Positions 1 to 64,000 of a stretch of 64,000 nt of DNA are shown here, piece by piece (position 1 is the stretch's first letter; the number at the start of each line of letters is the position of its first letter). Position numbers and translations under genes: made by a program. Location of the stretch: IMG/VR virus record IMGVR_UViG_3300015261_000002, positions 124,001 to 188,000 of that record; one strand, 5' to 3'. The notes under the pieces are model-generated. The model was not told where the DNA came from. It did no database searches and saw nothing but the letters and a program-made list of their open reading frames with translations.

Positions 1-1
1 T

Positions 2-2728
2 GGCAATACCGAACATCACCTCGTTGTTTGCTGGTTGACGGATCACTATGGAAGCGATCGCAATCAGCGTAGTACCGAGACGTTGCAGGTAGCAGTAGTA
101 AGTACCCGTAGTACCCACCTTAACAGCGTAGTCACGATCCAGGATCGTTGTACGACCGTTCAGCACCACACGAGCACCTGCTGGCAAACGTACCCAGCCA
201 GTTTCGTTCACGTTGAAAGGATCAACCTTACCATTACCGCCGCCGACTTCAGTCATCAATGTAGCAAAACGACTGTTGCCCGGGAGATGCTGGAATACAC
301 CCCGAGCTGGTAAGAGCAGAGGTGGGTAGATTTCTTCAACGGTGTCAAATGCATCAGTGCCCTGATACAGCCGTGCCTTGTTAACAGTGCCTGCAACAAA
401 CGAAGGCGTTGCCGATGCAAAGTTGTTGACAGTAAAGCTCAGGTCGCCGTACACATCGCCAAAGGCGCGAGTAACAACAACGTTGAACGCACTGCCGTTA
501 GCAACTGCCAACAGGTCCGAGTACTTCAGCCAGACGTTATCACCCGAGGAGGAGACCCGGTTACCCGTCATGGCCGGCTGATTGCCCGGGGTCACCTGAT
601 ACAACTTCAGCCCATTGGTTTGGGTGTAGTTGATCGTAGCGGTCGACCCAGAGACTGTCAGACCCACTACAGCAGCTTCGGCATAGCAGAGACCATCACT
701 GATGACGAGCAGTGCTTTACCCGCCGTCAGACCAAACAGCTGGATCTGTGGAGAACGGTAAGCGGGGTCTTGCAATGGGTTGGCAATTGCCGCCCGTGCC
801 ATCGCACTACCGCTTGCAGCTTTGATCGCCATAACACTACCAATAGCCAGCGCTACAGGAGTACCCACGGTCAGGATGTGGTTATTGAACTGGAACGAGC
901 TTCTGCCAACAAAGTGGTTGTTCTCGTTGAAGACCAGTGCGGAGGTCACAACACCCGGGGTTACCCGATCCACATACACCGACATACCGGACGGCATATC
1001 CGCCATGTTTTCGTTGTTATCAACCGAATCAGGCAAACGAATCCCGAAGGTACCGTCCCCACTGAGGGTGCTCACGATGCTGTCAGATACCCAGCCATAT
1101 TCCTGCCAACCGAAGCGACCGGTTTTAGCACTTGCCCCATACACCAAGAAAGAGGTTTGACCCCCGCCGTTGGTATAAGGCACGATGCGCTCAGGCAAGA
1201 GACCAAAGCACGCATGACGACTGGGTGCGTAGATCTCGGGAACCGCCAGCTTAGGGTCCACCGTAGGCCGATTGGCCAACAGGAAGTCCTTTACACCCTT
1301 GTAGGTGGTAGCGAAACGTTTTACCCGCATGCCGTTCTTGGTTGAACAGGTTTTCACGAGTTCGCCGGAGGTCAGCATGGCACCTGGGTATTGGACCAGG
1401 TTCAACAGATCAAAGCGATTACCGTCCTTGAACCAGTTGGATTGACCCACAGGCAGCAGATCATTACCAAGTGTGTCTTTGGTACGGGTTCCCAATTGAC
1501 GGAAGGTAGACGTACCACCCGCCGCGAGACTGCCAGGGATAATCGACTGCATAAAACTGAACACCAGGTTACGGGTAGTCGCACCAAGTGTTGCAATAAC
1601 CGGCACAGCCACATGCATGTAGATCTCAGCGTTCTGAACGTTCCAGAACAACGTGGTCACCACGCCATGACTACCACCACCAATCGCGAGGGTCGCACCC
1701 GCTGGCAGGTTAACGTACTTCGTCAGGTCGATCACCTGGCTGCCGTTGGCCGAAGCGTTGTAGGCAGGCGTGTCAAAACGATCGAACAGGGCTTGGTACT
1801 GAGCGTTAACCAGGTCAACGAGGGTTGGATCGGTTGTTGGGTTTGCGGCGTAGAAGAACTTGTGGTTCAACGTCACCACGGCACCTGCTGAAGAACTCGA
1901 TACCGCCAAGCCTTTATAGACGTTGGTGGCAAAGAGGTTGAACAGCAGGTAGTTCTTGTTGCTGCCCGGCATGCCAAGCGAGTTCTTGTACTGGTAGATC
2001 TTGCGATCCGCCAATGGCTTGAAGAACACCACGGAACCATCCGAAGCATCCGCCCCTACCGTGTTCCAGGACGCGGTGAGGTAGTTCGAACTCAACCCCG
2101 GTACTTCGCCCAGCTTAGCACCTTTAGAACCCCCCAGTGGCATACTGGTAAAGATGGATTGGTTCAGGTACTGCCCGGTGTCCGAAGGTGGAGAGAACAC
2201 AAGACGGTCGCCGTTCAGCAACAGACCTGTTTTCTTGCTCGGGCCTAAGTAACGTACAGGCTCTACCCGAGTCGGTGTGGCAATCGGGTATTGGTCGGGA
2301 TAGAAGAAAGACGCAAACTGGTATAGATCGTTCAGCTGGTAATCGGCCAACACAAACGACGCGTTGTTTGCCACCAGAGACGCCTTGGCACCTTCAGGGG
2401 TTACAAAGGCTTGCACAGGAGCCAGGTTGATCTGTTCCTGCTTAGTAGCCGTCCGGAAGTTATCCTTCTTGCCCAAGCCAATCGACGCCCGCGTTTCCCC
2501 GTGTTGTGCACCCCGAGAGTTCAAGTGCGCATCAATAGGGACTGCAACGGTGTCTTCAAAGATCTGGACGTTCTGCCCAATGGACTCCAGTTTTTCTTCG
2601 TTGTTGCGATTGAATTCTTCCGTGGCCAGTCGAAGGGCGTAAGTGAGCTTGTTGAACTTCTTGATCACCTCACCAAACCGAGGCGCGGGGTTTTCGATGA
2701 ATGGCGGTTCCCCACCCTTAATAATCAT
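2..2728 (-). CDS. Tail/baseplate fibre protein (phiKZ gp131-family-like), 3' end runs off the window
   Basis: Not in the ORF track. Translated by hand from ATG 2728 (SD GGAGAG): MIIKGGEPPFIENPAPRFGEV..., open for 909 codons to the window edge. Carries AHLNSRGAQHGETRASIGLGKKDNFRTA...VTPEG, the motif shared with the neighbouring fibre paralogs. Confidence 0.8.
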   Translation of the reverse strand, partial: MIIKGGEPPFIENPAPRFGEVIKKFNKLTYALRLATEEFNRNNEEKLESIGQNVQIFEDTVAVPIDAHLNSRGAQHGETRASIGLGKKDNFRTATKQEQINLAPVQAFVTPEGAKASLVANNASFVLADYQLNDLYQFASFFYPDQYPIATPTRVEPVRYLGPSKKTGLLLNGDRLVFSPPSDTGQYLNQSIFTSMPLGGSKGAKLGEVPGLSSNYLTASWNTVGADASDGSVVFFKPLADRKIYQYKNSLGMPGSNKNYLLFNLFATNVYKGLAVSSSSAGAVVTLNHKFFYAANPTTDPTLVDLVNAQYQALFDRFDTPAYNASANGSQVIDLTKYVNLPAGATLAIGGGSHGVVTTLFWNVQNAEIYMHVAVPVIATLGATTRNLVFSFMQSIIPGSLAAGGTSTFRQLGTRTKDTLGNDLLPVGQSNWFKDGNRFDLLNLVQYPGAMLTSGELVKTCSTKNGMRVKRFATTYKGVKDFLLANRPTVDPKLAVPEIYAPSRHACFGLLPERIVPYTNGGGQTSFLVYGASAKTGRFGWQEYGWVSDSIVSTLSGDGTFGIRLPDSVDNNENMADMPSGMSVYVDRVTPGVVTSALVFNENNHFVGRSSFQFNNHILTVGTPVALAIGSVMAIKAASGSAMARAAIANPLQDPAYRSPQIQLFGLTAGKALLVISDGLCYAEAAVVGLTVSGSTATINYTQTNGLKLYQVTPGNQPAMTGNRVSSSGDNVWLKYSDLLAVANGSAFNVVVTRAFGDVYGDLSFTVNNFASATPSFVAGTVNKARLYQGTDAFDTVEEIYPPLLLPARGVFQHLPGNSRFATLMTEVGGGNGKVDPFNVNETGWVRLPAGARVVLNGRTTILDRDYAVKVGTTGTYYCYLQRLGTTLIAIASIVIRQPANNEVMFGIA

Positions 2729-2741
2729 AGCCACTCTCCGT

Positions 2742-2766
2742 TAAAATAGGGGGACCGAAGTCCCCC
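2742..2766 (-). terminator. Intrinsic terminator between fibre genes
   Basis: Minus strand GGGGGAC-UUCG-GUCCCCC followed by UAUUUU, directly after the stop of the 2774 gene. Confidence 0.9.
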
Positions 2767-2773
2767 GAATGCA

Positions 2774-5700
2774 TTAAGGCAACAGCTCACCTTGATGAAG
2801 GAATACAAACAAGCCTTCATCCTGAGGGTAGCCCGTGGACATAGGAATGGTCCCACCTTCACGGGTATAGCTCAGCAGCAAGTCGCCCACCATAAACGGT
2901 TGTTCACGAGTGATCGTCAGGATCTGACGGTCGTTGGTAACGATGGTCGCTACCCGCAGCATCGATCCGCTCTTACGAAGCTGTACTGCCGACAACAGAT
3001 ACTTCGGTGTCTCATCCTCGATCGTTGCGTACATGTAGAACGTTTTGTTTTGAGGCGCCGGATCCACATCCCGCAGGTCGATCGTACCACCCTGGATGGA
3101 GTAGGACGTGCCGTTGATCATCATCCGGATGTTGTCTTGGATAAAGAGCAACCAGCCCACTTCAGGATACACCGTCGTAGGGATAATGTAACCGACCCCC
3201 GACTTGGCATGAATCGCCGCACCACCGCCCGTGAACTGATACGGGAACAGGGTTTGGGTAATCAACTTGCCGTCAAAACCATCCTGGTTCGTGATACTGA
3301 GGTCTGTCATCCCCACACCTGGCCACATTACTGCCGCATCGCCCCGATCACGAGCAAGAGAACCCACTGCCAGGTTTTCAATCTGGCTGTTGCCCAGGTT
3401 CAAGTCAAAAGTGGTGATGGGTACTTGACGAGAAGTGGCCACCACATGTTCATAACCCGATGTGATCAAGAGTTTCAGGTAGTTACCATCCCGATAACCT
3501 GTCAGCAACGGCTTGGCGATGTAGATCGTATCCAGCTTTTGCCACTGCTCATACCCTTGCAGTACCGCCCAAGGGCACGTAGAGACATCAGCAGGTGCGG
3601 ACGCCCAGTTATAACTCGTAATGAGGTAAACCCCTGGGTGGTTGGCGTTAGGCGCCTCGACCACAGGAACCCCGATCAGCACACGAGACCGGAAACGAGC
3701 AGTGCCTTCAACAATCCAGTTGACCATAACCACCGAGTGATTCAAACCGCGGAACATCCCGCCGTTCTCTGCGCCCAGATGGTTGATCGTAAAGGACCAT
3801 TTGCTGGCATTGCCTGTGATCGCCCTGATTTGATCGATAACGTTCTGCCGGAAACCATAGAAGCTGGTGGCTGAATAGGTCGCTACCTTGTTGATCGCAT
3901 CGAGTGACTTGGTGTATGTCCGCGGGAAAGAGACCGCCACGTTTCCGCTTGCAGGCGCTCTTAACTGAGGGCACTCCGGCAGATGCTGACTTACCGGATA
4001 GAGACTCGAGTACCCACAGAAGCTTGCCGAACCGCTGCCTTGATCCACACCTGCCGCCGCCAGTTCTACTCCGGTACCTGTAATGCCCAACATGCCGTCG
4101 ACGCGTAGCAGGTTTGTGGAATAGATCTCGGTAGTCAGCGGGCGAGAGTTGATGTTTGGACCCAACGTTAAGTTGTTAACACCGTCCCGTACCGCATAAC
4201 CGCCGCTAACCTTCCGGAAGAACACCTTGCGCCGCAGATCAGGTGTCGACATGTCGGCCGCCCCGAAGACTTCACCGTCCGCTTCAAACGTCATGGACGA
4301 TGTGTACACGCCATTCTTAGTTGCAGGCTGAACAGAAGGGACGTGAAGCACATTGCGTTCAACCTGCGTGGTGTCGCTATCCAACAGTCGCGACATCCAT
4401 TGCTCGGCATTGGTGATGCCTTTCATCTTCAGGATGTTTAACCGACAAGGAAATTCAGCAGCCCCTTCAAACACGCAAGTTGAGACCATTTCACCCGTCG
4501 CCAAAATTACCGAGGACGGTTGCTGATAAGCGACCAACTGGTTGTAAAGATGTCGATATTGACGAATGTACGCTTCGCCGTCACTTACAGTAAAGTCAAG
4601 TGAGATAGGCGGGCTTTTATTCTGTCTGGACATCACACCAGTCGCGGGGTTAAAGATGTGGAACATCTCGGTGATCCCCGGCAGGATCTGAACAAAGAGC
4701 GGGTCGACCGGACGGTCATAGTAGACCATGTGGAAGTATTGAAGAGTATGGAAGTAGTGGTTACCACCTCCGCCAGTTTGTGGCCATGACAGGTTCAGGT
4801 CACGTCGCAAAATCGACAGCCAGGTAATAGGCTGTTGCATCGTGAAACGACCAAAGCGAACGACCTTGCCATTTGCATCCTTGTATACCTGCTGCGCCTG
4901 ATAGTCCAGCACACCGTTGTACTGAACGCCGTCCCAATCCTGGTAGGTCAGTGGAATAGGCTCCCACGCTACCGCAAGACCGTTTACTACGTCGGCCGTC
5001 TTCACACGATAGAAGCGGCTCTTCGGCACACCCTCGGCCGCCACGTACGCTTGCACCAACACCAGGTAGGCACCCATGTGGTGAATGGTAGCCTGGTCAT
5101 TACGACCAAACACTGGGGCGTTACCATATGGCGATCCGAAGAATGCCGTGAGTGCGCTCATGTCGCAGCGGACGTAAGCATGACCGCCTGGATCAAACGA
5201 ACCGTTGGTCAGACAGATAAACCAATCGTTGGTTCCCGCCACACCCGTCATGATGACCTTGTTACCACTGCCCGCAATGATGCGGTCAACATCGATACCG
5301 ATAGCCGTCAGTGCCGGTGGACGGTACTTGTAGTTGCTGTAGGTAACCCGGATGTTGTCCTTGTTGTAGTTCTCAACCACCGAGAAGTACAGCCCTTTAG
5401 TCCGACCATCGTTGTGGTTAGACAACACCATCATCAGACCGCTTGGCTCCAGGCAGATACCTGAGCATTCAGTCTGTTGACCCATGCCTTCAAACGAACC
5501 GCTGATGTTTGGAGGTAGGAAAGACTCACCGCTGTACGAACTGATCGGGAAGATACCCGCCAGCATCGCCTTATCGGTGTCTGGGACGTAGCTCTTGGCA
5601 AGGGCTACCACGCCATGGGGTGTACTGAGAACGTCGCTCCTGACGCCTGCCAGGTCCTCTGCAAGCGTAGCCGTGCGGTAGTTGTCATGGTTACCCATGT

Positions 5701-6370
5701 CGATATCGAACGCATCTGCTTCGTGAGGGTTGTTGTAGTTCTTGTCGTGCGCCTGCAACCGAGTCAACTGTCCATCACGCGCCGCGTACAACTTCTCATA
5801 GGCTGCGTCTACCGCTGCCGTCAGCTTGTCGTCGAAGTCAGGATCCCGAGTACTGCGGATACCTTCCAACTCAGCAAAGAAGTACGTGAAATCATACCAG
5901 TCCATGATTTCAGTTTTGATGTTGTGCGTGTGGTACTCAGGTGGCAGGGTAGGCGGAACGTAAAAGATTTTGCTCCAAGGGATCGGGGTCTTACCCTTGT
6001 GCATCTCGTCCAGCCATTCTTGCAGGTTGTTGCGGGGTACAAACCATGCACCGATGCTCTGGTAGTCGACAGTGATGAAATCGTTTCCTGCCAGGATTGC
6101 ATCAGACACACGGATAAAGGAACAAATAGAACGACCGGTGATCTCGCAGAAAGGAACGAACTCACCTTCAACGTAGTAGTCACGGTCACGGGTCAGAATA
6201 CCGCCCGCTTGGTTACGAACCACGAGCAGTCCGGGTTCGTTAAAGAAAGGGGACCCGTTAGGGATCGTCCAGTTCAAGGTCTTATCCTTGAGTGGGATCT
6301 TCTCGCCGGGGATCGTGTTGACTGGGTTGACACCGCGGATATCAAACACTAAGAGCGGAATGGAATCCAT
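2774..6370 (-). CDS. Tail/baseplate fibre protein (gp131-family-like), about 1198 aa
   Basis: Start probably ATG 6370 (MDSIPLL, SD AAGG). N-terminal P-x-x-SPFF module, NPH...MGNHDNYRTA motif, FLPPNISGSFEG and C-terminal GTIDLRDVDPAPQNKTFY are all shared with 6438..9995. Confidence 0.8.
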   Translation of the reverse strand: MDSIPLLVFDIRGVNPVNTIPGEKIPLKDKTLNWTIPNGSPFFNEPGLLVVRNQAGGILTRDRDYYVEGEFVPFCEITGRSICSFIRVSDAILAGNDFITVDYQSIGAWFVPRNNLQEWLDEMHKGKTPIPWSKIFYVPPTLPPEYHTHNIKTEIMDWYDFTYFFAELEGIRSTRDPDFDDKLTAAVDAAYEKLYAARDGQLTRLQAHDKNYNNPHEADAFDIDMGNHDNYRTATLAEDLAGVRSDVLSTPHGVVALAKSYVPDTDKAMLAGIFPISSYSGESFLPPNISGSFEGMGQQTECSGICLEPSGLMMVLSNHNDGRTKGLYFSVVENYNKDNIRVTYSNYKYRPPALTAIGIDVDRIIAGSGNKVIMTGVAGTNDWFICLTNGSFDPGGHAYVRCDMSALTAFFGSPYGNAPVFGRNDQATIHHMGAYLVLVQAYVAAEGVPKSRFYRVKTADVVNGLAVAWEPIPLTYQDWDGVQYNGVLDYQAQQVYKDANGKVVRFGRFTMQQPITWLSILRRDLNLSWPQTGGGGNHYFHTLQYFHMVYYDRPVDPLFVQILPGITEMFHIFNPATGVMSRQNKSPPISLDFTVSDGEAYIRQYRHLYNQLVAYQQPSSVILATGEMVSTCVFEGAAEFPCRLNILKMKGITNAEQWMSRLLDSDTTQVERNVLHVPSVQPATKNGVYTSSMTFEADGEVFGAADMSTPDLRRKVFFRKVSGGYAVRDGVNNLTLGPNINSRPLTTEIYSTNLLRVDGMLGITGTGVELAAAGVDQGSGSASFCGYSSLYPVSQHLPECPQLRAPASGNVAVSFPRTYTKSLDAINKVATYSATSFYGFRQNVIDQIRAITGNASKWSFTINHLGAENGGMFRGLNHSVVMVNWIVEGTARFRSRVLIGVPVVEAPNANHPGVYLITSYNWASAPADVSTCPWAVLQGYEQWQKLDTIYIAKPLLTGYRDGNYLKLLITSGYEHVVATSRQVPITTFDLNLGNSQIENLAVGSLARDRGDAAVMWPGVGMTDLSITNQDGFDGKLITQTLFPYQFTGGGAAIHAKSGVGYIIPTTVYPEVGWLLFIQDNIRMMINGTSYSIQGGTIDLRDVDPAPQNKTFYMYATIEDETPKYLLSAVQLRKSGSMLRVATIVTNDRQILTITREQPFMVGDLLLSYTREGGTIPMSTGYPQDEGLFVFLHQGELLP

Positions 6371-6386
6371 CACTTTAACCTTATTC

Positions 6387-6426
6387 AAAAGAAAGGAGGC
6401 CAGGGAGGTTAACTCCCCGGCTATCC
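6387..6426 (-). terminator. Intrinsic terminator between fibre genes
   Basis: Minus strand GCCGGGGAG-(5 nt loop)-CUCCCUGGC followed by CUCCUUUCUUUU. Confidence 0.8.
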
Positions 6427-6437
6427 GGACCTAAGTT

Positions 6438-9400
6438 TTAAGGAAGGATTTCACTCTGGTAGAACCAAGGGATTTGTCCTTCCTCGACGACCAAACCAGA
6501 CGAAGCTGGAATGGAGTTACCGCGTTTGAGCTCACTGATGCGGTGGCCGTTCATGGCAATCACGTTGTACCGGTCAATGGTAAGAATCTGACTGGCATTA
6601 GTGGTCACCTTGCCGACCCACAGTTGGTACTGACTTTCCAACCGCTTCAAGGTGGTGATCTCGTACTGAGCTGCACCGTCCCTGAGAAACGCATAAATGT
6701 AAAACGTTTTGTTCTGCGGAGCTGGGTCGATATCACGCAAGTCAACAGAGCCCGCCGGAAGTACAAACGGACGACCGTTGAAGATCACATTGATGTCAGT
6801 TTTGAAGAAGATCACCCAACCGGTTTGTGGATACACCGAACCTACCAGTGCATTGTTAACCGGACCCTGTTGAATCGTCGCCGCGCCACCCGTAATCGGT
6901 CCCCAGGCCCAGGCACGGCCGATACCGTTATCGGGTGTTACGCAGACGGTCGGTACACCCGTACTGGTGTCTTGACGAAGGTTACTGCTCCAACGACGGG
7001 TATTCCGGTCATTGTAGCTGAACTGCCAATCCAACGCGTACGAGTCACCCGGGGTATAGGACATGATCCCTGAACCGAAATACACCTGCAAGTTGTTGCC
7101 ATTCAGGTAGTACCGAACCCGCATCGGTCCGTGGTTCGACGACGCCGTTTCGTAGTTGAGGACAGCACCATAAATACGCGCGGTCGGTTGCAACGGAACA
7201 GCTTGGCCTTGACCCACACCATGGACTTTATCGAGCACAGTGTAACCTGTTACTTGATAACGACCGTTAACAGCAGCATAGGTCGGTTGGATGGTCATAA
7301 ACGTCGAGTACAACGTGTTGATATCCGCCCCGCCTGTCGGCGCGTATTGCACGCACACGCAAACCGGCAACCAACCCGCTCGTGCAGACATTGCCGAATA
7401 GGTTGGGTCGCAGATAACGATCAACTTAAACCGAGCCGCCATGGCCGGGAACTGGATCTCGTTCTTCAGCGCGTTGACAATCGCTTCGGGGTAGAGGACC
7501 TCCAGTGTAGGCACAATCGTTACCGTTCCATCGGCTTCAATGCGGTTGTTGTGGTTCGCCACCAAAAGCACGTCGTTCGGGTTGGCGGTATTGGCTGGCC
7601 AAGCAGTCCCTATGGTAGATCGATCGAAGTCTTTCGTCTGGCTGTTCATACAGAACGCACCATCACCCACATCGACGCCGTAGTTACTCAGCTCGTTGGT
7701 GTTAAACACCACCGTTGCCATACCAATACCCACTGGTGCGTTTACTGGTCGGATATCCCCCGTAAGTGGACGAGACGTCACAGTGCCCAACGGGATGTTG
7801 GTGACCTCCGGCCGTACTGCAAAGCGACCTGAGATCGTTTTGAAGAATGGCTTGGAGTAAATCTGCTGTCTCTGCCCAGCCGCCACGTAGAACTCACCCG
7901 TCGGTACGTAGGCGTGGTGCCTAACGTTAATCGACGACGCCAATGGGCTCGTAAGGATTTCGTTCCAGGAAAAGGTGACGAAGTCCTTAGCCAATCCCCA
8001 CAACCTTGAGATAGTCGTGTGTCGGGTATGAGTCCCCGGAATATTGACCACCAGTGCAGCACGCGGGAAGCCTTCGAAACCAGGAGACCCCGACGCCGCA
8101 TACCGACCGTCTGCCAGCACGTTGCCACCTTGGTTCTTGTAGAAGAAGGTCGCGTTATACATGGCCCGGTTTTGGAGGTACTGTGTAGGAGTACCACCTA
8201 CCACGTTGAAGTCAACAGTGAAGACCGGAGTCGCCGATGTCAAAGACATGACACCCGTGTTTGGATCAAAGTTGTAGTTGATTTCAGGAACATACGTGAA
8301 CGAGTTGTTCAACGTTGCACCCACGATCGACGCGTAAAACGCGATCATGAACTTCATCGCATACTGGCCCGGCACAGTCGGGTTCTCAGCCACCAAGATT
8401 GGCGACGAGCGGTACATACCGATCATGCCGTTCGAGGCTTGCGCAAACGGGAACAAGCACTTCGTTGTGAAACCGTTACCGTCCTTGATGTGGTCACACC
8501 AGCGGAAGTATGGCGAGTTGTTCCACTGCACGCCCTCGGCGTCCATAAACGACACGTTCTGATGAACAGGCGTTACAGGGATTTGCGCTTTAACGTCCGC
8601 CAGGTTTACACGGTAGAAGAACTTGAACCGCATGTCCTGACCCACGTATGGAGCAGCCTGCGGAGTTCCGGTTGAGGCGGTATGAAAAATGTAAATCCAT
8701 GGTCCGATCAACGCAATGCTGAGCCAAGGAAAGATCTCGCTGACACGACGAGACCCTGGGTTGGTAAAGATCGCACCCAGCAACCCGGTCAGGTTAATCG
8801 GGGAGTAAACGTGTTTCGCCGGATCCAGGGAACCGTTGGTTACCCCGATGTAGTACATCTCGCTGTCGCTGTCACCCACGAGGATAACGTCTTCACCACT
8901 GCCCTGAGCAACCGTGTTAACCACCGCCCCGTCGATGTTGATACGAGGGTGGTTGTACTTGTAGCCTGTGTACAGTAACTGCCCGGTAGCCGGATCTTCA
9001 GAATCTGTCAGCACTGAGTAGTACAGGCCTTTGGTACGTCCGTCGAAACGGTTCCACAAGTAGGCCATGGAGCCGTCAGACTCCAGCGTGATAGCAGCGG
9101 TCTCACTGAAACCACCAAAGCCCTCAAACGAACCGTCGATGTTCGCAGGGATGAAGTTCGTGTTACCGAAACGAGAGATCGGCAGCAAGCCGGTCTTCAG
9201 GTACTGCGAACTGTCAAAGCCGTAGTTCTCGATAATGGTCTCCAACCCTTGAGGGGTCAGGTGCATATCGCTACGAGCCTGCAACACGTTACCGCTGTTA
9301 GCGGTTTCGAAGTTGTCGACCTTTTCCAGATTGACTTGGAGTGCCGTCAAACCGTGTTCGTTGTTTGTCCGCATGTGGCGGGTCAAGAACTCGGTCAGCA

Positions 9401-9995
9401 TCTCGCTGTAGACGTTGATGTAGTGCGTCAGGAGGTCGTAGAAGTGGTCGATCCGGATCTGAGTCGGTTCACGACCGTTCGCTGCCTTCATGGCCAGGTA
9501 CAGGTCCATCACTTCCAGCGTATCCTGCCAGCACACAACCGTACGGATCAGGCTGTGGCTGTGGAGACGAGGCGGGAATACCACGGGTTTGTTCTTGAGG
9601 TTTTCCCAGAACACTGGACGATCGTCATTGACAGCCGAAAAGATCATTTGCAGCATGCGGTTGTCAATTAACGAGTATTCCCCAACGACGTGATAATCCA
9701 GCAGCACGTCGGTGAGGTCCGGATCCAGCAGCTCGATAAAGCAGGCCACCGATTGTCCGGCCAGATCAGTGAGGCGAGGCATAATGCTAAAGATCTGGTA
9801 ATGCACCCCCAGGTCAAGCGGTTTACCGTTTGGTGCTTTAACCGTCAGTGTCTTGGTGAAGAACGGCGCATGGTCTGGAACAATGATGCGAGACCAAATA
9901 CCTGCTGGGGTGGACTTAGGCTCATCGTAGATTTTGTTTTCCGGATTAAGCCCTTCAAGGTCCTCTTGATACTCACGGAGAATGGGGAAATGCAT
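6438..9995 (-). CDS. Tail/baseplate fibre protein (gp131-family-like), about 1185 aa
   Basis: Start probably ATG 9995 (MHFPILREY, SD AAGGA). Contains IVPDHAPFF, EHGLTALQVNLEKVDNFETA, FIPANIDGSFEG and GSVDLRDIDPAPQNKTFY; a clear paralog of 2774..6370. Confidence 0.8.
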   Translation of the reverse strand: MHFPILREYQEDLEGLNPENKIYDEPKSTPAGIWSRIIVPDHAPFFTKTLTVKAPNGKPLDLGVHYQIFSIMPRLTDLAGQSVACFIELLDPDLTDVLLDYHVVGEYSLIDNRMLQMIFSAVNDDRPVFWENLKNKPVVFPPRLHSHSLIRTVVCWQDTLEVMDLYLAMKAANGREPTQIRIDHFYDLLTHYINVYSEMLTEFLTRHMRTNNEHGLTALQVNLEKVDNFETANSGNVLQARSDMHLTPQGLETIIENYGFDSSQYLKTGLLPISRFGNTNFIPANIDGSFEGFGGFSETAAITLESDGSMAYLWNRFDGRTKGLYYSVLTDSEDPATGQLLYTGYKYNHPRINIDGAVVNTVAQGSGEDVILVGDSDSEMYYIGVTNGSLDPAKHVYSPINLTGLLGAIFTNPGSRRVSEIFPWLSIALIGPWIYIFHTASTGTPQAAPYVGQDMRFKFFYRVNLADVKAQIPVTPVHQNVSFMDAEGVQWNNSPYFRWCDHIKDGNGFTTKCLFPFAQASNGMIGMYRSSPILVAENPTVPGQYAMKFMIAFYASIVGATLNNSFTYVPEINYNFDPNTGVMSLTSATPVFTVDFNVVGGTPTQYLQNRAMYNATFFYKNQGGNVLADGRYAASGSPGFEGFPRAALVVNIPGTHTRHTTISRLWGLAKDFVTFSWNEILTSPLASSINVRHHAYVPTGEFYVAAGQRQQIYSKPFFKTISGRFAVRPEVTNIPLGTVTSRPLTGDIRPVNAPVGIGMATVVFNTNELSNYGVDVGDGAFCMNSQTKDFDRSTIGTAWPANTANPNDVLLVANHNNRIEADGTVTIVPTLEVLYPEAIVNALKNEIQFPAMAARFKLIVICDPTYSAMSARAGWLPVCVCVQYAPTGGADINTLYSTFMTIQPTYAAVNGRYQVTGYTVLDKVHGVGQGQAVPLQPTARIYGAVLNYETASSNHGPMRVRYYLNGNNLQVYFGSGIMSYTPGDSYALDWQFSYNDRNTRRWSSNLRQDTSTGVPTVCVTPDNGIGRAWAWGPITGGAATIQQGPVNNALVGSVYPQTGWVIFFKTDINVIFNGRPFVLPAGSVDLRDIDPAPQNKTFYIYAFLRDGAAQYEITTLKRLESQYQLWVGKVTTNASQILTIDRYNVIAMNGHRISELKRGNSIPASSGLVVEEGQIPWFYQSEILP

Positions 9996-10005
9996 ATCCA
10001 GTTCC

Positions 10006-10788
10006 TTAGCTGAGATTGAGGGTACCATTTGCCAGTTGGCGGAATGCCTCTTTCAGGACATCCATGGTAATGATGAGGTTCGCGCTGTTGCCGGCAAGGT
10101 CTGTCTTTTCAGCGGCTGCCATGTTTGGGGTCAGCGGCAGACCGATGTCGGATTTCTTCGCCAAGTGGGCTTCGATCAACGGCAACGAGATGTGTTCTTC
10201 CAGCAGCGACTTCAGCGTCACGCTTTGGCTGTTATCGGTGACCGCCAGGATGAGGCTCTTCAGTTGAGTCATCATCTCGTAGTAGTCGTAGGTCTGATCA
10301 GCTGGGTGATCATGCGGATCTGGTGGGAAGTCCACCGGGATGGTAACCGGGTCGATGTCTGCCCAGTCAGCCACACGAGGGGCGTTCACGATGTTGGCCA
10401 CCAGGGTAGCGAACGCCACTTCGTCAAGAACGAAAGGACCACCGATGGTGTCGTACTTAGGCATCAGTACATCGCCGGCCATAGGGCGCAGCATGATGAT
10501 CGAACCGAAGCAGTTACGGTTGTAGCCAGGAACCGCTGCACCATTCTGGTTGATGTAACCACCGATGAAACGATCAAAGGCATGACCGAAGCAGTAGTCG
10601 TAACCGAGGATCAAAGGATCAGCGCTGCCCTGACGATACAGTTCGAAGTTGCGGCTGAAGAAGGGGGCTGCACGGGGTACGAATTCGACACGGCCGCTTG
10701 CGAAGTCAGCGGTCTTAATGGTCTCCGTGGTGATACGGTTGTTGATGTTTTGTTGGAAGGGGTTCCATGCGTAAACAATGTTGGCCAT
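10006..10788 (-). CDS. Short fibre paralog (N-terminal anchor module only), probable fibre adaptor
   Basis: 260 aa. FVPRAAPFF module and AHLAKKSDIGLPLTPNMAAA match the fibre N-terminal modules; there is no distal domain. Confidence 0.65.
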   Translation of the reverse strand: MANIVYAWNPFQQNINNRITTETIKTADFASGRVEFVPRAAPFFSRNFELYRQGSADPLILGYDYCFGHAFDRFIGGYINQNGAAVPGYNRNCFGSIIMLRPMAGDVLMPKYDTIGGPFVLDEVAFATLVANIVNAPRVADWADIDPVTIPVDFPPDPHDHPADQTYDYYEMMTQLKSLILAVTDNSQSVTLKSLLEEHISLPLIEAHLAKKSDIGLPLTPNMAAAEKTDLAGNSANLIITMDVLKEAFRQLANGTLNLS

Positions 10789-10849
10789 TTCAAAGCTCCA
10801 GGACGCAATAAAAAGGGCATCTTATGACCTGCCCCACATAGTGATACCG

Positions 10850-10882
10850 GCCTCTACAGTAGCCTGTAGGGGCTAGTTTTTT
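10850..10882 (+). terminator. Terminator-like hairpin in the leader of the gp130-like/spanin operon
   Basis: GCCUCUACAG-UAGC-CUGUAGGGGC then UAGUUUUUU on the plus strand, 26 nt before ATG 10909. Confidence 0.6.
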
Positions 10883-10908
10883 CATAGAATCGTAAGGAGT
10901 CTAACCCA

Positions 10909-12147
10909 ATGTACACGTATAAAAGGGCGGTCGGGATCAACCGGCTGATGCCCAGAGGAGAAGAACTTTTAGACATCAGTGCTATTCAAACCAAGGATCT
11001 TTTTACCCAGTTTGATAAACTGATCATTGTCTTTCGCGATGAGTTGGCTTTTCAAGACGTTGCAATGGATGCTTCGTACTACCAGAACCAGCTCACTACC
11101 TTCACCGGTGTGATTCAGGATTGGTTGACCGCAAACGCCAGTGTCCCACTGATCACATCGAACAAACTGCCGGGTAGCGAGTACCGTTTCGTTACTTGCC
11201 ACGATATCCAGTACAAATGGTTCTCTCTGTTGCCGGGTGATGTCAGCCGCGGTGATGACCACCAGGAACACCTCACGGTTCACAATGCCCCAGACATCCG
11301 TGTGGTTAAAACGGATGGTTCGGCTGTGGAGTATGACAAGCTCGTCAGTCGCTCGCTGTGGACGGTTAACAACCACCTGGTACGAGCGGTAGAAGGTAAT
11401 GAGTGCATCTACCTGCTGAACGCTGGCAGACACTTCAACATCAACGACAACATCCATGTCACGAGCTTGAACTTCAATACGGTCTCTGAACTGAAGACCT
11501 ACCCGATCACCCGGGAGATGATCCAGTTCGAAGGCCATGACACCTACAACTTCCTCCACGTAACTTCCCCTGTGTCGCTGAAGGGCAAGACTGTGTGGGC
11601 GTCGATTGGTGGTCGCTTGTACCTCAACGATGTGTTGCAGGTGCGTGGTGAGAACTCGATGGCTGTACGCACCGAGCTGGTCGATTGGTTCTCTCGTATC
11701 TTTGATTCCAAAGACTGGCTCGACCTGGAGAACATCATTCCTCCAGAGCGTCAGGTGGTTAACGAGGACTTCTTCTCGACTGAAGACTTCTTTGTCAAGC
11801 TTTTGACCAACCCTTCAAGCTTCTTGATTGTGTTGGACAACCCTCACCTCTACACCGAGGTTAAACCGCTGATAACCTATCAGTATCCCTTCACGTATCT
11901 GACAGAAGAAAAACGCCCCCTCCCGTTACTGACTGGCGGTGGTCTCCTTCCTAAGTACTTCACCCGCAAGATTATCAACAGGAGACTTCTCGACATCAAT
12001 ATCGGGACTCAACGGAAATACCTCAACGAAAAGACCGGACCCTATAACGAAGGCCATGTCTTCCACGGGTACACCAACCGGTACAAACCGAGTACTCTCC
12101 ACACAGGGTATATTCTTAAAATACGTGGTCTGATTCAAGAGGACTAA
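10909..12147 (+). CDS. Virion structural protein (phiKZ gp130-like)
   Basis: 412 aa, SD AAGGAG. The MYTYKRAVG start, size and position beside the fibre genes fit this conserved family; family assignment from memory. Confidence 0.55.
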   Translation: MYTYKRAVGINRLMPRGEELLDISAIQTKDLFTQFDKLIIVFRDELAFQDVAMDASYYQNQLTTFTGVIQDWLTANASVPLITSNKLPGSEYRFVTCHDIQYKWFSLLPGDVSRGDDHQEHLTVHNAPDIRVVKTDGSAVEYDKLVSRSLWTVNNHLVRAVEGNECIYLLNAGRHFNINDNIHVTSLNFNTVSELKTYPITREMIQFEGHDTYNFLHVTSPVSLKGKTVWASIGGRLYLNDVLQVRGENSMAVRTELVDWFSRIFDSKDWLDLENIIPPERQVVNEDFFSTEDFFVKLLTNPSSFLIVLDNPHLYTEVKPLITYQYPFTYLTEEKRPLPLLTGGGLLPKYFTRKIINRRLLDINIGTQRKYLNEKTGPYNEGHVFHGYTNRYKPSTLHTGYILKIRGLIQED

Positions 12148-12151
12148 CCAC

Positions 12152-12700
12152 ATGGGTGCGGAGATCAAAGATATGTTCTTCACGGATAAGTTACGCGGCA
12201 TCGTCAGTACGTTGTTCATGCTGATCCTTATCGCTCTCGTTGCAGGCAGTTGGGCGTTTCCTCGCCAGACCTCCAGCAACCTCGATGAGAAGTCGCTTAA
12301 TACCCTCAATGAGGTCAGCGTGCAGCTCAAGAATGCTGCTGACAATTTCGAAAAACAGGCAAATGAATCGTCTCAACTCCGGGAAACCCTGAGTCGAACG
12401 TTTGAGATGCAAAAAGGTGAACGTGATGACGTCTATCTCAAAATCATGCAACGTTACGGGCTGGATCCCACCAAGCTGGAATCCACTCCGGGTAGTTTTA
12501 CTGGCTCTCCTGCTTCTTCTACCATTATCAATGTCGGGGTGCTCCCACCAGACGACGGTAAACGAAGCGTCAACGTATCTACAAGCTCAGGCCATACAGG
12601 TGGAGATCGACAGCTACAGGGCGCAGCTGGAAAGAACAAAGAGCGAGTTGACGAAAGTTCTGCCCCAGTTCCAGCAGGTGGATCCAAATCCCCCCATTAG
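12152..12700 (+). CDS. Putative i-spanin (Rz-like)
   Basis: 182 aa. One N-terminal TM helix (GIVSTLFMLILIALVAGSWAF), then a coiled-coil and a flexible S/G/P-rich tail. Overlapped by a lipoprotein gene in another frame. Confidence 0.7.
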   Translation: MGAEIKDMFFTDKLRGIVSTLFMLILIALVAGSWAFPRQTSSNLDEKSLNTLNEVSVQLKNAADNFEKQANESSQLRETLSRTFEMQKGERDDVYLKIMQRYGLDPTKLESTPGSFTGSPASSTIINVGVLPPDDGKRSVNVSTSSGHTGGDRQLQGAAGKNKERVDESSAPVPAGGSKSPH

Positions 12701-13016
12701 CCTTACAGGCCCTCTGACAGCCTTTCTTGAAGACAACGACTGCCTTAAGGCAGCGGACAAGAAATATTGTTACCAGCTGACCGTCACCCAACTGATCTTG
12801 ACGACACAAAAGTTGGATGAACAGAACCTGAGTAACTGGGCTGCCAAACAAACGATTGCGCAGTTGGTTTCGAATATCAACTTTATCATCTCCGGGCTGG
12901 AGAAAAAGAGTGACTCCCTGACACCCGCTGGGGTAAAGGCAGCTATTCAGAAAGCGATTGTGCCGTCAACACCCCCTCCTATCCAGACGTCCGTTCCGGA
13001 TAAACAACCGCAGTAA
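12426..13016 (+). CDS. Putative o-spanin (Rz1-like lipoprotein)
   Basis: ATG 12426 with SD AAGGTG. Hydrophobic signal RVVLLALLLLLPLSMSG|C, lipobox Cys at 12540-12542. Two periplasmic Cys and a Pro-rich C-terminus. Overlaps the i-spanin by 275 nt. Confidence 0.72.
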   Translation: MTSISKSCNVTGWIPPSWNPLRVVLLALLLLLPLSMSGCSHQTTVNEASTYLQAQAIQVEIDSYRAQLERTKSELTKVLPQFQQVDPNPPISLTGPLTAFLEDNDCLKAADKKYCYQLTVTQLILTTQKLDEQNLSNWAAKQTIAQLVSNINFIISGLEKKSDSLTPAGVKAAIQKAIVPSTPPPIQTSVPDKQPQ

Positions 13017-13064
13017 CGCAGCAACTAGGAAGTAATGGGTAATAATGGGATGTAATGCGTAATA

Positions 13065-13100
13065 GCCTAACCAGGAGCCCCTAAAGGCTCCTGGTTAGGT
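13065..13100. terminator. Bidirectional terminator between convergent spanin and holin-like genes
   Basis: Near-perfect 15-bp stem GCCTAACCAGGAGCC / GGCTCCTGGTTAGGT. Confidence 0.8.
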
Positions 13101-13114
13101 ATATGTACGGTTGG

Positions 13115-13720
13115 TCAGTATTGCGGTGGAGCAGGAGGACCTGGAGGTGGAGTCTCTGGTCGATCCGTCGAGCGACGTTGTTGATTGGTGTCATTCGGGT
13201 TAGCAACAAACCCCGTCATGGCGTTCTTCAACCGATCTTGCACACCGCGCACTTGCATGATCGTTGAAATGGTCTTGCTGGAGTTCATGAACGTCCACGC
13301 CACCACAATAGGTCCGACGTTGGCGATAAACATCGTGGTCTCGGAAGGCCACCCATTTCCACCGGTCACAGACTTGTACGTGGTGTACGCATTCACAATG
13401 GCGATGATGCACGTGGTTACAGCTGCCAAGATACCACCGGCATTACGCAACATCACCGACCACATACCAAAGACTTCACGCTCGATGCCGACTGGCGCAA
13501 CAGTGTGGGTGATCTTCTTTACCGTAGCGGCCTCTACAACAGGTGCTACAGCCGTTTGATCCTCCACGGCAGCTGCCAGTGCACCTTGTTCTTCAACAGG
13601 GCTTACCGGCGCTTCCAGGGGCACTACGACTTCTTCAACAACGGTCTTCACCACAGTACCTGGAGAGCGTGTTGTATCCACAACCTCCTCCCCTGGTTTT
13701 ACAGGTTCTTGGGTACTCAT
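13115..13720 (-). CDS. Two-TM membrane protein, holin candidate
   Basis: Start ATG 13720 (SD GGAG; ATGA overlap with the resolvase stop). Acidic P/V/A-rich N-tail, two hydrophobic segments (AGGILAAVTTCIIAIVNAY; MFIANVGPIVVAWTFM), charged Pro-rich C-tail. Adjacent to the spanin pair. Confidence 0.45.
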   Translation of the reverse strand: MSTQEPVKPGEEVVDTTRSPGTVVKTVVEEVVVPLEAPVSPVEEQGALAAAVEDQTAVAPVVEAATVKKITHTVAPVGIEREVFGMWSVMLRNAGGILAAVTTCIIAIVNAYTTYKSVTGGNGWPSETTMFIANVGPIVVAWTFMNSSKTISTIMQVRGVQDRLKNAMTGFVANPNDTNQQRRSTDRPETPPPGPPAPPQY

Positions 13721-14304
13721 TTCCATACTCCATAGTTCTTGGCAATCTGGATCGCACGGAAGAGCGTTACAGCACCGGCGTCAATGGTGTGTTCGTCTAC
13801 AACGGTGAGGTCAATGCCATTCCAGTCCAGCATAGGGAATTCCAACAACCCTTTGCGGACATCTTCCTTTTGAGTGCCTTTAAAGTTAGCACCCACCACT
13901 CCCTTGGCCAAATTAGGAAGCACCATACTCAAATGGATACCCCGTTCAATGTAACCACCCGACAACAGACCCACAAACTGAATCAACTGTTTGAAGGTCA
14001 ATGCTGACATCCCCAGGAAGTTATCTTCGCAGATACCTGTGTCCGGTTTGAAGATGTCGATGAGAGTATTGTTTGCACGTGCCAATCCATAGCTACGTGC
14101 AGCCACGCCAGTACCCGCAGTGTCGTCGTATTGCGCAGGAATGTCGTAGATGACCTTATCACCGTAAATGGTGTTCGCGTACAACAGCTTAAAGGGGGCT
14201 GGTTTAGCGATGTTGACATCTACAACAAACGCCCCCAGGTTAGTGGTAGACGGGTCGTTTCCTTGGACCCGTACCACATCGGGGGACTTTACGTCCTCAT
14301 GCAT
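13717..14304 (-). CDS. ruvC: RuvC-like Holliday junction resolvase
   Basis: 195 aa. N-terminal strand VQGNDPSTTNLG (RuvC G-x-D-P motif) and C-terminal DEHTIDAGAV (H-x-x-D-A). Confidence 0.8.
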   Translation of the reverse strand: MHEDVKSPDVVRVQGNDPSTTNLGAFVVDVNIAKPAPFKLLYANTIYGDKVIYDIPAQYDDTAGTGVAARSYGLARANNTLIDIFKPDTGICEDNFLGMSALTFKQLIQFVGLLSGGYIERGIHLSMVLPNLAKGVVGANFKGTQKEDVRKGLLEFPMLDWNGIDLTVVDEHTIDAGAVTLFRAIQIAKNYGVWK

Positions 14305-14906
14305 ATGAATCCTTTTTGTTCGCCATGCAGGATCTCGATAACAGCCACCATTGGTGACGGGTCCATCGGGAACTCTGCTGGCAGATCTTCACTTGGGCCT
14401 TTATAGACCAGTCGGAAGCCACCCACTGCACGATCACCCAGAGTGCCGGAAACCCAGCCGCCGAGAAATTGGTATGCGTTGAGCAGGTTCTTCAGGTCAA
14501 AGGCAACGTTGTTGTCGGTGCCGGTGGTGGGGTACGTATTACCCGAACCTACTGCATCGAGGAATTCCAGTTCAACCGCAGAGCCCAGTACAATCACAGG
14601 ACCCAGCAGTTCAGCGACTGCCACTTCACTGACCAGCGGGTTCTCGAGTGTCAGCGGACCGTCCACTGTAACAGGAGTAACCTTCGAGGTCTTGTTAACG
14701 AAGCTGGCAATCACTTCACGAGACTTGGGGTCGATCAGATCGATCTGCAACGTCATGTCCGTGTTCCAGAAGGTTTGAGACTTCTTGAACAGCGAAGCGT
14801 CTAACGAGGTCTGATAGAATCCGTTCGCCAGTGTAATTGCCTCGTCACTGGTCATCGCTGGAGTCAGTGGAACGTGCGCACCTTTAAGGATCTCAGGAAA
14901 CTCCAT
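14289..14906 (-). CDS. Conserved hypothetical, probably virion-associated
   Basis: Start probably ATG 14906 (MEFPEILK, G-rich SD); 205 aa, coupled to neighbours in the structural operon. Confidence 0.6.
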   Translation of the reverse strand: MEFPEILKGAHVPLTPAMTSDEAITLANGFYQTSLDASLFKKSQTFWNTDMTLQIDLIDPKSREVIASFVNKTSKVTPVTVDGPLTLENPLVSEVAVAELLGPVIVLGSAVELEFLDAVGSGNTYPTTGTDNNVAFDLKNLLNAYQFLGGWVSGTLGDRAVGGFRLVYKGPSEDLPAEFPMDPSPMVAVIEILHGEQKGFICMRT

Positions 14907-14916
14907 GAAACCCCCC

Positions 14917-15846
14917 TTAAGCGCCAGTAGTGGCGTTCGTGTGCAGCAGCATAGGTTCGCTGGCACCGTGGTCGAAGGCGTACTGGATACGTACGTTGTT
15001 CAGGGCAGCACGGGCATCACGCTCGGTGATGTAGTGGGCATAAACAGCGCTCAGTACTTCATCGTAACGAATGGTTGCACCTTGACCGATAGAACCATCC
15101 GTCTTGGTGTCGATACCGTAGGCAATACCCACTTCGTTTGGAGCAGCCAGGCTGGCGTCGCCAAACTTAACGCGGCAGGCGTTTTCCATTTCGCGCAGGT
15201 CGGTTTGATCCAACGAGCAATCGAGGATAGCCGAGTTGTTCATGTACTGGTTGCTGATCGGCACAGAACCGTTGCTGGTGAAGTCCACCGGCTGCGGATT
15301 GAACAGATCGTCTTTCACCGGGATGTAAGGAACCGGCGTTTCGTTGTTGTCGTCATCGCGGGTGATCACAACGACCTGAGGGTTGTAGCTGGCGAAGTTG
15401 ATAACCTTCAGCCAGTAGAACGCGTAGGCCACACCGTTGATGTCTTCAACAGTACGCATGCGATACTTCGCACGGTTGATGCTGTTGAGGTCGGCATCCA
15501 CCGGACGGCAGATAAACGGAATCGGTACAAACAGATTGCCGTCTTTCGGTTGGTGCTGGTTGACCTTCAGCAGGGTAGTACCCAGAGCGGTCTTACCAAC
15601 TGCATCCGCACCGCGAATACCGATGCCGAAATACTTCAGGCTGAAGTCATCACCGTTCTTCAGACCGATCGACTCTTCTGCCAGAATGCCGTGGAACTCG
15701 TTGAGGGTGGTCCACTGCGGCAGGGTGAAGTTTTGTTTGGTGTTGGAACACTTTGCGATCAGCCCACCCCAGGCTGTGTTGGTCACCGACTGAGTAGGAA
15801 CCTCAGAACGGTTCTGGTCTTGAAGTTCGGTTGCAGAAAGAGCCAT
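14917..15846 (-). CDS. Virion structural/baseplate protein (phiKZ gp139-like)
   Basis: About 309 aa. KYFGIGIRG...HQPKDGNLFVPIPF...YAFYWLK pattern typical of this jumbo-phage family; synteny. Confidence 0.6.
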   Translation of the reverse strand: MALSATELQDQNRSEVPTQSVTNTAWGGLIAKCSNTKQNFTLPQWTTLNEFHGILAEESIGLKNGDDFSLKYFGIGIRGADAVGKTALGTTLLKVNQHQPKDGNLFVPIPFICRPVDADLNSINRAKYRMRTVEDINGVAYAFYWLKVINFASYNPQVVVITRDDDNNETPVPYIPVKDDLFNPQPVDFTSNGSVPISNQYMNNSAILDCSLDQTDLREMENACRVKFGDASLAAPNEVGIAYGIDTKTDGSIGQGATIRYDEVLSAVYAHYITERDARAALNNVRIQYAFDHGASEPMLLHTNATTGA

Positions 15847-15858
15847 AATCAAAAATCC

Positions 15859-16260
15859 CTATAGTCGGGTTATGCGGAAACTGTTCTTAAAGCGCATAGA
15901 ATCCGGGGCTAACGTCACCACGACTGCGCTTCTTTCCAGAGTTAAATAACGAATGTCCTGGGCCAAGAGACGATGGCCGGTAAAACGATACACCCAATCT
16001 GCAATGAAGGCTTTATTGGGGTCGCTCTCAAGCTGTAGCCGGTACTCTGCGGGAATGTCCAGCGCACGGTAAGCGGTCAAGCCGCTCATGTCCGTGCGCT
16101 TGTAGACATACACCTGACCAGCCTTGCCGTCTTCAACGTAGAACACGGGATCGCCGTTCGCCTGTACCTGAGTAAAAGACAGGCTAACCGAATTGCGATC
16201 CTTGATCCTGTTGTCTTCACAGTAGCGTTCTTTAACTAACGCCAAGACTTTTCTGTTCAA
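15859..16260 (-). CDS. Small conserved virion-associated protein
   Basis: 133 aa, TTG start with SD GGAG, in the baseplate operon. Confidence 0.55.
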   Translation of the reverse strand: MNRKVLALVKERYCEDNRIKDRNSVSLSFTQVQANGDPVFYVEDGKAGQVYVYKRTDMSGLTAYRALDIPAEYRLQLESDPNKAFIADWVYRFTGHRLLAQDIRYLTLERSAVVVTLAPDSMRFKNSFRITRL

Positions 16261-16270
16261 GGTGCTCTCC

Positions 16271-18547
16271 TTAGAGATCGCCGTTAGGCTTTAAACCACC
16301 GTAGTAGGTGCGCGGGATAACCTTAGCCGGAACCACTGGATCTTCTTCAGGCGACAACAGGCCGTAGTAAGTCCCAGGAATGGTGTAACCGTCTTCAGGC
16401 TCCAACTCCCCGTAATAGGTAGGCGGAATAACCAGCGGTGCCAGAGCCCCATCTGGGAGCATACGCAGATAGCTGTTGTCATACAGCTTGATCGCATAGT
16501 CTGCCAGGTTGTTTGTCAGGTTAACTGGTTTGAAGATATCGTGCGTGATGATATCAATCTTCATCTCGCTATCCGCTACCAACACCGGATCCGGGTTACT
16601 GATGATCGGGATGTTTGCTTCCAGGGCATGGATGCTGTCCATGTTGGAATGCTGGGTAATCATGACGTTTTTGAAATCGCCATAACTGCCGTTACCAACC
16701 CCTACCCAACGAGAATCCCCTACAAAGGTTTCGTTGACCAGTTCCGTTTGATCCGTACCGTCGTTGATGTCTTTTACAATGTGAATCGTGTAGGACGACA
16801 ACTCAGACATGATGTCAATCAGATCGCTCTGTTTAACCCGTGTCGACGGCGTTGCGTTGGTATCCCACCCAGTCACCCTTTTAAAGATGTCCCAGGAGAA
16901 GTTACGCGCTTCCTCGGCGGTGTAATCAGTGAAGTCCAACTCGTAGGTTTTAAGCAACGAGTCGAAGTCACCGTATTCCGTCAGGTTAACGATACCCGAG
17001 TCATACATCAATTTGCAGCTGTTCTTCACCCGGGCTCTTTTGTTCAGATCGTAGAACTGACTGTAGAGCTTTTTATGCTTCCACATGGTTCCGTAGACTT
17101 CAGTGGCGTACTGGATCAAATAATCCGGGGCCAAGAAGGGGGCTACAGGGAACCAGAGCTTTTGGATGTCGGCGGCTACATAAGGACGAATGAAATCGGG
17201 ACCGCCGATCTCAATGATCTCGTCAATGGTCGGGGGCTTCAGTTTCAGAACGTTCTGGTAATACGCTGGTTCGATTACCAGGGGGCTTTTACCCTTGGCG
17301 TACTCTACCAGGTACTTCCAAATGTAATAGGCGTCTCCCACGGGCAGTCGGTATTGCTTACCGCTCTTGGGGTCAACCGTAATTACTTTGCCATTGAAGA
17401 TCTTGTTACCCGCCAGGTAGATCCACTCGTTGTACACGACCTTCATCAATGTATCGATGTGACGGTTCGTGTAGTCCATCATTGAGGACTCAAGCGCCTT
17501 GGTAGGCAGCTCGGAGTGCAGGCTGTACTTACCTTTGACCAGCGCATCGTCCAGATAGAAATCAGTCTGGTCGTAATTCTCCTTTGCCATCACCTGTTGC
17601 TTAGTGATCATGGCTTGGGTGTCAATAAACGAAGCAGTGCGACCGTAGACGTCTACCAGGTTCATTTGCATGCGACGGTACAGCGGTGTAGGGGTCAAGT
17701 CTTCCAGCTGTGTTTCAGTCGACGATACCATGTCAAACCGAGCCAACGGAATGTTAGCTTTCGTCAACAGGTTCTTCATCAACTTGTCAAACGTGTACTG
17801 CTGGCCGGGGTTGTTACGCACCCAAGCAATGTTACGAAACAACCACATCGTTTGTTCTTTGCTGAGGCTGCGCTTGTACTGCGAGAACTCACCAAAGGAA
17901 TCGATATGGCTCCACACGAAGAACTCGTGTGTATGACGTGTGTAGCAGTATTCCAGACGGATCGCGTGGATCGCACCCAGCAGGTGTGCATAGAGCTTTT
18001 CAAGCATCCACGTCAGGAACAAGTCGTCGGTTGTAACGTAGTCATTCTTCATCGAATGAATTACATCACTGTTGACGAACTCCTGCAATTTGGGGATGAG
18101 TTGCTCCTCGTTCCAAAGCACCAGACTCTTGTTGTAGCGCAGAATCTTATAGTCTTTGGCCTCGATGGTTTCAGAGTACGGGATTGGTGAGAGTATGCCG
18201 TTGATCAAAACAATTTGGCTTTGGTACTCATCGGCTAGCCGATTAAACCAGTACCCACCTTTACTGTACTCCCGATTTGTTGCGAGGTGCAGCTTCAAGT
18301 TCTCTTTGTTGAAAACAATCCGTTCACCAGTATCAATGGAATTAATCCACATGATCTCATCATTGGGGTGGTAATCCCCGTTGAGGTTCATGTAATAACG
18401 CCATGTCGTTTTGTCCGAAGATACGGAATACCCAGCGTCAGTCAACACCAGGTTATCTCGTTCGGCCAAGGCCTCGATTTTGATAACCATGGTTCGAACT
18501 AGGCTGAAAGTGTCCGTGTGATACTTATCCAGATCGACACTATTCAT
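16271..18547 (-). CDS. Virion structural/baseplate protein (phiKZ gp128-like)
   Basis: 758 aa, divergent from the portal as in phiKZ gp128/gp129; TWRYYMNLNGDYH N-terminal motif. Confidence 0.65.
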   Translation of the reverse strand: MNSVDLDKYHTDTFSLVRTMVIKIEALAERDNLVLTDAGYSVSSDKTTWRYYMNLNGDYHPNDEIMWINSIDTGERIVFNKENLKLHLATNREYSKGGYWFNRLADEYQSQIVLINGILSPIPYSETIEAKDYKILRYNKSLVLWNEEQLIPKLQEFVNSDVIHSMKNDYVTTDDLFLTWMLEKLYAHLLGAIHAIRLEYCYTRHTHEFFVWSHIDSFGEFSQYKRSLSKEQTMWLFRNIAWVRNNPGQQYTFDKLMKNLLTKANIPLARFDMVSSTETQLEDLTPTPLYRRMQMNLVDVYGRTASFIDTQAMITKQQVMAKENYDQTDFYLDDALVKGKYSLHSELPTKALESSMMDYTNRHIDTLMKVVYNEWIYLAGNKIFNGKVITVDPKSGKQYRLPVGDAYYIWKYLVEYAKGKSPLVIEPAYYQNVLKLKPPTIDEIIEIGGPDFIRPYVAADIQKLWFPVAPFLAPDYLIQYATEVYGTMWKHKKLYSQFYDLNKRARVKNSCKLMYDSGIVNLTEYGDFDSLLKTYELDFTDYTAEEARNFSWDIFKRVTGWDTNATPSTRVKQSDLIDIMSELSSYTIHIVKDINDGTDQTELVNETFVGDSRWVGVGNGSYGDFKNVMITQHSNMDSIHALEANIPIISNPDPVLVADSEMKIDIITHDIFKPVNLTNNLADYAIKLYDNSYLRMLPDGALAPLVIPPTYYGELEPEDGYTIPGTYYGLLSPEEDPVVPAKVIPRTYYGGLKPNGDL

Positions 18548-18569
18548 AGTTTAACTCGTGAGGTTTAAT

Positions 18570-21500
18570 ATGGGGTTCCAAACGCGCACTGCGACCCGTG
18601 GTAACACGACGGTCGACTACACCAAGATTCGTGAGAACATCAAGAATGTGTCGCCAGCCATTGCGGCTACCCTGCGCAACGCGACGCCTAAAAATGGGGT
18701 CGCTCCTGATCGTGAGGAAGCTGGTGGTACTAAGACCGTCAACGAATATAAGCTTCATCGGCTGAGTAACATCATCAGCAATAACATCAACTCGGCATAT
18801 GACCTTCGGTCTATCACGCCGATGATTGACAAGGCCAACCTGATCTGGAACACGATCATCCTGTACCCTAACGGGAAACAGGACAAGATGTTGACCTACG
18901 ACACGCTGAGTTCGAAAATCAAGAATGCGGCTTTGCACACCAGCCTACTGGGCATCTGGGACAATTATTACACCAATGACTATAAGATCGAGTCGCTTTT
19001 AAAGAAGATGCTCGACGATATCATGTGGAATACCGGCAGTTACGCGATCTTTAACCTGAGCCGTCCCGGCCTGGATTACTTGATCAACGGTTCCGAAGTT
19101 GATCCCTCCAAACGGAGTGGTAACGAAGAATTCATCAAGGCAAAGAGCGAACTGGATCGTGAGTTCGTAAGCCGTGATGGCAAGACCCTTGTGAAGAACA
19201 AGGGACGCTTTGTTCGCAACCCATTCGCGGCTAAGGCGGCTAACTCCGATAACGCCTCTGTCAGTGGCCTGGAAGCGTTGTTCACGACCGGTTCTGATCT
19301 GGCGGAAGAAGAGTTCTCCATCTTTGACCCGTCCAGCGATGAGGGCAAGCTGTTTAATATCACCATTACCGATAACCCGGCAGTGTTGTACCTCCAGAAG
19401 TTCCAGGAGGCTCGACGCGACCAGGACATCAAGTCGGTCATGGGGGCAGAGAGTTTTGATAACATCATCTCTTCTGCCATGATGACTCAGAAGCAGCGTG
19501 ACGCTGAAGCGGCTAAAGCCGAAGAAGACGCCAACAAGGGCGGCAAGAAGAAGGGCGGCGAAGGTAAGGCAGGTAAACCTGAACTGGCCACCACTCAGAA
19601 CCTGAACGAAGACCAGCTTAATGCTTTGAATGCTTCGGTGTTCAAGCCACGTAACCTGCGCAGTCAGTCGTTGCAGTTCATCAAGTCAAACGACTCGCTG
19701 AGCGTAGCACCTTACGGCCGTGGTCTGAGCTGGCATATTCCTTCTGAAGCGATCTTCCCGATCCACTTCAACGGCAGTAACGGCAAGATCGATGACTACA
19801 TCATCCTGCTCGATCCGGAAACTGGTGCGTTCCTGAAGAACACTGATGACCCAGAGTTCTACCAGTCGTTGGCGAAGAACAAAGACAGCATCACAAACAA
19901 GAACAAGATGGGCAGCGACAACTCGCTCGTCTCCAGTTTGCGTACGGTGCAGTCTGGCAAGCCGTGTGACTTCGACATGTCTGAGTTTGCTGACATGGCC
20001 GAGAAGAGCATTGTGCGTCAGTTCATCTCGTCTGTTTATAGCGACAAGGCCAACAGCATCAGCATTACCCTAGACGAAGAGGTCAACAAGATCTTCCTGG
20101 CGCGTATCTTTAAAGGCCAGGGTGTGCGTTGCCTGTACGTTCCGGGTGAAGCTGTTTCGTACGGTGCTATCAAGTTCAACCGTCTGGGCGTTGGTCAGTC
20201 CCTGACTCAAGCAGCAAAGATGCAGATTGCTCGTCTGGCAGCTTACGACGTAGCGGATGCATTGGCTAACCTGGAAGCAGCTCAGCCTCATACCGAGATG
20301 GTTATCAACATCGAGAAAGAGGACTCTGATCCAGAACACACCATTGCGCTTGCTCGTGCAACCTTCTTCGACACCAACCCTAAGCTGCACTCCATCCTGT
20401 CGACGGCCCAGCTGTCGGTTCCTCAGGTAGTGGATGCACTGCGGGAAGCGTCGCTGTCGGTTAAGGTAAACGCAGGCGACAACGTTCACTTGCCGACACC
20501 GGATATCACTACGCAGGGTAAACCTAAGGATAACTTCCAGCCGGTGGACCAGGCCAGTCGTGATGCCGTAATGAACTCCATCGCAAACTACTTCAACCTG
20601 CCTCGTGCATGGCTGGATGTATCGGACGATCAGAACAACTTCAAGATTGAAGCGGTGACTGAGTACGAGATGGTGTTCAACCAAGCTGTTAACTGGCAGG
20701 AAATGATCTGCGACTTCTTGATTGACTTCCAGCGTAAACATGCTCGAGTCAATGGTCCTCTGATGCAAGACCTTGTTCAGTGCATTCTGGAAAACAAGAA
20801 CCTGTGGAAGCCTGATAGCAAAGAAGCCCTGGAAGGCAGCGATGAGGAAAAGGTCAAGGTTATCCTGTCTGACTTCTTCTCCTCGGTTTATTGCTACCTG
20901 CCGGTGCCTACCAGTACTGAATCCACTAACAAGCTGAAGGAAAGCTTGGACGCGGTGACTGCATTGGTGGGTGCGTGGGAAGAGGCTGCGGGTAACAACG
21001 GTGTGCTGCCTCAGATCTTGAAGATGCTCAACATCAACTCCGAAGATTTCACCGACGCGGAAATCAAAGCGATGGTGAAGTCTGCTCTGACCACTGAAGC
21101 ATTCCGCAAGTTTAACTTGCCGATGCCGTTTGATGAGATTGTTAACGAAGGTAAAGGTGGCGGTATCGCTTCGCTTGTGCAGAAAATGCTGCATCAGCGC
21201 ATCAACACCGCTAGCTTCGTGGCAGACCTTATTGATGGGGTGGTTGACTCCAACAAGAAGCTCATTAAACAGTTTGGCAGTAAACTGGCGAAGAAACTTG
21301 AGCCGGACGAACCTGCTGCTGGGGGGGGAGGAGACAATGGTGGGTTGCCTGATGATGATAGCGCGCTTACTGGATCTCCTGATAATGATCTGGGTGCGGG
21401 TGCGGGTCCCGACGATCAAGACGTTGATAATCCTCTCGGGGATAACAGCGATCCTGATGCTGTTGATGCTGACTCCGATACGCCGACTGATAAAGACGAC

Positions 21501-21584
21501 GATGCGGAGCCTAAAGACGACAAGCCGGCTGATGATGAACCGGGTGGGAAGAACTTCAACCCATGGCCAGGTGACAAAGCGTAA
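18570..21584 (+). CDS. Portal protein candidate (phiKZ gp129-like)
   Basis: Start ATG 18570 (SD GAGG), about 1004 aa. Long acidic disordered C-tail, G-x-E processing motifs in the N-terminal third, and position divergent from the gp128-like gene. Confidence 0.72.
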   Translation: MGFQTRTATRGNTTVDYTKIRENIKNVSPAIAATLRNATPKNGVAPDREEAGGTKTVNEYKLHRLSNIISNNINSAYDLRSITPMIDKANLIWNTIILYPNGKQDKMLTYDTLSSKIKNAALHTSLLGIWDNYYTNDYKIESLLKKMLDDIMWNTGSYAIFNLSRPGLDYLINGSEVDPSKRSGNEEFIKAKSELDREFVSRDGKTLVKNKGRFVRNPFAAKAANSDNASVSGLEALFTTGSDLAEEEFSIFDPSSDEGKLFNITITDNPAVLYLQKFQEARRDQDIKSVMGAESFDNIISSAMMTQKQRDAEAAKAEEDANKGGKKKGGEGKAGKPELATTQNLNEDQLNALNASVFKPRNLRSQSLQFIKSNDSLSVAPYGRGLSWHIPSEAIFPIHFNGSNGKIDDYIILLDPETGAFLKNTDDPEFYQSLAKNKDSITNKNKMGSDNSLVSSLRTVQSGKPCDFDMSEFADMAEKSIVRQFISSVYSDKANSISITLDEEVNKIFLARIFKGQGVRCLYVPGEAVSYGAIKFNRLGVGQSLTQAAKMQIARLAAYDVADALANLEAAQPHTEMVINIEKEDSDPEHTIALARATFFDTNPKLHSILSTAQLSVPQVVDALREASLSVKVNAGDNVHLPTPDITTQGKPKDNFQPVDQASRDAVMNSIANYFNLPRAWLDVSDDQNNFKIEAVTEYEMVFNQAVNWQEMICDFLIDFQRKHARVNGPLMQDLVQCILENKNLWKPDSKEALEGSDEEKVKVILSDFFSSVYCYLPVPTSTESTNKLKESLDAVTALVGAWEEAAGNNGVLPQILKMLNINSEDFTDAEIKAMVKSALTTEAFRKFNLPMPFDEIVNEGKGGGIASLVQKMLHQRINTASFVADLIDGVVDSNKKLIKQFGSKLAKKLEPDEPAAGGGGDNGGLPDDDSALTGSPDNDLGAGAGPDDQDVDNPLGDNSDPDAVDADSDTPTDKDDDAEPKDDKPADDEPGGKNFNPWPGDKA

Positions 21585-21607
21585 ATAGCAAAAAAGAAAG
21601 AACCATA

Positions 21608-21656
21608 GCTAACCCTCCTAGCCTTTGCGGGCTAGGAGGGTTAGCCTTATGGCTGC
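21608..21656. terminator. Bidirectional terminator
   Basis: 16-bp perfect stem GCTAACCCTCCTAGCC / GGCTAGGAGGGTTAGC. Followed by TTATGGCTGC on the plus strand and by a U-rich run on the minus strand. Confidence 0.85.
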
Positions 21657-22277
21657 TTACTGCTGATCAGCAGCTTGTTCTGGTGCTGGTTCTTCAGCAA
21701 CTTCTTTCGCAGGAGTAACCGACGCACGCAGACGATCGGTCATTGCAACGACTGCCAGCAGAAGGCTTTCACCACGACCGGCGCTCAGGAGCTCTTCCAG
21801 TTGCTCGAAGGTGCTGACGGCATTGAAGCCAGCGGCGAGTTCTTCGTCGGTAGGACCGGCAGCCGGCACTTCCACTTCAACGCGCTTTTCAACGGGTTCG
21901 ATGGTCGAAGCCACGGCGGTCAGTACGCGGGACTTCATTTCACCCAGGGCGTCGGCCAGTTCGTTGCCAGCAGCCAGAGGTGCAGCTTCGGTCAGCAGGT
22001 CGGCGAAGTGGTTGGTCAGGGTGTCCAGGTCAGTGACCGTGGAAACGTTGTTCATGGCCGCTTCAGGGGTCATGCGTGCCGCTTCAGGTGCGGCTTCCAC
22101 CACAGGCTTGCCGGTGGCTGCGATCAGACGCTCTTTGATCAGGGAGACCAGACCGTCGCCGCTCGGGCAAGGGTCGTTCGCGTAACGCTGAGGGCGTGGA
22201 TAAACCTGCGTGAGGCGATGGTCGGCCAGCAGGTTCGCTACGTCGCCATTGGTGAGATGTGGGTAAGTACTAGACAT
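21657..22277 (-). CDS. Hypothetical protein, probably abundant; N-terminal module shared with 22381..22971
   Basis: 206 aa, Ala/Glu-rich, strong codon bias like the capsid gene; internal repeat NNVSTVTDLDTL / NAVSTFEQLEEL. Confidence 0.75.
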   Translation of the reverse strand: MSSTYPHLTNGDVANLLADHRLTQVYPRPQRYANDPCPSGDGLVSLIKERLIAATGKPVVEAAPEAARMTPEAAMNNVSTVTDLDTLTNHFADLLTEAAPLAAGNELADALGEMKSRVLTAVASTIEPVEKRVEVEVPAAGPTDEELAAGFNAVSTFEQLEELLSAGRGESLLLAVVAMTDRLRASVTPAKEVAEEPAPEQAADQQ

Positions 22278-22327
22278 CGTTTCTCTCTCTTTTGGTTACG
22301 GATGGGTTTCTACAAAGGATGTTAACA

Positions 22328-22374
22328 GGACAAAAAAATAAAAAGATGTTACCTGTGCCGTGTTACCGGCACAG
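22328..22374 (-). terminator. Intrinsic terminator in the accessory cassette
   Basis: CUGUGCCG stem, then a long U-tract ending UUUUUUGUCC. Confidence 0.75.
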
Positions 22375-22380
22375 TGTCTA

Positions 22381-22971
22381 CTAAATAACTTCGTGCAGTT
22401 CACTTCTTCTTGCCAGAAAGCAAAAGAAAGGTGTGAGACTTCGAGCCGTTCGTTCTTTGTTGATTTCCGCAAGGACCTGATTATCTTCTTTGGGGAAAAC
22501 GACACAGCAGTCACTAGGCAGCAGTGACGTTCTCGCAAGAGTATCGATACTGGTCGTCAGGAAGGTAGAGAACAGGTGTGACGCATCGTCACGGGAAGGC
22601 CAGGAACTAGGAAGGTTGCCATCCACTACCAATTTGTCATACAACGCTTCAAATGTATTGCGCATTTGATCAGGTGTGGTTGTAAACATCTTGTCGGGGA
22701 ATGGCATGATTTGTGGTAACGAGAACGACAACAGATCCGGATTGGGGTTACGTCGCTCTTTCGCGTCATCCCAACTCAAGTTAGGTCCCGACTTCTTCAG
22801 GCGACGCTGGATCTCGTAGACAAGTTCCAGACCGGTCGGTATTTCAATCCCCTCGAACTCCTTAGGAGGATTCTCGAAGTTGATCACACGATAACCGCCT
22901 AGCAAGATTGCCAGGTCTTCGTCGGTCAGGTGTTTGTAGCATTTCGGCGGTACGTCAGTAATGTCGGTCAT
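22381..22971 (-). CDS. Hypothetical protein; N-terminal module shared with 21657..22277
   Basis: 196 aa, SD GGAG; YKHLTDEDLAILL...PTGLELVYEIQRRL. Confidence 0.7.
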   Translation of the reverse strand: MTDITDVPPKCYKHLTDEDLAILLGGYRVINFENPPKEFEGIEIPTGLELVYEIQRRLKKSGPNLSWDDAKERRNPNPDLLSFSLPQIMPFPDKMFTTTPDQMRNTFEALYDKLVVDGNLPSSWPSRDDASHLFSTFLTTSIDTLARTSLLPSDCCVVFPKEDNQVLAEINKERTARSLTPFFCFLARRSELHEVI

Positions 22972-22980
22972 GCTATTCTC

Positions 22981-23343
22981 CTAATGAAGAGTAGGTGATT
23001 GAGGTGGGTTGTTGGCCGAGAAAATATAGACAGGGTCTGCGAGCAGGCTGTCGATCGGTTTAAGCAGGATTACCCAGTCTTTGAAGGGCTGATGTCTGTA
23101 GAAGCTTGCAAAGCTCCTGGGCAGCGTCTCAGGCGCTCCTACATAGAGAAACGCGTGGTAGTGAAGTAAAGTGTTAGCAAAGTCGTCTTCACTTACTACA
23201 ATGCGCAGTTCAGTGATAATATCCTTCGACTCACGGATACCTTCAGGCCAACCATCAACTACAATTGTCCCGGTAATGTAATCCAGGATTTGTTCAATGA
23301 TCTCCATCCCCATGAGTTTGGGATGGTGCAGTTTAAGCAACAT
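22981..23343 (-). CDS. Hypothetical protein
   Basis: 120 aa, SD GAGGA, in the accessory cassette. Confidence 0.6.
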   Translation of the reverse strand: MLLKLHHPKLMGMEIIEQILDYITGTIVVDGWPEGIRESKDIITELRIVVSEDDFANTLLHYHAFLYVGAPETLPRSFASFYRHQPFKDWVILLKPIDSLLADPVYIFSANNPPQSPTLH

Positions 23344-23360
23344 GTTAGATTCCTCGTAGG

Positions 23361-23397
23361 GGACAAAAAATAAAGGGAAGTGTAACCTCCCCTTTAT
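23361..23397 (-). terminator. Intrinsic terminator in the accessory cassette
   Basis: AUAAAGGGGAG-loop-CUUCCCUUUAU followed by UUUUUGUCC. Confidence 0.8.
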
Positions 23398-23404
23398 TCA
23401 CCGC

Positions 23405-23668
23405 TTAGGCCGCCTTGGCCATAAACAGGTTCAGCAAGTTGCCGTTGAACACCATGTGATCTTTCAGTGTTTTAGGGAACTGCTGAACTTCCATTTTTAC
23501 CAGTGGCTCGTAGAGGCGGGTGTCCAGGATTACCTGGTCGCCGCCTTCAACTGCACTGCTGTTACGCAGGCTTTCCAGTTTGTTGCGGAAACGGATCAAT
23601 TCCACTTCAGACTTAGGAAAGTCGCTGGTGGAGAAATCCATCAGCATGTCAAAGATTTTAGCGACCAT
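23405..23668 (-). CDS. Hypothetical protein
   Basis: 87 aa, SD AAGGAG. Confidence 0.65.
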   Translation of the reverse strand: MVAKIFDMLMDFSTSDFPKSEVELIRFRNKLESLRNSSAVEGGDQVILDTRLYEPLVKMEVQQFPKTLKDHMVFNGNLLNLFMAKAA

Positions 23669-23701
23669 GGTTAAACTCCTTTTAGAGGAGCCTAGGTGAG
23701 A

Positions 23702-24034
23702 TTACTTAGGCTCGTTTACGAAACAGTCAACGATCGAGCACACTGTGCCCGCTACTGCAACACCGAACAGGCCGGACATAGTCCCGCTGATGATCTTGCC
23801 GGTGTTGTTGATTTCTGCGGTACCCCAGAGAGTACCTACTGCATAACCAGCGACGCCGCCAGCAATGCCACCCAGGATCCCGCTGGCCAGGGGGCTGCCT
23901 TGAGCAACCGATGCTGCTGCACCCACCAGGGCACCGGCAACACCAGCGATTTGACCAACCTTGATACCTTCGTCACGCTGGCCACGGAAGGAGCGCATAA
24001 TGGATTCACGTTCTGCTTGGTTCATCGAGGACAT
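23702..24034 (-). CDS. Glycine-zipper membrane protein
   Basis: Start ATG 24034 (SD GGGAG), 110 aa. Repeated GxxxG/AxxxG hydrophobic segments (VGQIAGVAGALVGAAA, GILGGIAGGVAGYAVG, GTMSGLFGVAVAG). Confidence 0.7.
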   Translation of the reverse strand: MSSMNQAERESIMRSFRGQRDEGIKVGQIAGVAGALVGAAASVAQGSPLASGILGGIAGGVAGYAVGTLWGTAEINNTGKIISGTMSGLFGVAVAGTVCSIVDCFVNEPK

Positions 24035-24089
24035 AGTTGTAACTCCCATTGGGTTAAGATGTGAAAGACTTATTGTCTTAATCACCCAA

Positions 24090-24097
24090 GTAATATA
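24090..24097 (-). promoter_or_regulatory. phiKZ-type early (virion RNAP) promoter motif TATATTAC
   Basis: Exact TATATTAC on the minus strand, about 55 nt upstream of ATG 24034, in an AT-rich gap after a terminator; equals the published phiKZ early consensus. Confidence 0.65.
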
Positions 24098-24142
24098 GAC
24101 GTGAAACTAACTGTATCTTAAAAAAACAAAATGCGTAATAGA

Positions 24143-24174
24143 GGTAACCTACCGGGGCGACCCGGTAGGTTACT
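24143..24174 (-). terminator. Hairpin ending the nvRNAP operon
   Basis: Stem GTAACCTACCGGG / CCCGGTAGGTTAC, just after the 24190 stop. Confidence 0.75.
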
Positions 24175-24189
24175 TGCTCTAGTCTTGGA

Positions 24190-26517
24190 TTAGCACAGAG
24201 ACAGCAGGCACAGCGGCTTCTCACGCGATACGAAACGCAACGTCGCAACGTTACGATCAATCGTGGAGTAGCTGAACAACCACATGCCACCGCTTTCGGT
24301 AAAGCGCAGCAGTTTGTCGGTGATCATGACATCATCATCTTCAGTCATGGTTTCATCGAAACCGTCTTCAATCATCTTGAAGTATTCCGGCCATTTACTA
24401 CGCTTGATACGCACTGGCACGTTGGCTTCGAGATACGCTGGACCGGTACGCTTGTTGATCACATTGATATACATGTGACGACCGACGACAAGTTCCAGCT
24501 CACCTTTCAACAGATCAATCGCCGATGGCTCTTGACCTTCTTTCAGCTCGTAGGGGTTCGTGTAGTCAAACATGCGAACCGCTTCGTTCAGGTAGTTGGG
24601 CTTGTCGACCTCTACCAGGTGCAGCATGGTTTCTGGATCTTTTTCCTTGAGGTAATCGAGCAGTGCGCGATAGTCCGTCAGGATGTCGTTAACCGACAGA
24701 TGGCCGACACCATTCTTGTTTGGGTTGTAGCCCGCACAGTTGATGAGCCAGTTGTTGATCACCTGGGTCAGGTGAGTGCCGATGAACTTGATCAGATCCG
24801 GGCTGACTTTCTTCTGTGCTTCATAACGAGCCACAGCCGCTACCGCGTTCACGAAGCTTGCACGATCGTCGTTATCCTTGAACAGGAGTGCGAGGTCTTC
24901 GTACAGCGCGTCTTTCTCTTCCTTGCTGGTGCAGGTGTAGGTGTCCCAGTTAACAGCATGGAACCCAGTCGCATTGATCTTCGTGAAGTTTTTGGTCAGG
25001 CGTTCGTTGACGGTGTCGATCGTGTTTTCCAGACTTTTGCTGGAGTTGCTGACAACGGTGTCGGTGATCGCGATGACCGGTACTGCTTGTTGCAGCTTCT
25101 CAACCGTTTCGATTGGAATGTCCATGGTCTTTTCAACCACGACTTCTTCCAGCGGGAACGGCTTCACAACCCAGGAGTCATCCAGCTCGTCTGGGTTTTC
25201 CAGCAACGGCAGGAGTTTCGCCGGGTCCGTGAGGACAGTTTGCATATCAAGGCCCTCTTTGCGGACGATAGTACTGAACCAGCCACTGTCGTTCTCGAGG
25301 TCGATGATGACGATACGGAAGCAGTCTTTGAGAACTGTTTCTTCTGCCTTCTGTTCCTCGTGGCGACGGTAAGCATGTTGGATTTTCTTCCAATCAGTCT
25401 CCGGAATGAAGTAGTGATTGGGTTTGCCGATGTTGTAGAAGAATCGGCTGAGACGGAACTCGTTGCGGTTACCCGGGTTCAGGTTGTTGAAGTCCCCACG
25501 TACTTCATCCCAACTTTTCATGACCTCACCTCCAATAACAAGCGATCTGTCTTGTGGCGGGGCTTGATACTGACCCCGGCTGTTAGCGTTGTGTTGCACC
25601 ATGCGGTAGATATCTTGCATGGCTTCATCCTGATAAGCAGCCGACGGAAGCGCTTGCGGTTCGAACGAACGTTGGATGTAGTCGGACGCCGGACCATAGA
25701 GCATGGTGTAATCGGTACGGGTCGACTCTGGACGTTTGAACTCGAGGTTGTTGTAGGGCGACGTTTGGTTAAACACGTCGTACACAGCAGCCGCAGCTTC
25801 TTTAAAGTTCTCCAGGTTATTAATGCGTGCCTGGATGGACTTTGTCAGACGGTTGGTATAACGACGTCCATTCGGGGACTTCATTAACCAGTTGATCATT
25901 TCAAAGAACAAAATGTTGCGACAAGCAATAAACGCCATGTTCAGATACTCGGCTTGAGTCAGCTGATCACGGTTGCCATTCCGCAGCAGTTCAATCAGAC
26001 CTTTACCAAAGAACGGCATGGCGTTGATTGCAATGACACGGGTGAACTCGTGTTGCTTGTTAACGTCGTCGATAAACGCGTTGCGGATCTCATCGATCTG
26101 CTGCGCTTCGTTCAGACGAAAATCTTCACGGGCTTTACGGTACTCTTCAAAGAAAGGACCTGCCCGGTGATACACTTGTTGCAAGAACATCTGCATTGCA
26201 CCAGCGACCCGATCAATCAAGTAGGCTGTGCTGGTTGGATCGTTTTCCTGATTGGTACGGAGTGCCCGCAGTGCTTCATCTTCATAAAGACTGCCGGCAA
26301 CACCGCCCCAGTTGAAACCACCACCAGAACCTGCGTTGGTGTTGTTCAGGTTTTGCGACATGATGTTGCGAATAACATCACCGGGAGACATATTGGCGTT
26401 GTTATTTTGCAGGGGGTTTTGATACCCCGTCCGATTCATCGGGTTCAGGGGGTTATTACCCCCCATCGCGTTCCCGTCTGGAATCTGTACCGCAGCTGGG
26501 TTTGTTGGTTTAATCAT
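24190..26517 (-). CDS. Conserved hypothetical protein (phiKZ gp124-like position)
   Basis: 775 aa with an N/G/Q/P-rich N-terminus; immediately downstream of the nvRNAP beta-N gene as in relatives. Confidence 0.6.
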   Translation of the reverse strand: MIKPTNPAAVQIPDGNAMGGNNPLNPMNRTGYQNPLQNNNANMSPGDVIRNIMSQNLNNTNAGSGGGFNWGGVAGSLYEDEALRALRTNQENDPTSTAYLIDRVAGAMQMFLQQVYHRAGPFFEEYRKAREDFRLNEAQQIDEIRNAFIDDVNKQHEFTRVIAINAMPFFGKGLIELLRNGNRDQLTQAEYLNMAFIACRNILFFEMINWLMKSPNGRRYTNRLTKSIQARINNLENFKEAAAAVYDVFNQTSPYNNLEFKRPESTRTDYTMLYGPASDYIQRSFEPQALPSAAYQDEAMQDIYRMVQHNANSRGQYQAPPQDRSLVIGGEVMKSWDEVRGDFNNLNPGNRNEFRLSRFFYNIGKPNHYFIPETDWKKIQHAYRRHEEQKAEETVLKDCFRIVIIDLENDSGWFSTIVRKEGLDMQTVLTDPAKLLPLLENPDELDDSWVVKPFPLEEVVVEKTMDIPIETVEKLQQAVPVIAITDTVVSNSSKSLENTIDTVNERLTKNFTKINATGFHAVNWDTYTCTSKEEKDALYEDLALLFKDNDDRASFVNAVAAVARYEAQKKVSPDLIKFIGTHLTQVINNWLINCAGYNPNKNGVGHLSVNDILTDYRALLDYLKEKDPETMLHLVEVDKPNYLNEAVRMFDYTNPYELKEGQEPSAIDLLKGELELVVGRHMYINVINKRTGPAYLEANVPVRIKRSKWPEYFKMIEDGFDETMTEDDDVMITDKLLRFTESGGMWLFSYSTIDRNVATLRFVSREKPLCLLSLC

Positions 26518-26540
26518 TACACACTCCTAACACCCCCTGA

Positions 26541-28202
26541 TCAAGCAAAGGGTTCACGGTAGCGTAGGCGCTTATCCGTCTTCAGGTACAGCCACTTCAG
26601 CGATGGATCCAACGCTGTTGTTTTGCCTTGAATCAGATACACACATGGGTTGAGATAACCTCGACCATCCGGGTAGGGTCCAGTTACCCGAAGGAAGCTG
26701 TTGACAAATGCAATCGACGCGTGTGCGCTACCTGCACTGTCTGTGGTGTCAAATTCACCACGCTTCTTCGCTTTGGTCGAATTCGTGTAAACACGATGTT
26801 GAGGCATGCAACCCAACACATAGTCCACGTAAGGGCAATCGGTTGGTGTCGCTTCCTGAATGAGATTGGTTGTGCGCGAATTGTCAATCTCCTTAATGTG
26901 AAAGTTGTTAGTCAGGAAACGAGCCACCTTTTTCTGGTTTAGCTCGGAGTTGTTTTTGATTTCGTGCTTGAACTTGTTGGCGGCTGTGATCAGCTTGTCC
27001 AACGTGAACTCCAAGCTAGCCAGTTCCTTGTGGAACATGTCCGCTCGATCCGTGGTTTGTACAATCTCACTACGGTTAGCGATGATGTAGTTGAACAACT
27101 CAAACATGTTGCTCACTACGATCGACTGGCTGGCAAACTTCTTAATCGAGTCTTCGTCGAGGTACTCGTTAATGGAATCAAAGTGCTCGTTCATCAAGCG
27201 CATGATGTAATCATTGCTGTCACCGGATTTAACCGAGCAACGACCAATGATCAACTTCCAGTAGTTCGGGTTATCGATGTTGTCAATATCGAAGTACGAC
27301 GAAAGGCAATCGACTACGAACAACAGAGCACTGGCATACTGCAAGCCCATTGCACTGAGTTCTTTACGTTTGCTCGATTTGTTGCGAATTGCGATGCCGT
27401 AGTCATGGGGAACAAACTCCCCCAGGTACTTGGCATTACCGGAGCGACTTGCGCGGGTAAAGATCTCCCAGCGGTCTTCCGGACGGCATTCCGATAGCAG
27501 TACGTCGATAGGTGCGATTTCATAATCACACTCACCAAAGATATCGATTGCCTTGCTGAACCCCATGTCAGCAAAGGTATACCATGCCAACAACGGCATA
27601 GGGGTTTTCGTATCGGTGATCTTGCGCGACTCAGTCGGGCTGTAGAAGCGGTTAGCCGCCAGGTTCAGCTCGGTGGTCTTGTACGTGATGTTACCCGTGT
27701 CACTAAGGACCTGGGAGAACTTGAAGTGCTCGGTACCGATCTTGAACTTAAAGCCCAACACCTTAACAAACAAGGCGTTCTCTTTGGTAACCGGCAAACC
27801 ACGCTCTGCCAACACGATTTGCAAGCTGTACTGCGTCCCCCGCAGCCACAGGTCACCATAGACATCGGTATACGGCAGCATGGTGTACTGCTGCATCTCG
27901 ATGATCTCACCAGCGCGGTTGACGTATTCAAACTTCAACTTAACCGGGTACAGGGTTTCCTTGTGGATGTCGAACAGCTTTGTACTGCTTTGAATCAAGT
28001 GGCCGATGTACTCATCAGGATCGACTTCGTCAACACCGATAAAGAACACGCCACGTTTTTCGATACTCTTGAAGATCATCTTCAGAGCATTCTCGTAATA
28101 GTAGACAGCACCCTCAAATTCGTTTTGATGAAATCCCTCTGTGATCGTTGAGTTAAACCGAGGCATTGAATTATCAATGGCTTTGGCTAATTTCAGTGAC
28201 AT
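26541..28202 (-). CDS. Non-virion RNA polymerase beta subunit, N-terminal part (phiKZ gp123-like)
   Basis: 553 aa. N-terminus AIDNSMPRFNSTITEG and C-terminal HASIAFV...PDGRGYLNP match gp123 (HASIAEV...PDGRGRLN); two genes downstream of the capsid gene. Confidence 0.9.
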   Translation of the reverse strand: MSLKLAKAIDNSMPRFNSTITEGFHQNEFEGAVYYYENALKMIFKSIEKRGVFFIGVDEVDPDEYIGHLIQSSTKLFDIHKETLYPVKLKFEYVNRAGEIIEMQQYTMLPYTDVYGDLWLRGTQYSLQIVLAERGLPVTKENALFVKVLGFKFKIGTEHFKFSQVLSDTGNITYKTTELNLAANRFYSPTESRKITDTKTPMPLLAWYTFADMGFSKAIDIFGECDYEIAPIDVLLSECRPEDRWEIFTRASRSGNAKYLGEFVPHDYGIAIRNKSSKRKELSAMGLQYASALLFVVDCLSSYFDIDNIDNPNYWKLIIGRCSVKSGDSNDYIMRLMNEHFDSINEYLDEDSIKKFASQSIVVSNMFELFNYIIANRSEIVQTTDRADMFHKELASLEFTLDKLITAANKFKHEIKNNSELNQKKVARFLTNNFHIKEIDNSRTTNLIQEATPTDCPYVDYVLGCMPQHRVYTNSTKAKKRGEFDTTDSAGSAHASIAFVNSFLRVTGPYPDGRGYLNPCVYLIQGKTTALDPSLKWLYLKTDKRLRYREPFA

Positions 28203-28212
28203 GGATGCTCCG

Positions 28213-29349
28213 TTATGCTGTTAGCAGCTTATACCCCGTGATTGCCACACCTGCCAAGGTGCCTACGGCTTTCGCAAAATCCCCCCAGGAGTTCTGCGCG
28301 CCCTTCTGTTTTACAAGCTCAGTGTTCGCCTTGTTCACTGTATCCTTAATGCGACTCTCAAACTTAAACAAGTCCGAGGCCATTTTGCCGCTATGCTTCA
28401 AGGTATTGGATTCCATACGGTGCTCCAGCTTGATCGCATTAACCTCAATTCGGTGATCTTCTTTTAACTTCGTGATCTCTGTATTTAGGCGAAAGGCATT
28501 GGTTTCTGACTTGGCAAGCGCTTCAGTCAGATTTTGGATTTGGGTACGCATACTGCTGTTGTCTTTGTTAAGGTCTCGGTTCTTGCTCTCTGCCGTCAAG
28601 AACCGCTCTGTATTACCTCCTGCATCACACTCGGCTTTGGTTTTGAACAGACCTAATTGTGTCAGTTTAAGATCGTCCAATTCGCCGAAGGCGTAATATT
28701 GGGTCCCCCGTGGTTCAATACCGCGGGAAATGCCAACATACAATCCGGGTTGTTTGTTTACATCATAGTCAACCGGTACCTCAGTCGATTTACCCATGAT
28801 GTTCGTATAGAGTGGTTTGTTAACCCGCTGCGGGTCGTTTACGTAAACAAAGTAGTGCAACGCTGCCTTGCCCTGCATGGATTCATCACCTGGGTTCTCA
28901 AAGAGTTCCTTCATGGTGAATGCCGGAGTGTTCAGGCAAGGTTGGTTCAGATTCTCTCCGCCAACGTACAGGGTAATGCCCATCAGCTCACTGTGGATCG
29001 CGTTGTTGCGTTCCACCAGGCCTTTGTGCAGGTCCAGCTGTACTCGCAGGCTGGCGGGCATCCGGATGTGGTATTCGGTGTTCACCTTCTTCAGGCGTTC
29101 GTGCTCCTTACTCAGTTCAGTCAGGATAGCTTTATCCAGCTTAGTGAGTGCGGCGTTCACGTCAATCACGAGGTTGTCCAGATAGACGTTCTCAATGACT
29201 ACGTGGATCTGTTGTTCATTGACAAAGGTGGCTTCTGCACCACGTTGGACAATATAGCTCAAACCACCCTTGACCTTTACAATGATCTCTTTGCTCGAGA
29301 TATTGGTGATCCGGTAGTTGAGCTGAAAGCAATTCAATTCAGTAGTCAT
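28213..29349 (-). CDS. Conserved hypothetical protein (phiKZ gp122-like position)
   Basis: 378 aa with a C-terminal coiled coil and a hydrophobic end; lies between the capsid and nvRNAP genes. Confidence 0.6.
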   Translation of the reverse strand: MTTELNCFQLNYRITNISSKEIIVKVKGGLSYIVQRGAEATFVNEQQIHVVIENVYLDNLVIDVNAALTKLDKAILTELSKEHERLKKVNTEYHIRMPASLRVQLDLHKGLVERNNAIHSELMGITLYVGGENLNQPCLNTPAFTMKELFENPGDESMQGKAALHYFVYVNDPQRVNKPLYTNIMGKSTEVPVDYDVNKQPGLYVGISRGIEPRGTQYYAFGELDDLKLTQLGLFKTKAECDAGGNTERFLTAESKNRDLNKDNSSMRTQIQNLTEALAKSETNAFRLNTEITKLKEDHRIEVNAIKLEHRMESNTLKHSGKMASDLFKFESRIKDTVNKANTELVKQKGAQNSWGDFAKAVGTLAGVAITGYKLLTA

Positions 29350-29447
29350 GGTGGGAACCTCTATCGACTTCCTTAAAAGCCTATTTGTAATACGTAGTCT
29401 GCTCTAATAATGTAGGTTTAAAAAATTATAACAAGAATACAAAATCC

Positions 29448-29496
29448 AAAAAAAAGACATAACCCCCTCCCCCACCCGAAGGCAGAGGAGGAGGGT
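29448..29496 (-). terminator. Major capsid gene terminator
   Basis: Long GC-rich stem with a UUCG loop, followed by UAUGUCUUUUUUU. Confidence 0.9.
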
Positions 29497-29516
29497 ATGT
29501 TCTATTCCCTTTACAG

Positions 29517-29588
29517 GGGTTACCGCAGCCTTACAACACCACGGAGCCTACTCAGGAGAAAGTACTCCGTAGTAGGCTGCCGCAACCC
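29517..29588 (-). other. Long nested stem-loop in the capsid mRNA 3' UTR
   Basis: GGGUUGC/GUAACCC, GCAGCCU/AGGCUGC, ACUACGGAG/CUCCGUGGU and UACUU/GAGUA stack into about 28 bp, starting right after the TAA-TAA double stop. Confidence 0.65.
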
Positions 29589-29591
29589 TTA

Positions 29592-31784
29592 TTACGGGTT
29601 TACAGGTGCGTTACCTTCGGTAGCGGTAACCAGCTTGTCGATGCCGTCGGTCAGACCTTGGACTTCAACAACCTGTTTAGCCAGCTTGGTCAGCAGGCCA
29701 TCGTCACCCAGGAACTCGTGAGCATCTTCGATGATCAGCGAGCCGATGATGACGTTCAGCGGCCAGTGACGGTAGGTAGGCATGGTCATGACCACACCGA
29801 AGTCCTGTTGGTCACGAGTCACGTTACCCTGCACGACGATGTTCTCTTTCGAGATGTTCACGCCGATGCCGCCCAGCGGGTTGATGAAGTCGTTGGTGGA
29901 GGTGTTCTTCGGAACGATCAGCAGTTGGCCGATTTGGCTGTCGAAGTTGGTCTCAACGATTTGCATCGGGGTCACTGGACCCAGGGAACGAGCGTCGCCC
30001 GAACGCATCAGGAAGCGCGCCAGGTTCTGGTGAACCACGACGGTCCACTCGATCTTGTCGGTGCCACCGTATTCAGCGATCGCAGCCAGGCCGGACTTGG
30101 TGTTCAGCGCAGCGGTGATATCGCTGATTTCGTTCAGGAACACAGCAGCAACGTTGTCGAACACGTCGGCCGAGTCCAGGGACGATACACGGTCCTTGAT
30201 CTTGAACGAACGGTTGATGGCCGCAGCCGAAACGTAGTGCTGACCAGGCAGGACGTTGGAGCCCTGTTGGTTACCAACAACTGGAGAGCCGTCGATCGAG
30301 GTGATGTACTTCAGGTGTTCCTGAGCCACATCGAACGCTTTCTTCGAGCACTGGTTGTTGATCGCGATCGACATCTGCTGAATCGCGAAGTCCAGGGAAC
30401 CCTGGTTGACGTCGTCAGCCGATACTGGGTACTTGACCGAGACCGGGCTGTTGCGACGAACGGACAGACGCTTGTCGGCATCGAACACTTCGATACGGTA
30501 GCCGAAGTTACCACGCGAGGTGTTGGAGACGTTACCGCCCATGTCGATACCAGTAACGGCACCGGCAGTCAGCAGCTTGATCAGAGCCTTTTGAGTGGCG
30601 TCAGCTTTGTGCATGGTGACAACGTTGCCGTTGGTCAGGTCACGCAGGCCGTGGACGGTCACTTGACCCGAGTTCAGACGCAGCTCGTTGGTCTGGCGCT
30701 GGTAGTTGCCGTTCATGCTGATGTTCAGCAGAGGCTCGTAGCCGGCGGTTTTGAACGCAGCGAACAGGGTTTCGCCGACGGTGGCGCCGGTTTTGTCCAG
30801 AACGCTGAAGCCTGGCAGAGCGCGCAGGTGCAGGTTCACTTCACGGTCGTCGGACGACTGGCCTTGGCTGGTAGGGCCGAAGGTGTTGTTCGAAATCGCG
30901 ATGGTGTTCACGAAGAAGTTGACCGCGGTGTTGCCCAGCTTGGCGGAAGCCAGCAGTTCTTTGATGACGAGCGAGTTGGACTCGAGTTCGTCGGTGCTGG
31001 TCCATGGACGTTGGCCAGGAACCTGGGTCAGAGCCAGGAAGTTCGGAATGGTGTTCGGAACTTTCAGGTACTGAGTAGCGTGGGAGCTACGGTTGTAGGC
31101 GTCTGCTTCCGGGTAGGTCGCAGTAGTCGGAGCAACGATGGCCGCGTCGACGAAGAAGTCGCGGTTGTCGTCGTCAGCGTCTTCTGGGTAAACAGCGTGC
31201 ACGGCCAGGACTTCGTCCTTGAACATGTCGCCGGTACGCAGCAGACCGAAGATCGGACGCAGTTCGGAAGCCGACTGCCAGGCCGAGTTGCCGTAGGCGT
31301 ACGAACCGATACCCGCAGCGCGGACTACCAGGTTGGCGCCTTCGTCTTCGTAACGAACGGTGATGGTGGAGAACAGCGCTTCAGCGCCCGGGGTTTGCAG
31401 GTGCGACTGAGCGTTCAGCGTCAGGTTCGCAGCCTTGATGTCCATCTCGCTGCCTTTGAAGTTCTGGAGCGAGAAACCCTCGATACCAGTTACTTCGGCC
31501 AGAGCCTTGGCAGCTTCGTTCATGACCGCCATTTCGGTGCCCGGCACGCCTTTACGGTTCAGGGAACCGGCGAACGCGTCGAACTGCTTTGGCGTGATGG
31601 AGTTGAACAGGGTGGTGAGCTGATGGCTTTCAACGCCGGCAACGGATTTGAGACCGGTGCTGAAGACGTCGAAGCTTTCAGCGCCGATGACGCTGTTGAG
31701 TTGTTGGTTGCCCAGGGCTTCGCGGACGGCGCTGAAGAGGTTTCCGGTATTCTTCAGTGACGCAGTGACTTGTTTAAAGGCCAT
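29592..31784 (-). CDS. Major capsid protein (phiKZ gp120-like)
   Basis: 730 aa, extreme codon bias. Propeptide with repeated G-x-E sites (E36, E52, E84, E102); C-terminal VMTMPTYRHWPLNVIIG. Sits between DnaB and the nvRNAP gene as in phiKZ. Confidence 0.93.
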   Translation of the reverse strand: MAFKQVTASLKNTGNLFSAVREALGNQQLNSVIGAESFDVFSTGLKSVAGVESHQLTTLFNSITPKQFDAFAGSLNRKGVPGTEMAVMNEAAKALAEVTGIEGFSLQNFKGSEMDIKAANLTLNAQSHLQTPGAEALFSTITVRYEDEGANLVVRAAGIGSYAYGNSAWQSASELRPIFGLLRTGDMFKDEVLAVHAVYPEDADDDNRDFFVDAAIVAPTTATYPEADAYNRSSHATQYLKVPNTIPNFLALTQVPGQRPWTSTDELESNSLVIKELLASAKLGNTAVNFFVNTIAISNNTFGPTSQGQSSDDREVNLHLRALPGFSVLDKTGATVGETLFAAFKTAGYEPLLNISMNGNYQRQTNELRLNSGQVTVHGLRDLTNGNVVTMHKADATQKALIKLLTAGAVTGIDMGGNVSNTSRGNFGYRIEVFDADKRLSVRRNSPVSVKYPVSADDVNQGSLDFAIQQMSIAINNQCSKKAFDVAQEHLKYITSIDGSPVVGNQQGSNVLPGQHYVSAAAINRSFKIKDRVSSLDSADVFDNVAAVFLNEISDITAALNTKSGLAAIAEYGGTDKIEWTVVVHQNLARFLMRSGDARSLGPVTPMQIVETNFDSQIGQLLIVPKNTSTNDFINPLGGIGVNISKENIVVQGNVTRDQQDFGVVMTMPTYRHWPLNVIIGSLIIEDAHEFLGDDGLLTKLAKQVVEVQGLTDGIDKLVTATEGNAPVNP

Positions 31785-31845
31785 GACTCGAATCCTTTAC
31801 TGAGGATGATTGCAAATATATATTTGTCTGTGTATTAGCGCTACA

Positions 31846-31855
31846 CATAAAATAC
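31846..31855 (-). promoter_or_regulatory. Candidate late (nvRNAP) promoter GTATTTTATG
   Basis: Contains the phiKZ late core TATG, about 60 nt upstream of the capsid ATG. Identical 10-mer at 61323-61332; ATTTTATG at 57547-57554. Confidence 0.55.
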
Positions 31856-31862
31856 AGTGAAG

Positions 31863-32411
31863 TTACGGGTTTTGTATGCTAACCAGTTTGTAAACCTCTG
31901 CCAAGGTAAATTCACCCTGGTTAGGTTTTGGGATTTTGCCGTTGTGGGATTCCATGTACCCCACCTTAGCAAAAATGGTTTCCAGCAAGGCGCCGGAGAA
32001 TGTGACACACTCCAGCGTGTCGAAGCCAGGGGCCTTTGAAGCATTCTCCCCATTAAATAGAAAGATAATGGTGTTCATGCCCGCATCGATGCAGCTGAAC
32101 GACTTCGCTTCGTTGGCAATCGCGGATAAGCTTTCACCGTCCAGGCTATTAAATGCAGCCTCGACCATGCCGGCGTTATACCCTTCACCAAACATGTGTT
32201 TAGGGTCGAGCATCAGAACGCCGAGCTGTTGAGCCACGATGTATTGAAACTTCAGGATGCTTGCGATCTCACCAAAGGTCAACTTCTGATGATATGTTGA
32301 CAGCTTAGCAACATCGCTGTAAGGAATCGATTGACTGGCCAGCAAACGTTGCATTTCGCTGGTCAGGTAAAAAATACGGACTGACTTCCCTTGAGGGGTC
32401 TTAAGAATCAT
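31863..32411 (-). CDS. Conserved hypothetical protein between DnaB and capsid
   Basis: 182 aa, SD AGGAG; syntenic with the small gene at this position in relatives. Confidence 0.65.
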   Translation of the reverse strand: MILKTPQGKSVRIFYLTSEMQRLLASQSIPYSDVAKLSTYHQKLTFGEIASILKFQYIVAQQLGVLMLDPKHMFGEGYNAGMVEAAFNSLDGESLSAIANEAKSFSCIDAGMNTIIFLFNGENASKAPGFDTLECVTFSGALLETIFAKVGYMESHNGKIPKPNQGEFTLAEVYKLVSIQNP

Positions 32412-32417
32412 TTTCAG

Positions 32418-32427
32418 CTCCTAGGAG
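32418..32427. promoter_or_regulatory. Palindromic Shine-Dalgarno shared by two divergent genes
   Basis: CTCCTAGGAG gives AGGAG on both strands, 7 nt from ATG 32435 (+) and 6 nt from ATG 32411 (-). Confidence 0.7.
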
Positions 32428-32434
32428 TTTCCTA

Positions 32435-33982
32435 ATGAACGATTTATTGGTACTGGTTAAGTTGTTGTCCGCGTTGTATCAGGCTAAAAAGCTGAAGGAC
32501 ACCAACCTAATCACGGAACTGGTAGATACGTTAAACGATTTGCCTGTCCCCAACTCCGACGTCTTTACTCAAGACAAGGGTATCCGAGATAGCATTCGCG
32601 CAACTATCCGCTGGCTGTTGGAACAGCCCGAAGAAGATGTACTGGTCATAAAATCATCGTTGTTGCAACGTGTCAGCATGTTTGTCAAGAACGATGAAAG
32701 CTTGAAGGAAGCAATTACCCACGGTCTGGAAGACTATCCGTCTGATGAACAGACGCGAAAGGTTATCTACCAGCACATTTCTGAGATCCGTCTGAACTCG
32801 GAAGGTGAAGAGTTCTCCAAGAAGTTCAAGAAGGCCATCAAGGACTTTTACTTCAAAGACATCAACGACATGGGTAAAGACGATTGGGCTAACCTAATCG
32901 ACTTGGTACAGGCCGGTGTTAACCAAGGTCTGGAAGAACGGCAATCTGAAATTGTTGCACAGGTGACGTCTGAGACGCCTGACTCGTTTAATGCCATCAT
33001 TGACATGGCCAAACGCGAGAACAGTCTCGAAGGCATCATGAAGTCAGGTATCCAAGGTTTGAACCAATCCTTGAATCCTGATGGTGGTTTCCGCCGTGGC
33101 AAGATGTACATGATTGAAGCATTGACTAACCGGGGTAAGTCTCTCGCTACAAGTCACATGGTGGCTAGTATTGGTCTGTACAACAAACCGATGCTGCGGG
33201 ATAAGGCCAAGATCCCTACGATCCTCCTGGAGTCTGCTGAAGACACCATGGACCTGATCATCATGCGCATGTACAAGCTGGCGCTCTCAGCCCGTCACGG
33301 CATTGCTGCTGACTTCCAATCTGCTGAGAACATGGACATCGTTGATGCCATCGTTAGCTGCTTTAAAGAAAACGGTTGGTATCTCATCATCAACCAAATT
33401 GATTCCAGTAAAGACTCGGCTAACACCATGTTTGCCCGCTGCCGTCAACTGGAACTTAAAGGTCACGAAATTATCTTCTGGGCCTACGACTACTGCGGTC
33501 TGCAAAACATCGACAAGATCCCTGGTGAAACAAAGTCCGACAAACTGCAACTGCATTTCCGGAAGATCAGGGGTTTCATCATTGCTCGCGGTATCTGCTT
33601 CCTGACACCTCATCAACTCTCGCCAGCGGCGAAGATGAAGCTCCAGGAGTCGGACGAAGAATCCGAGGTGTACTTTGCTCGTGAAGTTTCCGGTAAGTCG
33701 CTTACTGAAACCTCGACAAAGATCACCAACGAAGTGGATGTGGTAATTACCATCCATGTGGCCAAAACATCCTTCAAGGTTTACTTCACTTGGTGTGTGG
33801 GTAAACAACGGGGCGAAGGGTGCTTGCCAGAAGAACGGTTCGGGATCTATGATTTGCATCCAGAGAAAGGTCTTGAACACGACATCAACAAGAAACCAGC
33901 ATTCCGACGCAGCTTGACTCAACGACTAAACGCCAACGGCGATCTCGAAAATGATTTTGATTCGTTTGAAGTAGCAGCATAA
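32435..33982 (+). CDS. dnaB: DnaB-like replicative helicase (phiKZ gp118-like)
   Basis: 515 aa. GGFRRGKMYMIEALTNRGKS (Walker A), LLESAED, FWAYDY (Walker B) and PHQLS motifs; no intein. Confidence 0.92.
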   Translation: MNDLLVLVKLLSALYQAKKLKDTNLITELVDTLNDLPVPNSDVFTQDKGIRDSIRATIRWLLEQPEEDVLVIKSSLLQRVSMFVKNDESLKEAITHGLEDYPSDEQTRKVIYQHISEIRLNSEGEEFSKKFKKAIKDFYFKDINDMGKDDWANLIDLVQAGVNQGLEERQSEIVAQVTSETPDSFNAIIDMAKRENSLEGIMKSGIQGLNQSLNPDGGFRRGKMYMIEALTNRGKSLATSHMVASIGLYNKPMLRDKAKIPTILLESAEDTMDLIIMRMYKLALSARHGIAADFQSAENMDIVDAIVSCFKENGWYLIINQIDSSKDSANTMFARCRQLELKGHEIIFWAYDYCGLQNIDKIPGETKSDKLQLHFRKIRGFIIARGICFLTPHQLSPAAKMKLQESDEESEVYFAREVSGKSLTETSTKITNEVDVVITIHVAKTSFKVYFTWCVGKQRGEGCLPEERFGIYDLHPEKGLEHDINKKPAFRRSLTQRLNANGDLENDFDSFEVAA

Positions 33983-33998
33983 AGAACTAGAATGGAGC

Positions 33999-34048
33999 TT
34001 AATACCCTATCCGCTCATAGGAGCGGATAGGGTATTAATTATAGCCGC
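33999..34048. terminator. Bidirectional terminator
   Basis: 18-bp perfect stem TTAATACCCTATCCGCTC / GAGCGGATAGGGTATTAA followed by TTATAGCCGC. Confidence 0.85.
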
Positions 34049-34057
34049 TACAACGAT

Positions 34058-34201
34058 CTACAGCACGCGCAGGGCGCTTTCAATCAAAAGCTTGTGATCT
34101 TCCTTTGCAAGCTCCTTTCGCTCCTCCTGCTGCTTTTTAGACGGCTTGGGGAGAAGCAAACCCAATAAGGAGACTTTTTTCTTTGCAAGGTCATTTAACA
34201 T
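34058..34201 (-). CDS. Small basic protein (47 aa)
   Basis: ATG 34201 with SD AAAGGGG: MLNDLAKKKVSLLGLLLPKPSKKQQEERKELAKEDHKLLIESALRVL. Confidence 0.45.
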   Translation of the reverse strand: MLNDLAKKKVSLLGLLLPKPSKKQQEERKELAKEDHKLLIESALRVL

Positions 34202-34227
34202 AATTGCTAATTCCCCTTTACAGCAGA

Positions 34228-34346
34228 ACAAGGAAACCCTTAGCGTAGCTAAGGGGCTAGTTAATATCAGCCAACTCCCCTCTCCCACCCCCCTGGTTTC
34301 CCAAGAGTTTTACTCTTTCGAGCATAGGCATAGGAGAGCGGCTGAA
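34228..34346 (-). other. Multi-stem RNA structure plus terminator downstream of the gp101-like gene
   Basis: Closing helix CAGCCGCUCUCC / GGGGAGUUGGCUG encloses AAGAGU-AAA-ACUCUU and UGG-GAAA-CCA. It is followed by CCCUUAGC-UAC-GCUAAGGG-UUUCCUUGUU. Confidence 0.45.
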
Positions 34347-34349
34347 GAT

Positions 34350-35708
34350 TTATTCCGCAGCAATTTCCTCATCAGAGATAAACAACCCCAAAAGGGCTTT
34401 CTCCCTGAAGGTAGGTTGCCCAGCACTCTGGGTATCCATTTGCCACTCAGACTTGATGAAGTGCACAGTCCCTTCTTTATACACCAGGTTGTTACTACCA
34501 CTCATGTAGTAATAACGCACTGGCATAGCCGGGTCAATCAACGAGGCATCGGAGTTGTGCCAAGCAACCTGTACCAGGTTACCGTCGTTTCTGGCGTTCT
34601 CCGACAAATGCTTGCAGAGGTTGTTGGTAGGCTGCCCATGGTAGCCCATCATCTCTTCCCCACTTGCACGCTTGGATGTCTGGTACTCGGACAGGGAGTC
34701 AGCACGGGTGGTCATGGCTTGACCTTTGTTGTAGTACACGCCAGTCTCAGCCATGGCCGCATCAGAGGTGATAATGCGCTTACCCGTACCCACGTTCTGC
34801 TTCTTGATGTCAGAGCCGTCTTTCGTAGCCCCTCCACCTGTTGACAGAACCGTCAGCACCTTCCCTTCCAGGTAGTACGAACGCTTCAGCGTCGGTATTA
34901 CGTCTTCCGGTACCCGATATACGTTCAGCACCTTAGGAGCGCGCTCGTAGCGACCTGTGCGGTACAGCGGGTAGATCCACCACATACCCTTCCGGTAGTA
35001 ACAACCCAACCCCGTGTTGTAGAAACCAAACTCATCGTGTTCCTGGATCCACATGGCCAACTTCACCAACGGCACTGCCGCAGGAATAGCCACATGACTG
35101 AAGATCCTGGCATTATCCACCGGCTCTTCGATGTTGACCCCTTTAAAGCTGTCAGGGCCCGGCAAGGAGATAGCCGAACCGTATTGCGTCAGGATACCGT
35201 GGAGCAGATCCTTCAGAGACGTCATCAACACAGTGTCAGCAACCAGTTCGTTGCGGAGGAGGGCATAACCCGTCTCAAACAACTGGAAGGTCACCGTGAT
35301 CATGTTGGTTTCGTCTTTGGTGCTGAGGTCAGCCAGGGCGGAGTTACCACCCTGCATCTCAGGATCCGCATCACCCAAAGGCACTGCACGCCAACGACGC
35401 ATGATCTGCCGGATACCAATACGCTCGGTCACTTCAATAAAGAGGTTATCCTTATTGGGCAACACTTTGCGCATGTAGACACCTGGCTGGATCTGAGCCT
35501 GAAGCCTGGCGTTATCACTGTGGGAGACCCCACCCCCATGGGCAGGACCAAATAGCGACAGACAGGCAAACCCGTTAGGGATCAACAGAGGGATCTGTTC
35601 GGTAGGCGTCACTACCATGGCTTCCATGGTAAAGACTCGCTCAGTACCAACGTTATCCAACGCATTGGCATGAGCGATGATGTTGCCTATCGGCTTTGGC
35701 ATTTCCAT
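34350..35708 (-). CDS. Baseplate hub-like virion protein (phiKZ gp101-like)
   Basis: 452 aa, last gene of the gp98-gp101-like run; GLGCYYRKGMWWIYPLY motif; synteny and size. Confidence 0.6.
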   Translation of the reverse strand: MEMPKPIGNIIAHANALDNVGTERVFTMEAMVVTPTEQIPLLIPNGFACLSLFGPAHGGGVSHSDNARLQAQIQPGVYMRKVLPNKDNLFIEVTERIGIRQIMRRWRAVPLGDADPEMQGGNSALADLSTKDETNMITVTFQLFETGYALLRNELVADTVLMTSLKDLLHGILTQYGSAISLPGPDSFKGVNIEEPVDNARIFSHVAIPAAVPLVKLAMWIQEHDEFGFYNTGLGCYYRKGMWWIYPLYRTGRYERAPKVLNVYRVPEDVIPTLKRSYYLEGKVLTVLSTGGGATKDGSDIKKQNVGTGKRIITSDAAMAETGVYYNKGQAMTTRADSLSEYQTSKRASGEEMMGYHGQPTNNLCKHLSENARNDGNLVQVAWHNSDASLIDPAMPVRYYYMSGSNNLVYKEGTVHFIKSEWQMDTQSAGQPTFREKALLGLFISDEEIAAE

Positions 35709-35711
35709 GGG

Positions 35712-36449
35712 TCAGTCTCCTTTGAAGATCCAGTCATTCGTGTCTTGCGAAGTGTCCACAAAACTGAGACTGTCTGAGGAGATCCGCGAAGGAAAGAAGT
35801 TACCGGGCGCCGGAGCTTGGTGGTCGATCATGTACTGCTGGTTCTCATGACCTTCCAATTCGTCCAGGTGGCTGACAAAGCTGATATCCTGGCCCACACC
35901 TTTATTCAGCATGGGGGTCATGGTAAACAGCATACCCAAGGAAGCTAGACCCATGCCCTCATGTTGCTTCGACTCTTTACCGGCATCACGGATCGCCTGG
36001 TTAGTGACAAAGGGCTTGATCTTCTTGTAAGAAGGAAACAGCATGTAAGCCAGGTGCTCCAGAGAACGCAGTTCCTCACGAGGAGGAGACTTGAACTCTG
36101 GAACCGTTCTGATCATCTCACACCACAGCGCCAAGTACTCCTGGATGCTTTCGTAAATACTTGGCACTGTTTCGTTGGCTTTGTTAAACCCCAGTTCATC
36201 CGGGGTCAAAACGTTTGGGAGGAACCCCAGGATCTGGGGCACCTTCATTTGTCGCAGCTGGGGTTCGTCGTAGTAGTTATGGTCGTTCGCAAACCCGGCC
36301 TGGTTGTTGTGATAACGACCACGCAGGTCCTCGATCGACATCAAACTCTTAGGCGCTACCCAGATACCGTAAACGCGATGGTTCAAAATGCCGTACAGCT
36401 CAATCAACCGAGACCGTACAGCACCGTAACGAGGATAAAGCATTTTCAT
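35712..36449 (-). CDS. Conserved hypothetical protein (phiKZ gp100-like)
   Basis: 245 aa; synteny. Confidence 0.55.
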   Translation of the reverse strand: MKMLYPRYGAVRSRLIELYGILNHRVYGIWVAPKSLMSIEDLRGRYHNNQAGFANDHNYYDEPQLRQMKVPQILGFLPNVLTPDELGFNKANETVPSIYESIQEYLALWCEMIRTVPEFKSPPREELRSLEHLAYMLFPSYKKIKPFVTNQAIRDAGKESKQHEGMGLASLGMLFTMTPMLNKGVGQDISFVSHLDELEGHENQQYMIDHQAPAPGNFFPSRISSDSLSFVDTSQDTNDWIFKGD

Positions 36450-37735
36450 AGCGGAGGTCCGAACTTACGGCTCACCTGAATCAACAGCAACAGGATTGCG
36501 CCGTGGTAGAGTTGTTTCCACTTGTCCAGTTTGAAATACCCCTCGCAGTATTTCAGGAGTCTCTCCCGATCTACCATCTGGTTCTTCAGGGCATCTACCA
36601 CCAGGTGTTCGAATTCATTCTGGGGCAGTCCCTCGTAAAACTCAGGGGTGAACAAGTAGGCAGTTGTGTATTGCGGACTGGAGGCGAGTAGCGGGAAGCC
36701 GTCCATGTTGAAGTACATACGCTGGATCTCGTAACGCTCTGGATCGGCAACCACCACCCAATCAAACTTGCTGGAACGCAAGTTCCCGTATTGACGGGTA
36801 TTGATAAGCCGGTTGGTCGACACAATAGTGATCGTCGAGTTCTTGGCGACCGGGAGGAGATTGAAGTCACCTCGCATCAGCACTTCCCAGATCGTAATAT
36901 CCCCGAAGCCACCGTATTCCCGTCCACCGTATTGGGTGGAGAACAGGTTGATCGGAGGATACGACGTACGCAGGTCCGAAGGCATTTGACCGGCCAGGAA
37001 CTTAACCAGGTATTGGTCGTAGATCTTGCGGCCGTTCTTGTCTTCCCAGGAGATGGTTCGTTCCGGGTTCCAGTAGAAGTTGTTCATGATGTAGTTGGCA
37101 ATCGTCAGCCGCCAATCGAACAGCTTCTTTGCCGTACCGAACTCAGGGGTGGTAATGATCGCCACACCACCGTGCAGCACCGAGTCCTTCGAATAAACGA
37201 GTTCTTCAACTACCCGGATGTTCAACTGCGCCATGAGCTCTTCGGTAAGGATACCGAGTTTCTCAAACGTGCAGAGGTACACCTTGTTCGAGGTGTCGTT
37301 ACGGATTTCTGGCTGTTCCTTGATGTGGTAGAGACCCGCTCGGCCTTCACCCGCATCCATGATTGCAACGTCCCACTGAAGGGGGTTGAGGTCAAAGGCA
37401 AGCCACATCTCAAACGTGGTTGCACTTTCAGCCTTGGTCGGATCAAAGGCGTAAGCATCTGCATCGAGCTGCTTACCGACCAGGTTCTTGATACGGCTGT
37501 AGCTTTGATACACGGCGTCGTTAGACGGCTGGAACTGACTCAGCTCCTCATCCGGCATCAGTTTGCGGCGATAGTACTCCATCAGACGCGGGGTACCATC
37601 GACCATCGACAGCAAAGACGTCTCAGGCGTATAGGCCGAGTCTACGATGCTGTGTCTGTAGGTATTGCTGTAGATCTTGGGACGTTCCGGTTCTGGCGGA
37701 ACTTGCTGCCCCAGAGCAGTTGTCTTCAAACTCAT
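36446..37735 (-). CDS. Virion structural protein (phiKZ gp99-like)
   Basis: 429 aa, ATGA-coupled; synteny and size. Confidence 0.6.
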   Translation of the reverse strand: MSLKTTALGQQVPPEPERPKIYSNTYRHSIVDSAYTPETSLLSMVDGTPRLMEYYRRKLMPDEELSQFQPSNDAVYQSYSRIKNLVGKQLDADAYAFDPTKAESATTFEMWLAFDLNPLQWDVAIMDAGEGRAGLYHIKEQPEIRNDTSNKVYLCTFEKLGILTEELMAQLNIRVVEELVYSKDSVLHGGVAIITTPEFGTAKKLFDWRLTIANYIMNNFYWNPERTISWEDKNGRKIYDQYLVKFLAGQMPSDLRTSYPPINLFSTQYGGREYGGFGDITIWEVLMRGDFNLLPVAKNSTITIVSTNRLINTRQYGNLRSSKFDWVVVADPERYEIQRMYFNMDGFPLLASSPQYTTAYLFTPEFYEGLPQNEFEHLVVDALKNQMVDRERLLKYCEGYFKLDKWKQLYHGAILLLLIQVSRKFGPPL

Positions 37736-39249
37736 TGGCGTCTGTCCTCTACCAATACGTAACTGTTAAGACCGAGGTTCATCATGTACCGGGTAGGGTT
37801 GTGGCCCGGCAGGCCTAAGCCTTTATCGATGTCCTTGCGGATCCGTTGAATATCATTCAGCCATGGCTTCGGCAACAGGTCCCAGCGATACCACGGGAAA
37901 ATAGCCGGCAACAGGTTGAGGTCTTGCGGGTTCTTTGCGAGATCCTCCCAGAAGTCGTCTGTGTAGTCGCGCACCGAATAATCGAGTGTTACCACGATGT
38001 GATGGACATTCTTCATTGTAGGCAGTCTGGAGAGCCTTACAGAGCCTGTCTCATCCATGCTCAGCTGTGTGGGCAAGATACGCAGGTTGTTGCTGAATAC
38101 CCACACCAGGAACGGCGTGGCGTATTGCGTGAATGCCACCTTGTGACGACGGAGCATGTAAGCCTTTACCTGCTCATTCCATTTAAAGCCTGGAATGTCG
38201 AAGATATTGACCAGCTCCTGGTTCTCGATGTTTTCAACCGCCAGTCGTGCTTGAATGATCGGCTGTACAAAAGGAACCCGCTTCATGACCCAAGGATCAT
38301 GTTTAGGCAGTTTCAGGAAGTAAGGGGCTTCCTGCTGACGGGTTGTCTGGTTAGACAAACCCCAGGCCACCTCAGGCGCTACCCGTACGTTGAATGGGCG
38401 ATTGAACTGCTCATTCGGGATAGGGATCCACTTCTCGGGAATCTCATCCTGGTAGATGTCGAGCGGGTAAAAGAACTCCCAGTTCGTGAACTCGTTAAAG
38501 TAGAAGGAGTATCTGAATTCAACTTCAAACTTACTGCTGCTACCACGACGAGCACGTTGGATTTCAGCATCCTGGAACTGGATACCGATGTAGTCCAAAC
38601 GCTGGGGTACTACGAGACGCTTGTTCTTGCCGGCGACGTTAGAGATCGTGGTAAACGGCACCTGGCAGTACTTGTTGAACCAAGCTCCGAACTCAGGGGT
38701 GGTGGGGTCGTTCTTCAGGAGCAGGGCATGGACGTCCTGCATGCAGGCCAGAATGCTGTTGTTAACGCCCAGATGTACGGTGGCGCTGAACGCCATGTCA
38801 GCCATCTGGTTATCGCGTGTACGGTTGATACGGCGCTGGTAGTGCTCAGCCAACTTGCTGCTGTTAAACGAAGCCACTACGGAGACGTTCACCTTAATGC
38901 CGGAGAACGCTGGATAGAGCCCCATAGGCTCTTCGTCATCGGTTAACCATACCGGGCGTTCGGTCGGTTCACGACGCTGGTTGGAATAACCGGTGTTAAA
39001 TGGGGTGTCTTCTTTCTCGACAACGATATAAAGTTTATTGCGGAAAATACCGTCAGTTGCCATGTCACCACGGAAACCGTCATCACTGTTGCTGCCGATC
39101 ATCTTGGCAACGTCGTTCTCGCCATTGTAAATAATTTGCGAGGCGTTGTCCAAGCTGTAGTACTTGAGAACTTGTCTGAGGGAATCCAGCACTGCTGGAC
39201 GGAAGAACGAAGCATAGTCGTCTTCAGACATAACGATTGATTTCAGCAT
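37732..39249 (-). CDS. Virion structural protein (phiKZ gp98-like)
   Basis: Start probably ATG 39249 (MLKSIVMS), 505 aa; synteny and size. Confidence 0.6.
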   Translation of the reverse strand: MLKSIVMSEDDYASFFRPAVLDSLRQVLKYYSLDNASQIIYNGENDVAKMIGSNSDDGFRGDMATDGIFRNKLYIVVEKEDTPFNTGYSNQRREPTERPVWLTDDEEPMGLYPAFSGIKVNVSVVASFNSSKLAEHYQRRINRTRDNQMADMAFSATVHLGVNNSILACMQDVHALLLKNDPTTPEFGAWFNKYCQVPFTTISNVAGKNKRLVVPQRLDYIGIQFQDAEIQRARRGSSSKFEVEFRYSFYFNEFTNWEFFYPLDIYQDEIPEKWIPIPNEQFNRPFNVRVAPEVAWGLSNQTTRQQEAPYFLKLPKHDPWVMKRVPFVQPIIQARLAVENIENQELVNIFDIPGFKWNEQVKAYMLRRHKVAFTQYATPFLVWVFSNNLRILPTQLSMDETGSVRLSRLPTMKNVHHIVVTLDYSVRDYTDDFWEDLAKNPQDLNLLPAIFPWYRWDLLPKPWLNDIQRIRKDIDKGLGLPGHNPTRYMMNLGLNSYVLVEDRRQ

Positions 39250-39264
39250 GGGCCTACGCTCATT

Positions 39265-39309
39265 AAAGAAATAAAAAGATAAGTAGTGGAAGGGGTTACC
39301 TTCCACTAC
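39265..39309 (-). terminator. Intrinsic terminator
   Basis: GUAGUGGAAGG-loop-CCUUCCACUAC followed by UUAUCUUUUUAUUU. Confidence 0.85.
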
Positions 39310-39324
39310 CAACCAGTGAGGGTG

Positions 39325-40023
39325 TTACTTCCAGCGAACAGGGGCAACAAGACCGTCTACAAACTGGAGGATCAGCAGATTGGAAATGCCATCCTTCAAC
39401 TGACAGACAACCTCTGCCTCGGCGAAGTCTTCTGCCGACAGCGACATCTTGAACCCCAACGAGTTTACAAACGTGGAGGCCTTTTCTGCCAGGTCATCGG
39501 GCACGCGTTCTTCTGGTGCATCCGCCGCTTCGAAGATTTTACCCGCCAGCGCCAGACGCACACGCTGTTCTTCGAGATCGACCGCAATGCATTCCTTGGA
39601 ACGCTCAGGAGCATCTTTGTTCTTGACGGTAAAGATCAGGACGCCCGTCAGGCTGATGCTCGATTCCAACATCGGAACCGACACCTGGTACTGGGCTTTA
39701 CTACCGAACTCGACCACGGCACCTTCAACGTCGTAGTCCACCTTATCCAACAGGTGAAGGTCGTACGCGTCAGCGAGTTCCTGGATAACAAGGTTCAGTG
39801 GATCACCCTCACGCGCCGATACTTCTGGCGCACGACGGACCATGACTTGCAAGAGGTTACCCTTGTTCATCTTGGCCTTTTGGGTCTGACCATCTTTCTC
39901 AACGAAAAAGACTGCGGCAGATTCCGACTCCGATTCTGCACGGAGCACTGAGTAACCCTGAGGGAGCTGCTTCTTGAGTCTTTCAAGAAACACTGGGTGG
40001 ACGTTTTCCAAAGCCATTGCCAT
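39325..40023 (-). CDS. Hypothetical virion-associated protein
   Basis: 232 aa, TAATG-coupled to the upstream head gene (SD AAGGAG). Confidence 0.6.
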   Translation of the reverse strand: MAMALENVHPVFLERLKKQLPQGYSVLRAESESESAAVFFVEKDGQTQKAKMNKGNLLQVMVRRAPEVSAREGDPLNLVIQELADAYDLHLLDKVDYDVEGAVVEFGSKAQYQVSVPMLESSISLTGVLIFTVKNKDAPERSKECIAVDLEEQRVRLALAGKIFEAADAPEERVPDDLAEKASTFVNSLGFKMSLSAEDFAEAEVVCQLKDGISNLLILQFVDGLVAPVRWK

Positions 40024-41450
40024 TACTCCTTCTTAGCTTTTTCGTCAGGTTTGTCAGCAGCTTCGTTGGGGAAGATCTTGCTGTTGATACCGGCAGCGGC
40101 TTTGCGGATCCCACTGACCAGTTTCTTGTGAGCAGTAACCTTTTCCTTAAGCCCCTTGAGACTGTCTTTGGCAGCAGCGATCTTTTCCTGGGTCGACTTC
40201 CGGGTGGTGGCAACAACTTCCTTGTTGGCCTCGTCTTTACCCGAAACATTACTGGCTGCGGTTTTCAGCTCAGCAAGTTTCTGTTGAGCAAGGTTCATCG
40301 CCTCACCGAGTGCAGCACCGTAACCGCTCTGCTTGTTCAGCAGACCCAACAGCTTGTCGAGTGCAGTGGCTGCATCTGCCTTACTGTTAAGACCGCCTAC
40401 GATGGCACTGAATGCACCAGAAGGATCGGATTCAGCCGCCAGCTTAACCAGGCCTGCTTTAGCCACCGAGTTGATTTGATCACCCGTAGTCGCCTTGGCA
40501 GCAGCCAGGTCTTTCTTGTTGGCCTCAGCTGCATCAACCGTGGCTTTATTCGTATCCTTTTCATCGGACGAAGTGAACCACTCCTTAATAGCTTTGAAAG
40601 ACTCTGAGATCGTTTCCCAGGCCTTTGTAGCCATTTCCTTGATACCATCCAGGATTGCGCCTTCAGTACCCTCTACAGCGCTCATACGAGCGTTGCGCGC
40701 ACTGGCTACGCCAATGAGGTAGTTCGACGCAAAGGTGTTCTGGCCGTTCAGGTAATCTTCCATACCCTGGAGGAGTTGCAGCGGGTGATCGAACTTGCAA
40801 CCGCAGTCACAATCATCGTTCCGTTGGCAGTCTTCCGGTTCGTCGAAATCAACCACCGGGGCTTCTGGCAGATCTTCCAACTGGGAAGGGGCAAACTCTT
40901 CTGCACCCATTACCATACCGAGACGGCTGGTCACAAACACATCGACGATGTTCAGCACCCGTTCCGCGTACTCCATTTGGCGGATGTTTGCGTTCATGCA
41001 TTCGATGTTTGGTTGTTCATGGCCTTCGTAGATCTCCATGAAGTAGCGAAGACCTTTGTGAGCGAACTCGATCCAGTCATTGACGGCGGCACCGCTCAGG
41101 TGGTCAGAGTTCTTGTTACCGAGCGCGCAGACCTGCATGGCCACATTACGCTCTGGATTACGACCGCCATTCTGGAGGTCAGCCAGCAGTTCGCCGAGGT
41201 ATTGATTGACGAGGGTATTGACAAGCAACTCACTCGCATCGTAATACGCCAGGCGGCTTTCAATAGCGGACACAATGGAGCACATCCGCTCTTTGACACG
41301 GTCGGTATCCGTCGCTTCACCCTCGAACACATAATCGAGTCCGATGGAGCGCAGGAGGTCAACCATCACCGGGTTATTCTCGGCGGTCAGTTTACCAGCT
41401 CTGCCGGTCAGCATGAGGCCAACCAACCCCAATTCAAAGTACAAATTCAT
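40023..41450 (-). CDS. Head/ejection protein, processed paralog family
   Basis: Start ATG 41450 (MNLYFELG, SD GGAGAAGG), 475 aa. AVEGTE|GAILDGIKEMATKAWETISESFKAIKEWF, then a K/A-rich helical C-terminus. Confidence 0.65.
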   Translation of the reverse strand: MNLYFELGLVGLMLTGRAGKLTAENNPVMVDLLRSIGLDYVFEGEATDTDRVKERMCSIVSAIESRLAYYDASELLVNTLVNQYLGELLADLQNGGRNPERNVAMQVCALGNKNSDHLSGAAVNDWIEFAHKGLRYFMEIYEGHEQPNIECMNANIRQMEYAERVLNIVDVFVTSRLGMVMGAEEFAPSQLEDLPEAPVVDFDEPEDCQRNDDCDCGCKFDHPLQLLQGMEDYLNGQNTFASNYLIGVASARNARMSAVEGTEGAILDGIKEMATKAWETISESFKAIKEWFTSSDEKDTNKATVDAAEANKKDLAAAKATTGDQINSVAKAGLVKLAAESDPSGAFSAIVGGLNSKADAATALDKLLGLLNKQSGYGAALGEAMNLAQQKLAELKTAASNVSGKDEANKEVVATTRKSTQEKIAAAKDSLKGLKEKVTAHKKLVSGIRKAAAGINSKIFPNEAADKPDEKAKKE

Positions 41451-41460
41451 TCCCTTCTCC

Positions 41461-41946
41461 TCACAAATACTTGATGGCCACGGTACCGCGGTAGTAGGTG
41501 GCACGGCGCGCAGTGACGTACAGGTAACCATCACTGGTCCCCAATTCCACTTCAAAGCGTCCCAGGTCGCTCAACCCCACCAGCCGCATCCAATTGAAGA
41601 ACAGCTGACTCACCTCATCGCCAGGCTCAGCCTGATCGGCGTCAGTCAGTGTAATGATGGGTTCTTCGACACAACCATCTACCAGGCCTTCGAGGGGCAG
41701 GAGGTCACCTTGCTCAGGCTCACCAAAGGTAATGCCGCTGATATCCTGAGGGATACCTTTGAAGAGTTCCCCCAGGTCTACCTTTTCGATCATCAGGCCG
41801 GCGCCTACGGTGCCTTGTTCAACGTAGGTAAAGATGTTGTCACTCACAGAACGACCAACGCCAAAGCGTGGGTTCAATCCATCAATACCCTGTTGCTCCA
41901 TGGCTTTGGCAACCAACAAAGTTTTGTTAAAGCAATTCAAGCGCAT
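41461..41946 (-). CDS. Hypothetical protein in the head-protein operon
   Basis: 161 aa, acidic, closely spaced with neighbours. Confidence 0.6.
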   Translation of the reverse strand: MRLNCFNKTLLVAKAMEQQGIDGLNPRFGVGRSVSDNIFTYVEQGTVGAGLMIEKVDLGELFKGIPQDISGITFGEPEQGDLLPLEGLVDGCVEEPIITLTDADQAEPGDEVSQLFFNWMRLVGLSDLGRFEVELGTSDGYLYVTARRATYYRGTVAIKYL

Positions 41947-41952
41947 AATGGA

Positions 41953-43008
41953 TTACCCTTTGACGTCGATGCTGCTCGACACAATGCTGGACGCGGTGTT
42001 GTAGACCTTGAACACGAGAGTCTCCAAGAGCTTGATACCCGCCATGCCATTGCGAATGATCTCTTCCAGGCTGTGGGCAATCGCTTTAGCAGCGGCCTGA
42101 TCTTCAGCCTCGGCTTTCTTCGAGAACGCCAGACTGGTATTGAGGCCCTTGATAAAGACCTTTTCCAGCTCTACCGATTTCGTGATCATGCCCTGGAACT
42201 TGGTGTTCATTGTGTCCAGGCTTTTGGCAACCGAACGGGTGGTGGTTTCGCTGCTAATAAAGCCAGCGTTCTTGTCGGATTCCAGCAGATCAGGATCGGC
42301 CTTCAGCGACAGCTTACCGTGCGATGTGATCGACACAGTTGTACCGCCGATATAAGGAGCAGGGTCCTTACCAAAGATCTTGATCAGCGCATCGTGGTGC
42401 TCTTTAAAGAGCTTTTCCATGGCGTCCTTGGTATGGCTCAGCTGCTTGCCAGTAAACAGGGCTTCAGCCTTACGAGCGGTATCACCCACTTCCTTGATGT
42501 ACTCTTCGACCTTACCGGTTGCAGCAGTCCAGTCTGCAATGGCTTTGGTCATCCAATCCAGGTTAGCCGGGATCTTGGCCTTGCTGGCCCACAGGTTCAT
42601 GTAACCCTGGGGATAATGCGTGAAGTGTTTCCTGACCCCGTTCTTATCCAGCTTAGCGATCAGGTCTTTGTTCTTGCGTGCAGCCACTTCTTTCTTGCCG
42701 GTGAAGAAACTGAACACCCACTTGAAGAAGTTCTTTACAGCGGTGATAAGCGAAGACACCATATCACCAATCCAGCTCATGAACCCTTCGGTGCCTTCAA
42801 CACTGTCGAGGTTCTTTTGGCGGGGGATATGGGAAAAGACGTACTGGTAATAGAGACACTCATTACCGGAGACTTTGTCGTATTCGTCAGACAAGTCATC
42901 GATCTTGTCGTCTGGAGCATCCACAACGCTTTCAGGATTCTCGGCGTTGTAGAGTGCTTCAACTGTTGGGGTATTGATAAAACGTCGAGCAAGCACTGGT
43001 TGCGTCAT
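41953..43008 (-). CDS. Head/ejection protein, processed paralog family
   Basis: Start ATG 43008 (MTQPVL), 351 aa; SVEGTE|GFMSWIGDMVSSLITAVKNFFKWVFSFF. Confidence 0.7.
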   Translation of the reverse strand: MTQPVLARRFINTPTVEALYNAENPESVVDAPDDKIDDLSDEYDKVSGNECLYYQYVFSHIPRQKNLDSVEGTEGFMSWIGDMVSSLITAVKNFFKWVFSFFTGKKEVAARKNKDLIAKLDKNGVRKHFTHYPQGYMNLWASKAKIPANLDWMTKAIADWTAATGKVEEYIKEVGDTARKAEALFTGKQLSHTKDAMEKLFKEHHDALIKIFGKDPAPYIGGTTVSITSHGKLSLKADPDLLESDKNAGFISSETTTRSVAKSLDTMNTKFQGMITKSVELEKVFIKGLNTSLAFSKKAEAEDQAAAKAIAHSLEEIIRNGMAGIKLLETLVFKVYNTASSIVSSSIDVKG

Positions 43009-43072
43009 GGTAAAAGTACCTGTTAAAAAGGATATGTAGCAAAACCTATAGCATTCCTCAAAAAACCATATA

Positions 43073-43114
43073 GCAGCCATAAGACTACTAAGGGGGATTG
43101 CTCCCCCTTAGTAG
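43073..43114 (-). terminator. Hairpin terminator
   Basis: 13-bp stem CUACUAAGGGGGA-GCAA-UCCCCCUUAGUAG followed by UCUUAUGGCUGC. Confidence 0.85.
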
Positions 43115-43149
43115 CTACCTTACGGTGGTACAGCAACCGCTACGTCGAC

Positions 43150-44418
43150 TTAGAAGCCGATGTGAGCAGCAACGCAGTCCAGCGTAGCGCCAGCGGCGTT
43201 GACGGCCACTTTGGTCACGTTGGTGGCCATGCTCGAAGTCGAGCTGTAAACAGCCTTGACCAGGTTGACCTGACCGTTGACTTCAGCCGACTTGTCGGCG
43301 TCGCCAGCTTTGATCGAGTTCAGGGAACCGATCACGCGATCACGCTCAGCAGCGCTGAAAGCCTTGGCCACTTTGGTGTTGCGCAGGAACGCGCCGACGC
43401 CACGGACTTCGGAGATCGCTTTCAGCAGGCCAGCCTTGTCGGTTTTGGCCTTGACTTCGCCGGTGGTCAGCTTCTTGGCTTCCGGATCCTTCATCACAAC
43501 CATTTTCAGGGAGCGAGCAGCGGCAGCGGCTTCGGCCATGGTTTTGATTTCGGCATCGCTGTACGAAACCTGGATGCGGATACCGTTCATCACGCCGATC
43601 AGGACGTCATGGGAACCAGCCTTCTTCTCGTTGTACTTGCCGGCCGCCTTGGCGTCGGTTTTGACAGCGGAGATCAGACCGGTGTAAGCCGACTTGAAGT
43701 CTTCCAGGCTGATGCCGGAAACGTTTTTGCCCAGCTCGGTCAGCTTGGCGATCGCGCCTTGGGTGGCTTCGAAGCCTGCGGATTTCACAGTGCCCAGGCC
43801 GCCTTTGGCGTAGTCGACGTAGATGTTCCAGCCGCCCAGCTTGACCATCTCTTTCAGCTTGGCGCCGTCTTCCAGGCGCTTCTTCAGGGTGTCGCAACGG
43901 CGCTCGAGGCCGGCGGCCTTGTCGAAGATCGACACGAAGAAACCGATGACGGTGTTGAAGATGTGCTTGATGAACTCGACGGCTTTCTTGCCGTACTCCT
44001 TGATGGAGTCCATGATGCTTTCCATGCCCTCGCGAGCATGCATCTGAGCGGTCGACGCGTCGGTGATGGATTCAGCACCCATGCGCTCGCCCTGGATGTT
44101 GGCACCCAGTTTGTTGCCGAGTTTCACGCCACGGTTGTAGAGGTGGGCGAAAGCCAGGCCGCTGAAGTTGCCGGAGTTGATCAGGGATTCCATGCCTTCG
44201 ACGACTTCGGTCGCTTCTTCGACGGCTTCTTCCAGATCGTCCATCTTGTCGACCAGCGCTTCAACTTGCTGCGACTGCTCTTCGATGGCCACGGTGACTT
44301 CGGCGATTTCGGTTTTCACCGCTTCTTCGACGGCTTCAACGACTGCTTCACCACCGGCGCCTTGCAGCTCCAGTTCTTCAGCGCCAGTGTACATGTTCAG
44401 AAGATCAATACCGGACAT
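43150..44418 (-). CDS. Abundant head/inner-body protein (phiKZ gp93 / SPN3US gp53-54 family-like)
   Basis: 422 aa, capsid-like codon bias. Glu-rich propeptide with several G-x-E sites ending EGME|SIMDSIKEYGKKAVEFIKHIF. Confidence 0.8.
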   Translation of the reverse strand: MSGIDLLNMYTGAEELELQGAGGEAVVEAVEEAVKTEIAEVTVAIEEQSQQVEALVDKMDDLEEAVEEATEVVEGMESLINSGNFSGLAFAHLYNRGVKLGNKLGANIQGERMGAESITDASTAQMHAREGMESIMDSIKEYGKKAVEFIKHIFNTVIGFFVSIFDKAAGLERRCDTLKKRLEDGAKLKEMVKLGGWNIYVDYAKGGLGTVKSAGFEATQGAIAKLTELGKNVSGISLEDFKSAYTGLISAVKTDAKAAGKYNEKKAGSHDVLIGVMNGIRIQVSYSDAEIKTMAEAAAAARSLKMVVMKDPEAKKLTTGEVKAKTDKAGLLKAISEVRGVGAFLRNTKVAKAFSAAERDRVIGSLNSIKAGDADKSAEVNGQVNLVKAVYSSTSSMATNVTKVAVNAAGATLDCVAAHIGF

Positions 44419-44472
44419 AGCTATGTATCCTTTTTCGTTAACGAAGGAAAATTGTGTGTTTAATTAAACGGT

Positions 44473-45486
44473 TTACGCGAAAACACCAAGCACACCATGA
44501 ATGTACCTGTCGGTGTAGCTGACCACCCGAGGAGTGAATCCGCTATAGAATGCCAACGCATTCGCCTCACCAGAGAGAATCTTCTCACCCTCTGCCATGG
44601 CACTTGAACTAACCTTGTCCAACTTACTCAGGTTAGCGTCAACGGTTTTCACCATATCCGACCAGCTCTTGATAAAGGCCAAGTAGCTGTCGTACGACGA
44701 CTTCAAGCGTTTGTGCATAGAGTTGATCTTGTCCAGCTTGTTCAACAGCGCGTTGACTTCAGACTTGGATAAGGTCGTGGAGGACCCCGCCTCAGCAGGT
44801 GCGTCACCACCTATAACATATTTCGGGTGTTTGCCGTCGCCGTAGACGCATTCCCAGACTTTGCCACCTGGCAGAGTGTCAGAGAACGTCGTGTCGCCTT
44901 TTGAATGCGGCAACTTGAACGGAGGATACTTCAACGCCTCGAACTCCTCCACAATCGCGAAGATGTTCTCAGAGGTTGAAGCACCCTTGAGCTTACGGAC
45001 GACAATCAGCTGCTTGTCCAGGTAACTCAGAATTTCTTTGCTGTGCTTATCCAGTGCATCCAACGTGCTCAGCAGAGTGTCCATATCATGCCCAATATGG
45101 CCAACATCGCCATTCGAGGTGATAAGGGCAATCGTGGTCTTGCTGAGGTTCAGCTCGTGATCTTCGATCTTGCTGAAGCTTTGCGTCAGCTTTTTGATCA
45201 AGGTATCGTTGTCGCTGAAAGCACGGTACAAGCCAGCTCCTGCCGCGCCAAGGGCTTTGCCAAACAGGTCGACAGTCTTACCGCCTACCCACTTGCTGAC
45301 TTCAAAGAGGCCAGCGCCAAGTTCTTTGGCGTTCTCCATAAAGTCTTCATTGCCTTCGACCCGGATCTTCATCCGGTGAGGTTCCGCGAGCAACAGGTTA
45401 CCTGCTTTGTGCAGATCGTTCTGTTCCTCACGGGTCTCCAGATGGTTCTCCAGGCAGGTTTGATATAACCGATGGGTGTTGCTCAT
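44473..45486 (-). CDS. Head protein, processed paralog family
   Basis: 337 aa; VEGNE|DFMENAKELG. Confidence 0.65.
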   Translation of the reverse strand: MSNTHRLYQTCLENHLETREEQNDLHKAGNLLLAEPHRMKIRVEGNEDFMENAKELGAGLFEVSKWVGGKTVDLFGKALGAAGAGLYRAFSDNDTLIKKLTQSFSKIEDHELNLSKTTIALITSNGDVGHIGHDMDTLLSTLDALDKHSKEILSYLDKQLIVVRKLKGASTSENIFAIVEEFEALKYPPFKLPHSKGDTTFSDTLPGGKVWECVYGDGKHPKYVIGGDAPAEAGSSTTLSKSEVNALLNKLDKINSMHKRLKSSYDSYLAFIKSWSDMVKTVDANLSKLDKVSSSAMAEGEKILSGEANALAFYSGFTPRVVSYTDRYIHGVLGVFA

Positions 45487-45497
45487 GTCCAGCCTCC

Positions 45498-46811
45498 TTA
45501 GGGCGTGTTGGCCTTAACCGAGAGGTTAGACAGCTCGATCAAGCCGTGGATGATCAAGGTCAGGTAGCTGGTCAGAGCGGCGCGCAGGTTCAGCAGCTCC
45601 ATTTGGTTACGACGAACAATCGAGGAGAAGGCAGTGAGTACCTTGTCTTTCAGTTCATCGTCCATCTGCGACTCGTAGATACCTTTGGCAACATCGTTGT
45701 AATCGCTGTCCGCCAGTTTGTACTTGTCGCCGGCCTCGTACACCTTGCTCCATTCCTTCAGCAGTTCTTTCAAATGCTTTGCAATGATCTTGATCTGCTG
45801 GGACGATAGGCTCTTCACTTCATTACCCAGTTTCGGGTAAATCACTTCAGAACTGTTTTCGAAGCCGGTGAGTTCTTCGTTGAGGTAGATGTAGAGGAAC
45901 TGATCCACATCTTCCGGCGTGTGCATCCGATAGTTCGGCTTGCTCTGGCGGATATCGATGAAGTACGCACCACCCATCAGCTCCACGGATTGTTTCGCAG
46001 TAACACGACCCGTAGAGAAGTCCTTGTTGACCTTGTTACATTCCTTGAACGGTGTCGACGGCAGTTGCGACGGCAGGTCCAGGAAACGCTCCAGGCCAAG
46101 TTGTTGATCCAAGCCCGCAAACCCGCCAAAGAAGCTCAGGACGGCGTTCATGTTGTTCTTGCTGTTGAGGTAGTAGTTCGAGCTCACCGCCGAGATAGTG
46201 CGGCTCAGCTTGCTCACATCACCTGTCCAGTCACCGGAGATCTGACCATTGATCTTGAACAGGTTAAACAGACGAGCGCCCAGCAACAGGTTCTCACGAC
46301 CTTCATCGAAGCGCGGGGTGGTTTCAATCCCACGTTCCAATGCGTCCACCGCTTCAATCAAACTGTCATGGGTTTGAGTAAAGACGATGTAGGCTTCTTT
46401 AAAGCCGTCGTTGATGCGAACCACTACTTCCTTGGACTTACGGAAGAAGTCACCCAGGAAGCTCTCACAGCCCATCAGGCGCGTCAGAAGGTAATCTTCC
46501 GGCATGAGGGTGCGTCCGAGCGCTTCAGCGCCCTCAACAGCGTCCAAACCGCTTACAGGCGGAATGTCGACATTGGAACGTACCAACGAACCGTCCATGG
46601 CGTTTGCCAGCTCGGGTGTCACCTGGTGAGGTTCAGTGCCTTCAAGCACCGCCTTAACCATGTTGACACGATCCTTGCTGTCATCCAGACGGTTCTGGAA
46701 GCGATCGAGATCACCGGTGTCTTTGGCCAGGCTGACAATCTCCGCAGACTTAACAGCGGAGATAGCGGCCATTTCGGCCGCCAGCTGGAGTTCCTGGTTA
46801 ATTTGACCCAT
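45498..46811 (-). CDS. Head protein (phiKZ gp92-like position)
   Basis: Start ATG 46811 (MGQINQEL), 437 aa; GTE, GAE and MGCE|SFLGDFF motifs. Confidence 0.65.
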   Translation of the reverse strand: MGQINQELQLAAEMAAISAVKSAEIVSLAKDTGDLDRFQNRLDDSKDRVNMVKAVLEGTEPHQVTPELANAMDGSLVRSNVDIPPVSGLDAVEGAEALGRTLMPEDYLLTRLMGCESFLGDFFRKSKEVVVRINDGFKEAYIVFTQTHDSLIEAVDALERGIETTPRFDEGRENLLLGARLFNLFKINGQISGDWTGDVSKLSRTISAVSSNYYLNSKNNMNAVLSFFGGFAGLDQQLGLERFLDLPSQLPSTPFKECNKVNKDFSTGRVTAKQSVELMGGAYFIDIRQSKPNYRMHTPEDVDQFLYIYLNEELTGFENSSEVIYPKLGNEVKSLSSQQIKIIAKHLKELLKEWSKVYEAGDKYKLADSDYNDVAKGIYESQMDDELKDKVLTAFSSIVRRNQMELLNLRAALTSYLTLIIHGLIELSNLSVKANTP

Positions 46812-47316
46812 AGTAGGCTTCTCCTCCAAGCAGCAGGAAGATACGCCCGACAACACCAGCGCCTACACCTGCCATGAGACGATAGAGATCGTTGTCGAAG
46901 ACTTTGTCCCCATCCTGCAAGAAGGCCGCATGGCCACCTGTACGGGAGGTAGGGGTATAAGTGCCGTAACGGCTGCTGGCAGCATCCTGGAGTTTGTTTT
47001 CCTGGATACCAACAGAGGTGATCAGCTGACGATGACCACAACGACCATTCAGGTAATGAATGATGTCGCGGATCAGTTCAGACAAAGGACCCTTGCCGTT
47101 GTCGAAGTTGACTTCCATCCACCCTGCAAAGGAAGTACCGCACAGGGCAGTGACTTCGCGCAGGGTCTCGATGGTTACGTCACCTTTCATGATGAGCTCA
47201 AAATCCTGGTACGCATCCTGACGGAGGTACTTCAGGTTCTTGAACATGGTTGCCAGTTCACCTTCACTCAGGTTAGCACTGACGTACCCGTTGTTACCCC
47301 GGCGAAATTCAGGCAT
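46798..47316 (-). CDS. Conserved hypothetical protein (phiKZ gp91-like position)
   Basis: Start ATG 47316 (MPEFRRG), 172 aa, overlap-coupled on both sides. Confidence 0.6.
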   Translation of the reverse strand: MPEFRRGNNGYVSANLSEGELATMFKNLKYLRQDAYQDFELIMKGDVTIETLREVTALCGTSFAGWMEVNFDNGKGPLSELIRDIIHYLNGRCGHRQLITSVGIQENKLQDAASSRYGTYTPTSRTGGHAAFLQDGDKVFDNDLYRLMAGVGAGVVGRIFLLLGGEAYYGSN

Positions 47317-48190
47317 AGTCGGCCTCGATCTCTGCAATGGTGTGGTCGTTGCGAATGATCTTGTCCTGGTAGATCTCGATACGGCGATCGAGGTCAGGGT
47401 CATTCGTGCCGTTGCGCTTGTTGATCGCCTGGGAGATCTTCATCGCAAAGTACTCGTTGTCACGACGCATCTTCTCGATACGCATGCCCTGAATCTTGCT
47501 CCAGCCCAGACCCCACCAGAACATCGGGTTAACCAGGTGAACACCGAAACCCTTGTTCAGCAGGTCGACTTGCGTCTTGCCGCCGGTGCTTTCCATAACG
47601 TCCAGGGACGTCTGGGTGATTTCGATGTCCGGCAGGTTGTTCATGTTCTTCATGATCAACGACGCGCCGCGCAGCAGGTCAACGGTGAAGTTGTTGTAGA
47701 ACAGCGCAGTGCCGTTGATGAACTTCATGTCGATCGGTTGCAGGTAACGCTCCGGCTCAACACCCTGGTTGTTCATGGTCAACAGTACGTCGTAGATCAT
47801 GCGGGTGTAACGCAGCCAGAAGTTCAGGTACTCGATGACGTTCAGCAGGTTCGCTTGCTTGACGGTCATCAGCTTACCGTCCCACAGGCTTTCCTTGTAG
47901 CTGTTGACCGCTTTGGTCAGCTCGGTGGTCAGTGCATCGAGAGCGCCGAGACCGTGCTTGTTGATACCGACCAGATCGCCACCACGGAAGCCAGCGGAGT
48001 TGACCGCCTTCTTCAGGGAGCGGGTGATGACCCAATGCTCAGCCTGATCGCTCAGGTCGATATCGTTCATCTCGATGTTTTCCAGACCTGCCTTCAGGTC
48101 TTCACCGGCTACCTTGATGCTCAGGATAGCAGACAGGATTTCGTTCTTCTTTACCGCTTTGACTTTCCCGATGTAGGAGAAAATATCCAT
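47309..48190 (-). CDS. Inner-body/head protein (phiKZ gp90-like)
   Basis: About 293 aa, TGATG-coupled, SD GGAGG; size and position follow the gp89-like gene. Confidence 0.65.
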   Translation of the reverse strand: MDIFSYIGKVKAVKKNEILSAILSIKVAGEDLKAGLENIEMNDIDLSDQAEHWVITRSLKKAVNSAGFRGGDLVGINKHGLGALDALTTELTKAVNSYKESLWDGKLMTVKQANLLNVIEYLNFWLRYTRMIYDVLLTMNNQGVEPERYLQPIDMKFINGTALFYNNFTVDLLRGASLIMKNMNNLPDIEITQTSLDVMESTGGKTQVDLLNKGFGVHLVNPMFWWGLGWSKIQGMRIEKMRRDNEYFAMKISQAINKRNGTNDPDLDRRIEIYQDKIIRNDHTIAEIEADYA

Positions 48191-49287
48191 CACATGCCTC
48201 CGTTCAGCAACTTGACCAGGTCCGCCAGGGTGTTGGAGCCCGAATCTTTCTTCGATTTGATGGCGATATCCTTGCGGGTGTAAATTTCCGGCATATCGCT
48301 GCCATGGGTGTAGAAGGTGTAGATACCGCGATCTTCGTTGCAGACCACGATGGTGTTTGCCACCACAGCCTTGAAGATACCTTCACGCGACTTTGGATCA
48401 CGGAAGCGTTTACCGATGTCCAGTTCCAGCTGGGTAGCTGCTTCCTGGGAGATGATGAACGAGTTGGCCATGCTGTTGAAGCTGACCACGCCGGTACGCA
48501 CAGCAGTGAGCTTGTTACCGGTTTCACGACGCAGGGCTTCTTTGTAGTAGCCCGACATCTCTTCGTTCTTGATGTTGAAGCGTTCCTTGATGATGTCCTT
48601 GCCGCTGAGGAACTCAGGGTAGGTGATCTCACGGGTCTTGGCCATGGTCAAGCGAGCAAAGAAGCCCTCTTCGATCTTGGCAGCAGAGAAGGTACGCTTG
48701 AGGTCCTTCGTGGACATCGGCACCGGGATCTGACGGAAGGTCAGTGGGAAGTCGATCTTGCCACCACGTTCGGTGTGCAGGGTAGCGTTAACCACCTTAC
48801 CGATCGCGAGCGGGGTGTACTCTTGCAGGTCGGGCATGGTTTTGCCGCCGACTTGAACGTAGTCCTGCTCGGGGTTTTTCTTTGCTTCGTTCGGGATGTT
48901 GTCGTCGAAAGCTTCGCAGCCTTGGATCGACATCATGCCGGCACGGTTCGGGTTGATGGAACCGATAATGTCCTTGATCTGCACGCCCATCGACACGGTG
49001 CCTTCCAGCGCCAGGTGAGTCAGGGTGGCGACCACGTCACGCATCATGACGATTTGCATGAGGTCGGACATGAATTCCTGGTGCAGAAGGGACTGTTCAA
49101 CGCCGACCATTGGCGCAATGATCGCGCGGTTTGCGCTCTGATGCACCGATGTGGTCGAGACCACATTGTATGAACGTTGAACCTGGCCCGCCACTTTGGC
49201 GGCGGAGTTTATGTCTTTGCTATCGGGATAAAACTTACTTGCAATGTCCAGCAGGTAAGACCCCAGCCCTAATACGTTACCAATCAT
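48190..49287 (-). CDS. Inner-body/head protein (phiKZ gp89-like)
   Basis: 365 aa; IQGCE|AF processing motif; divergent from the gp88/gp87-like pair. Confidence 0.65.
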   Translation of the reverse strand: MIGNVLGLGSYLLDIASKFYPDSKDINSAAKVAGQVQRSYNVVSTTSVHQSANRAIIAPMVGVEQSLLHQEFMSDLMQIVMMRDVVATLTHLALEGTVSMGVQIKDIIGSINPNRAGMMSIQGCEAFDDNIPNEAKKNPEQDYVQVGGKTMPDLQEYTPLAIGKVVNATLHTERGGKIDFPLTFRQIPVPMSTKDLKRTFSAAKIEEGFFARLTMAKTREITYPEFLSGKDIIKERFNIKNEEMSGYYKEALRRETGNKLTAVRTGVVSFNSMANSFIISQEAATQLELDIGKRFRDPKSREGIFKAVVANTIVVCNEDRGIYTFYTHGSDMPEIYTRKDIAIKSKKDSGSNTLADLVKLLNGGM

Positions 49288-49320
49288 TTTTAATTACCTT
49301 CATTAATGGGAGCCAGAGAA

Positions 49321-50397
49321 ATGGCGGATGATCCTAATCTGTATAGCGGGTGGTACGACAAGACCCCAGGGAATGAAGAACCCAAAGGCGATCTGACCAG
49401 TCAGACGTTTGACGACTGGCTTGAATACGCGTTTCGAGAAAACGGCGGACCGGGTTACTCGAGCGCACTGATCAGCATGCTGAAAGGGGTACGAATTCTA
49501 GGCCCTGGGAACCAGTTGGCTCCCATCCCCGACGACACCATAGGATTAGTCTTTATTAACCGGCCGTTGTTGAACTTATCCGACGAAAACGTTGTAAAAC
49601 ATCCTCAAATGTTGCCGCTTTACAACCCAACTCGAAATACCCTGCAACATTACGTGAAGGGGTTACTCGATCCGGTGTGGGGAAGAGCGAACAGTGGTAA
49701 CAGCGAAATGCTCGATCCGTTGTATCCCTGGATGGGTTGTTTGACAAACCTGTGCAAGGTGTCCTCGGGCTTTCCTGACGTCAACATGCCTGTCGAGAAA
49801 TCGACCCCCGGTATTCGTAAAGAAGTCTATCAGTACCCCAACGGGATCCTGAAGGTGAACTACGACTACGACATGCGACTCACCTTTCACAACCCCAAGC
49901 CTAACGTGGTGCCGTTTATCTTCGACGTGATCAACCACTACATCGAAGGGGTGACGTTGGGTGACGAAGGTATGGAACCCTACCCGGAAGCGCTGATCCA
50001 GAACTACCGCGATTATGATGTGCGCATCTATCACATCATCATGAACAAGAACATGCGCAGTATTGAAGGGATCTACTGCAACGGCTACTCCTGGCCTAAC
50101 ACTTATCCGTCGGGTGCTTTCAGTACCATCGACCGTACGCAGAACAGTTTGCGTGGCCAGGGGCAGGATGAAGTAGAGATCAACTTCCCGAGTGTTATCT
50201 TCCGCTATAACAATTTGCGTCTTGCGGACATGTTTAACCGCACGACGCTGTTCTTCAATCCAAACATGAACCCTCGTGTTCGCGAGAACAACTATCGCAA
50301 GTTGAAATTCAGTGAGTACTACGCGGCTAACTATGCGTTGTGCTATCCATGGATTAACGTGAACTCGATGGAAATGGAATACTGGGGTGCTAAGTAA
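49321..50397 (+). CDS. Virion structural protein (phiKZ gp88-like; tube/baseplate)
   Basis: Start ATG 49321 (SD GGGAG), 358 aa; FINRPLLNLS and SGFPD motifs; precedes the large baseplate gene. Confidence 0.6.
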   Translation: MADDPNLYSGWYDKTPGNEEPKGDLTSQTFDDWLEYAFRENGGPGYSSALISMLKGVRILGPGNQLAPIPDDTIGLVFINRPLLNLSDENVVKHPQMLPLYNPTRNTLQHYVKGLLDPVWGRANSGNSEMLDPLYPWMGCLTNLCKVSSGFPDVNMPVEKSTPGIRKEVYQYPNGILKVNYDYDMRLTFHNPKPNVVPFIFDVINHYIEGVTLGDEGMEPYPEALIQNYRDYDVRIYHIIMNKNMRSIEGIYCNGYSWPNTYPSGAFSTIDRTQNSLRGQGQDEVEINFPSVIFRYNNLRLADMFNRTTLFFNPNMNPRVRENNYRKLKFSEYYAANYALCYPWINVNSMEMEYWGAK

Positions 50398-53328
50398 ATG
50401 GCCGACATTACACAACGAGAACTGATCGCACTGGCCAACAACCCTATTCGTGGGGTCAACCGTGTGATCAACCAGATCGAAGAGAACTACTTCGGTCGAT
50501 CGGTAAAACTGAACAGCAAGAGCCACCCGTTTGTCTTTGGTACCGACATCATCCTCGGAACCGCCCACGGTATCTTGAACCGTGTTGACGATGCGGTGGC
50601 TAAACTGTTCCCCGCTCATGCACGCAGTACTGCTGATCTCAGCCGGCACATGTCGGAAGAAGAGCAGGTCGGGATGTTTGGTACCCCGGCGATCATGGAC
50701 CTGCAATACGCGATCAACACCGACGTCTACATGTCGTTGGCAAAAGACGTAACGATCACCCTCGGCAAAAGTACCTTCACGTACAAAATGCTGTTGCTGC
50801 CGAAGGACACCGAACTGACCTTTGGTGGTTACACCTTTGCGATCGAGAACGGTATTGAAATCCGTTACAGCGAGCAGACGGGCTACCAGGTCGTCTACGA
50901 TGACAGCACGAACAATCCGCTGAACCCGATCTCGAACAACCTCCTGAAGCGAGTGGTGACCCCTAACGGTTACCTGACGATCGTTATCCCGTGCCGTCAG
51001 TTGATGTGCCAGCCTACCGAGAATCTGACGTCGAACATCAGCTCGGGTTGTGCCGGTGATATCGACTTCATTGACTATCTGTTTGCCGTTCGTGCATTCC
51101 AGACGGTCAATGGCATCAAGACGGAAATCCCGGTTACCTACAACCAGGATGTCTTCGACCCTAACACGGTCACCATGGCATTGAGCCTGGATGTCAGCAA
51201 CCAGCGGTTCAATTACCGTATCCCGGATGTCTACATTGCCAACGGCCTGGGCATCGGTTCGATCGACATCTATACCTACACGACGAAGGGTGAACTGTCG
51301 AAAGACTTTACCCAGACTGCGTTGCCGGATGTTGGGGTTAACTACCAGGACTATCGTTTTGGTGCAGGTACCCTCGGTCCGTTCTCTAACGCACTGAAGT
51401 CGTCAGGCGGTATGGCATGGCGGGCAATGACGCCGACGTCGGGTGGTAGCAATGCCATTCCTTTTGCTCAGATGAAGGCTTCCTTTATCATGGGTCGTCG
51501 TCAGCGCAATCTGCCGATCACCGAAAACAACCTGGTGGGTACCGTGGAGAACTACGGCTACAACTCGGTTAAGGCGATCGACTACATGACGAAGCGTAGC
51601 TACTCGTTGACCAAGGAACTTCGGATCCAGGACAACAAGAAGCTGTTTGCTCCCATGGGTTGCTTTGTTGGCAGTTACCTGGCATCGGTTAACAGTCTCA
51701 TTGGTAGCGGTGTGGTGATCGACAATGGTCAGCGTATTACCATCCCGCACAACGTGCTGTTTGATATCAGCCAGCCAACTACGGTCCTGATCAACCAGGT
51801 CACGAAGAACAACTACGAAGCCAGAAGCAACGAAGCCAAGGTAGACCTGGTAGCGTCGACGACTCTCGTCTATACACCGTTCTACTACGTTATGGACCTG
51901 ACGAACAACCAGGCTGTGTTGCGTACCTACCACCTCGACCAACCTAAGTTCCAAAGCCAGACGTTTAAGGCTGAGAACAGCTTGCTGGGTATCGACGTGG
52001 GTGTGGGCTCTGTGGCCATCGAGCAGAATGACTCGGGTTACCTGATCACGATTGTGACGGCATCGGGTAAGAGCTATAAGGAACTGGACGACTCCACGTT
52101 GGGCCTCCAGCTCTCTGTACAGCCTGAAGACACAAACAGCCTGGCCAGTATTGCAGCCACCCTGTACGGCCTCACAGAAGACGGTGAACGTATCTGGCAG
52201 TTCGCACTCGACAGTCGTTTCGATGTTGATGTGAATGACGTGATGTACTTCACAAACTTCGTGCAGTTCGGTAACACCCAACCGACCACCGGCGTTCCAC
52301 TGGATCTGACGATGACGTTTATCTTCACCTTCCAAGGCGATAAGGCTAACACAGCGACCGACTCGGATGACAAGATTGACCAAAGTCTGTTCCCAGTGCC
52401 GATGGTGGCTATCATCGAAACTCAGTACAGTGTTGTGTTGGGCAAGAAGATGGGTAACCTGTACAGCCGTATCCGTCCTCTCGTAGGCGAAGCGCAGTAC
52501 AAGAAGTATGGCGTCGACGTTCCGCTTGTGTATCAGGAAACGATCTACAAGCGTGACGAGAATAAAGAGATCATCTTTATCGATGGTGTTGCTCAAGTTG
52601 AGCACGAAGTGGGTGAGGTCATGTACGACAAGAACGTACCGCCTCGCATCATGCTGGAATACACCAAAGACGACTACATGCTTGATGGTGAAGGCAACTA
52701 CATCGAAGTGGCTCCTCGTGAGAAACTCTATCACTGGGACTTCATCGGTTTCGACGGTGCGTACTTCTTCAGTCATGATGCCTATGACATGCAGTTTGCC
52801 CAAGAGACCAAGGACTACTTCGTTGATGTCATCAGTCAGGACATGGCTTACTTTGCATCGTCCTCGCTTGATCAGACTAGCCTGGTCTACCAACCGCGCA
52901 ACAAGCTGGGCTACCAGAAGGTGGTCGTCAACAGCAACTACACCTCGTACCTCCGTCAGGATCTGAGCTTTGTGGTCACCTACTACCTCACGTCAGCGGG
53001 TATGAAGAACCAGAGCCTGAAGAGTTCCCTGGAAGCCAGTACTCCACGGACACTCAACGAAGGGTTGTTTGGAGCGACAACCTTCAGTGCCAACGACTTG
53101 GCGTTCCAATTGAAGGACGGTACCTCCCGAGAAGTGGTTGCGGTTAAACTGAGTGCCATCGCAGGTGACAGTACTGTGGATGTCATCAGTAACGCTGACT
53201 CCCTGACGGGCTTCAGTGTTCGTAAACTGTTGCAGGTGAGTTCGGACGGCTTGCTGTCGATCAAGGAAGACATCGACATCGTGTTCTTGCCGCATGACGT
53301 TTCCATGGTCAACATGGGTCCGGTGTAA
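50398..53328 (+). CDS. Large baseplate wedge-like protein (phiKZ gp87-like)
   Basis: 976 aa, beta-rich; size and plus-strand position inside the head-gene block match gp87. Confidence 0.7.
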   Translation: MADITQRELIALANNPIRGVNRVINQIEENYFGRSVKLNSKSHPFVFGTDIILGTAHGILNRVDDAVAKLFPAHARSTADLSRHMSEEEQVGMFGTPAIMDLQYAINTDVYMSLAKDVTITLGKSTFTYKMLLLPKDTELTFGGYTFAIENGIEIRYSEQTGYQVVYDDSTNNPLNPISNNLLKRVVTPNGYLTIVIPCRQLMCQPTENLTSNISSGCAGDIDFIDYLFAVRAFQTVNGIKTEIPVTYNQDVFDPNTVTMALSLDVSNQRFNYRIPDVYIANGLGIGSIDIYTYTTKGELSKDFTQTALPDVGVNYQDYRFGAGTLGPFSNALKSSGGMAWRAMTPTSGGSNAIPFAQMKASFIMGRRQRNLPITENNLVGTVENYGYNSVKAIDYMTKRSYSLTKELRIQDNKKLFAPMGCFVGSYLASVNSLIGSGVVIDNGQRITIPHNVLFDISQPTTVLINQVTKNNYEARSNEAKVDLVASTTLVYTPFYYVMDLTNNQAVLRTYHLDQPKFQSQTFKAENSLLGIDVGVGSVAIEQNDSGYLITIVTASGKSYKELDDSTLGLQLSVQPEDTNSLASIAATLYGLTEDGERIWQFALDSRFDVDVNDVMYFTNFVQFGNTQPTTGVPLDLTMTFIFTFQGDKANTATDSDDKIDQSLFPVPMVAIIETQYSVVLGKKMGNLYSRIRPLVGEAQYKKYGVDVPLVYQETIYKRDENKEIIFIDGVAQVEHEVGEVMYDKNVPPRIMLEYTKDDYMLDGEGNYIEVAPREKLYHWDFIGFDGAYFFSHDAYDMQFAQETKDYFVDVISQDMAYFASSSLDQTSLVYQPRNKLGYQKVVVNSNYTSYLRQDLSFVVTYYLTSAGMKNQSLKSSLEASTPRTLNEGLFGATTFSANDLAFQLKDGTSREVVAVKLSAIAGDSTVDVISNADSLTGFSVRKLLQVSSDGLLSIKEDIDIVFLPHDVSMVNMGPV

Positions 53329-53329
53329 A

Positions 53330-53388
53330 GCAGCTATAAACCATGCCTACCCTACCTCCCGCAAAGGAGGTAGGGTAGGTTATGGCCG
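53330..53388. terminator. Bidirectional terminator
   Basis: 14-bp stem CCTACCCTACCTCC / GGAGGTAGGGTAGG flanked by GCAGCTATAA and TTATGGCCG. Confidence 0.85.
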
Positions 53389-53395
53389 GTACAAC

Positions 53396-54154
53396 TTATT
53401 CCGCAGGCTGTTCCATCGGAGTCCCTGGGTACTTCAGGTTCAGGTATTCCGCAAACATGAACGGCAGCTTCAACTTGTTGCACATGTCGCTCGTGCGCCA
53501 AGAGAAGTCCTTCAGACTGTAACCCGTCAACTTCAGGTCAGGCTTGAAGGTACCTTCCAGATAGCTGGAGTGCGCCTTAGCCATGATGTCCTTGAACTCG
53601 TTAACAAAGAGGTAGTCCCCGTTGATGACGATATCCGGAACACGGTTGAGTTGATCCCACGAGGTGAGCGAACCGTCTTTCAACTTCTGCTCAGCTTCGT
53701 AGAAGTAGTCGCCGGTGTACGCGGTGTATTTCAACACCTCGCAACGGAACTCGTTCAGACGTTCCTGGCTCTCCACCGTGAAGTCAGCTGCGAGCAGCTC
53801 TTTCATTGTGGTGTTGACGACCTGGTCGATGTAGGCGTAAATGACCTCGAAGTACTCGCGGGTTTCTTTCAGCTCGCCCAGTTGCTTGCGTGCTTCTTCA
53901 ACGGGCAGGCCTGCATACAGCACAACAGACTTGTTCGTTTCAGGAAAGCATTCGGACAACTGAACAATCAGCGAGTTAGCCCGAGAGCTACTACCCCAGA
54001 TACCGCGGATGATCTTTGTAGCGACCGGCAGTGGAAGACCTTCGTCTTCCATCGCGGTGATCAGGGATTCGAGTTCGTCGATGTACGTCTGAGTCGTGAC
54101 ATCAGCCACACCCTTCAGTTTGACGATCTCTTCCCACATGGCTGCTCGGCTCAT
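53396..54154 (-). CDS. Head-associated hypothetical protein
   Basis: 252 aa, ATGA-coupled to 54151..55665. Confidence 0.6.
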   Translation of the reverse strand: MSRAAMWEEIVKLKGVADVTTQTYIDELESLITAMEDEGLPLPVATKIIRGIWGSSSRANSLIVQLSECFPETNKSVVLYAGLPVEEARKQLGELKETREYFEVIYAYIDQVVNTTMKELLAADFTVESQERLNEFRCEVLKYTAYTGDYFYEAEQKLKDGSLTSWDQLNRVPDIVINGDYLFVNEFKDIMAKAHSSYLEGTFKPDLKLTGYSLKDFSWRTSDMCNKLKLPFMFAEYLNLKYPGTPMEQPAE

Positions 54155-55665
54155 AGCAATTTACCTGCTCCGATTTGCTTGGTGAAGTTGTTGAGGTTGG
54201 TCTTAACCCCACCAATATCACTTTGGATGGCGAAGTTCACGTTGGCGGTCAACTTCTCGCCAAACGTTTTTGCATCGGCATCCTTGATGAACACACGACC
54301 TTCGATGATCGGGCTCAGACCGCGAGAGCGTGCCTCAGCAACGATCTTCTCGACCGCCTCGATATCGCCGACCACACCACTGTAGTAGTAGGCATGGATG
54401 CGACCGTACCATTCAACCAGGCTGACGATCTGCCGTTCAACGCGGAGAACTTCCTTGTTGATGGAGTAGCACATCTGGCTGAAGTTACGGCAAGCGACGC
54501 TCAACATCTGGTAGTCGGATAGCAGTTGCGGTGCGTTGTAGTAGGTCGCCATCGCGCTGATCTTTTCAGAGTCAGACTTGTCGATGATCTCGCCTAGTGC
54601 TTTCCAGTTGACTTTCGAGATATCAACCTCGTCGTCCACCAGTTCCTGGTAACGCACGTTCAGACGCTGGATCTCGAGCAGGGTAGCGGACACATCCACA
54701 CCGGCTACAGTCGAAGCACTTGCCACAACTTCGGTCTTCAGGCGGTTCTGTACCTGGTCAAACTTGTTGGCCAGTTCTTCGTTCGAGAAGTCAAGGCTAT
54801 ACAGATCCTTGTACAGTTTGCTCATGAGACCAGAGATCTCTTCAACGCCAAAGGTCAGCAGCGTTTCGTTCATTGCCTTGGTGATAACAATCACTTCGGT
54901 AGACGATTCACCGGCGACGTGGTTACCCGACTTGTGACGCACACGAGAACGGTTGTACTCGTCGAGGATCACTTTCTTCAGACGCTTCTGAGCGATCGTA
55001 ACCTTGTCAGTGGCCTGCTTGATCTTCACGTTCAGCTGCTGGATCAACGGAACACTGGCCGCCAGCTTCTTCACTTGATCGATATCGCTATCGAGCTTGT
55101 TCTTCAGCAGGTGGATCTGTGCAACACGATCCTTGTCCTTTGGCAGGCTGCCGAGGAACTTCTCGACGTTGTACTCAGCGACGTTGAAGCCAAAGCTGAT
55201 CAGCGTGTCTTCGAACTCTTTCTTCAGATCGCCGAGGCTGTCATTGATGGCTTTGGTGATCCGTTCCGACTTGCGGAAACCGAAGATCCCTTTAACCATG
55301 TCGACAACCCAGTCGATGGCCATGCGGATGTAACGAATGATGGTTTCGATGAAGTCTTTGAAACCGGTGTAGACCGCACTGAAGAAGCCTTCAGCGCCCA
55401 TGCGAGCGTTGCGCTCCGAAGGGAACGGGTCATAGTTCTCGACGCCTTTGAGTTTGAGGTGGCGGGCAACCTGCTTGGAGAAACGACCGAGGCTCAGTTG
55501 TTCGGAACCCATCACCATAACGGTGGCGTTGTTCTGTTCACTGACCTGGTAGTATTCAGTCAGGTCGATACGTTGTTTGTTTTCGCCAGGCTGATACGAA
55601 TCAACCGGCTCCGCATTACCGTACTGCTGGTAATCGTCAATCTTGGTAGTGGCGGAGTCACTCAC
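54151..55665 (-). CDS. Head/ejection protein, processed family
   Basis: 504 aa; RMGAE|GFFSAVYTGFKDFIETIIRYIRMAIDWV, followed by coiled coils. Confidence 0.7.
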   Translation of the reverse strand: MSDSATTKIDDYQQYGNAEPVDSYQPGENKQRIDLTEYYQVSEQNNATVMVMGSEQLSLGRFSKQVARHLKLKGVENYDPFPSERNARMGAEGFFSAVYTGFKDFIETIIRYIRMAIDWVVDMVKGIFGFRKSERITKAINDSLGDLKKEFEDTLISFGFNVAEYNVEKFLGSLPKDKDRVAQIHLLKNKLDSDIDQVKKLAASVPLIQQLNVKIKQATDKVTIAQKRLKKVILDEYNRSRVRHKSGNHVAGESSTEVIVITKAMNETLLTFGVEEISGLMSKLYKDLYSLDFSNEELANKFDQVQNRLKTEVVASASTVAGVDVSATLLEIQRLNVRYQELVDDEVDISKVNWKALGEIIDKSDSEKISAMATYYNAPQLLSDYQMLSVACRNFSQMCYSINKEVLRVERQIVSLVEWYGRIHAYYYSGVVGDIEAVEKIVAEARSRGLSPIIEGRVFIKDADAKTFGEKLTANVNFAIQSDIGGVKTNLNNFTKQIGAGKLL

Positions 55666-56053
55666 GGCCGGCCTCCAGTTCTTTTACCAGGTAGTCGGTC
55701 AGAACGGAGCAGGCCGGCAGCTCGCCAACGTCCACGTCATTCACGATGGTGGTGAACTCTTTCTTGCACGGCAGGGTGCCGGTGTTCATCATCACACCGT
55801 TCAGCATGCCGATGCGCACTTGAGCGGTCTTGTGGATCAGCGGGGCTGGGATAGGGGATACCTTGTTCCACTTGTCGAGCATGGCCCAGGCTTTCTCATC
55901 CATCTCGGTGGTCCAACCGCCCAGACGGTACGAACGACGGATCAGGGCACGGGCGAACGGTTCGGCCAGCAGCTTGCTCTGCTCGATGGGACAGGTGATA
56001 CCTTTTTCGGTCAGGGCTTTCTTGAATTCAACAACATGGATCAAATGCGACAT
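55658..56053 (-). CDS. Small conserved hypothetical protein
   Basis: 131 aa, overlap-coupled in the operon. Confidence 0.6.
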   Translation of the reverse strand: MSHLIHVVEFKKALTEKGITCPIEQSKLLAEPFARALIRRSYRLGGWTTEMDEKAWAMLDKWNKVSPIPAPLIHKTAQVRIGMLNGVMMNTGTLPCKKEFTTIVNDVDVGELPACSVLTDYLVKELEAGRE

Positions 56054-56080
56054 GGTAGAGTTCCTTGCAAGGGGAGAGGG

Positions 56081-57484
56081 TTAGAATTCGTACGTCTTGT
56101 TTTCTTCTGGACTCTTGTCCGTTCCGTCACGACGCGCTTTCAGGTTGGCCAGTTTTACAGCAATGGTGTTCACCTCGTGGTTGGCGACCACAGAAGTGTA
56201 ATGTTCAACTTCTTGGGCTTTAAAGTCAGACTGACTGAACACCCAACCCATGAAGCGGTGGATCACGGTACTCTCATACCAAGGACGCAGGTCTTTCGCA
56301 TGGTTCAGCAGTTGCTGCACTTCATCTGCCAGGGCATTCTTTTCAGAGGCCGGCATCTTCGTGTCCTCTTTCAGCTTTTGGATCAGCTGACGGACAGCAT
56401 CTTCAAACCGACGGTGGTCAGCGTTATAGACGCCCGAGTAACCTTTGCTGAAGTAGTTCAGAACAAAGATAAACATATAGAAGACCATGGCCATGAACAA
56501 AGCACCGGCGACGCCGATAGAGATCGTTACCGAGAGCCAGGCAGGCAATGCAATGATCGTGGTCACTGCGGCAATCATCAGGCTGTTGACAACCGTTTGG
56601 ATGCAACCCTGGTCAGTCAGGATGCCGATCGCTGCGATAATGCCCTTGTCACAGCCCATGCGGATGGCGTACATGTCAGCCACAACTTCGGACGACATCG
56701 ACTCAACCCCTACCGACAAACTGCGTCGCATATTACGTTGGGCGATTAATTTATCGAAGTAGAGGAAGACAGTCTTGTCATCCTGTTCTTGGGCGAGCAT
56801 TTGCAGCTCACCTTGTTTGGCCGCTGGAACATCCAGCAGAGAAGCAACATCCTTGAGCACTACAACGCGATCTGAGACGTCTTTAGCCTCGCGATAGTAG
56901 AGCAGGGCGCTCTTCAGGTAGAGGTTGTCAGACGCGACTGTGAGCAGCATCATGCAACCGCTGAACACATGACCGAGTTCGTGGGCGATCGCACCTGCCA
57001 GGATACCCGGCAACGGTACGCCAAACTTCTTCACCTTATCGGCTGGGAAGGTAGCGTTCAGGTCAGGGTTGATCTGGAAGGTCACGGGTACGGTTTGGAA
57101 GGAACCGAGGACCTTACCACTGGTGTAATCGATGCCACCTTTAAACACCTTGTCCTTGTTCTGGGTAAACCAGCGGTACAGGGTGGTTTGAGTTGGCTTC
57201 AGCAGGTCGTCTACCAGTGCGTTGTTCAGCACATGGTTGGGGGAGAAGTAACCGGCGTCAACAGACAGGTTTCCGCTCTTGGAGAACTTCATGTCCACGT
57301 TCTTGAAACCCGTGAACTCCTCGATGAGGTCTTTGATGCCTGGGATGGCTTCTTTACTCAGAACACCGTCGGGACCAATCTGACTTTCGAGGTACAGCGA
57401 CAGCTTGCGGTAGAAGTCAGTGGACTGGAAGTTAATGAACTCCAACCCTCCGACGGGTCGTTTCAAAAAATCCATCGAGATCAT
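56081..57484 (-). CDS. Membrane-anchored HExxH zinc metallopeptidase-like protein in the head operon
   Basis: 467 aa. GAIAHELGH plus downstream SEVVADMYA (gluzincin/M48-like E-x-x-A-D), then a hydrophobic stretch of about 50 aa. Confidence 0.65.
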   Translation of the reverse strand: MISMDFLKRPVGGLEFINFQSTDFYRKLSLYLESQIGPDGVLSKEAIPGIKDLIEEFTGFKNVDMKFSKSGNLSVDAGYFSPNHVLNNALVDDLLKPTQTTLYRWFTQNKDKVFKGGIDYTSGKVLGSFQTVPVTFQINPDLNATFPADKVKKFGVPLPGILAGAIAHELGHVFSGCMMLLTVASDNLYLKSALLYYREAKDVSDRVVVLKDVASLLDVPAAKQGELQMLAQEQDDKTVFLYFDKLIAQRNMRRSLSVGVESMSSEVVADMYAIRMGCDKGIIAAIGILTDQGCIQTVVNSLMIAAVTTIIALPAWLSVTISIGVAGALFMAMVFYMFIFVLNYFSKGYSGVYNADHRRFEDAVRQLIQKLKEDTKMPASEKNALADEVQQLLNHAKDLRPWYESTVIHRFMGWVFSQSDFKAQEVEHYTSVVANHEVNTIAVKLANLKARRDGTDKSPEENKTYEF

Positions 57485-57567
57485 GCACCTGTACTCCTCA
57501 AAGATATTTATTACTGGGACGCCATTGGTATAGCGCTAAAAGCGGGCATAAAATGCAGGATAAACCC

Positions 57568-59427
57568 ATGACACAAAATCTTTCACCAATTATCGCGAAA
57601 GTCTGCAAACATGCTCATTATTCAGAGCATCGCTGGGACAAAACCAAAGACCTCCTCACAGCGAAGATCACGAACATCCATGAGGACGGTACTCGGTCGA
57701 CAACCTTTAAGTCCTACGAGAATTACAAGCAGCCGTTCTGGATCATTAAGGAACAGCATCGCAAGTTCAACCAACCAAAGGACTACATCGAAGAACGGTA
57801 CGTCAGGGAATACCGTTGCAATCGTCGTCAGATTCCATTTGAAGTCAAGAAGCAGTTGTTTGGGGCAGCTGATCGCAGTGCTTCGATTTATGACATCAAG
57901 TCGGGCAAAGGTATTCAATACGTGTTTGGTCTTGACCAGACGCCTGCGGTGCATTTGAAGCAACAGTTCTTTAAACGGTATGCGGAATACCAGGAAAAAG
58001 AAAAGTACACCATTGCGGCATTCGACGTTGAAGCCGACATGGAAGCGATTGGTGAAGTGAAACCGATCATGATGGCTTCGGTCACTATGAAGGACAAAGC
58101 TTACTTCGCCGGGTGCCGGGGTTGGTATCAGTCTCGGCAGGACAAGATTGACCCGAAGGTTCGTTTAACTGACTTTGCGATTTTAGCGGAGTTAAAAGCG
58201 GCCGAGAAGAAGTACCTGCAAGAACACTTGGATCGTCGAGGTTGCACGATTGAGTATGAGTTGTTCGATACACCGGGTCAGGTAGCCTTTGCTTGTATTC
58301 AGAAGTTCCACGAGTGGGAACCAGACTGGGTACTGAGCTGGAACGCCGCTTACGATATGGAAGCGTGTGAGCGTGCATTGCGGTCCGAGGGTTATAACCT
58401 GGCCGACGTGTATTGCGATCCTCGTGTTCCAAAAGAGTATCGGATGTATGAACTTAACCTGGGTCGTACACACAAGGTTAAAGAGAACGGCGACCGTACT
58501 CCTCTCGAACCTCAAGAGAAGTTCCCAACCGTTCGTTGTGTAGCAACATGGCAGTGGGCTGATGCCATGTCGGGTTATGCCATCAAGCGATTCTCTTCGG
58601 GTAAGCTCGAGAGTTACTCGCTGGAGGCGACTGCGCAACGGGAGAAGGTCAAGGGTAAGCTGTACACCGAAGAAGGCGCTGATAAGCTCCCAGGGTCTCC
58701 TCAGTGGCATCGATACATGCAGAAGCATTATCCGTATCTGTATTCGATGTACAACATTGGCGATAACTTCCCAATCGAAGAGATCAACGAAACCACGCTG
58801 GACTTTGTACTGTCGATTCCAATGCTGCTGCGTTATTCGGAGTATTTCAACTTCGTTTCGCAACCACGTTTGATTGCAGATACCTTGTCCTTTATTGCGC
58901 GTGAGCATGGTTACGTTTGGGGCAGCACTCCTGCTAAACGGGATAAAGTCTTTACTGACCGACTGCCGACTCTCGACAACTGGATTGCACTTCTCGATAC
59001 TGAGAAGAACGCAGACATGGGTCGGGCAATCTTTATCGGTCTGGATGACGTTATCAGTGCGGGTCGTGGTCTTACTGACGACCTTGACGTTGAAGGGGCG
59101 TACCCAACCGGTACACTGGCTTCTAACGCAGCGAACAAAACCACGCAGATGGAGGTGTATGCCATTCAGGGTGCTAATGACATGAAGTTCCGGGAGATTG
59201 CCGTGAACTATGCCAGCAGTACTCAAGCGAATGCCATGGGTCTGAGTCACGCACTGTTCCGTTTCCCACAAGCCGACAAACTGCAATCTGAGTTTGAGAA
59301 AGGTTTGGAAGAACTGGGTTATGCAGACATGTTGAAGCAACTGCGTGAAAGTGCAGAGAAAGCAAAAGCAGAACGAGAAGCACGTCAAGCCAAAGTCCTA
59401 CCAGAAGTACTGAAAGAAGCGGCGTAA
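57568..59427 (+). CDS. Split family-B DNA polymerase, exonuclease plus motif-A subunit (phiKZ gp82-like)
   Basis: Start ATG 57568 (SD AGGA), 619 aa. ExoI AAFDVEAD, ExoII SWNAAYD, ExoIII MYNIGD and motif-A-like DLDVEGAYPT; no motif B or C. Confidence 0.88.
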   Translation: MTQNLSPIIAKVCKHAHYSEHRWDKTKDLLTAKITNIHEDGTRSTTFKSYENYKQPFWIIKEQHRKFNQPKDYIEERYVREYRCNRRQIPFEVKKQLFGAADRSASIYDIKSGKGIQYVFGLDQTPAVHLKQQFFKRYAEYQEKEKYTIAAFDVEADMEAIGEVKPIMMASVTMKDKAYFAGCRGWYQSRQDKIDPKVRLTDFAILAELKAAEKKYLQEHLDRRGCTIEYELFDTPGQVAFACIQKFHEWEPDWVLSWNAAYDMEACERALRSEGYNLADVYCDPRVPKEYRMYELNLGRTHKVKENGDRTPLEPQEKFPTVRCVATWQWADAMSGYAIKRFSSGKLESYSLEATAQREKVKGKLYTEEGADKLPGSPQWHRYMQKHYPYLYSMYNIGDNFPIEEINETTLDFVLSIPMLLRYSEYFNFVSQPRLIADTLSFIAREHGYVWGSTPAKRDKVFTDRLPTLDNWIALLDTEKNADMGRAIFIGLDDVISAGRGLTDDLDVEGAYPTGTLASNAANKTTQMEVYAIQGANDMKFREIAVNYASSTQANAMGLSHALFRFPQADKLQSEFEKGLEELGYADMLKQLRESAEKAKAEREARQAKVLPEVLKEAA

Positions 59428-59428
59428 A

Positions 59429-59477
59429 GCAGCTATAAACCCTCCTACTCCCTTTGTCGGGGAGTAGGAGGGTTTAT
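59429..59477. terminator. Bidirectional terminator
   Basis: 18-bp stem ATAAACCCTCCTACTCCC / GGGAGTAGGAGGGTTTAT preceded by GCAGCT. Confidence 0.85.
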
Positions 59478-59512
59478 TCACGATCGATGCTCAGAACGCC
59501 TTACAGACGTTA

Positions 59513-60592
59513 TTAAGCAGCGATACCAAAGACCTTGTTCAGGGCATTGGACGCTTCGGTCACGCGGGTGTAGTTGGCTTCGATCAGCTTGGACGCTTTA
59601 ACGCCAGTACCAACGATCACACGCAGAGCGGCGATGTCTTTCTGGAGTTCAGTTTTGTCTTTCGCTTCTTTGGCCTTCTTCATCTTCGCTTCAGCGCTGG
59701 CCAGCAGTTTCTCGATGGCCGACTTCTTGTTCTTGAATTCGTCGGAGAACGCCTTCAGGGACACGATGTTGGTGGCGCAGTCTTTGCTGAACTGGATGGC
59801 AGCAGCAGGCTCGGTGATGGAGGTGGCTTTTTCCAGCTTGGCCAGGAACTGAGCGTCCCGGGTCATGAACTTGGTAACCAGGCCAGCCATGTCGATGGCG
59901 TTGTCGGTGAAGTCGGTGTTACCCGACAGGTGACCGGCGGCTTGCTTTTCCTTGTCGCTGCCCTGGGAAGTGGCGAGGGTCAGGAATGCTTTCTTCGCCT
60001 TCACAGCCGCAGCCACAACGTTGGCCAGAGTTGCTTGAGCCTTCTTGTTCATCTTGCCCATTTCTTTCAGGGCAGCCTTGACGGCGTCGCGCTTCTCTTT
60101 CAGGCCCTTCTTCTTGGCGTCAGCGATTTCTTTCGCAGTTGCTTCGGAAACGTTGCCGGCCATCGCGTTCAGTTGCTTGTCGGCGGTGGCTTCGTCCTGG
60201 GTACCCGAAACAGCGGCTTGGAGTTCAGCAGCGTTTTCGTTGCACGCTTCTTTGGCCACTTCAGCGTCTTTGGCGCTGTCACGGTTGAAGAAGAAGTCCC
60301 AGATGGACTTGAAGGTTTTAGCGATGTAGTCATACACCGCTTTGAAGCCGTTGCCGATGGCGGAGAACACGCCTTCGTTACCGGTCACTTGAGCGCCGGT
60401 AATAATGCCAGCAGCACTGAGCACGCCTTGAGCATAACGCTGAGCGTCAGTCAGGGAGATCGATTCGGTACCCGCAACGTCCAGCTGTTCAGCCGTATCG
60501 TTGAGGGCGTCGAACATGATCTCGACGTGCGGTACGTCGGGGAGACCAAAGCCGTCGCCATCAGGTTGGTAGGAGCCTTCTACGTATTCCAT
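59513..60592 (-). CDS. Abundant head/ejection protein paralog
   Basis: 359 aa, capsid-like codon bias; AGTE and TGNE|GVFSAIGNGFKAVYDYIAKTFKSIWDFFF; K/A-rich body like 40023..41450. Confidence 0.7.
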   Translation of the reverse strand: MEYVEGSYQPDGDGFGLPDVPHVEIMFDALNDTAEQLDVAGTESISLTDAQRYAQGVLSAAGIITGAQVTGNEGVFSAIGNGFKAVYDYIAKTFKSIWDFFFNRDSAKDAEVAKEACNENAAELQAAVSGTQDEATADKQLNAMAGNVSEATAKEIADAKKKGLKEKRDAVKAALKEMGKMNKKAQATLANVVAAAVKAKKAFLTLATSQGSDKEKQAAGHLSGNTDFTDNAIDMAGLVTKFMTRDAQFLAKLEKATSITEPAAAIQFSKDCATNIVSLKAFSDEFKNKKSAIEKLLASAEAKMKKAKEAKDKTELQKDIAALRVIVGTGVKASKLIEANYTRVTEASNALNKVFGIAA

Positions 60593-60641
60593 TTGTTCGA
60601 TCCTTGCGGGGAGGGGGTTATGATGTATTGACGGCGGTGGA

Positions 60642-61271
60642 TTAGACGTTGGTCAGGTAGCGGAAGTACTGGGTAACGTTTTCTTTACCCTTGCGATTCA
60701 GGTCAGTGATAACACTGGCCAGGTCGATCAGCGAGTGCAACTTGTACCGCGCTTCCCAGTTCTTGGCGACCATGGTCAAGAACGCGAGGTAGGTGTGGTA
60801 CAGGCGGATGGTCTGGGCAGGGTACTTCTTGTCCAGTCCCACGGTGTAACGGAATGCCAGGCCGCTGGAGAACACATCAGCGTTCTGACGGATGACGGTC
60901 AGCAGGTCGTCGGTAACGACAACGAACTGTTCGAAATCGAGGCGCATGGAGTTGCCGATCGTTTCAATGAAACTGATCTGTTCGTCCTGCTCTTCCTTCT
61001 TGTCCTTGAAGCGGCGACGACCGGCCAAGAATTCGATGTGGCGGTTGATACGAGTGACCATGATGTCAGTCGTGGTATCGCCCTTAGCGTTGACCATCTT
61101 GGCAATGCCGATGACCATTGGCTCAGGTTCGAAAGTAGCCTCAGCAGGAGCAGCAGCTTTGGCAGGTTGGGTGATAACAGCAGGGGCTTTAGCAGCAGGT
61201 GCGGCAACCTCCTTTGCTTCATCACCACTGAGATCTTCGCTCTCAGGTGGCGTGTATTCATTTTTGCTCAT
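60642..61271 (-). CDS. Conserved hypothetical protein (phiKZ gp79-like position)
   Basis: 209 aa with an A/P-rich N-tail and a helical C-terminal domain. Confidence 0.6.
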   Translation of the reverse strand: MSKNEYTPPESEDLSGDEAKEVAAPAAKAPAVITQPAKAAAPAEATFEPEPMVIGIAKMVNAKGDTTTDIMVTRINRHIEFLAGRRRFKDKKEEQDEQISFIETIGNSMRLDFEQFVVVTDDLLTVIRQNADVFSSGLAFRYTVGLDKKYPAQTIRLYHTYLAFLTMVAKNWEARYKLHSLIDLASVITDLNRKGKENVTQYFRYLTNV

Positions 61272-61322
61272 GGAAAGGGCCCTTTCGTAGAGAGTTATAG
61301 GCTACCGTAAATACGGTTTCAG

Positions 61323-61369
61323 CATAAAATACGCCTCCACCCCTAGGGTCCGCTGGGACCCTAGAGGCG
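61323..61369 (-). terminator. Hairpin followed by a candidate late promoter
   Basis: CGCCUC...CUAGGGUCC-loop-GGACCCUAG...GAGGCG then UAUUUUAUGC; the GTATTTTATG 10-mer is identical to the one upstream of the capsid gene. Confidence 0.6.
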
Positions 61370-61377
61370 AAAGGTAT

Positions 61378-61914
61378 CTAAAACAGTTTCTTGTCCAAAC
61401 CCAGCTGTCGCATAACTTCCAGCACGTCTTTGTTGGTATCCCCAACCTTTGGCATTTTGGTATTACCATTTGACTCAGGTGGGTTATCCTGCTTGTCCCG
61501 CTGACTACGTCCTTCACCCACACCCGTGATCAAGTCATCGATCATAAACATGGGCATTTCCATGTAATCCCTTAACGGCATGATCTCATGGAGTTTGTAG
61601 AACCCATACTTCTTAGCGACAGACTTAATTGACCACTCATGGTAGAACTCGTTCTCCTCAGGAATGTAGAGAACCGAAGAGAACGGATCCATGGTGGCAG
61701 GGGTGTAGTAGTTCATGTTCAAGTCATGCAACATGGACTCGTTAAACGACATCGCCTCTGGGGTAACATCCTTCATGGACTTACCCAGAAGCGAATTGTT
61801 TACCTGGTTGAACGCGGGACTGAAGACAATCCGATTGTTGACGCGCTCTATTATTGCGAGAGGGCTTCGGATTTGACTTTGTTTTGGACGGCCGTCTGCT
61901 TGAGCATTGACCAC
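61378..61914 (-). CDS. Conserved hypothetical protein (phiKZ gp78-like position), start uncertain
   Basis: Up to 178 aa from GTG 61914; a later ATG is possible. LRDYMEMP motif resembles baseplate-hub chaperone partners. Confidence 0.5.
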   Translation of the reverse strand: MVNAQADGRPKQSQIRSPLAIIERVNNRIVFSPAFNQVNNSLLGKSMKDVTPEAMSFNESMLHDLNMNYYTPATMDPFSSVLYIPEENEFYHEWSIKSVAKKYGFYKLHEIMPLRDYMEMPMFMIDDLITGVGEGRSQRDKQDNPPESNGNTKMPKVGDTNKDVLEVMRQLGLDKKLF

Positions 61915-63578
61915 TGGGTGAGGGTAAAAAAACTCATCACCGGATCGATAGGCGTGTAGCCCAGCTTACGATCCAGGAGGTTTTCGGGGTCTTCCAGGTC
62001 GGCCATGTTCTTGCGGCACTTCGGACACACGTAGTTACGCACACCAAAGAAGGTACGCGACATGTACGGGGTCTTGTTCAGCACGAACTTGACGAGGTTA
62101 CGGTTGAGGTCTTCGTGGTCACGCAGTACATCGAGAAGACCGCCGTTGAAGTCGTTCGGTTCGATTTCGCTGCGGTTGAACACCGTTTCCTTTTCGTCGG
62201 TGTTTTCTGCCGGCAGGTCGACCTGACGTTGCACCCAGTGGATGAACTCGGTAGAACCGAGGTTGTTGTGAACCATCGTCACCTGAGTTTGGTATTCGGC
62301 CGGATCGATCAACTTCGTACGCAGCTCAGCCAACTCAGGGTTGATCTCGCCGATAAAGAAGTCGAACGCGTCGAAGGCTTCAGCCAGGGTAGGCGGTGCA
62401 CATTCCAGGTACATCGTTCTGTCGTCGTTGTACACGCGGTTGCTTTCGAGACCGTAGGTCGAAGCACGGCTCATGGCACGCGTTTCTTCCATGGTGTACT
62501 TCGCATGGCCGTTCAGCAGGTTGGCGTAGATCGCCTCATCAGCATCGCTGGTGATGTGGTGACGATGACGCAGCAGCTTGCTTGCCTGCACCAACTTGAA
62601 GGCTTCCCAATCACAGCTGCCGGAGAAGCAACGGAGGTTGAGGTTGATACCCTTGGCGTTGGTGGACTCGATGAGCGCACTGATGATGGCATCCATGTCG
62701 GTCAGCAGGATCACGTTGGACAGCTGATTGAAGTCAGCCAGGTCAGTAACGCTGGAGTTCGTGATACGCTTCGCGATGAAGTTCCAGATCACACGGATCG
62801 ATGCAATGCGAGCCAGGACGGCGCTGTTGTTGCCGATCTGCTGTACATAGCCGGTGATGGTCCGGCGGATGTCGTTCAGCAGCGAGCCCATCTCGGTGTG
62901 GTTAGTCCGCGAGAAAGCGAACATCGCAAACGAGTCACGGCAGAGAACGTCGAAGGCCAGCTTGTCGGCACCGGGTGCTGTGGTTTTACGCGCAGCACGA
63001 CGACGCATGTTTTCACGAGCCGAGAAGCCTTCGGTCTGAGCAGAAGGACGTTTACCGACGACGTCACCGGTGTTTACACCGCCACGGTTGGCGACGTTGC
63101 TGAGACCCGGCTCATTCATGATCGAGGTACGAACTTTCAGCTCGTCCTGGATCTCCGACATGAACGCATACATGTCGGCAGCGTGTGCCATGACCTGGTC
63201 AGAGGTCTTGCCCGGGAACTTCTCTTCGATGTACGCCATCCAGTCCGCTTCAGCCTTCTTGAAGACCGACTCAGGGATGCGCTCTTCCTCGTACATGGCC
63301 TTGGAGCCACTGAAGGTCAACCAACGGCCAATGACGCTCTGGGCCTTCTGGATGTCTTCCTTGCGGTTACCGAGGAACACAGTGAGGAAACCACCGTCTT
63401 GACGTTCTTCTTCGGAGAGGTCGCGGAGGACTTCATCTTCAGGAGCCAGGACTTGCTTCATCGTGGTGTTTTGAGCGGTGTGTACGTCGTGGTGCGTTGG
63501 AGTTGATGCAGTCGGTGCAGGAGTTGCATCAGCACCTTGAACAGACGTCTCAACCGGATCTTGAGGTTCAGTACTCAT
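61851..63578 (-). CDS. Conserved protein (phiKZ gp77-like; possible baseplate-hub assembly protein)
   Basis: 575 aa, SD AGGAAG; CFSGSC and CPKC cysteine pairs; acidic N-tail. Confidence 0.6.
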   Translation of the reverse strand: MSTEPQDPVETSVQGADATPAPTASTPTHHDVHTAQNTTMKQVLAPEDEVLRDLSEEERQDGGFLTVFLGNRKEDIQKAQSVIGRWLTFSGSKAMYEEERIPESVFKKAEADWMAYIEEKFPGKTSDQVMAHAADMYAFMSEIQDELKVRTSIMNEPGLSNVANRGGVNTGDVVGKRPSAQTEGFSARENMRRRAARKTTAPGADKLAFDVLCRDSFAMFAFSRTNHTEMGSLLNDIRRTITGYVQQIGNNSAVLARIASIRVIWNFIAKRITNSSVTDLADFNQLSNVILLTDMDAIISALIESTNAKGINLNLRCFSGSCDWEAFKLVQASKLLRHRHHITSDADEAIYANLLNGHAKYTMEETRAMSRASTYGLESNRVYNDDRTMYLECAPPTLAEAFDAFDFFIGEINPELAELRTKLIDPAEYQTQVTMVHNNLGSTEFIHWVQRQVDLPAENTDEKETVFNRSEIEPNDFNGGLLDVLRDHEDLNRNLVKFVLNKTPYMSRTFFGVRNYVCPKCRKNMADLEDPENLLDRKLGYTPIDPVMSFFTLTQWSMLKQTAVQNKVKSEALSQ

Positions 63579-63601
63579 GTACTACTTCCTTGCTTAAGGG
63601 G

Positions 63602-64000
63602 TTAGTTAACTTGTTTGGCGCCAATGTCTTCATAGGCGTCTTCAGGCAACACGGTGCCTTCCAGCGGCTTGCTGGCTGCCGGTGCGGCGGAAGGCGAGAC
63701 AGTGCGGTAGGTCGCAGCAACGATGGCCATACGCTCACCGTGCAGACGCATGCCGAAGGTGTAGTTGTCTTCGTCCTGGCCTTTGTGTTCGCGGACGTAT
63801 TCGTTGATGATTTCTTCGCGAGGACGCAGCACACCTTCCATAACGGACGGGATGTCGAATTCCATCACTTCGGCGAGGGTGTCGGTGTAGTGGACGAACA
63901 GTGAGATGTAATCGTCGACTTCCTGGCCTTTGTTGATGAACTCGAAGATGGCATGAACGTCTTCGGCGATCGAGACGATCTTCTGATCGAAGAGGTTGAT
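63602..64000 (-). CDS. Hypothetical protein, 5' end beyond the window
   Basis: The frame of the 63602..63868 ORF stays open to base 64000 (...INLFDQKIVSIAEDVHAIFEF...). Confidence 0.7.
   Translation of the reverse strand: MNLFDQKIVSIAEDVHAIFEFINKGQEVDDYISLFVHYTDTLAEVMEFDIPSVMEGVLRPREEIINEYVREHKGQDEDNYTFGMRLHGERMAIVAATYRTVSPSAAPAASKPLEGTVLPEDAYEDIGAKQVN

What the first reader, a model, noticed from the sequence alone, without database searches (positions are those of the whole stretch)
18570..60592. Near-universal G-x-E maturation motif implies a glycine-specific prohead protease
Candidate cleavage sites in the N-terminal regions of head proteins are almost all G-x-E. Capsid: GAE36, GVE52, GTE84, GIE102. 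Portal: GNE, GLE, GAE. 43150 gene: GAE, GME, GAE, GME. 45498 gene: GTE, GAE, GCE. 54151 gene: GSE, GVE, GAE. 59513 gene: GTE, GNE. 41953 gene: GNE, GTE. 40023 gene: GME, GTE. 44473 gene: GNE. 48190 gene: GCE. Established specificities are S/A/G-x-E for phiKZ gp175, A-x-E for SPN3US gp245 and I/L-x-E for T4 gp21. A glycine-restricted P3 would be a lineage-specific variant, and the motif can predict head cargo genome-wide. The protease gene is outside this window.
Basis: partly seen in the sequence, partly recalled or inferred. Interest (0 to 1): 0.62.

Follow-up and report, generated by a model that had tools for sequence, protein, structure and literature searches.

The report
Glycine-type cleavage motif of jumbo-phage head protease
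The head proteins of this EL-like jumbo phage carry conserved V-x-G-x-E sites that line up with experimentally mapped maturation cuts in phiKZ and SPN3US, so its prohead protease very probably needs glycine three residues before the cut; this holds across a whole clade of jumbo phages and has not been tested at the bench.

Summary
The window is bases 124001-188000 of a complete 224.7-kb phiKZ-related jumbo phage. Its nearest cultured relatives are Erwinia phage RisingSun and Pseudomonas phage EL.

Counted naively across the proteome, G-x-E is not enriched. About 28 sites in 14 proteins stand out in four ways:
- They stay G-x-E in every orthologue that keeps the Glu (133 of 133), while P2 varies.
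- They share unselected flanks: V at P5, S/G/A at P1', F/L at P2'.
- Several align with mapped cuts: phiKZ capsid GLE-163, and SPN3US ATE-130, portal ATE-161 and AQE-254, and gp45 ASE-20.
- They include two C-terminal sites in the phage's own S80 protease, which lies outside the window. Both are G-x-E in 100 of 103 aligned proteases.

A flank-only score that ignores P3 recovers G in this clade, S in phiKZ and A in SPN3US.

The glycine reading is therefore well supported by computation. It is shared by the EL, RisingSun, Miami, pTD1 and OBP groups and is not specific to this lineage. It also falls within phiKZ's known S/A/G range. Bare G-x-E cannot predict cargo; the extended motif plus conservation can. 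Some listed sites (capsid GTE84, GTE75 in the 45498 gene) are not conserved. No mature N-termini are available.

The parts
29592..31784 (-). Major capsid protein (730 aa). The predicted propeptide has G-x-E sites at E36, E52 and E102 (codons 31677-31685, 31629-31637, 31479-31487). E102 is the predicted maturation cut. GSE113 is kept only in the EL-like subclade. GTE84 is not conserved. GAE135 lies in the mature N-arm.
   Evidence: Pfam PhiKZ_MCP, 458 bits; 62% identity to RisingSun gp83. GIE102 aligns with phiKZ GLE-163 and SPN3US ATE-130, both mapped experimentally (PMC11297242, PMC10052503). There are 6 G.E in the first 135 aa against 0.78 expected.
18558..21584 (+). Portal protein (1008 aa) with a long N-terminal propeptide. 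Sites are GNE190, GLE239 and GAE298 (codons 19119-19127, 19266-19274, 19443-19451).
   Evidence: phrog_3004. All three sites are G-x-E in RisingSun, EL, Miami, pTD1 and OBP. E190 aligns with SPN3US gp81 ATE-161 and E298 with AQE-254 (PMC5694885, PMC10052503).
43150..44418 (-). Inner-body (internal head) protein, phiKZ_IP family. Sites are GAE14, GME77, GAE116 and GME133.
   Evidence: PF12699, 135 bits; phrog_5750 internal head protein. All four sites are G-x-E in six relatives with variable P2.
45498..46856 (-). Inner-body protein paralogue (phiKZ_IP). Sites are GAE111 and GCE131. GTE75 is not conserved.
   Evidence: PF12699, 128 bits; conservation; high P3-blind flank scores.
44473..45486 (-). 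Third phiKZ_IP paralogue, with a single site, GNE47.
   Evidence: PF12699, 31 bits. The context V-x-G-N-E is kept in the 78% relative, RisingSun and Miami; pTD1 has G-E-E.
48190..49287 (-). Head protein, orthologue of SPN3US gp50. The site is GCE125. GVE64 is not a conserved G site.
   Evidence: phrog_3239. G-x-E in all six relatives; phiKZ has SAE at the aligned position. SPN3US gp50 is cut at ATE-127, in the same region (PMC10052503).
54151..55665 (-). Virion structural protein. Sites are GSE55 and GAE92. GVE76 is kept in all relatives except EL.
   Evidence: phrog_14541; conservation; flank score 9.9 for E92.
56081..57484 (-). Orthologue of SPN3US gp45, with a short propeptide. The site is GLE15.
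   Evidence: G-x-E in all six relatives. It aligns exactly with SPN3US gp45 ASE-20, a mapped cut (PMC10052503, Table 2).
41953..43080 (-). Head protein carrying the shared two-site N-terminal cassette. Sites are GNE74 and GTE98.
   Evidence: Conserved in RisingSun, EL and the 78% relative with variable P2 and local identity 0.23-0.33; cassette alignment; top flank score 10.5.
40023..41555 (-). Head protein with deep sites GME266 and GTE298. The cassette-like segment lies at about residues 258-348.
   Evidence: phrog_27616, with phrog_35992 matching residues 258-348; sites conserved in RisingSun, EL and the 78% relative.
59513..60592 (-). Head protein carrying the shared two-site N-terminal cassette. 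Sites are GTE43 and GNE73.
   Evidence: The N-terminal 100 aa are shared with genome 62198-63229 and with paralogues in RisingSun and EL. Both G-x-E sites are kept in all of them.
55658..56053 (-). 131-aa protein whose encoded C-terminus is G-R-E followed by the stop codon. It may mimic a cleavage product. Its function is unexplained.
   Evidence: G-x-E immediately before the stop codon is kept in the 78% relative, RisingSun and EL, but not in Miami, pTD1 or OBP.

Best explanation
The window holds the head-gene block of an EL/RisingSun-like, phiKZ-related jumbo phage. The phage's S80 serine prohead protease lies outside the window, at genome 25173-26033 on the minus strand. It is 286 aa long with catalytic residues H79, S164 and D188.

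I infer that this protease trims the capsid, portal, inner-body and other internal head proteins after Glu. The site reads V(P5)-x-G(P3)-x-E(P1), cut, then [S/G/A](P1')-[F/L](P2'). About 25 sites in 11 window genes fit. Three more substrates lie elsewhere in the genome, one of them the protease's own C-terminal tail (GLE207, GTE250).

The predicted mature capsid N-terminus is Gly103, after GIE102.

Glycine at P3 appears to be obligatory across the clade made up of EL-, RisingSun-, Miami-, pTD1- and OBP-like phages. By contrast, phiKZ accepts S/A/G and SPN3US accepts A. The hydrophobic anchor sits one residue further from the cut (P5) than in phiKZ and SPN3US (P4).

Shown here: protease homology, fold and catalytic triad; motif conservation; positional equivalence with mapped sites. 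Inferred: that cleavage happens, and that the glycine requirement lies in the enzyme's S3 subsite.
For: - Protease: 32% identity to phiKZ gp175 (E 2e-20); Pfam Peptidase_S80, 204 bits against a 23.4-bit cut-off; catalytic H/S/D columns invariant; AF2 model with mean pLDDT 84, whose top three PDB matches are T4 gp21 5JBL (probability 1.0, TM 0.57-0.59).
- P3 invariance: 28 sites give 140 site-by-genome pairs. Glu is kept in 133 of them, and P3 is G in all 133, while P2 varies.
- Deep conservation: G.E is kept through RisingSun, EL and at least two of Miami, pTD1 and OBP in 19 of 106 cases within the first 300 aa. No other P3 residue exceeds 7%, and beyond residue 300 the figure for G is 3%.
- Unselected flanks: P5 is V in 51% of sites, P1' is S/G/A in 77%, P2' is F/L/M/I in 86%.
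- P3-blind test: a flank-only score trained on Miami, pTD1 and OBP puts G at P3 in 8 of the top 10 and 13 of the top 20 Glu positions in this genome, against a 6.4% background. The same kind of score ranks S first in phiKZ and A first in SPN3US, as experiments found.
- Positional matches to mapped cuts: capsid E102 with phiKZ E163 and SPN3US ATE-130; portal E190 with ATE-161 and E298 with AQE-254; gp45 orthologue E15 with ASE-20; protease E207 with phiKZ ALE-210 and near SPN3US AQE-203.
- Protease tail: both sites are G-x-E in 100 of 103 aligned proteases.
- Clustering of G.E within N-termini: z = 5.7 in pTD1 and OBP, 3.1 in the 78% relative, 2.5 in EL, 2.0 here. Controls: phiKZ S, z = 3.0; SPN3US A, z = 2.1.
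Against: - No mature N-terminus or semi-tryptic peptide is available for any member of the clade. The RisingSun mass-spectrometry paper reports no processing and its supplements hold no peptide lists.
- The naive proteome-wide count shows no G.E enrichment.
- The site list was chosen as G.E in this genome, so the flank model is partly circular. The independent support comes from non-training hits in pTD1, OBP and RisingSun and from the distant-relative model.
- A few S/A-x-E tripeptides are conserved with variable P2 inside substrates (SAE39 in the 45498 gene, AVE148 in the 43150 gene). A minor tolerance for S or A is therefore not excluded.
- Invariance of glycine could reflect a need of the substrate backbone and not a closed S3 pocket.
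- The complex prediction gave no verdict.
Confidence: 0.72

Rival explanations
1. The sites are real cleavage sites, but the protease has the same broad small-residue tolerance as phiKZ gp175 (S/A/G). On this view glycine is fixed in the substrates for another reason. One candidate is a backbone turn or bulge that lets the P5 valine reach the hydrophobic pocket; another is inheritance from a glycine-using ancestor.
For: G at P3 is within phiKZ's known range, and the phiKZ capsid cut is GLE-163 (PMC11297242). P3 at the autocleavage position is A, S or G in different S80 lineages. The anchor residue is shifted by one position in this clade, which hints at a conformational role for glycine. Two S/A-x-E tripeptides are conserved inside substrates.
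Against: G to A and G to S are single-base changes. None is seen in 133 of 133 retained sites across relatives whose capsid identity falls to 30%, while P2 changes freely. A and S are not enriched among the top P3-blind flank hits in any of the seven clade genomes.
Confidence: 0.18
2. The conserved G-x-E elements are structural or assembly motifs, such as helix caps or scaffold contacts, and are not cut.
For: Some conserved G.E tripeptides clearly are structural. Examples are helicase GLE99, GFE150 in the 758-aa protein, and capsid GAE135 in the mature N-arm.
Against: The candidate sites lie in poorly conserved segments (local identity 0.2-0.5) and have variable P2. They coincide with experimentally mapped cuts in phiKZ and SPN3US, where P3 is S or A instead. 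They also occur in the protease's own tail at the known autocleavage position.
Confidence: 0.06
3. The pattern is chance or a composition effect in Gly/Glu-rich N-termini.
For: Genome-wide G.E is at 0.91 of expectation and the N-terminal total is not enriched.
Against: Composition-preserving shuffles never reach the observed count (0 of 5000). Conservation, flanking residues and cross-genome prediction cannot be explained by composition.
Confidence: 0.01

Closest known systems
phiKZ gp175 (MEROPS/Pfam S80 type peptidase) and its head substrates
   Same: The protease family, catalytic triad and C-terminal autocleavage position are the same. Both cut after Glu with a small residue at P3. The substrate classes match: capsid, portal and phiKZ_IP inner-body proteins. 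The capsid maturation site is at the aligned position, and in phiKZ it is itself G-L-E (E163).
   Different: phiKZ uses S/A/G at P3, with S and A common (eight A-x-E sites per PMC5694885). Here P3 is G at every conserved site. In the phiKZ sites I could align, the hydrophobic residue is at P4; here it is at P5. The proteases are only 29-32% identical.
SPN3US gp245 and its nine mapped substrates
   Same: SPN3US shows a narrowed single-residue P3 preference within the same family. Its orthologous substrates are cut at aligned positions: gp75 ATE-130, gp81 ATE-161 and AQE-254, gp45 ASE-20, and the gp245 C-terminal propeptide. Ser is preferred at P1' in both.
   Different: P3 is Ala with Val at P4 (V-A-x-E) in SPN3US, against Gly with Val at P5 (V-x-G-x-E) here. 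The SPN3US sites are mapped by experiment; these are predicted.
T4 gp21 prohead protease (Peptidase S77; PDB 5JBL)
   Same: The fold matches (top structural match). Both cut after Glu and remove N-terminal propeptides from capsid and internal proteins.
   Different: There is no detectable Pfam S77 match here. The T4 portal is not processed (PMC5694885).
Pseudomonas phage EL and Erwinia phage RisingSun (nearest cultured relatives)
   Same: The head block is syntenic, capsid identity is 58-62%, and the same G-x-E sites occur at the same positions in every substrate examined.
   Different: Protein identities are only 28-66%. This genome is an uncultured IMG/VR contig. EL carries an extra G-N-E in a capsid propeptide insertion.

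Membership tests
Peptidase S80 (phiKZ gp175-type prohead protease) | Sequence match to the family profile above the curated threshold | tested here: met
   PF20034 Peptidase_S80, 204.1 bits against a 23.4-bit cut-off, E 2e-60, covering profile positions 1-227 of 229. 32% identity to phiKZ gp175, E 2e-20.
Peptidase S80 (phiKZ gp175-type prohead protease) | Catalytic His-Ser-Asp triad (SPN3US gp245 H77, S153, D178) | tested here: met
   These residues align with H79, S164 and D188. They are invariant in the nine-genome alignment and in 61 relatives.
Peptidase S80 (phiKZ gp175-type prohead protease) | T4 gp21 / herpesvirus assemblin-like fold | tested here: met
   The AF2 model has mean pLDDT 84.4. 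Its top three Foldseek PDB hits are T4 gp21 5JBL chains (probability 1.00, TM by target 0.57-0.59, E 3e-3 to 9e-3). HCMV protease is a weak hit at rank 15.
Peptidase S80 (phiKZ gp175-type prohead protease) | C-terminal propeptide removed by autocleavage at the enzyme's own motif | tested here: inconclusive
   Motif copies GLE207 and GTE250 sit at the position of phiKZ ALE-210 and near SPN3US AQE-203, ATE-234 and AQE-246. Both are G-x-E in 100 of 103 aligned proteases. Actual cleavage cannot be shown with these tools.
Peptidase S80 (phiKZ gp175-type prohead protease) | Cleavage C-terminal to Glu in head proteins, shown by mature N-termini | not testable with these tools
   This needs virion mass spectrometry. 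No such data were found for this clade.
phiKZ-like head substrates (capsid, portal, phiKZ_IP inner-body proteins) | Homology of the substrate proteins | tested here: met
   PF25620 PhiKZ_MCP, 458 bits. PF12699 phiKZ_IP, three paralogues at 135, 128 and 31 bits. The portal is a reciprocal best hit to the phiKZ and SPN3US portals.
phiKZ-like head substrates (capsid, portal, phiKZ_IP inner-body proteins) | Predicted sites coincide with experimentally mapped sites in orthologues | tested here: met
   Capsid E102 with phiKZ E163 and SPN3US E130. Portal E190 with SPN3US E161, and E298 with E254. The gp45 orthologue E15 with SPN3US E20 (PMC11297242, PMC10052503).
Proposed glycine-restricted P3 variant | P3 is Gly at conserved sites, and A or S substitutions are not tolerated in evolution | tested here: met
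   P3 is G in 133 of 133 retained site-by-genome pairs. G is the only P3 residue enriched before conserved Glu. P3-blind flank scoring returns G in all seven clade genomes.
Proposed glycine-restricted P3 variant | The enzyme itself discriminates against Ala and Ser at P3 | not testable with these tools
   This needs peptide kinetics or a substrate-bound structure. No model coordinates are available here, and the complex prediction gave no verdict.

The most novel reading that the evidence does not exclude
A large clade of S80 prohead proteases (EL-, RisingSun-, Miami-, pTD1- and OBP-like phages and about 100 metagenomic relatives) may have an obligate-glycine recognition register, V-x-G-x-E cut [S/G/A]-[F/L]. 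It would differ from phiKZ and SPN3US at P3 and also by a one-residue shift of the hydrophobic anchor. More than 25 substrate sites per genome, including the enzyme's own tail, would have co-evolved with it. If so, the extended motif would serve as a sequence-only predictor of packaged head and ejection proteins across this clade. The portable two-site N-terminal cassette could then be a natural capsid-targeting tag.
Probability: 0.5. Interest if true: 0.55.

Novelty: new variant of a known kind. Interest (0 to 1): 0.45.

Why it matters
Proteolytic maturation decides which of the roughly 50 head proteins of phiKZ-like phages are trimmed, kept or expelled. Only phiKZ, 201phi2-1, SPN3US and T4 have mapped motifs.

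If the glycine register holds, it would do three things:
- Give a second example, after SPN3US, of enzyme and substrate motifs narrowing together within one protease family.
- Allow sequence-only prediction of processed head and ejection proteins in many uncultured jumbo phages.
- Point to a short portable propeptide cassette that could be tested as a capsid-loading tag.

The finding refines a known system and is not a new kind of system. It stays a prediction until N-termini are measured.

Tried and rejected
- Megablast of 8 kb of the window against the phage collection found nothing. Protein-level searches were needed to place the phage.
- Pfam Peptidase_S77 (T4 gp21) gave no hit in the genome.
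- A naive proteome-wide count of G.E in N-termini showed no enrichment. I dropped it as too diluted and replaced it with clustering, conservation and flank tests.
- My first greedy longest-ORF gene call picked antisense shadow ORFs, for example 41344-43026 on the plus strand. I replaced it with a codon-usage caller.
- GAE135 first looked like the capsid maturation site because of its conserved context. I rejected it because it aligns with F-A-E inside the mature N-arm of the phiKZ and SPN3US capsid proteins and is A-A-E in close relatives.
- The complex prediction of protease residues 1-205 with inner-body protein residues 60-150 scored 0.20 against a mark of 0.32. That is no verdict, and it is not evidence either way.
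- Modelling the S3 pocket was not possible, because the structure tool returns no coordinates.
- Several papers could not be read. Four look-ups failed: Thomas 2012 (by PubMed id and by PMC id), Thomas and Black 2013, the 201phi2-1 proteome paper, and the OBP genome paper. I did not attempt the EL proteome papers, which have no PMC id I could use. An earlier remark on a G-x-E motif in EL or OBP therefore cannot be excluded. Full-text searches of the held library found none.
- The RisingSun supplements hold no peptide lists.

Full report
**What the window is.** The window is bases 124001-188000 of a 224,747-bp IMG/VR virus record with direct terminal repeats, rated complete. It is about 52% G+C. 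A codon-usage gene call gives 206 genes.

The 730-aa protein at 29592-31784 (minus strand) is the major capsid protein. It matches Pfam PhiKZ_MCP at 458 bits and phrog_3231. It is 62% identical to gp83 of Erwinia phage RisingSun and 58% to gp78 of Pseudomonas phage EL. Gene order in the head block matches both phages.

The 1008-aa protein at 18558-21584 (plus strand) is the portal (phrog_3004). It is a reciprocal best hit to the phiKZ and SPN3US portals. Three genes at 43150, 44473 and 45498 belong to the phiKZ inner-body family PF12699.

**Checking the observation.** Whether the pattern exceeds chance depends on the test.

- Genome-wide, G.E is at 0.91 of expectation.
- Summed over the first 150 residues of all proteins it is not enriched: 111 observed, 118 expected.
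A.E is at 18 against 13.3 and S.E at 5 against 9.5. The other 180 proteins are slightly depleted in G.E, with 87 against 107.7.
- The capsid propeptide alone has 6 G.E against 0.78 expected, and no A.E or S.E.

**Tests without gene selection.** I fetched whole genomes of RisingSun, EL, a relative with 78% capsid identity, Klebsiella phage Miami, Vibrio phage pTD1, Pseudomonas phage OBP, phiKZ and SPN3US. I called genes, found reciprocal best hits and aligned them.

- G.E tripeptides in the first 150 residues remain G.E in both RisingSun and EL in 29 of 68 cases. The figures are 7 of 77 for A.E and 3 of 56 for S.E. Beyond residue 150, G.E falls to 26 of 128.
- Among Glu residues conserved in a variable context, G is the only enriched P3 residue (odds ratio 2.4, p = 7e-4).
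- When conservation through RisingSun, EL and at least two of Miami, pTD1 and OBP is required, G.E survives in 19 of 106 cases within the first 300 residues. No other residue exceeds 7%. After residue 300 the figure for G is 3%.
- A clustering statistic (pairs of X.E within an N-terminus, against shuffles) puts G first in the 78% relative (z 3.1), pTD1 (5.7) and OBP (5.7). G is second in EL (2.5) and third in this genome (2.0); in RisingSun (z 1.8) it is not among the top four residues. The controls behave as published, with S at z 3.0 in phiKZ and A at z 2.1 in SPN3US.

**The sites and their flanks.** Twenty-eight sites in 14 proteins meet the conservation criteria. Across their orthologues there are 140 site-by-genome pairs. 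Glu is retained in 133, and P3 is glycine in all 133, although P2 varies freely.

The flanks were not selected for, yet they are strongly patterned:

| Position | Residues | Share of sites |
|---|---|---|
| P5 | V (78% hydrophobic overall) | 51% |
| P1' | S, G or A | 77% |
| P2' | F, L, M or I | 86% |

The working motif is therefore V-x-G-x-E, cut, then [S/G/A]-[F/L].

A score built only from flanks and blind to P3 was trained on the distant relatives Miami, pTD1 and OBP. It places G at P3 in 8 of the top 10 and 13 of the top 20 Glu positions of this genome, against a 6.4% background. A flank score trained on all seven clade genomes finds mostly G among non-training hits in pTD1 (9 of 10), RisingSun (6 of 8) and OBP (7 of 14). 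It ranks S first in phiKZ and A first in SPN3US. So the flanks are shared across the family and P3 is set by clade.

**Match to mapped cleavage sites.**

| Site here | Context here | Mapped or inferred equivalent | Source |
|---|---|---|---|
| Capsid GIE102 | EVTGIE / GFS | phiKZ GLE-163 (cut between E163 and N164); SPN3US ATE-130 |; PMC11297242, PMC10052503 |
| Portal GNE190 | | SPN3US gp81 ATE-161 |; PMC5694885, PMC10052503 |
| Portal GAE298 | | SPN3US gp81 AQE-254 |; PMC5694885, PMC10052503 |
| 56081 gene GLE15 | VGGLE / FINFQ | SPN3US gp45 ASE-20 (AVASE / SIGFQ) |; PMC10052503, Table 2 |
| Protease GLE207 | | phiKZ ALE-210; near the SPN3US autocleavage site AQE-203 | |

A second protease site, GTE250, follows GLE207. 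Both tail sites are G-x-E in 100 of 103 aligned proteases, including 94 metagenomic relatives down to 29% identity.

The protease matches Pfam Peptidase_S80 at 204 bits. Its catalytic residues are H79, S164 and D188. Its AF2 model (mean pLDDT 84) matches T4 gp21 best.

- Capsid GTE84 varies among near relatives (G, S or absent) and is absent in RisingSun and EL.
It aligns with F-A-E in the mature N-arm of the phiKZ and SPN3US capsid proteins and is A-A-E in several relatives, so I do not count it.
- GTE75 in the 45498 gene is not conserved.
- Further predicted substrates outside the window are genome 52502-53341 (GFE32), genome 62198-63229 (GNE37, GTE66) and the protease itself.

**How general the trait is.** It is shared by five named genera or groups (Elvirus, Risingsunvirus, Miamivirus, Tidunavirus and the OBP group) and many uncultured relatives.

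At the autocleavage position, other S80 lineages carry other small residues: A in phiKZ and 201phi2-1, S in RSF1 and PhiEaH1, and G in Ea35-70.

Published motifs are S/A/G-x-E for phiKZ, S/A/G/T-x-E for 201phi2-1 and A-x-E for SPN3US (PMC5694885). SPN3US also prefers V at P4 and S at P1' (PMC10052503).

The present case is therefore a narrowing within a known range. It adds a one-residue shift of the hydrophobic anchor, from P4 to P5.

I found no paper in the held library that states a G-x-E motif for this clade. The key phiKZ, 201phi2-1 and OBP papers could not be retrieved, and I had no route to the EL proteome papers.

**Limits.** There are no measured N-termini. The site list began from G.E in this genome. 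Invariance of glycine could reflect a substrate backbone requirement as much as a closed S3 subsite. The complex prediction gave no verdict. Residue numbering uses the longest ORF for each gene, so true starts may be a few residues downstream for some genes, for example the 45498 gene.

**Verdict.** A glycine-type motif is very likely real and functional. It is a clade-wide variant of a known system and not a lineage-specific novelty. Bare G-x-E is not a usable cargo predictor without the flanks and conservation.

Noticed in passing
window 59513-60592 (-) residues 16-114; window 41953-43080 (-) residues ~60-135; genome 62198-63229 (+), outside the window: A portable N-terminal cassette is shared by paralogous head proteins whose C-terminal parts differ. 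In order it has an acidic leader, a first G-x-E, a spacer of about 25 residues (LT.AQ.Y..G.L), a second G-x-E, and a conserved amphipathic helix (FS.IG.GFK...DYI.K.FK.IWDFFF). RisingSun and EL each carry two or three copies. It resembles a capsid-targeting propeptide joined to an anchor.
   Followed up: partly
window 55658-56053 (-): This 131-aa protein ends with G-R-E directly before the stop codon. The same G-x-E terminus is kept in the 78% relative, RisingSun and EL, but not in Miami, pTD1 or OBP. The encoded C-terminus therefore looks like a cleavage product. The gene lies between two predicted substrates. Its function is unexplained.
   Followed up: partly
all predicted sites (for example window 31479-31487 and 57440-57448): The hydrophobic anchor (mostly Val) is at P5 in this clade. 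It is at P4 in the SPN3US logo and in the phiKZ capsid and portal sites that I aligned. Compare V-G-G-L-E here with V-A-S-E in the SPN3US gp45 orthologue.
   Followed up: partly
L132-L135 (protease genes of 201phi2-1, Ea35-70, RSF1 and PhiEaH1): P3 at the protease autocleavage position differs by lineage: P-A-L-E in phiKZ and 201phi2-1, P-S-L-E in RSF1, P-S-C-E in PhiEaH1, and P-G-L-E in Ea35-70. The protease tail may report each lineage's P3 preference.
   Followed up: partly
This could reflect avoidance of accidental sites, or it could be noise.
   Followed up: no
window 41344-43026 (+), 43162-44463 (+), 29658-31760 (+): Long antisense shadow ORFs of 430-700 aa overlap real minus-strand head genes. 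They mislead a longest-ORF gene call. Codon-usage scoring picks the minus-strand genes, which are the ones with homologues.
   Followed up: yes
L018 (EL), capsid gene 19995-22220: The EL capsid propeptide has a 16-residue insertion, relative to this phage, that carries an extra S-G-N-E site.
   Followed up: no

What the first reader, a model, noticed from the sequence alone, without database searches (positions are those of the whole stretch)
21608..59477. Core-gene hairpins end in a conserved UUAU(A/G)GC(U/C)GC tail instead of a U-tract
Read in the direction of the incoming gene, GC-rich hairpins are followed within a few bases by TTATGGCTGC (21647, +), TTATAGCCGC (34039, +), TTATGGCTGC (43082, -), TTATAGCTGC (53339, -), TTATGGCCG (53380, +) and TTATAGCTGC (59438, -, partly inside the stem). 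Related TTATG tails occur at 29462 and 61327. The 53326 and 59425 sites share 17 identical nt (TAAAGCAGCTATAAACC). In contrast, the early cassette uses classical long U-tracts ending UUUUUUGUCC. Inference: two terminator classes for the two phage RNA polymerases, or a protein or RNase recognition site. The embedded TATG could also make some of them terminator-promoter hybrids.
Basis: partly seen in the sequence, partly recalled or inferred. Interest (0 to 1): 0.6.

Follow-up and report, generated by a model that had tools for sequence, protein, structure and literature searches.

The report
Jumbo-phage terminator hairpins with conserved tail
These are most likely the transcription stop signals of a giant phiKZ-like phage: strong hairpins followed by a fixed ten-letter tail (UUAURGCYGC) instead of a run of U, which is a lineage-specific version of a terminator type already described in phage phiKZ.

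Summary
The window is part of a 224.7-kb phage genome related to EL and RisingSun (Chimalliviridae). TTATRGCYGC occurs 12 times in the genome (0.8 expected). All 12 copies sit directly 3' of a 10-18-bp GC-rich hairpin, mostly between convergent genes. Four close relatives carry 8-13 copies each. Across them the tail changes less than the stems (3.4% against 12.3%), and the stems keep their pairing through compensatory changes.

The kind of element is already known. Putzeys et al. (2024) described 61 phiKZ terminators as a stem-loop followed by TTATKYYGT, and 201phi2-1 has a similar motif. Published phiKZ 3' ends fall 3-8 nt after the stem, inside that tail. Published phiKZ start sites do not use the tail's TATG. 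The RGCYGC extension is specific to this lineage: it is absent from phiKZ, EL and RisingSun.

A second tail class (UUUAUUUUUUG) follows genes driven by an early-type promoter motif, so two classes exist. Assigning them to the two phage polymerases is only weakly supported (p about 0.045, with PhuZ as an exception). No transcript data could be obtained for this phage. Verdict: a new member of a known kind, of modest interest.

The parts
21608..21645 (.). Bidirectional terminator hairpin (16-bp stem, 6-nt loop). It lies between the virion structural protein gene 18570-21584 (+) and the early-cassette gene 21657-22277 (-).
   Evidence: dG -38.7, z -7.6. One search shows compensatory changes among relatives. 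One search gives phrog_3004.
21647..21656 (+). Tail TTATGGCTGC for + strand transcripts. The stop codon of the opposing gene starts at the next base (21657).
   Evidence: The tail is identical in G001, G002 and G004 and degraded in G003.
21585..21607 (-). U-rich tail on the - strand (TATGG, then a U-rich stretch containing a U6 run). It serves the early-cassette transcripts arriving from the right.
   Evidence: U6 run; early-type promoter upstream.
33999..34038 (.). Terminator hairpin (18-bp stem, 4-nt loop) after the DnaB-like helicase gene 32435-33982 (+).
   Evidence: dG -31.8, z -6.7.
34039..34048 (+). Tail TTATAGCCGC.
   Evidence: TATAGCCGC is conserved in all four relatives.
43085..43114 (-). 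Terminator hairpin (13-bp stem) after the internal head protein gene 43150-44418 (-). The setting is co-directional, because the next gene, 41953-43008, is also on the - strand.
   Evidence: dG -32.8.
43058..43082 (-). Tail TTATGGCTGC (43082-43073) followed by a short spacer and a T6 run. This site shows that the tail lies downstream of the hairpin in the direction of transcription.
   Evidence: Relatives keep TTATGGCYGC plus a T-run.
53346..53379 (.). Bidirectional terminator hairpin (14-bp stem) between the 976-aa phrog_3248 gene 50398-53328 (+) and gene 53396-54139 (-).
   Evidence: Stems are replaced with compensation in L003 and L004.
53380..53389 (+). Tail TTATGGCCGG, a variant ending in G. 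In relatives only the core TATRGCCG is kept.
53330..53339 (-). Tail TTATAGCTGC for - strand transcripts, 6 nt after the stem. The stop codon of the + gene lies 1 nt beyond it.
59435..59477 (.). Terminator hairpin (18 pairs, including an AU-rich base) between the DNA polymerase gene 57568-59427 (+) and gene 59513-60592 (-, phrog_21850).
   Evidence: dG -34.2, z -7.2.
59429..59438 (-). Tail TTATAGCTGC, whose first bases are part of the stem.
   Evidence: It stays invariant in relatives while the adjacent stem pair changes with compensation.
29448..29495 (-). Related terminator: a hairpin followed by TTATG and a U8 run (the phiKZ-like form). An early-type promoter motif lies just downstream.
   Evidence: dG -30.6.
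22328..22374 (-). Early-cassette terminator of the other class: a short hairpin followed by a U5-A-U7-G tract ending GUCC.
23344..23404 (-). A second early-cassette terminator of the U-rich class (tail UUUAUUUUUUGUCC).

Best explanation
The hairpins are the phage's own intrinsic-type transcription terminators. The ten bases that follow them are the sequence-specific 3' part of the signal. They are the counterpart, in this EL/RisingSun-related lineage, of the stem-loop + TTATKYYGT terminator motif mapped in phiKZ.

Inferred mechanism. A phage multisubunit RNA polymerase transcribes the C-rich arm, the loop and the G-rich arm. The hairpin forms while the last RNA bases are the weakly pairing UUAU. 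The RNA is released a few bases after the stem, within UUAU-R-G-C-Y.

Because the stems are perfect palindromes, one hairpin serves both directions between convergent genes. Each direction then has its own tail, either UUAURGCYGC or a U-rich tail. The GCYG part is probably a polymerase-read element (a pause or release signal), but that step is speculative.
For: Shown in this genome and its relatives:
- The 10-mer occurs 12 times against 0.79 expected, and every copy is hairpin-adjacent. Relatives carry 8-13 copies, against 0-1 for the reversed control pattern.
- The tail changes at 3.4% of compared positions, against 12.3% in the 40 nt of hairpin beside it (p=4e-9). The variation is concentrated at R, Y and the edge positions.
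- The stems covary: 6 of 23 and 2 of 21 pairs show double changes.
- 9 of the roughly 17 real convergent junctions carry the tail. At co-directional sites it lies downstream of the hairpin.
- In 6 of 10 convergent cases the opposing stop codon lies within 1 nt of the tail's last base, and it never lies further inside the tail. This delimits a 10-nt unit.

Known from the phiKZ family:
- Stem-loop + TTAT is the published phiKZ terminator motif, found at 61 terminators. Motif A of 201phi2-1 resembles it.
- I placed 13 published phiKZ 3' ends on the phiKZ genome. They fall 3-8 nt after the stem, at TTAT^ or TTATGY^.
- TTAT is enriched at stem ends in all the genomes examined: 22/76 here, 101/170 in phiKZ, 33/88 in RisingSun and 34/124 in EL, against 3-11% at random positions.
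Against:
- A UUAU tail would not count as a canonical U-tract, so termination efficiency is unknown.
- At convergent junctions, sequence alone cannot say which strand uses the motif. Its complement always lies between a stop codon and the hairpin.
- In predicted folds, part of the tail pairs with upstream bases such as CCAUA. It could therefore be a stem extension rather than a single-stranded tail.
- The phiKZ 3' ends could be trimmed processing products.
- The gene calls are my own heuristic.
Confidence: 0.75

Rival explanations
1. Polymerase-specific terminator classes. UUAURGCYGC would stop the non-virion polymerase on middle and late core genes. UUUAUUUUUUG would stop the virion polymerase on early cassettes. 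This is the reader's main inference, and it refines the best explanation rather than replacing it.
For: - The GCYGC tail ends 1 of 17 units with the early-type promoter motif, against 12 of 38 others (p=0.045). U-runs end 14 of 17 early units against 14 of 38 others (p=0.003).
- Genes ending in the GCYGC tail are conserved core genes: terminase, virion proteins, helicase, ribonuclease and internal head protein.
- Genes ending in U-rich tails are often small and have no PHROG match.
Against: - PhuZ has an early-type promoter and the GCYGC tail.
- At co-directional sites the GCYGC tail is itself followed by a T-run, so the two classes blend.
- Promoter classes are inferred from motifs only.
- The statistical association is modest, and the units are not independent.
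Confidence: 0.2
2. An RNA processing or stability site. An endonuclease (host RNase E-like or the phage ribonuclease) would cut in the AU-rich UUAU next to the stem, and the hairpin would then protect the new 3' end. The motif would be a nuclease or protein recognition site rather than a polymerase signal.
For: - The sequence-specific 10-nt unit is conserved more strongly than a mere weak RNA-DNA hybrid would require.
- The genome encodes a conserved ribonuclease, phrog_3265.
- The phiKZ 3' ends next to stems cannot distinguish termination from trimming.
Against: - The phiKZ elements were classed as intrinsic terminators.
- Eight 201phi2-1 terminators worked in a terminator-trap reporter outside infection.
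- The placement at convergent junctions is what collision-avoiding terminators need.
Confidence: 0.12
3. Terminator-promoter hybrid. The embedded TATG would act as a phiKZ-type late promoter, with transcription starting at the G.
For: - The phiKZ late promoters are TATG with +1 at G.
- At co-directional site 43082 the motif lies 74 nt upstream of the next start codon.
- One phiKZ start site (P049) lies 9 nt after a terminator stem, at a second TATG.
Against: - R is A in 30 of 62 copies, and all four TATG positions are required in phiKZ.
- 10 of the 12 exact 10-mer copies point into the 3' end of an opposing gene.
- None of 17 phiKZ hairpin-adjacent TTATG tails is a published start site among P008-P066.
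- A better late-promoter candidate, ATTTTATG, stands upstream of the major head gene.
Confidence: 0.05
4. The functional strand is the other one. GCRGCYATAA, lying between a stop codon and the hairpin, would act on the incoming transcript or at the DNA level, for example as a translation-termination context or a protein binding site.
For: - At convergent sites the complement of the motif follows a stop codon within 0-3 nt in most cases.
- One co-directional site (genome 23415) has a one-mismatch copy upstream of the hairpin.
Against: - Four to five co-directional sites per genome, conserved in relatives, place the motif downstream of the hairpin where no gene exists on the other strand.
- Wobble pairs in the predicted stem extensions at two of these sites fit only the transcribed strand (my reading of the sequences).
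- There is no consistent reading-frame relation to the stop codon.
Confidence: 0.04

Closest known systems
phiKZ conserved intrinsic terminators: stem-loop + TTAT (consensus BCCYCCCCHWWDGGGRRGGBYTTATKYYGT; Putzeys et al. 2024, PMC10914365)
   Same: - A GC-rich palindromic stem with a C-rich 5' arm.
- TTAT at the stem end, followed by G-C-Y-G-like bases.
- Frequent bidirectional use between convergent genes, with the opposing stop codon abutting the tail.
- Coexistence with TTAT + U-run forms.
   Different: - The tail here is TTAT-R-GCYG-C-T. It has one extra base before GCYG, and R is A or G rather than K.
- The exact 10-mer is absent from phiKZ, EL and RisingSun.
- Stems are longer, 13-18 bp against about 9-10 bp.
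- The tail positions are far more sharply defined.
- No 3'-end mapping exists for this phage.
201phi2-1 terminator motifs A-E (PMC11512511)
   Same: It is also a jumbo phage with two multisubunit polymerases. It has several terminator motif classes, and its motif A resembles the phiKZ motif.
   Different: Its logos were not available to me as text, so I could make no base-by-base comparison. It belongs to a different genus and has a different host.
Canonical bacterial Rho-independent terminator
   Same: A stable GC-rich hairpin at gene ends, bidirectional arrangement between convergent genes, and a weak A/U stretch starting at the stem end.
   Different: Only four A/U bases (UUAU) follow the stem, and then a GC-rich GCYGC. 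There is no 7-9-nt U-tract. The polymerases expected to read the signal are the phage's non-canonical ones.
phiKZ late promoter TATG (PMC4666361)
   Same: It shares the letters TATG in half of the copies.
   Different: In the other half the G is replaced by A. The orientation at convergent junctions is wrong for a promoter, and there is no phiKZ precedent for starts at the tail.

Membership tests
phiKZ-type TTAT terminators (Chimalliviridae) | Stable GC-rich stem-loop with a C/Y-rich 5' arm and a G/R-rich 3' arm | tested here: met
   Stems of 10-18 bp with dG of -31 to -39 kcal/mol. Covariation is seen among relatives.
phiKZ-type TTAT terminators (Chimalliviridae) | TTAT at or immediately after the 3' end of the stem | tested here: met
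   The TAT start lies between -4 and +4 of the first unpaired base in 60 of 62 copies. TTAT is enriched about 10-fold at stem ends.
phiKZ-type TTAT terminators (Chimalliviridae) | Downstream bases K-Y-Y-G-T | tested here: inconclusive
   The tail here is R-G-C-Y-G-C. It shares GCYG if one base is inserted. It is similar to the phiKZ consensus but not identical.
phiKZ-type TTAT terminators (Chimalliviridae) | Placed at gene or operon ends, including bidirectional use at convergent junctions | tested here: met
phiKZ-type TTAT terminators (Chimalliviridae) | Transcript 3' ends map at the element | not testable with these tools
Only the published phiKZ 3' ends could be mapped.
phiKZ-type TTAT terminators (Chimalliviridae) | Host genome is a chimallivirus with its own multisubunit RNA polymerases | tested here: met
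   The closest relatives are RisingSun, Joad and EL. The genome encodes PhuZ tubulin and an RNA polymerase beta-like subunit and a phrog_2943 polymerase.
Canonical Rho-independent terminator | U-tract of about 7-9 nt directly after the stem | tested here: not met
   The tail is UUAU followed by GCYGC. A T-run is absent at convergent sites and lies 12-17 nt away at co-directional sites.
phiKZ-type late promoter | Invariant TATG upstream of a late gene, with the start at the G | tested here: not met
   The sequence is TATA in 30 of 62 copies. Most copies face the 3' end of an opposing gene.

The most novel reading that the evidence does not exclude
The RGCYGC extension may be a signal read by only one of the phage's two polymerases, or by a lineage-specific termination factor. 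Middle and late transcripts made inside the phage nucleus would then stop at hairpin + UUAURGCYGC. Early transcripts made by the virion polymerase would stop at hairpin + UUUAUUUUUUG. That would amount to temporal-class-specific terminators.
Probability: 0.2. Interest if true: 0.6.

Novelty: new member of a known kind. Interest (0 to 1): 0.3.

Why it matters
How the non-canonical, sigma-less polymerases of nucleus-forming jumbo phages terminate is not understood. This lineage offers an unusually sharp version of the family's terminator. It has a 10-11-nt tail that is nearly invariant across five genomes while the stems drift, and abutting stop codons delimit the element exactly. That makes a clean template set for mutagenesis and in vitro termination assays. 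It also supplies a ready annotation rule for transcription units in related metagenomic phages. It does not reveal a new kind of element.

Tried and rejected
- A megablast of 10 kb of the window against the phage collection found nothing. Relatives were found only at the protein level and in IMG/VR.
- Rfam found no family in the window.
- The exact 10-mer is absent from phiKZ, EL and RisingSun.
- Supplements of the journal versions of the two transcriptome papers are not held. I used the bioRxiv supplement instead and read only part of it: 3' ends T001-T033 and start sites P008-P066.
- The ATG inside TTATGG at 43080 is not a start codon. There is no ribosome-binding site because the hairpin lies directly upstream, and coding statistics favour a start at 43008.
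- The motif is not a tandem in-frame stop, because its frame relative to the stop codon is inconsistent.
- It is not a mobile palindromic repeat family, because the stems differ between sites while the tail is constant.
- A match of the tail's YG to the elemental pause rule (G at -10, Y at -1, G at +1) is suggestive only. G is the commonest base at the -10 position but reaches just 47%. I treat this as speculation.


Full report
**Context**

The window is bases 124001-188000 of a single-contig virus record of 224,747 bp with 51.6% G+C. A 1004-aa virion protein has its best matches, at about 55% identity, in the Erwinia phages RisingSun and Joad and the Pseudomonas phage EL. The genome encodes PhuZ tubulin, a major head protein of the phiKZ type, an RNA polymerase beta-like subunit and many PHROG families typical of jumbo phages. 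It is therefore a chimallivirus of a lineage not represented among named phages. IMG/VR holds at least seven close relatives with 87-90% protein identity. I fetched four of them whole, as G001-G004. The gene calls are my own codon-bias heuristic: 229 genes covering 93.5% of the genome.

**Checking the observation**

- TTATRGCYGC matches at exactly the five reported places in the window. That is 5 against 0.21 expected, and no shuffle reached 5. The variant at 53380 and the 17-nt identity between 53326 and 59425 are also correct.
- Genome-wide there are 12 copies against 0.79 expected under a first-order model. All 12 directly follow a GC-rich inverted repeat.
- The looser 8-mer TATRGCYG occurs 28 times in the genome. 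I estimate this is about the number expected from uniform base use. Twelve of those copies start within -6 to +8 nt of the end of one of 38 strong hairpins. The association with hairpins, not the word itself, is therefore the signal.
- The hairpins are very stable, with dG of -31 to -39 kcal/mol and z-scores of -5 to -7.6.
- Rfam has no family in the window.

**Conservation**

Each of the four relatives carries 8-13 copies of the 10-mer, against 0-1 for the reversed control pattern. I aligned 14 sites from this genome to their orthologues without requiring the motif.

- The tail positions other than R and Y differ in 3.4% of comparisons. The 40 nt of hairpin beside them differ in 12.3% (Fisher p=4e-9).
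- Changes in the tail are concentrated at R (A/G), at Y (C/T) and at the two edge positions.
- The stems keep their pairing through double changes: 6 of 23 pairs at one site and 2 of 21 at another.
- Loops often appear as their reverse complement in a relative.
- Pooling all hairpin-adjacent copies in the five genomes (62 copies) gives the consensus (T)TATRGCYGC-T-W.

**Orientation**

Ten of the 12 copies of the 10-mer lie between convergent genes. There the complement of the tail lies between the stop codon of the opposing gene and the hairpin, so strand assignment is ambiguous. Co-directional sites settle it. At window 43082, and at genome positions 85309, 203847 and 219569, only one strand carries genes and the motif lies downstream of the hairpin. 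At these sites the tail is followed, after about four bases, by a run of 5-7 T.

At convergent sites the opposing stop codon lies within 1 nt of the last base of the 10-mer in 6 of 10 cases. The furthest it reaches into the tail is 1 nt. This footprints the element as a unit of about ten bases.

**What is already known**

Putzeys et al. (2024) mapped 133 termination sites in phiKZ by ONT-cappable-seq. They reported that 61 of them share a stem-loop followed by TTAT, with consensus tail TTATKYYGT. A study of 201phi2-1 found five terminator motifs, the main one resembling that of phiKZ, and validated eight terminators in a reporter assay.

I fetched phiKZ, EL and RisingSun whole and applied the same hairpin scan.

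- TTAT lies within -4 to +12 of the stem end in 101 of 170 hairpin directions in phiKZ (11% at random positions), 33 of 88 in RisingSun, 34 of 124 in EL and 22 of 76 here (2.9% at random positions).
- Typical phiKZ tails read TTATGCYGT, with the opposing stop codon abutting them, exactly as here.
- Read against phiKZ, the tail here has one extra base before GCYG.
- The exact 10-mer is absent from phiKZ, EL and RisingSun, and the tail positions here are much more sharply defined.

**Functional evidence by proxy**

I placed the published phiKZ 3' ends T001-T033 on the phiKZ genome. For the 13 that lie at hairpin + TTAT elements, the 3' end falls 3-8 nt after the stem, right after TTAT or after TTATGY. 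This is the place a U-tract would occupy in a canonical terminator.

I then placed the published phiKZ start sites P008-P066. In the interval they cover there are 17 hairpin-adjacent TTATG tails, and none is a start site. The nearest start (P049) uses a second TATG 9 nt after the stem. Together with R being A in half the copies here, and with the phiKZ requirement for all four bases of TATG, this argues against terminator-promoter hybrids.

**The second tail class and the two-polymerase idea**

The listing of intergenic regions shows a second tail, YTTTATTTTTTG, often followed by TCC. It also shows an early-type promoter motif, (Y)CTAYATYAY preceded by A/T-rich sequence, in 19 intergenic copies, 18 of them on the - strand. 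This motif resembles the phiKZ early promoter sequences listed.

I walked upstream from each terminator direction to the first recognisable signal.

- Units with the early-type motif end in a T-run in 14 of 17 cases and in the GCYGC tail in 1 of 17.
- Other units end in a T-run in 14 of 38 cases and in the GCYGC tail in 12 of 38.
- The Fisher p-values are 0.003 for T-runs and 0.045 for the GCYGC tail.

Genes that end in the GCYGC tail are conserved core genes: terminase large subunit, two virion proteins, helicase, ribonuclease, internal head protein and the 976-aa phrog_3248 protein. The exception is PhuZ, which has an early-type promoter motif and a GCYGC tail followed by a T-run.

Two classes are therefore real, and they correlate with promoter type. 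Assigning them to the two polymerases remains an inference.

**Mechanism**

- Shown: a stable, covarying hairpin; a sequence-constrained 10-nt element on its 3' side; placement at the ends of transcription units.
- Known from relatives: 3' ends map inside the homologous tail.
- Inferred: the hairpin forms while UUAU is in the RNA-DNA hybrid, and release occurs within the next few bases.
- Speculative: the YG of GCYG, 8-9 nt after the stem, may act as a pause or release signal.

In predicted folds, the first bases of the tail can pair with bases upstream of the stem. This mirrors the A-tract/U-tract pairing of canonical bidirectional terminators. At two co-directional sites this pairing relies on wobble pairs that exist only in the transcribed strand; this is my own reading of the sequences.

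**Limits**

The promoter classes are motif-based. I read only part of the phiKZ supplementary tables.

**Verdict**

The element belongs to a terminator type already published for phiKZ-like phages, with a lineage-specific and sharper tail. The two-polymerase hypothesis is possible but weakly supported. The hybrid-promoter idea is not supported.

Noticed in passing
window 24035-24189 (genome 148099); also window 29416 and 16 other intergenic sites genome-wide: There is an early-type promoter motif, (Y)CTAYATYAY preceded by an A/T-rich stretch. It has 19 intergenic copies, 18 of them on the - strand. Four copies also share TTTAAGATACA about 25 nt upstream and a common GTGATTAA stretch about 5 nt downstream (longer in three of them), so they form a repeated promoter-leader cassette.
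   Followed up: partly
window 31846-31853 (-), 57547-57554 (-), 61323-61330 (-); genome 66788 (+) and 1716 (+): ATTTTATG stands 43-103 nt upstream of start codons, including that of the major head protein gene. It is a candidate late promoter of the phiKZ TATG type.
   Followed up: partly
window 53346-53379 compared with L002/L008 and L003/L004; genome sites 14642 and 145608 compared with relatives: Terminator loops appear as their reverse complement in relatives (CGCAAA against TTTGCG). In L003 the terminator at the 53346 site is identical over about 47 nt to the terminator that G001 carries at the 59435 site. This suggests inversion and copy-exchange of terminator cassettes through the shared flanks.
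   Followed up: partly
window 43009-43072 (-): The 5' leader between the 43085 terminator and the start of gene 41953-43008 is more conserved among relatives than the neighbouring coding sequence. It contains GCTATAGGTTTTGCTACATATCC. TATAGGT/TAGGTTT words are enriched in intergenic DNA, but they are largely the complement of the early-type promoter motif.
   Followed up: no
window 41953-43008 (-) and 59513-60592 (-): Two paralogous genes (phrog_21850) lie next to GCYGC-tailed terminators: 59513-60592 ends in one, and 41953-43008 starts just downstream of one.
   Followed up: no
window 12701-13114: This is a 414-nt stretch in which my gene caller found no gene. It ends in a hairpin (13066-13099) followed on the - strand by CTATTACGCATT. 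That tail variant is also seen at window 24142 and at genome position 23415.
   Followed up: no
genome 2551-5808 (-), outside the window (L056): The terminase large subunit ORF is 1085 aa, but terminase profiles match only roughly its first 390 residues. It may carry an insertion or a fused domain.
   Followed up: no

What the first reader, a model, noticed from the sequence alone, without database searches (positions are those of the whole stretch)
22125..22938. Two adjacent accessory proteins share a 47-aa N-terminal module but have unrelated C-termini
An ungapped alignment of YPHLTNGDVANLLADHRLTQVYPRPQRYANDPCPSGDGLVSLIKERL (21657 gene) with YKHLTDEDLAILLGGYRVINFENPPKEFEGIEIPTGLELVYEIQRRL (22381 gene) gives 17/47 identities (YxHLTxxDxAxLL...PxGxxLVxxIxxRL). 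After it, one protein continues as an Ala/Glu-rich repeated helical region and the other as a different globular domain. Inference: a portable docking, targeting or hetero-oligomerisation tag, for example for the phage nucleus or a host complex.
Basis: seen in the sequence. Interest (0 to 1): 0.7.

Follow-up and report, generated by a model that had tools for sequence, protein, structure and literature searches.

The report
Shared docking-like domain on phage proteins
Two neighbouring genes of an uncultured giant phage share a real, previously undescribed 55-residue domain that this phage lineage has attached to many unrelated proteins; it is probably a common attachment handle, but its partner is unknown.

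Summary
Gene A (21657-22277, minus strand, 206 aa) and gene B (22381-22971, minus strand, 196 aa) share 17 of 47 residues without gaps. This scores z 7.8, with 0 of 200,000 shuffles as good, BLASTP E 7e-6 and family profile comparison E 6e-7. The rest of the two proteins is unrelated.

The genome is a 224.7-kb rhizosphere phage related to Pseudomonas phage EL, a chimallivirus.

The module is not just a pairwise oddity. A third protein in the genome (C, 629 aa) carries it internally. Each of four complete related genomes has exactly three copies. A profile search of 1.84 billion proteins found about 48 true clusters. In these the module is N-terminal, internal, C-terminal or stand-alone, on at least five groups of partners unrelated by profile. 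EL has a short stand-alone form, gp72. PhiKZ, OBP, RisingSun and three other chimalliviruses have none.

The module is better conserved than its partners (B family 86% against 43%). It is predicted as helix, Pro-rich loop, helix, is near neutral in charge, and matches no Pfam, PHROG or PDB entry.

Best reading: a new portable protein-docking domain that takes varied payloads to one phage-made partner. The partner is unidentified. Targeting to the phage nucleus, targeting to the capsid and hetero-oligomerisation all remain untested.

The parts
21657..22277 (-). Gene A, 206 aa: module (residues 1-56), Pro/Ala/Glu linker, then an acidic Ala/Glu-rich helical region (pI 4.2).
   Evidence: ORF. Family of 10 metagenomic relatives. 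AF2 model. Composition. An A-like payload occupies the same last position of the slot in a more distant 232-kb phage.
22110..22277 (-). Module copy in A (residues 1-56).
   Evidence: Pairwise identity within the A family is 0.73 in the module against 0.58 in the rest.
22381..22971 (-). Gene B, 196 aa: module (residues 8-63, nearly invariant to residue 68), linker, then a compact alpha/beta domain (residues 81-196). GGAG ribosome-binding site 7 nt upstream of the ATG.
   Evidence: ORF. Family of 14. AF2 model (C-terminal domain pLDDT 80-91). Sequence. No structural match in BFVD, PDB, VIA-wide, the Atlas or AFDB.
22783..22950 (-). Module copy in B (residues 8-63).
   Evidence: Pairwise identity within the B family is 0.86 in the module against 0.43 in the rest.
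22332..22374 (-). Hairpin with an 8-bp stem and 6-nt loop (22353-22374), followed by a T-rich run (22332-22346), between B's stop and A's start. Possibly a partial terminator.
   Evidence: Read directly from the sequence. The scan did not flag it, because the T-run starts 6-7 nt after the stem.
21607..21646 (-). Hairpin with a 17-bp stem just after A's stop, between A and the convergent 1008-aa virion-protein gene. Likely a terminator.
22981..23343 (-). 120-aa gene that ends 9 nt before B's start. A homologous 118-aa gene sits in the same way before the first module gene of the 232-kb relative (L015). It may be a module-less relative of the alpha/beta payload domain.
   Evidence: hhalign against the C-like C-terminal domain gives only 44%, E 2e-4, so this is a lead only.
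29407..29425 (-). EL-type promoter motif, one mismatch from the sites annotated in EL. It lies at the head of the co-directional gene series 378 aa, 553 aa (polymerase-like), 775 aa, 127 aa, 87 aa, 120 aa, B, A.
   Evidence: There are six copies in the genome, all on the minus strand; another lies two genes upstream of protein C.

Best explanation
A and B share a genuine, self-contained domain of about 55 residues. Its layout is an aromatic residue, then a His-Leu-(Ser/Thr)-Asn helix cap, helix 1, a Leu-Thr-Gln-Val-like strand, a Pro-rich loop of about 15-20 residues that ends Pro-x-Gly, and helix 2 ending in Arg-Leu.

The domain family is undescribed and confined to EL-like chimalliviruses. 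Over a long period it has been joined to many unrelated 'payload' domains.

Most likely mechanism (inferred, not shown): it is a protein-protein docking domain that brings its varied, fast-evolving payloads to one common partner encoded by the phage. In this genome that means three proteins: A, B, and the 629-aa protein C at genome 105497-107383.

Because A and B lie at the end of a gene series that starts next to the major capsid gene, I place the action late in infection (inferred). The partner is not identified.
For: The domain is real and autonomous.
- A profile of the A and B modules finds a third copy inside protein C (E 1e-3), and C's orthologue in a relative scores 31.6 bits.
- Four complete genomes each hold exactly three copies.
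- A search of 1.84 billion proteins gives 54 hits. Three of the six multi-stretch hits were inspected and are tandem-repeat artefacts; the other three look the same. That leaves about 48 true clusters.
- Stand-alone forms of 73-85 aa exist. EL gp72, 81 aa, is 96-100% conserved in ten isolates.

The domain is shuffled.
- The partners fall into 15 BLAST clusters once the module is masked.
- By profile comparison only the C-like, P54-like and P37-like partners are related to one another. The A-like, B-like, P41-like and P63-like partners are unrelated.

The domain is under stronger constraint than its payloads.
- Pairwise identity is 0.86 against 0.43 in the B family and 0.73 against 0.58 in the A family.
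- A and B as wholes are 45-75% identical between genomes, while neighbouring genes are 69-97% identical, mostly 80% or more.

The fusions are old. The module tree follows the partner families (12 label changes against 33.9 when shuffled), with a deep split between the internal type and the N-terminal type.

It looks like a tethered binding unit.
- In C-like and P54-like proteins it lies between G/P/Q/N/F/Y/M-rich, charge-poor linkers (0.53-0.58 against a background of 0.30).
- Its pLDDT is low (45-65) even though two helices are predicted, which fits folding on binding.

Protein binding is more likely than DNA binding: the modules have pI 5.4-6.7.

A phage-made partner is more likely than a host one. 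The module travels with one phage lineage found in rhizosphere soil, a food metagenome and clinical P. aeruginosa phages.

Late or structural context.
- In three lineages the module genes occupy the same slot, between the 775/786-aa gene and the convergent phrog_3004 virion protein, downstream of the capsid gene.
- The same rare promoter motif heads the gene series that contains A and B and the series that contains C.
Against: - No partner was found, and no experiment exists for any member.
- The A+B co-fold returned 'no answer'.
- Low pLDDT may only reflect shallow alignments.
- Within each family the loop is nearly invariant, but it differs between families. So each family might have its own partner rather than a common one.
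- Protein C lies among small early-looking accessory genes (ligase, RNase H, Acb1), not among structural genes.
- The timing class of the promoter motif is unknown.
- EL gp72 and the EL genes in the slot are annotated 'hypothetical', not 'virion structural'.
Confidence: 0.5

Rival explanations
1. Capsid-targeting handle. The module directs its payloads into the procapsid so that they are packaged and later ejected, like the T4 capsid targeting sequence on its diverse internal proteins or the long propeptides of giant-phage inner head proteins. This is a special case of docking.
For: - The slot lies between the capsid gene cluster and virion structural genes in three lineages.
- The payloads are fast-evolving and variable while the handle is conserved, as in the T4 internal proteins (PMC3012670).
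- Giant phages use long N-terminal propeptides that are presumed to target proteins to the head (PMC5694885).
- A is acidic, Ala/Glu-rich and helical, like scaffold or internal proteins.
Against: - No family has a conserved [S/A/G]-x-E protease motif after the module.
- The module is internal in C-like proteins.
- EL gp72 is not annotated as a virion protein.
- Protein C sits in a non-structural gene array.
Confidence: 0.2
2. Handle for the phage nucleus. The module anchors its payloads to the chimallin shell or to the import machinery. The C-like proteins, with their FG/MG-like low-complexity linkers, would sit at or in the shell.
For: - The nearest named relatives belong to Elvirus and Risingsunvirus, both genera of Chimalliviridae.
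- The linkers around the module in C-like and P54-like proteins are aromatic, Gly/Met/Asn/Gln/Pro-rich and charge-poor.
Against: - There are only three carriers per genome.
- The module is absent from RisingSun, phiKZ, OBP, Miami, FishSpeaker and AerS_266, although the shell and import are core functions.
- A review reports selection of cargo by surface residues, not by a terminal signal (PMC12908238).
- Chimallin was not identified in this genome here.
Confidence: 0.12
3. Oligomerisation domain. The modules of A, B and C bind each other and assemble one hetero-complex.
For: - There are exactly three copies, one of each family, in all four complete genomes of the clade.
- Each family keeps its own nearly invariant loop.
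Against: - EL has a single stand-alone copy, and other lineages carry two to four in different combinations.
- The A+B co-fold gave no support, though this does not count against binding.
Confidence: 0.12
4. Host-factor binder. The module docks its payloads onto a conserved host protein or complex.
For: - The payloads are fast-evolving accessory genes of variable repertoire, typical of host-interaction genes.
- Stand-alone small forms could act as inhibitors.
Against: - The module persists in phages from different habitats, and probably different hosts, and is limited to one phage lineage.
- No host homologue or mimic was detected: the profile search found no cellular protein with a single clean match.
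Confidence: 0.15
5. Nucleic-acid binder of the helix-extended-helix type (SAP/LEM/HeH-like), with a lengthened linker.
For: - By eye, the pattern L-S/T-N-x-E/D-L-x-x-L-L ... G-x-x-L-x-x-I-x-x-R-L recalls SAP and LEM motifs. This comparison rests on my own knowledge of those motifs, so it is a lead only.
- Short-loop variants (EL gp72 and a 78-aa protein in L017) come closer to that length.
- One short-loop variant gives a weak match to half of the LEM model (E 0.03-0.2, below the cut-off).
Against: - The SAP and LEM HMMs do not hit A, B or C, even at E 10 per genome.
- The module profile gives no PDB sequence hit at E 10 and no Pfam hit.
- The modules have pI 5.4-6.7.
- Weak LEM and SAP matches also turn up in nearly all the control genomes.
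Confidence: 0.08

Closest known systems
T4 capsid targeting sequence (CTS) on the internal proteins IPI-III and Alt
   Same: A conserved short N-terminal handle is shared by otherwise diverse, fast-evolving proteins encoded in a variable locus beside the head genes. The handle alone decides where the payload goes (PMC3012670; PMC5694885).
   Different: The CTS is a 10-20-residue peptide that the prohead protease cuts off. Here the unit is a 55-residue predicted helix-loop-helix with no conserved cleavage motif after it. It is also found internally, at the C-terminus and alone. Encapsidation is unproven.
Long N-terminal propeptides of giant-phage inner head and ejection proteins (SPN3US, phiKZ)
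   Same: They belong to the same broad phage group, are extensions of tens to over 100 residues presumed to target proteins into the prohead, and occur on paralogous families (PMC5694885).
   Different: Those proteins belong to families such as pfam12699 and are cleaved at A/S-x-E. A, B and C match no Pfam or PHROG family, and the module is absent from phiKZ.
SAP / LEM / HeH helix-extended-helix motifs
   Same: All have two short amphipathic helices joined by an extended segment, a similar pattern of conserved Leu residues with an Arg-Leu or Lys-Leu end, and frequent occurrence as a small terminal module on varied proteins.
   Different: The linker is about 15-20 residues longer, the charge is neutral to acidic, and there is no HMM-level match. 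The fold is not confidently predicted.
Pseudomonas phage EL gp72 (YP_418105.1), hypothetical protein
   Same: It is the only member in a cultured phage: an 81-aa stand-alone short-loop form of the module, conserved in ten EL-like isolates.
   Different: Its loop is 7 residues shorter, it carries no payload, it lies elsewhere in the genome (upstream of the helicase and capsid genes), and it is uncharacterised.
Docking or trafficking domains of modular systems (dockerin-type handles, N-terminal trafficking domains of polymorphic toxins)
   Same: The logic is the same: one conserved handle, many interchangeable payloads, and flexible linkers.
   Different: There is no sequence or structural relationship, and here the receptor is unknown.

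Membership tests
SAP / LEM / HeH clan | Sequence match to the family HMMs (PF02037 SAP, PF03020 LEM) | tested here: not met
   Neither HMM hits A, B or C in five genomes at E up to 10. Scanning 50 module sequences against Pfam finds no HeH-clan family. One short-loop variant gives a match to half of the LEM model that is below the cut-off.
SAP / LEM / HeH clan | Helix-extended-helix fold of about 35-40 residues | tested here: inconclusive
   AF2 predicts two helices (B residues 17-24 and 47-61; A residues 10-21 and 41-55) joined by a loop of about 20 residues, at pLDDT 45-65. The profile has no PDB sequence match.
SAP / LEM / HeH clan | Basic surface for binding DNA (SAP and LEM-like members) | tested here: not met
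   The modules have pI 6.7 (A), 5.8 (B) and 5.4 (C).
T4-type capsid targeting sequence or giant-phage head propeptide | N-terminal position | tested here: inconclusive
   The module is N-terminal in the A-like, B-like, most P41-like and P63-like families and in several singletons. It is internal in the C-like, P54-like and most P37-like families, and C-terminal in one protein.
T4-type capsid targeting sequence or giant-phage head propeptide | Prohead-protease cleavage motif ([S/A/G]-x-E) directly after the handle | tested here: not met
   No column after the module carries the motif in at least 70% of any family. The specificity of the EL-clade protease is unknown.
T4-type capsid targeting sequence or giant-phage head propeptide | The carrier protein is present in the prohead or virion | not testable with these tools
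   No proteome exists for this uncultured phage. EL gp72 is annotated 'hypothetical', not 'virion structural'.
Chimallivirus nuclear-import cargo signal | Present on the set of proteins that must enter the phage nucleus, across the family | tested here: not met
   There are three carriers per genome and none in six other chimalliviruses. The literature reports that no terminal signal is used (PMC12908238).
Any curated protein family (Pfam-A, PHROGs) | HMM match over the curated threshold | tested here: not met
   A, B, C, 45 full-length carriers and 50 isolated modules have no significant family match.

The most novel reading that the evidence does not exclude
The module is a transferable address that is sufficient on its own to send any fused cargo to one defined structure of the infected cell: the procapsid interior, or a site on the phage-nucleus shell. 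In the shell version, the C-like carriers, with their FG/MG-like low-complexity linkers, would form a selective, nucleoporin-like element there. Either version would give the first portable localisation domain known for a chimallivirus lineage.
Probability: 0.15. Interest if true: 0.8.

Novelty: new member of a known kind. Interest (0 to 1): 0.5.

Why it matters
Most genes of giant phages have no known function. This work defines a domain family with a clear signature and about 48 clusters of carriers. It also links three orphan genes in each genome, and a conserved accessory slot beside the head genes, to one shared and so far unknown partner.

If the partner is found, the roles of many orphan payloads become testable at once. 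The module could then serve as a tag for delivering cargo to a defined site in cells infected by EL-like phages. A cultured entry point exists: EL gp72 in P. aeruginosa.

If the module proves to be only a generic interaction motif, the result is a useful annotation (a new domain of unknown function) rather than new biology.

Tried and rejected
- **Fourth copy in the genome (111814-112020, plus strand).** It scored E 0.012 with the two-sequence profile and shares 16/47 identities with A by my hand count from the sequence. The broader profiles weaken it to E 0.05-0.5, it lacks the invariant Pro and Arg, and it is the antisense frame of a conserved 55-aa gene. The Karlin-Altschul estimate is about 0.04, my own calculation from the score. 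Treated as chance.
- **tblastn of A, B and C against 50,697 phage records.** No match.
- **Structure searches with the B model** (BFVD, PDB, VIA-wide, ESM Atlas, AFDB clusters). Nothing above background; the best Z was 4.7.
- **ESM Atlas feature searches.** No lead; scores were 0.71 or lower.
- **A+B co-fold.** 'No answer'; not used as evidence.
- **SAP and LEM membership.** Not met.
- **Link to the phage chaperonin.** The genome has an EL-type chaperonin, but so does RisingSun, which lacks the module. Rejected.
- **Conserved protease site after the module.** Absent.
- **Small neighbouring genes (87 aa, 120 aa, 127 aa) as co-occurring partners.** Their distribution does not track the module cleanly.
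- **Six multi-stretch hits of the profile search.** Three were inspected and are translations of tandem repeats.
- **RNA data.** Only the source rhizosphere DNA run was found.

Full report
**What is there**

The window is bases 124001-188000 of a single 224,747-bp contig with 51.6% GC and direct terminal repeats. It was assembled from a rhizosphere metagenome.

The neighbouring 775-aa protein is 39% identical to Pseudomonas phage EL gp81 and 30% identical to its Erwinia phage RisingSun homologue. Elvirus and Risingsunvirus are genera of Chimalliviridae. The window also encodes a phiKZ-type major head protein, a DnaB-like helicase, a polymerase-like subunit and virion proteins. The genome carries an EL-type chaperonin.

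Gene A (21657..22277, minus strand, 206 aa) and gene B (22381..22971, minus strand, 196 aa) are the last two genes of a co-directional series. They converge on a 1008-aa virion structural gene, phrog_3004.

- BLASTP aligns A 4-51 with B 11-58 without gaps: 17/48 identities, E 7e-6, and nothing else.
None of 200,000 shuffles reaches that score or 17 identities.
- Both proteins have metagenomic families, 10 sequences for A and 14 for B. Comparing the family profiles gives 92% probability and E 6e-7 over 54 columns only.
- After the module the families are unrelated (hhalign 0.8%).
- AF2 gives B a confident alpha/beta domain at residues 81-196 and gives A low-confidence helices.

**It is a domain family, not a pairwise coincidence**

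A profile of the two modules found a third copy in the same genome. It lies inside a 629-aa protein, C (genome 105497-107383, minus strand, outside the window), at residues about 377-432. C's orthologue in a related genome matches much more clearly, at 31.6 bits.

Four complete related genomes each hold exactly three copies, one each of A, B and C.

A three-family profile searched against 1.84 billion representative proteins returned 54 hits at E 1e-3 or better. Six of them are multi-stretch hits. Three of these were inspected and are tandem-repeat artefacts. The remaining hits each carry one module:

- at the N-terminus in A-like, B-like and several other families;
- internally in C-like families;
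- at the C-terminus in one protein;
- alone, in proteins of 73-85 aa.

All come from unnamed metagenomic contigs of up to 219-233 kb. Those examined have phiKZ-type capsid genes.

With the module masked, the carriers form 15 BLAST clusters. By profile comparison the C-like, P54-like and P37-like payloads are distantly related. The A-like, B-like, P41-like and P63-like payloads are not related to these or to each other.

A 50-sequence alignment (A4) has invariant Pro38, Leu43 and Leu51, and nearly invariant Leu17, Gly40 and Arg50 (A numbering).

**Distribution**

EL has one short-loop stand-alone form, gp72 (81 aa; E 8e-5 per genome). It is 96-100% conserved in ten EL-like isolates and is always annotated 'hypothetical'. 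The same profile finds nothing in RisingSun, phiKZ, OBP, Miami, FishSpeaker or AerS_266.

**Evolutionary behaviour**

- Gene order around A and B is the same in all four complete genomes. A and B are 45-75% identical between genomes, while their neighbours are 69-97% identical, mostly 80% or more.
- Within the families the module is the conserved part: 0.86 against 0.43 in B, and 0.73 against 0.58 in A.
- A tree of the modules follows the payload families (12 label changes against 33.9 when shuffled). It splits deeply into an internal type and an N-terminal type, so the fusions are old.
- The same slot holds module genes in two further lineages. The slot lies between the 775/786-aa gene and the convergent virion gene. 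A 232-kb phage from a food metagenome has three module genes there, including an A-like one in the same last position. A 219-kb phage has two, including a gp72-like 78-aa protein.

**Physical nature**

The module is predicted as helix, a loop of about 20 residues, then helix, at pLDDT 45-65. Its pI is 5.4-6.7. In C-like and P54-like proteins it is an island between linkers that are G/P/Q/N/F/Y/M-rich and charge-poor.

It has no Pfam, PHROG or PDB-sequence match, and neither does any full-length carrier. By eye it resembles SAP and LEM motifs, but the SAP and LEM HMMs do not hit it.

**Expression context**

The EL-type promoter motif occurs six times in the genome, always on the minus strand.

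- One copy (window 29407-29425) heads the series 378 aa, 553 aa, 775 aa, 127 aa, 87 aa, 120 aa, B, A.
- Another copy lies two genes upstream of C.

Hairpins followed by T-runs lie after the 87-aa gene, between B and A, and after A.

**Interpretation**

- Shown: the domain is real, autonomous, ancient, lineage-restricted and shuffled, and it is more constrained than its payloads.
- Inferred: it docks the payloads onto a common partner that travels with the phage, probably late in infection (confidence about 0.5).

Capsid targeting in the manner of the T4 CTS is the most attractive specific version. However, no conserved protease site follows the module, and there are no virion data.

A general address for the phage nucleus is unlikely. 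Carriers are few, the module is absent from most chimalliviruses, and published work points to surface-patch recognition. A lineage-specific shell anchor is not excluded.

Hetero-oligomerisation is untested: the co-fold gave no answer. DNA binding is disfavoured by charge.

**Verdict**

This is a new domain family of a familiar kind. Interest is moderate, and EL gp72 offers a tractable way to test it by experiment.

Noticed in passing
window 2774-6388 (-) and 6438-10028 (-): Two tandem paralogous proteins of about 1200 aa. Both match phrog_3573 over most of their length and a virion-structural or minor-tail family at the N-terminus. This looks like a duplicated large virion or tail component.
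   Followed up: partly
own genome 105497-107383 (-), outside the window (L003:5497-7383): Protein C (629 aa) and its relatives carry the module between low-complexity linkers with FG/MG-like motifs. Only the module and the C-terminal 200 aa or so are conserved between genomes; the N-terminal domains differ.
   Followed up: partly
own genome 111386-111835 (-), outside the window (L003:11386-11835): A 149-aa gene whose homologue in a relative carries the Pfam family Acb1 (PF23474, anti-CBASS nuclease). It lies in the same array of accessory genes as C, near ligase, RNase H, DHH and acetyltransferase genes.
   Followed up: no
own genome 111814-112020 (+), outside the window: The antisense frame of a conserved 55-aa gene shares 16/47 identities with A's module (my hand count; BLOSUM62 score 55, while the next-best background score is 25). 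I judged it chance (Karlin-Altschul E about 0.04; the invariant residues are missing), but it is an odd coincidence.
   Followed up: yes
own genome 86702-87895 (-), outside the window: An EL-type phage chaperonin (PF00118) in a 617-aa frame. It is also present in two relatives, EL and RisingSun. A copy of the EL-type promoter motif lies just upstream, at 88031-88047.
   Followed up: partly
window 29407-29425 (-) and five other sites in the genome: The motif TTT[TCGA]AAACCTACATTAT, almost identical to the 'putative phage promoter' sites annotated in EL, occurs only six times in the genome and always on the minus strand. One site is in the same place as in EL, after the major head gene.
   Followed up: partly
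window 22981-23343 (-): A 120-aa gene ends 9 nt before B. Its homologue sits in the same way before the first module gene of a distant relative. It is weakly similar (hhalign 44%) to the C-terminal alpha/beta domain of C-like proteins, so it may be a module-less payload.
   Followed up: partly
window 21657-22109 (-), A residues 57-206: The two helical halves of A are weakly similar at the profile level (hhalign 69%, E 4e-5, 54 columns) but not by BLASTP. This may be an old internal duplication.
   Followed up: yes
L021 (Pseudomonas phage vB_PQ1, PQ516283.1): In this EL-like record the major head, polymerase and gp81-like genes are split into many short CDS. It looks like an assembly full of frameshifts rather than real gene decay.
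   Followed up: no
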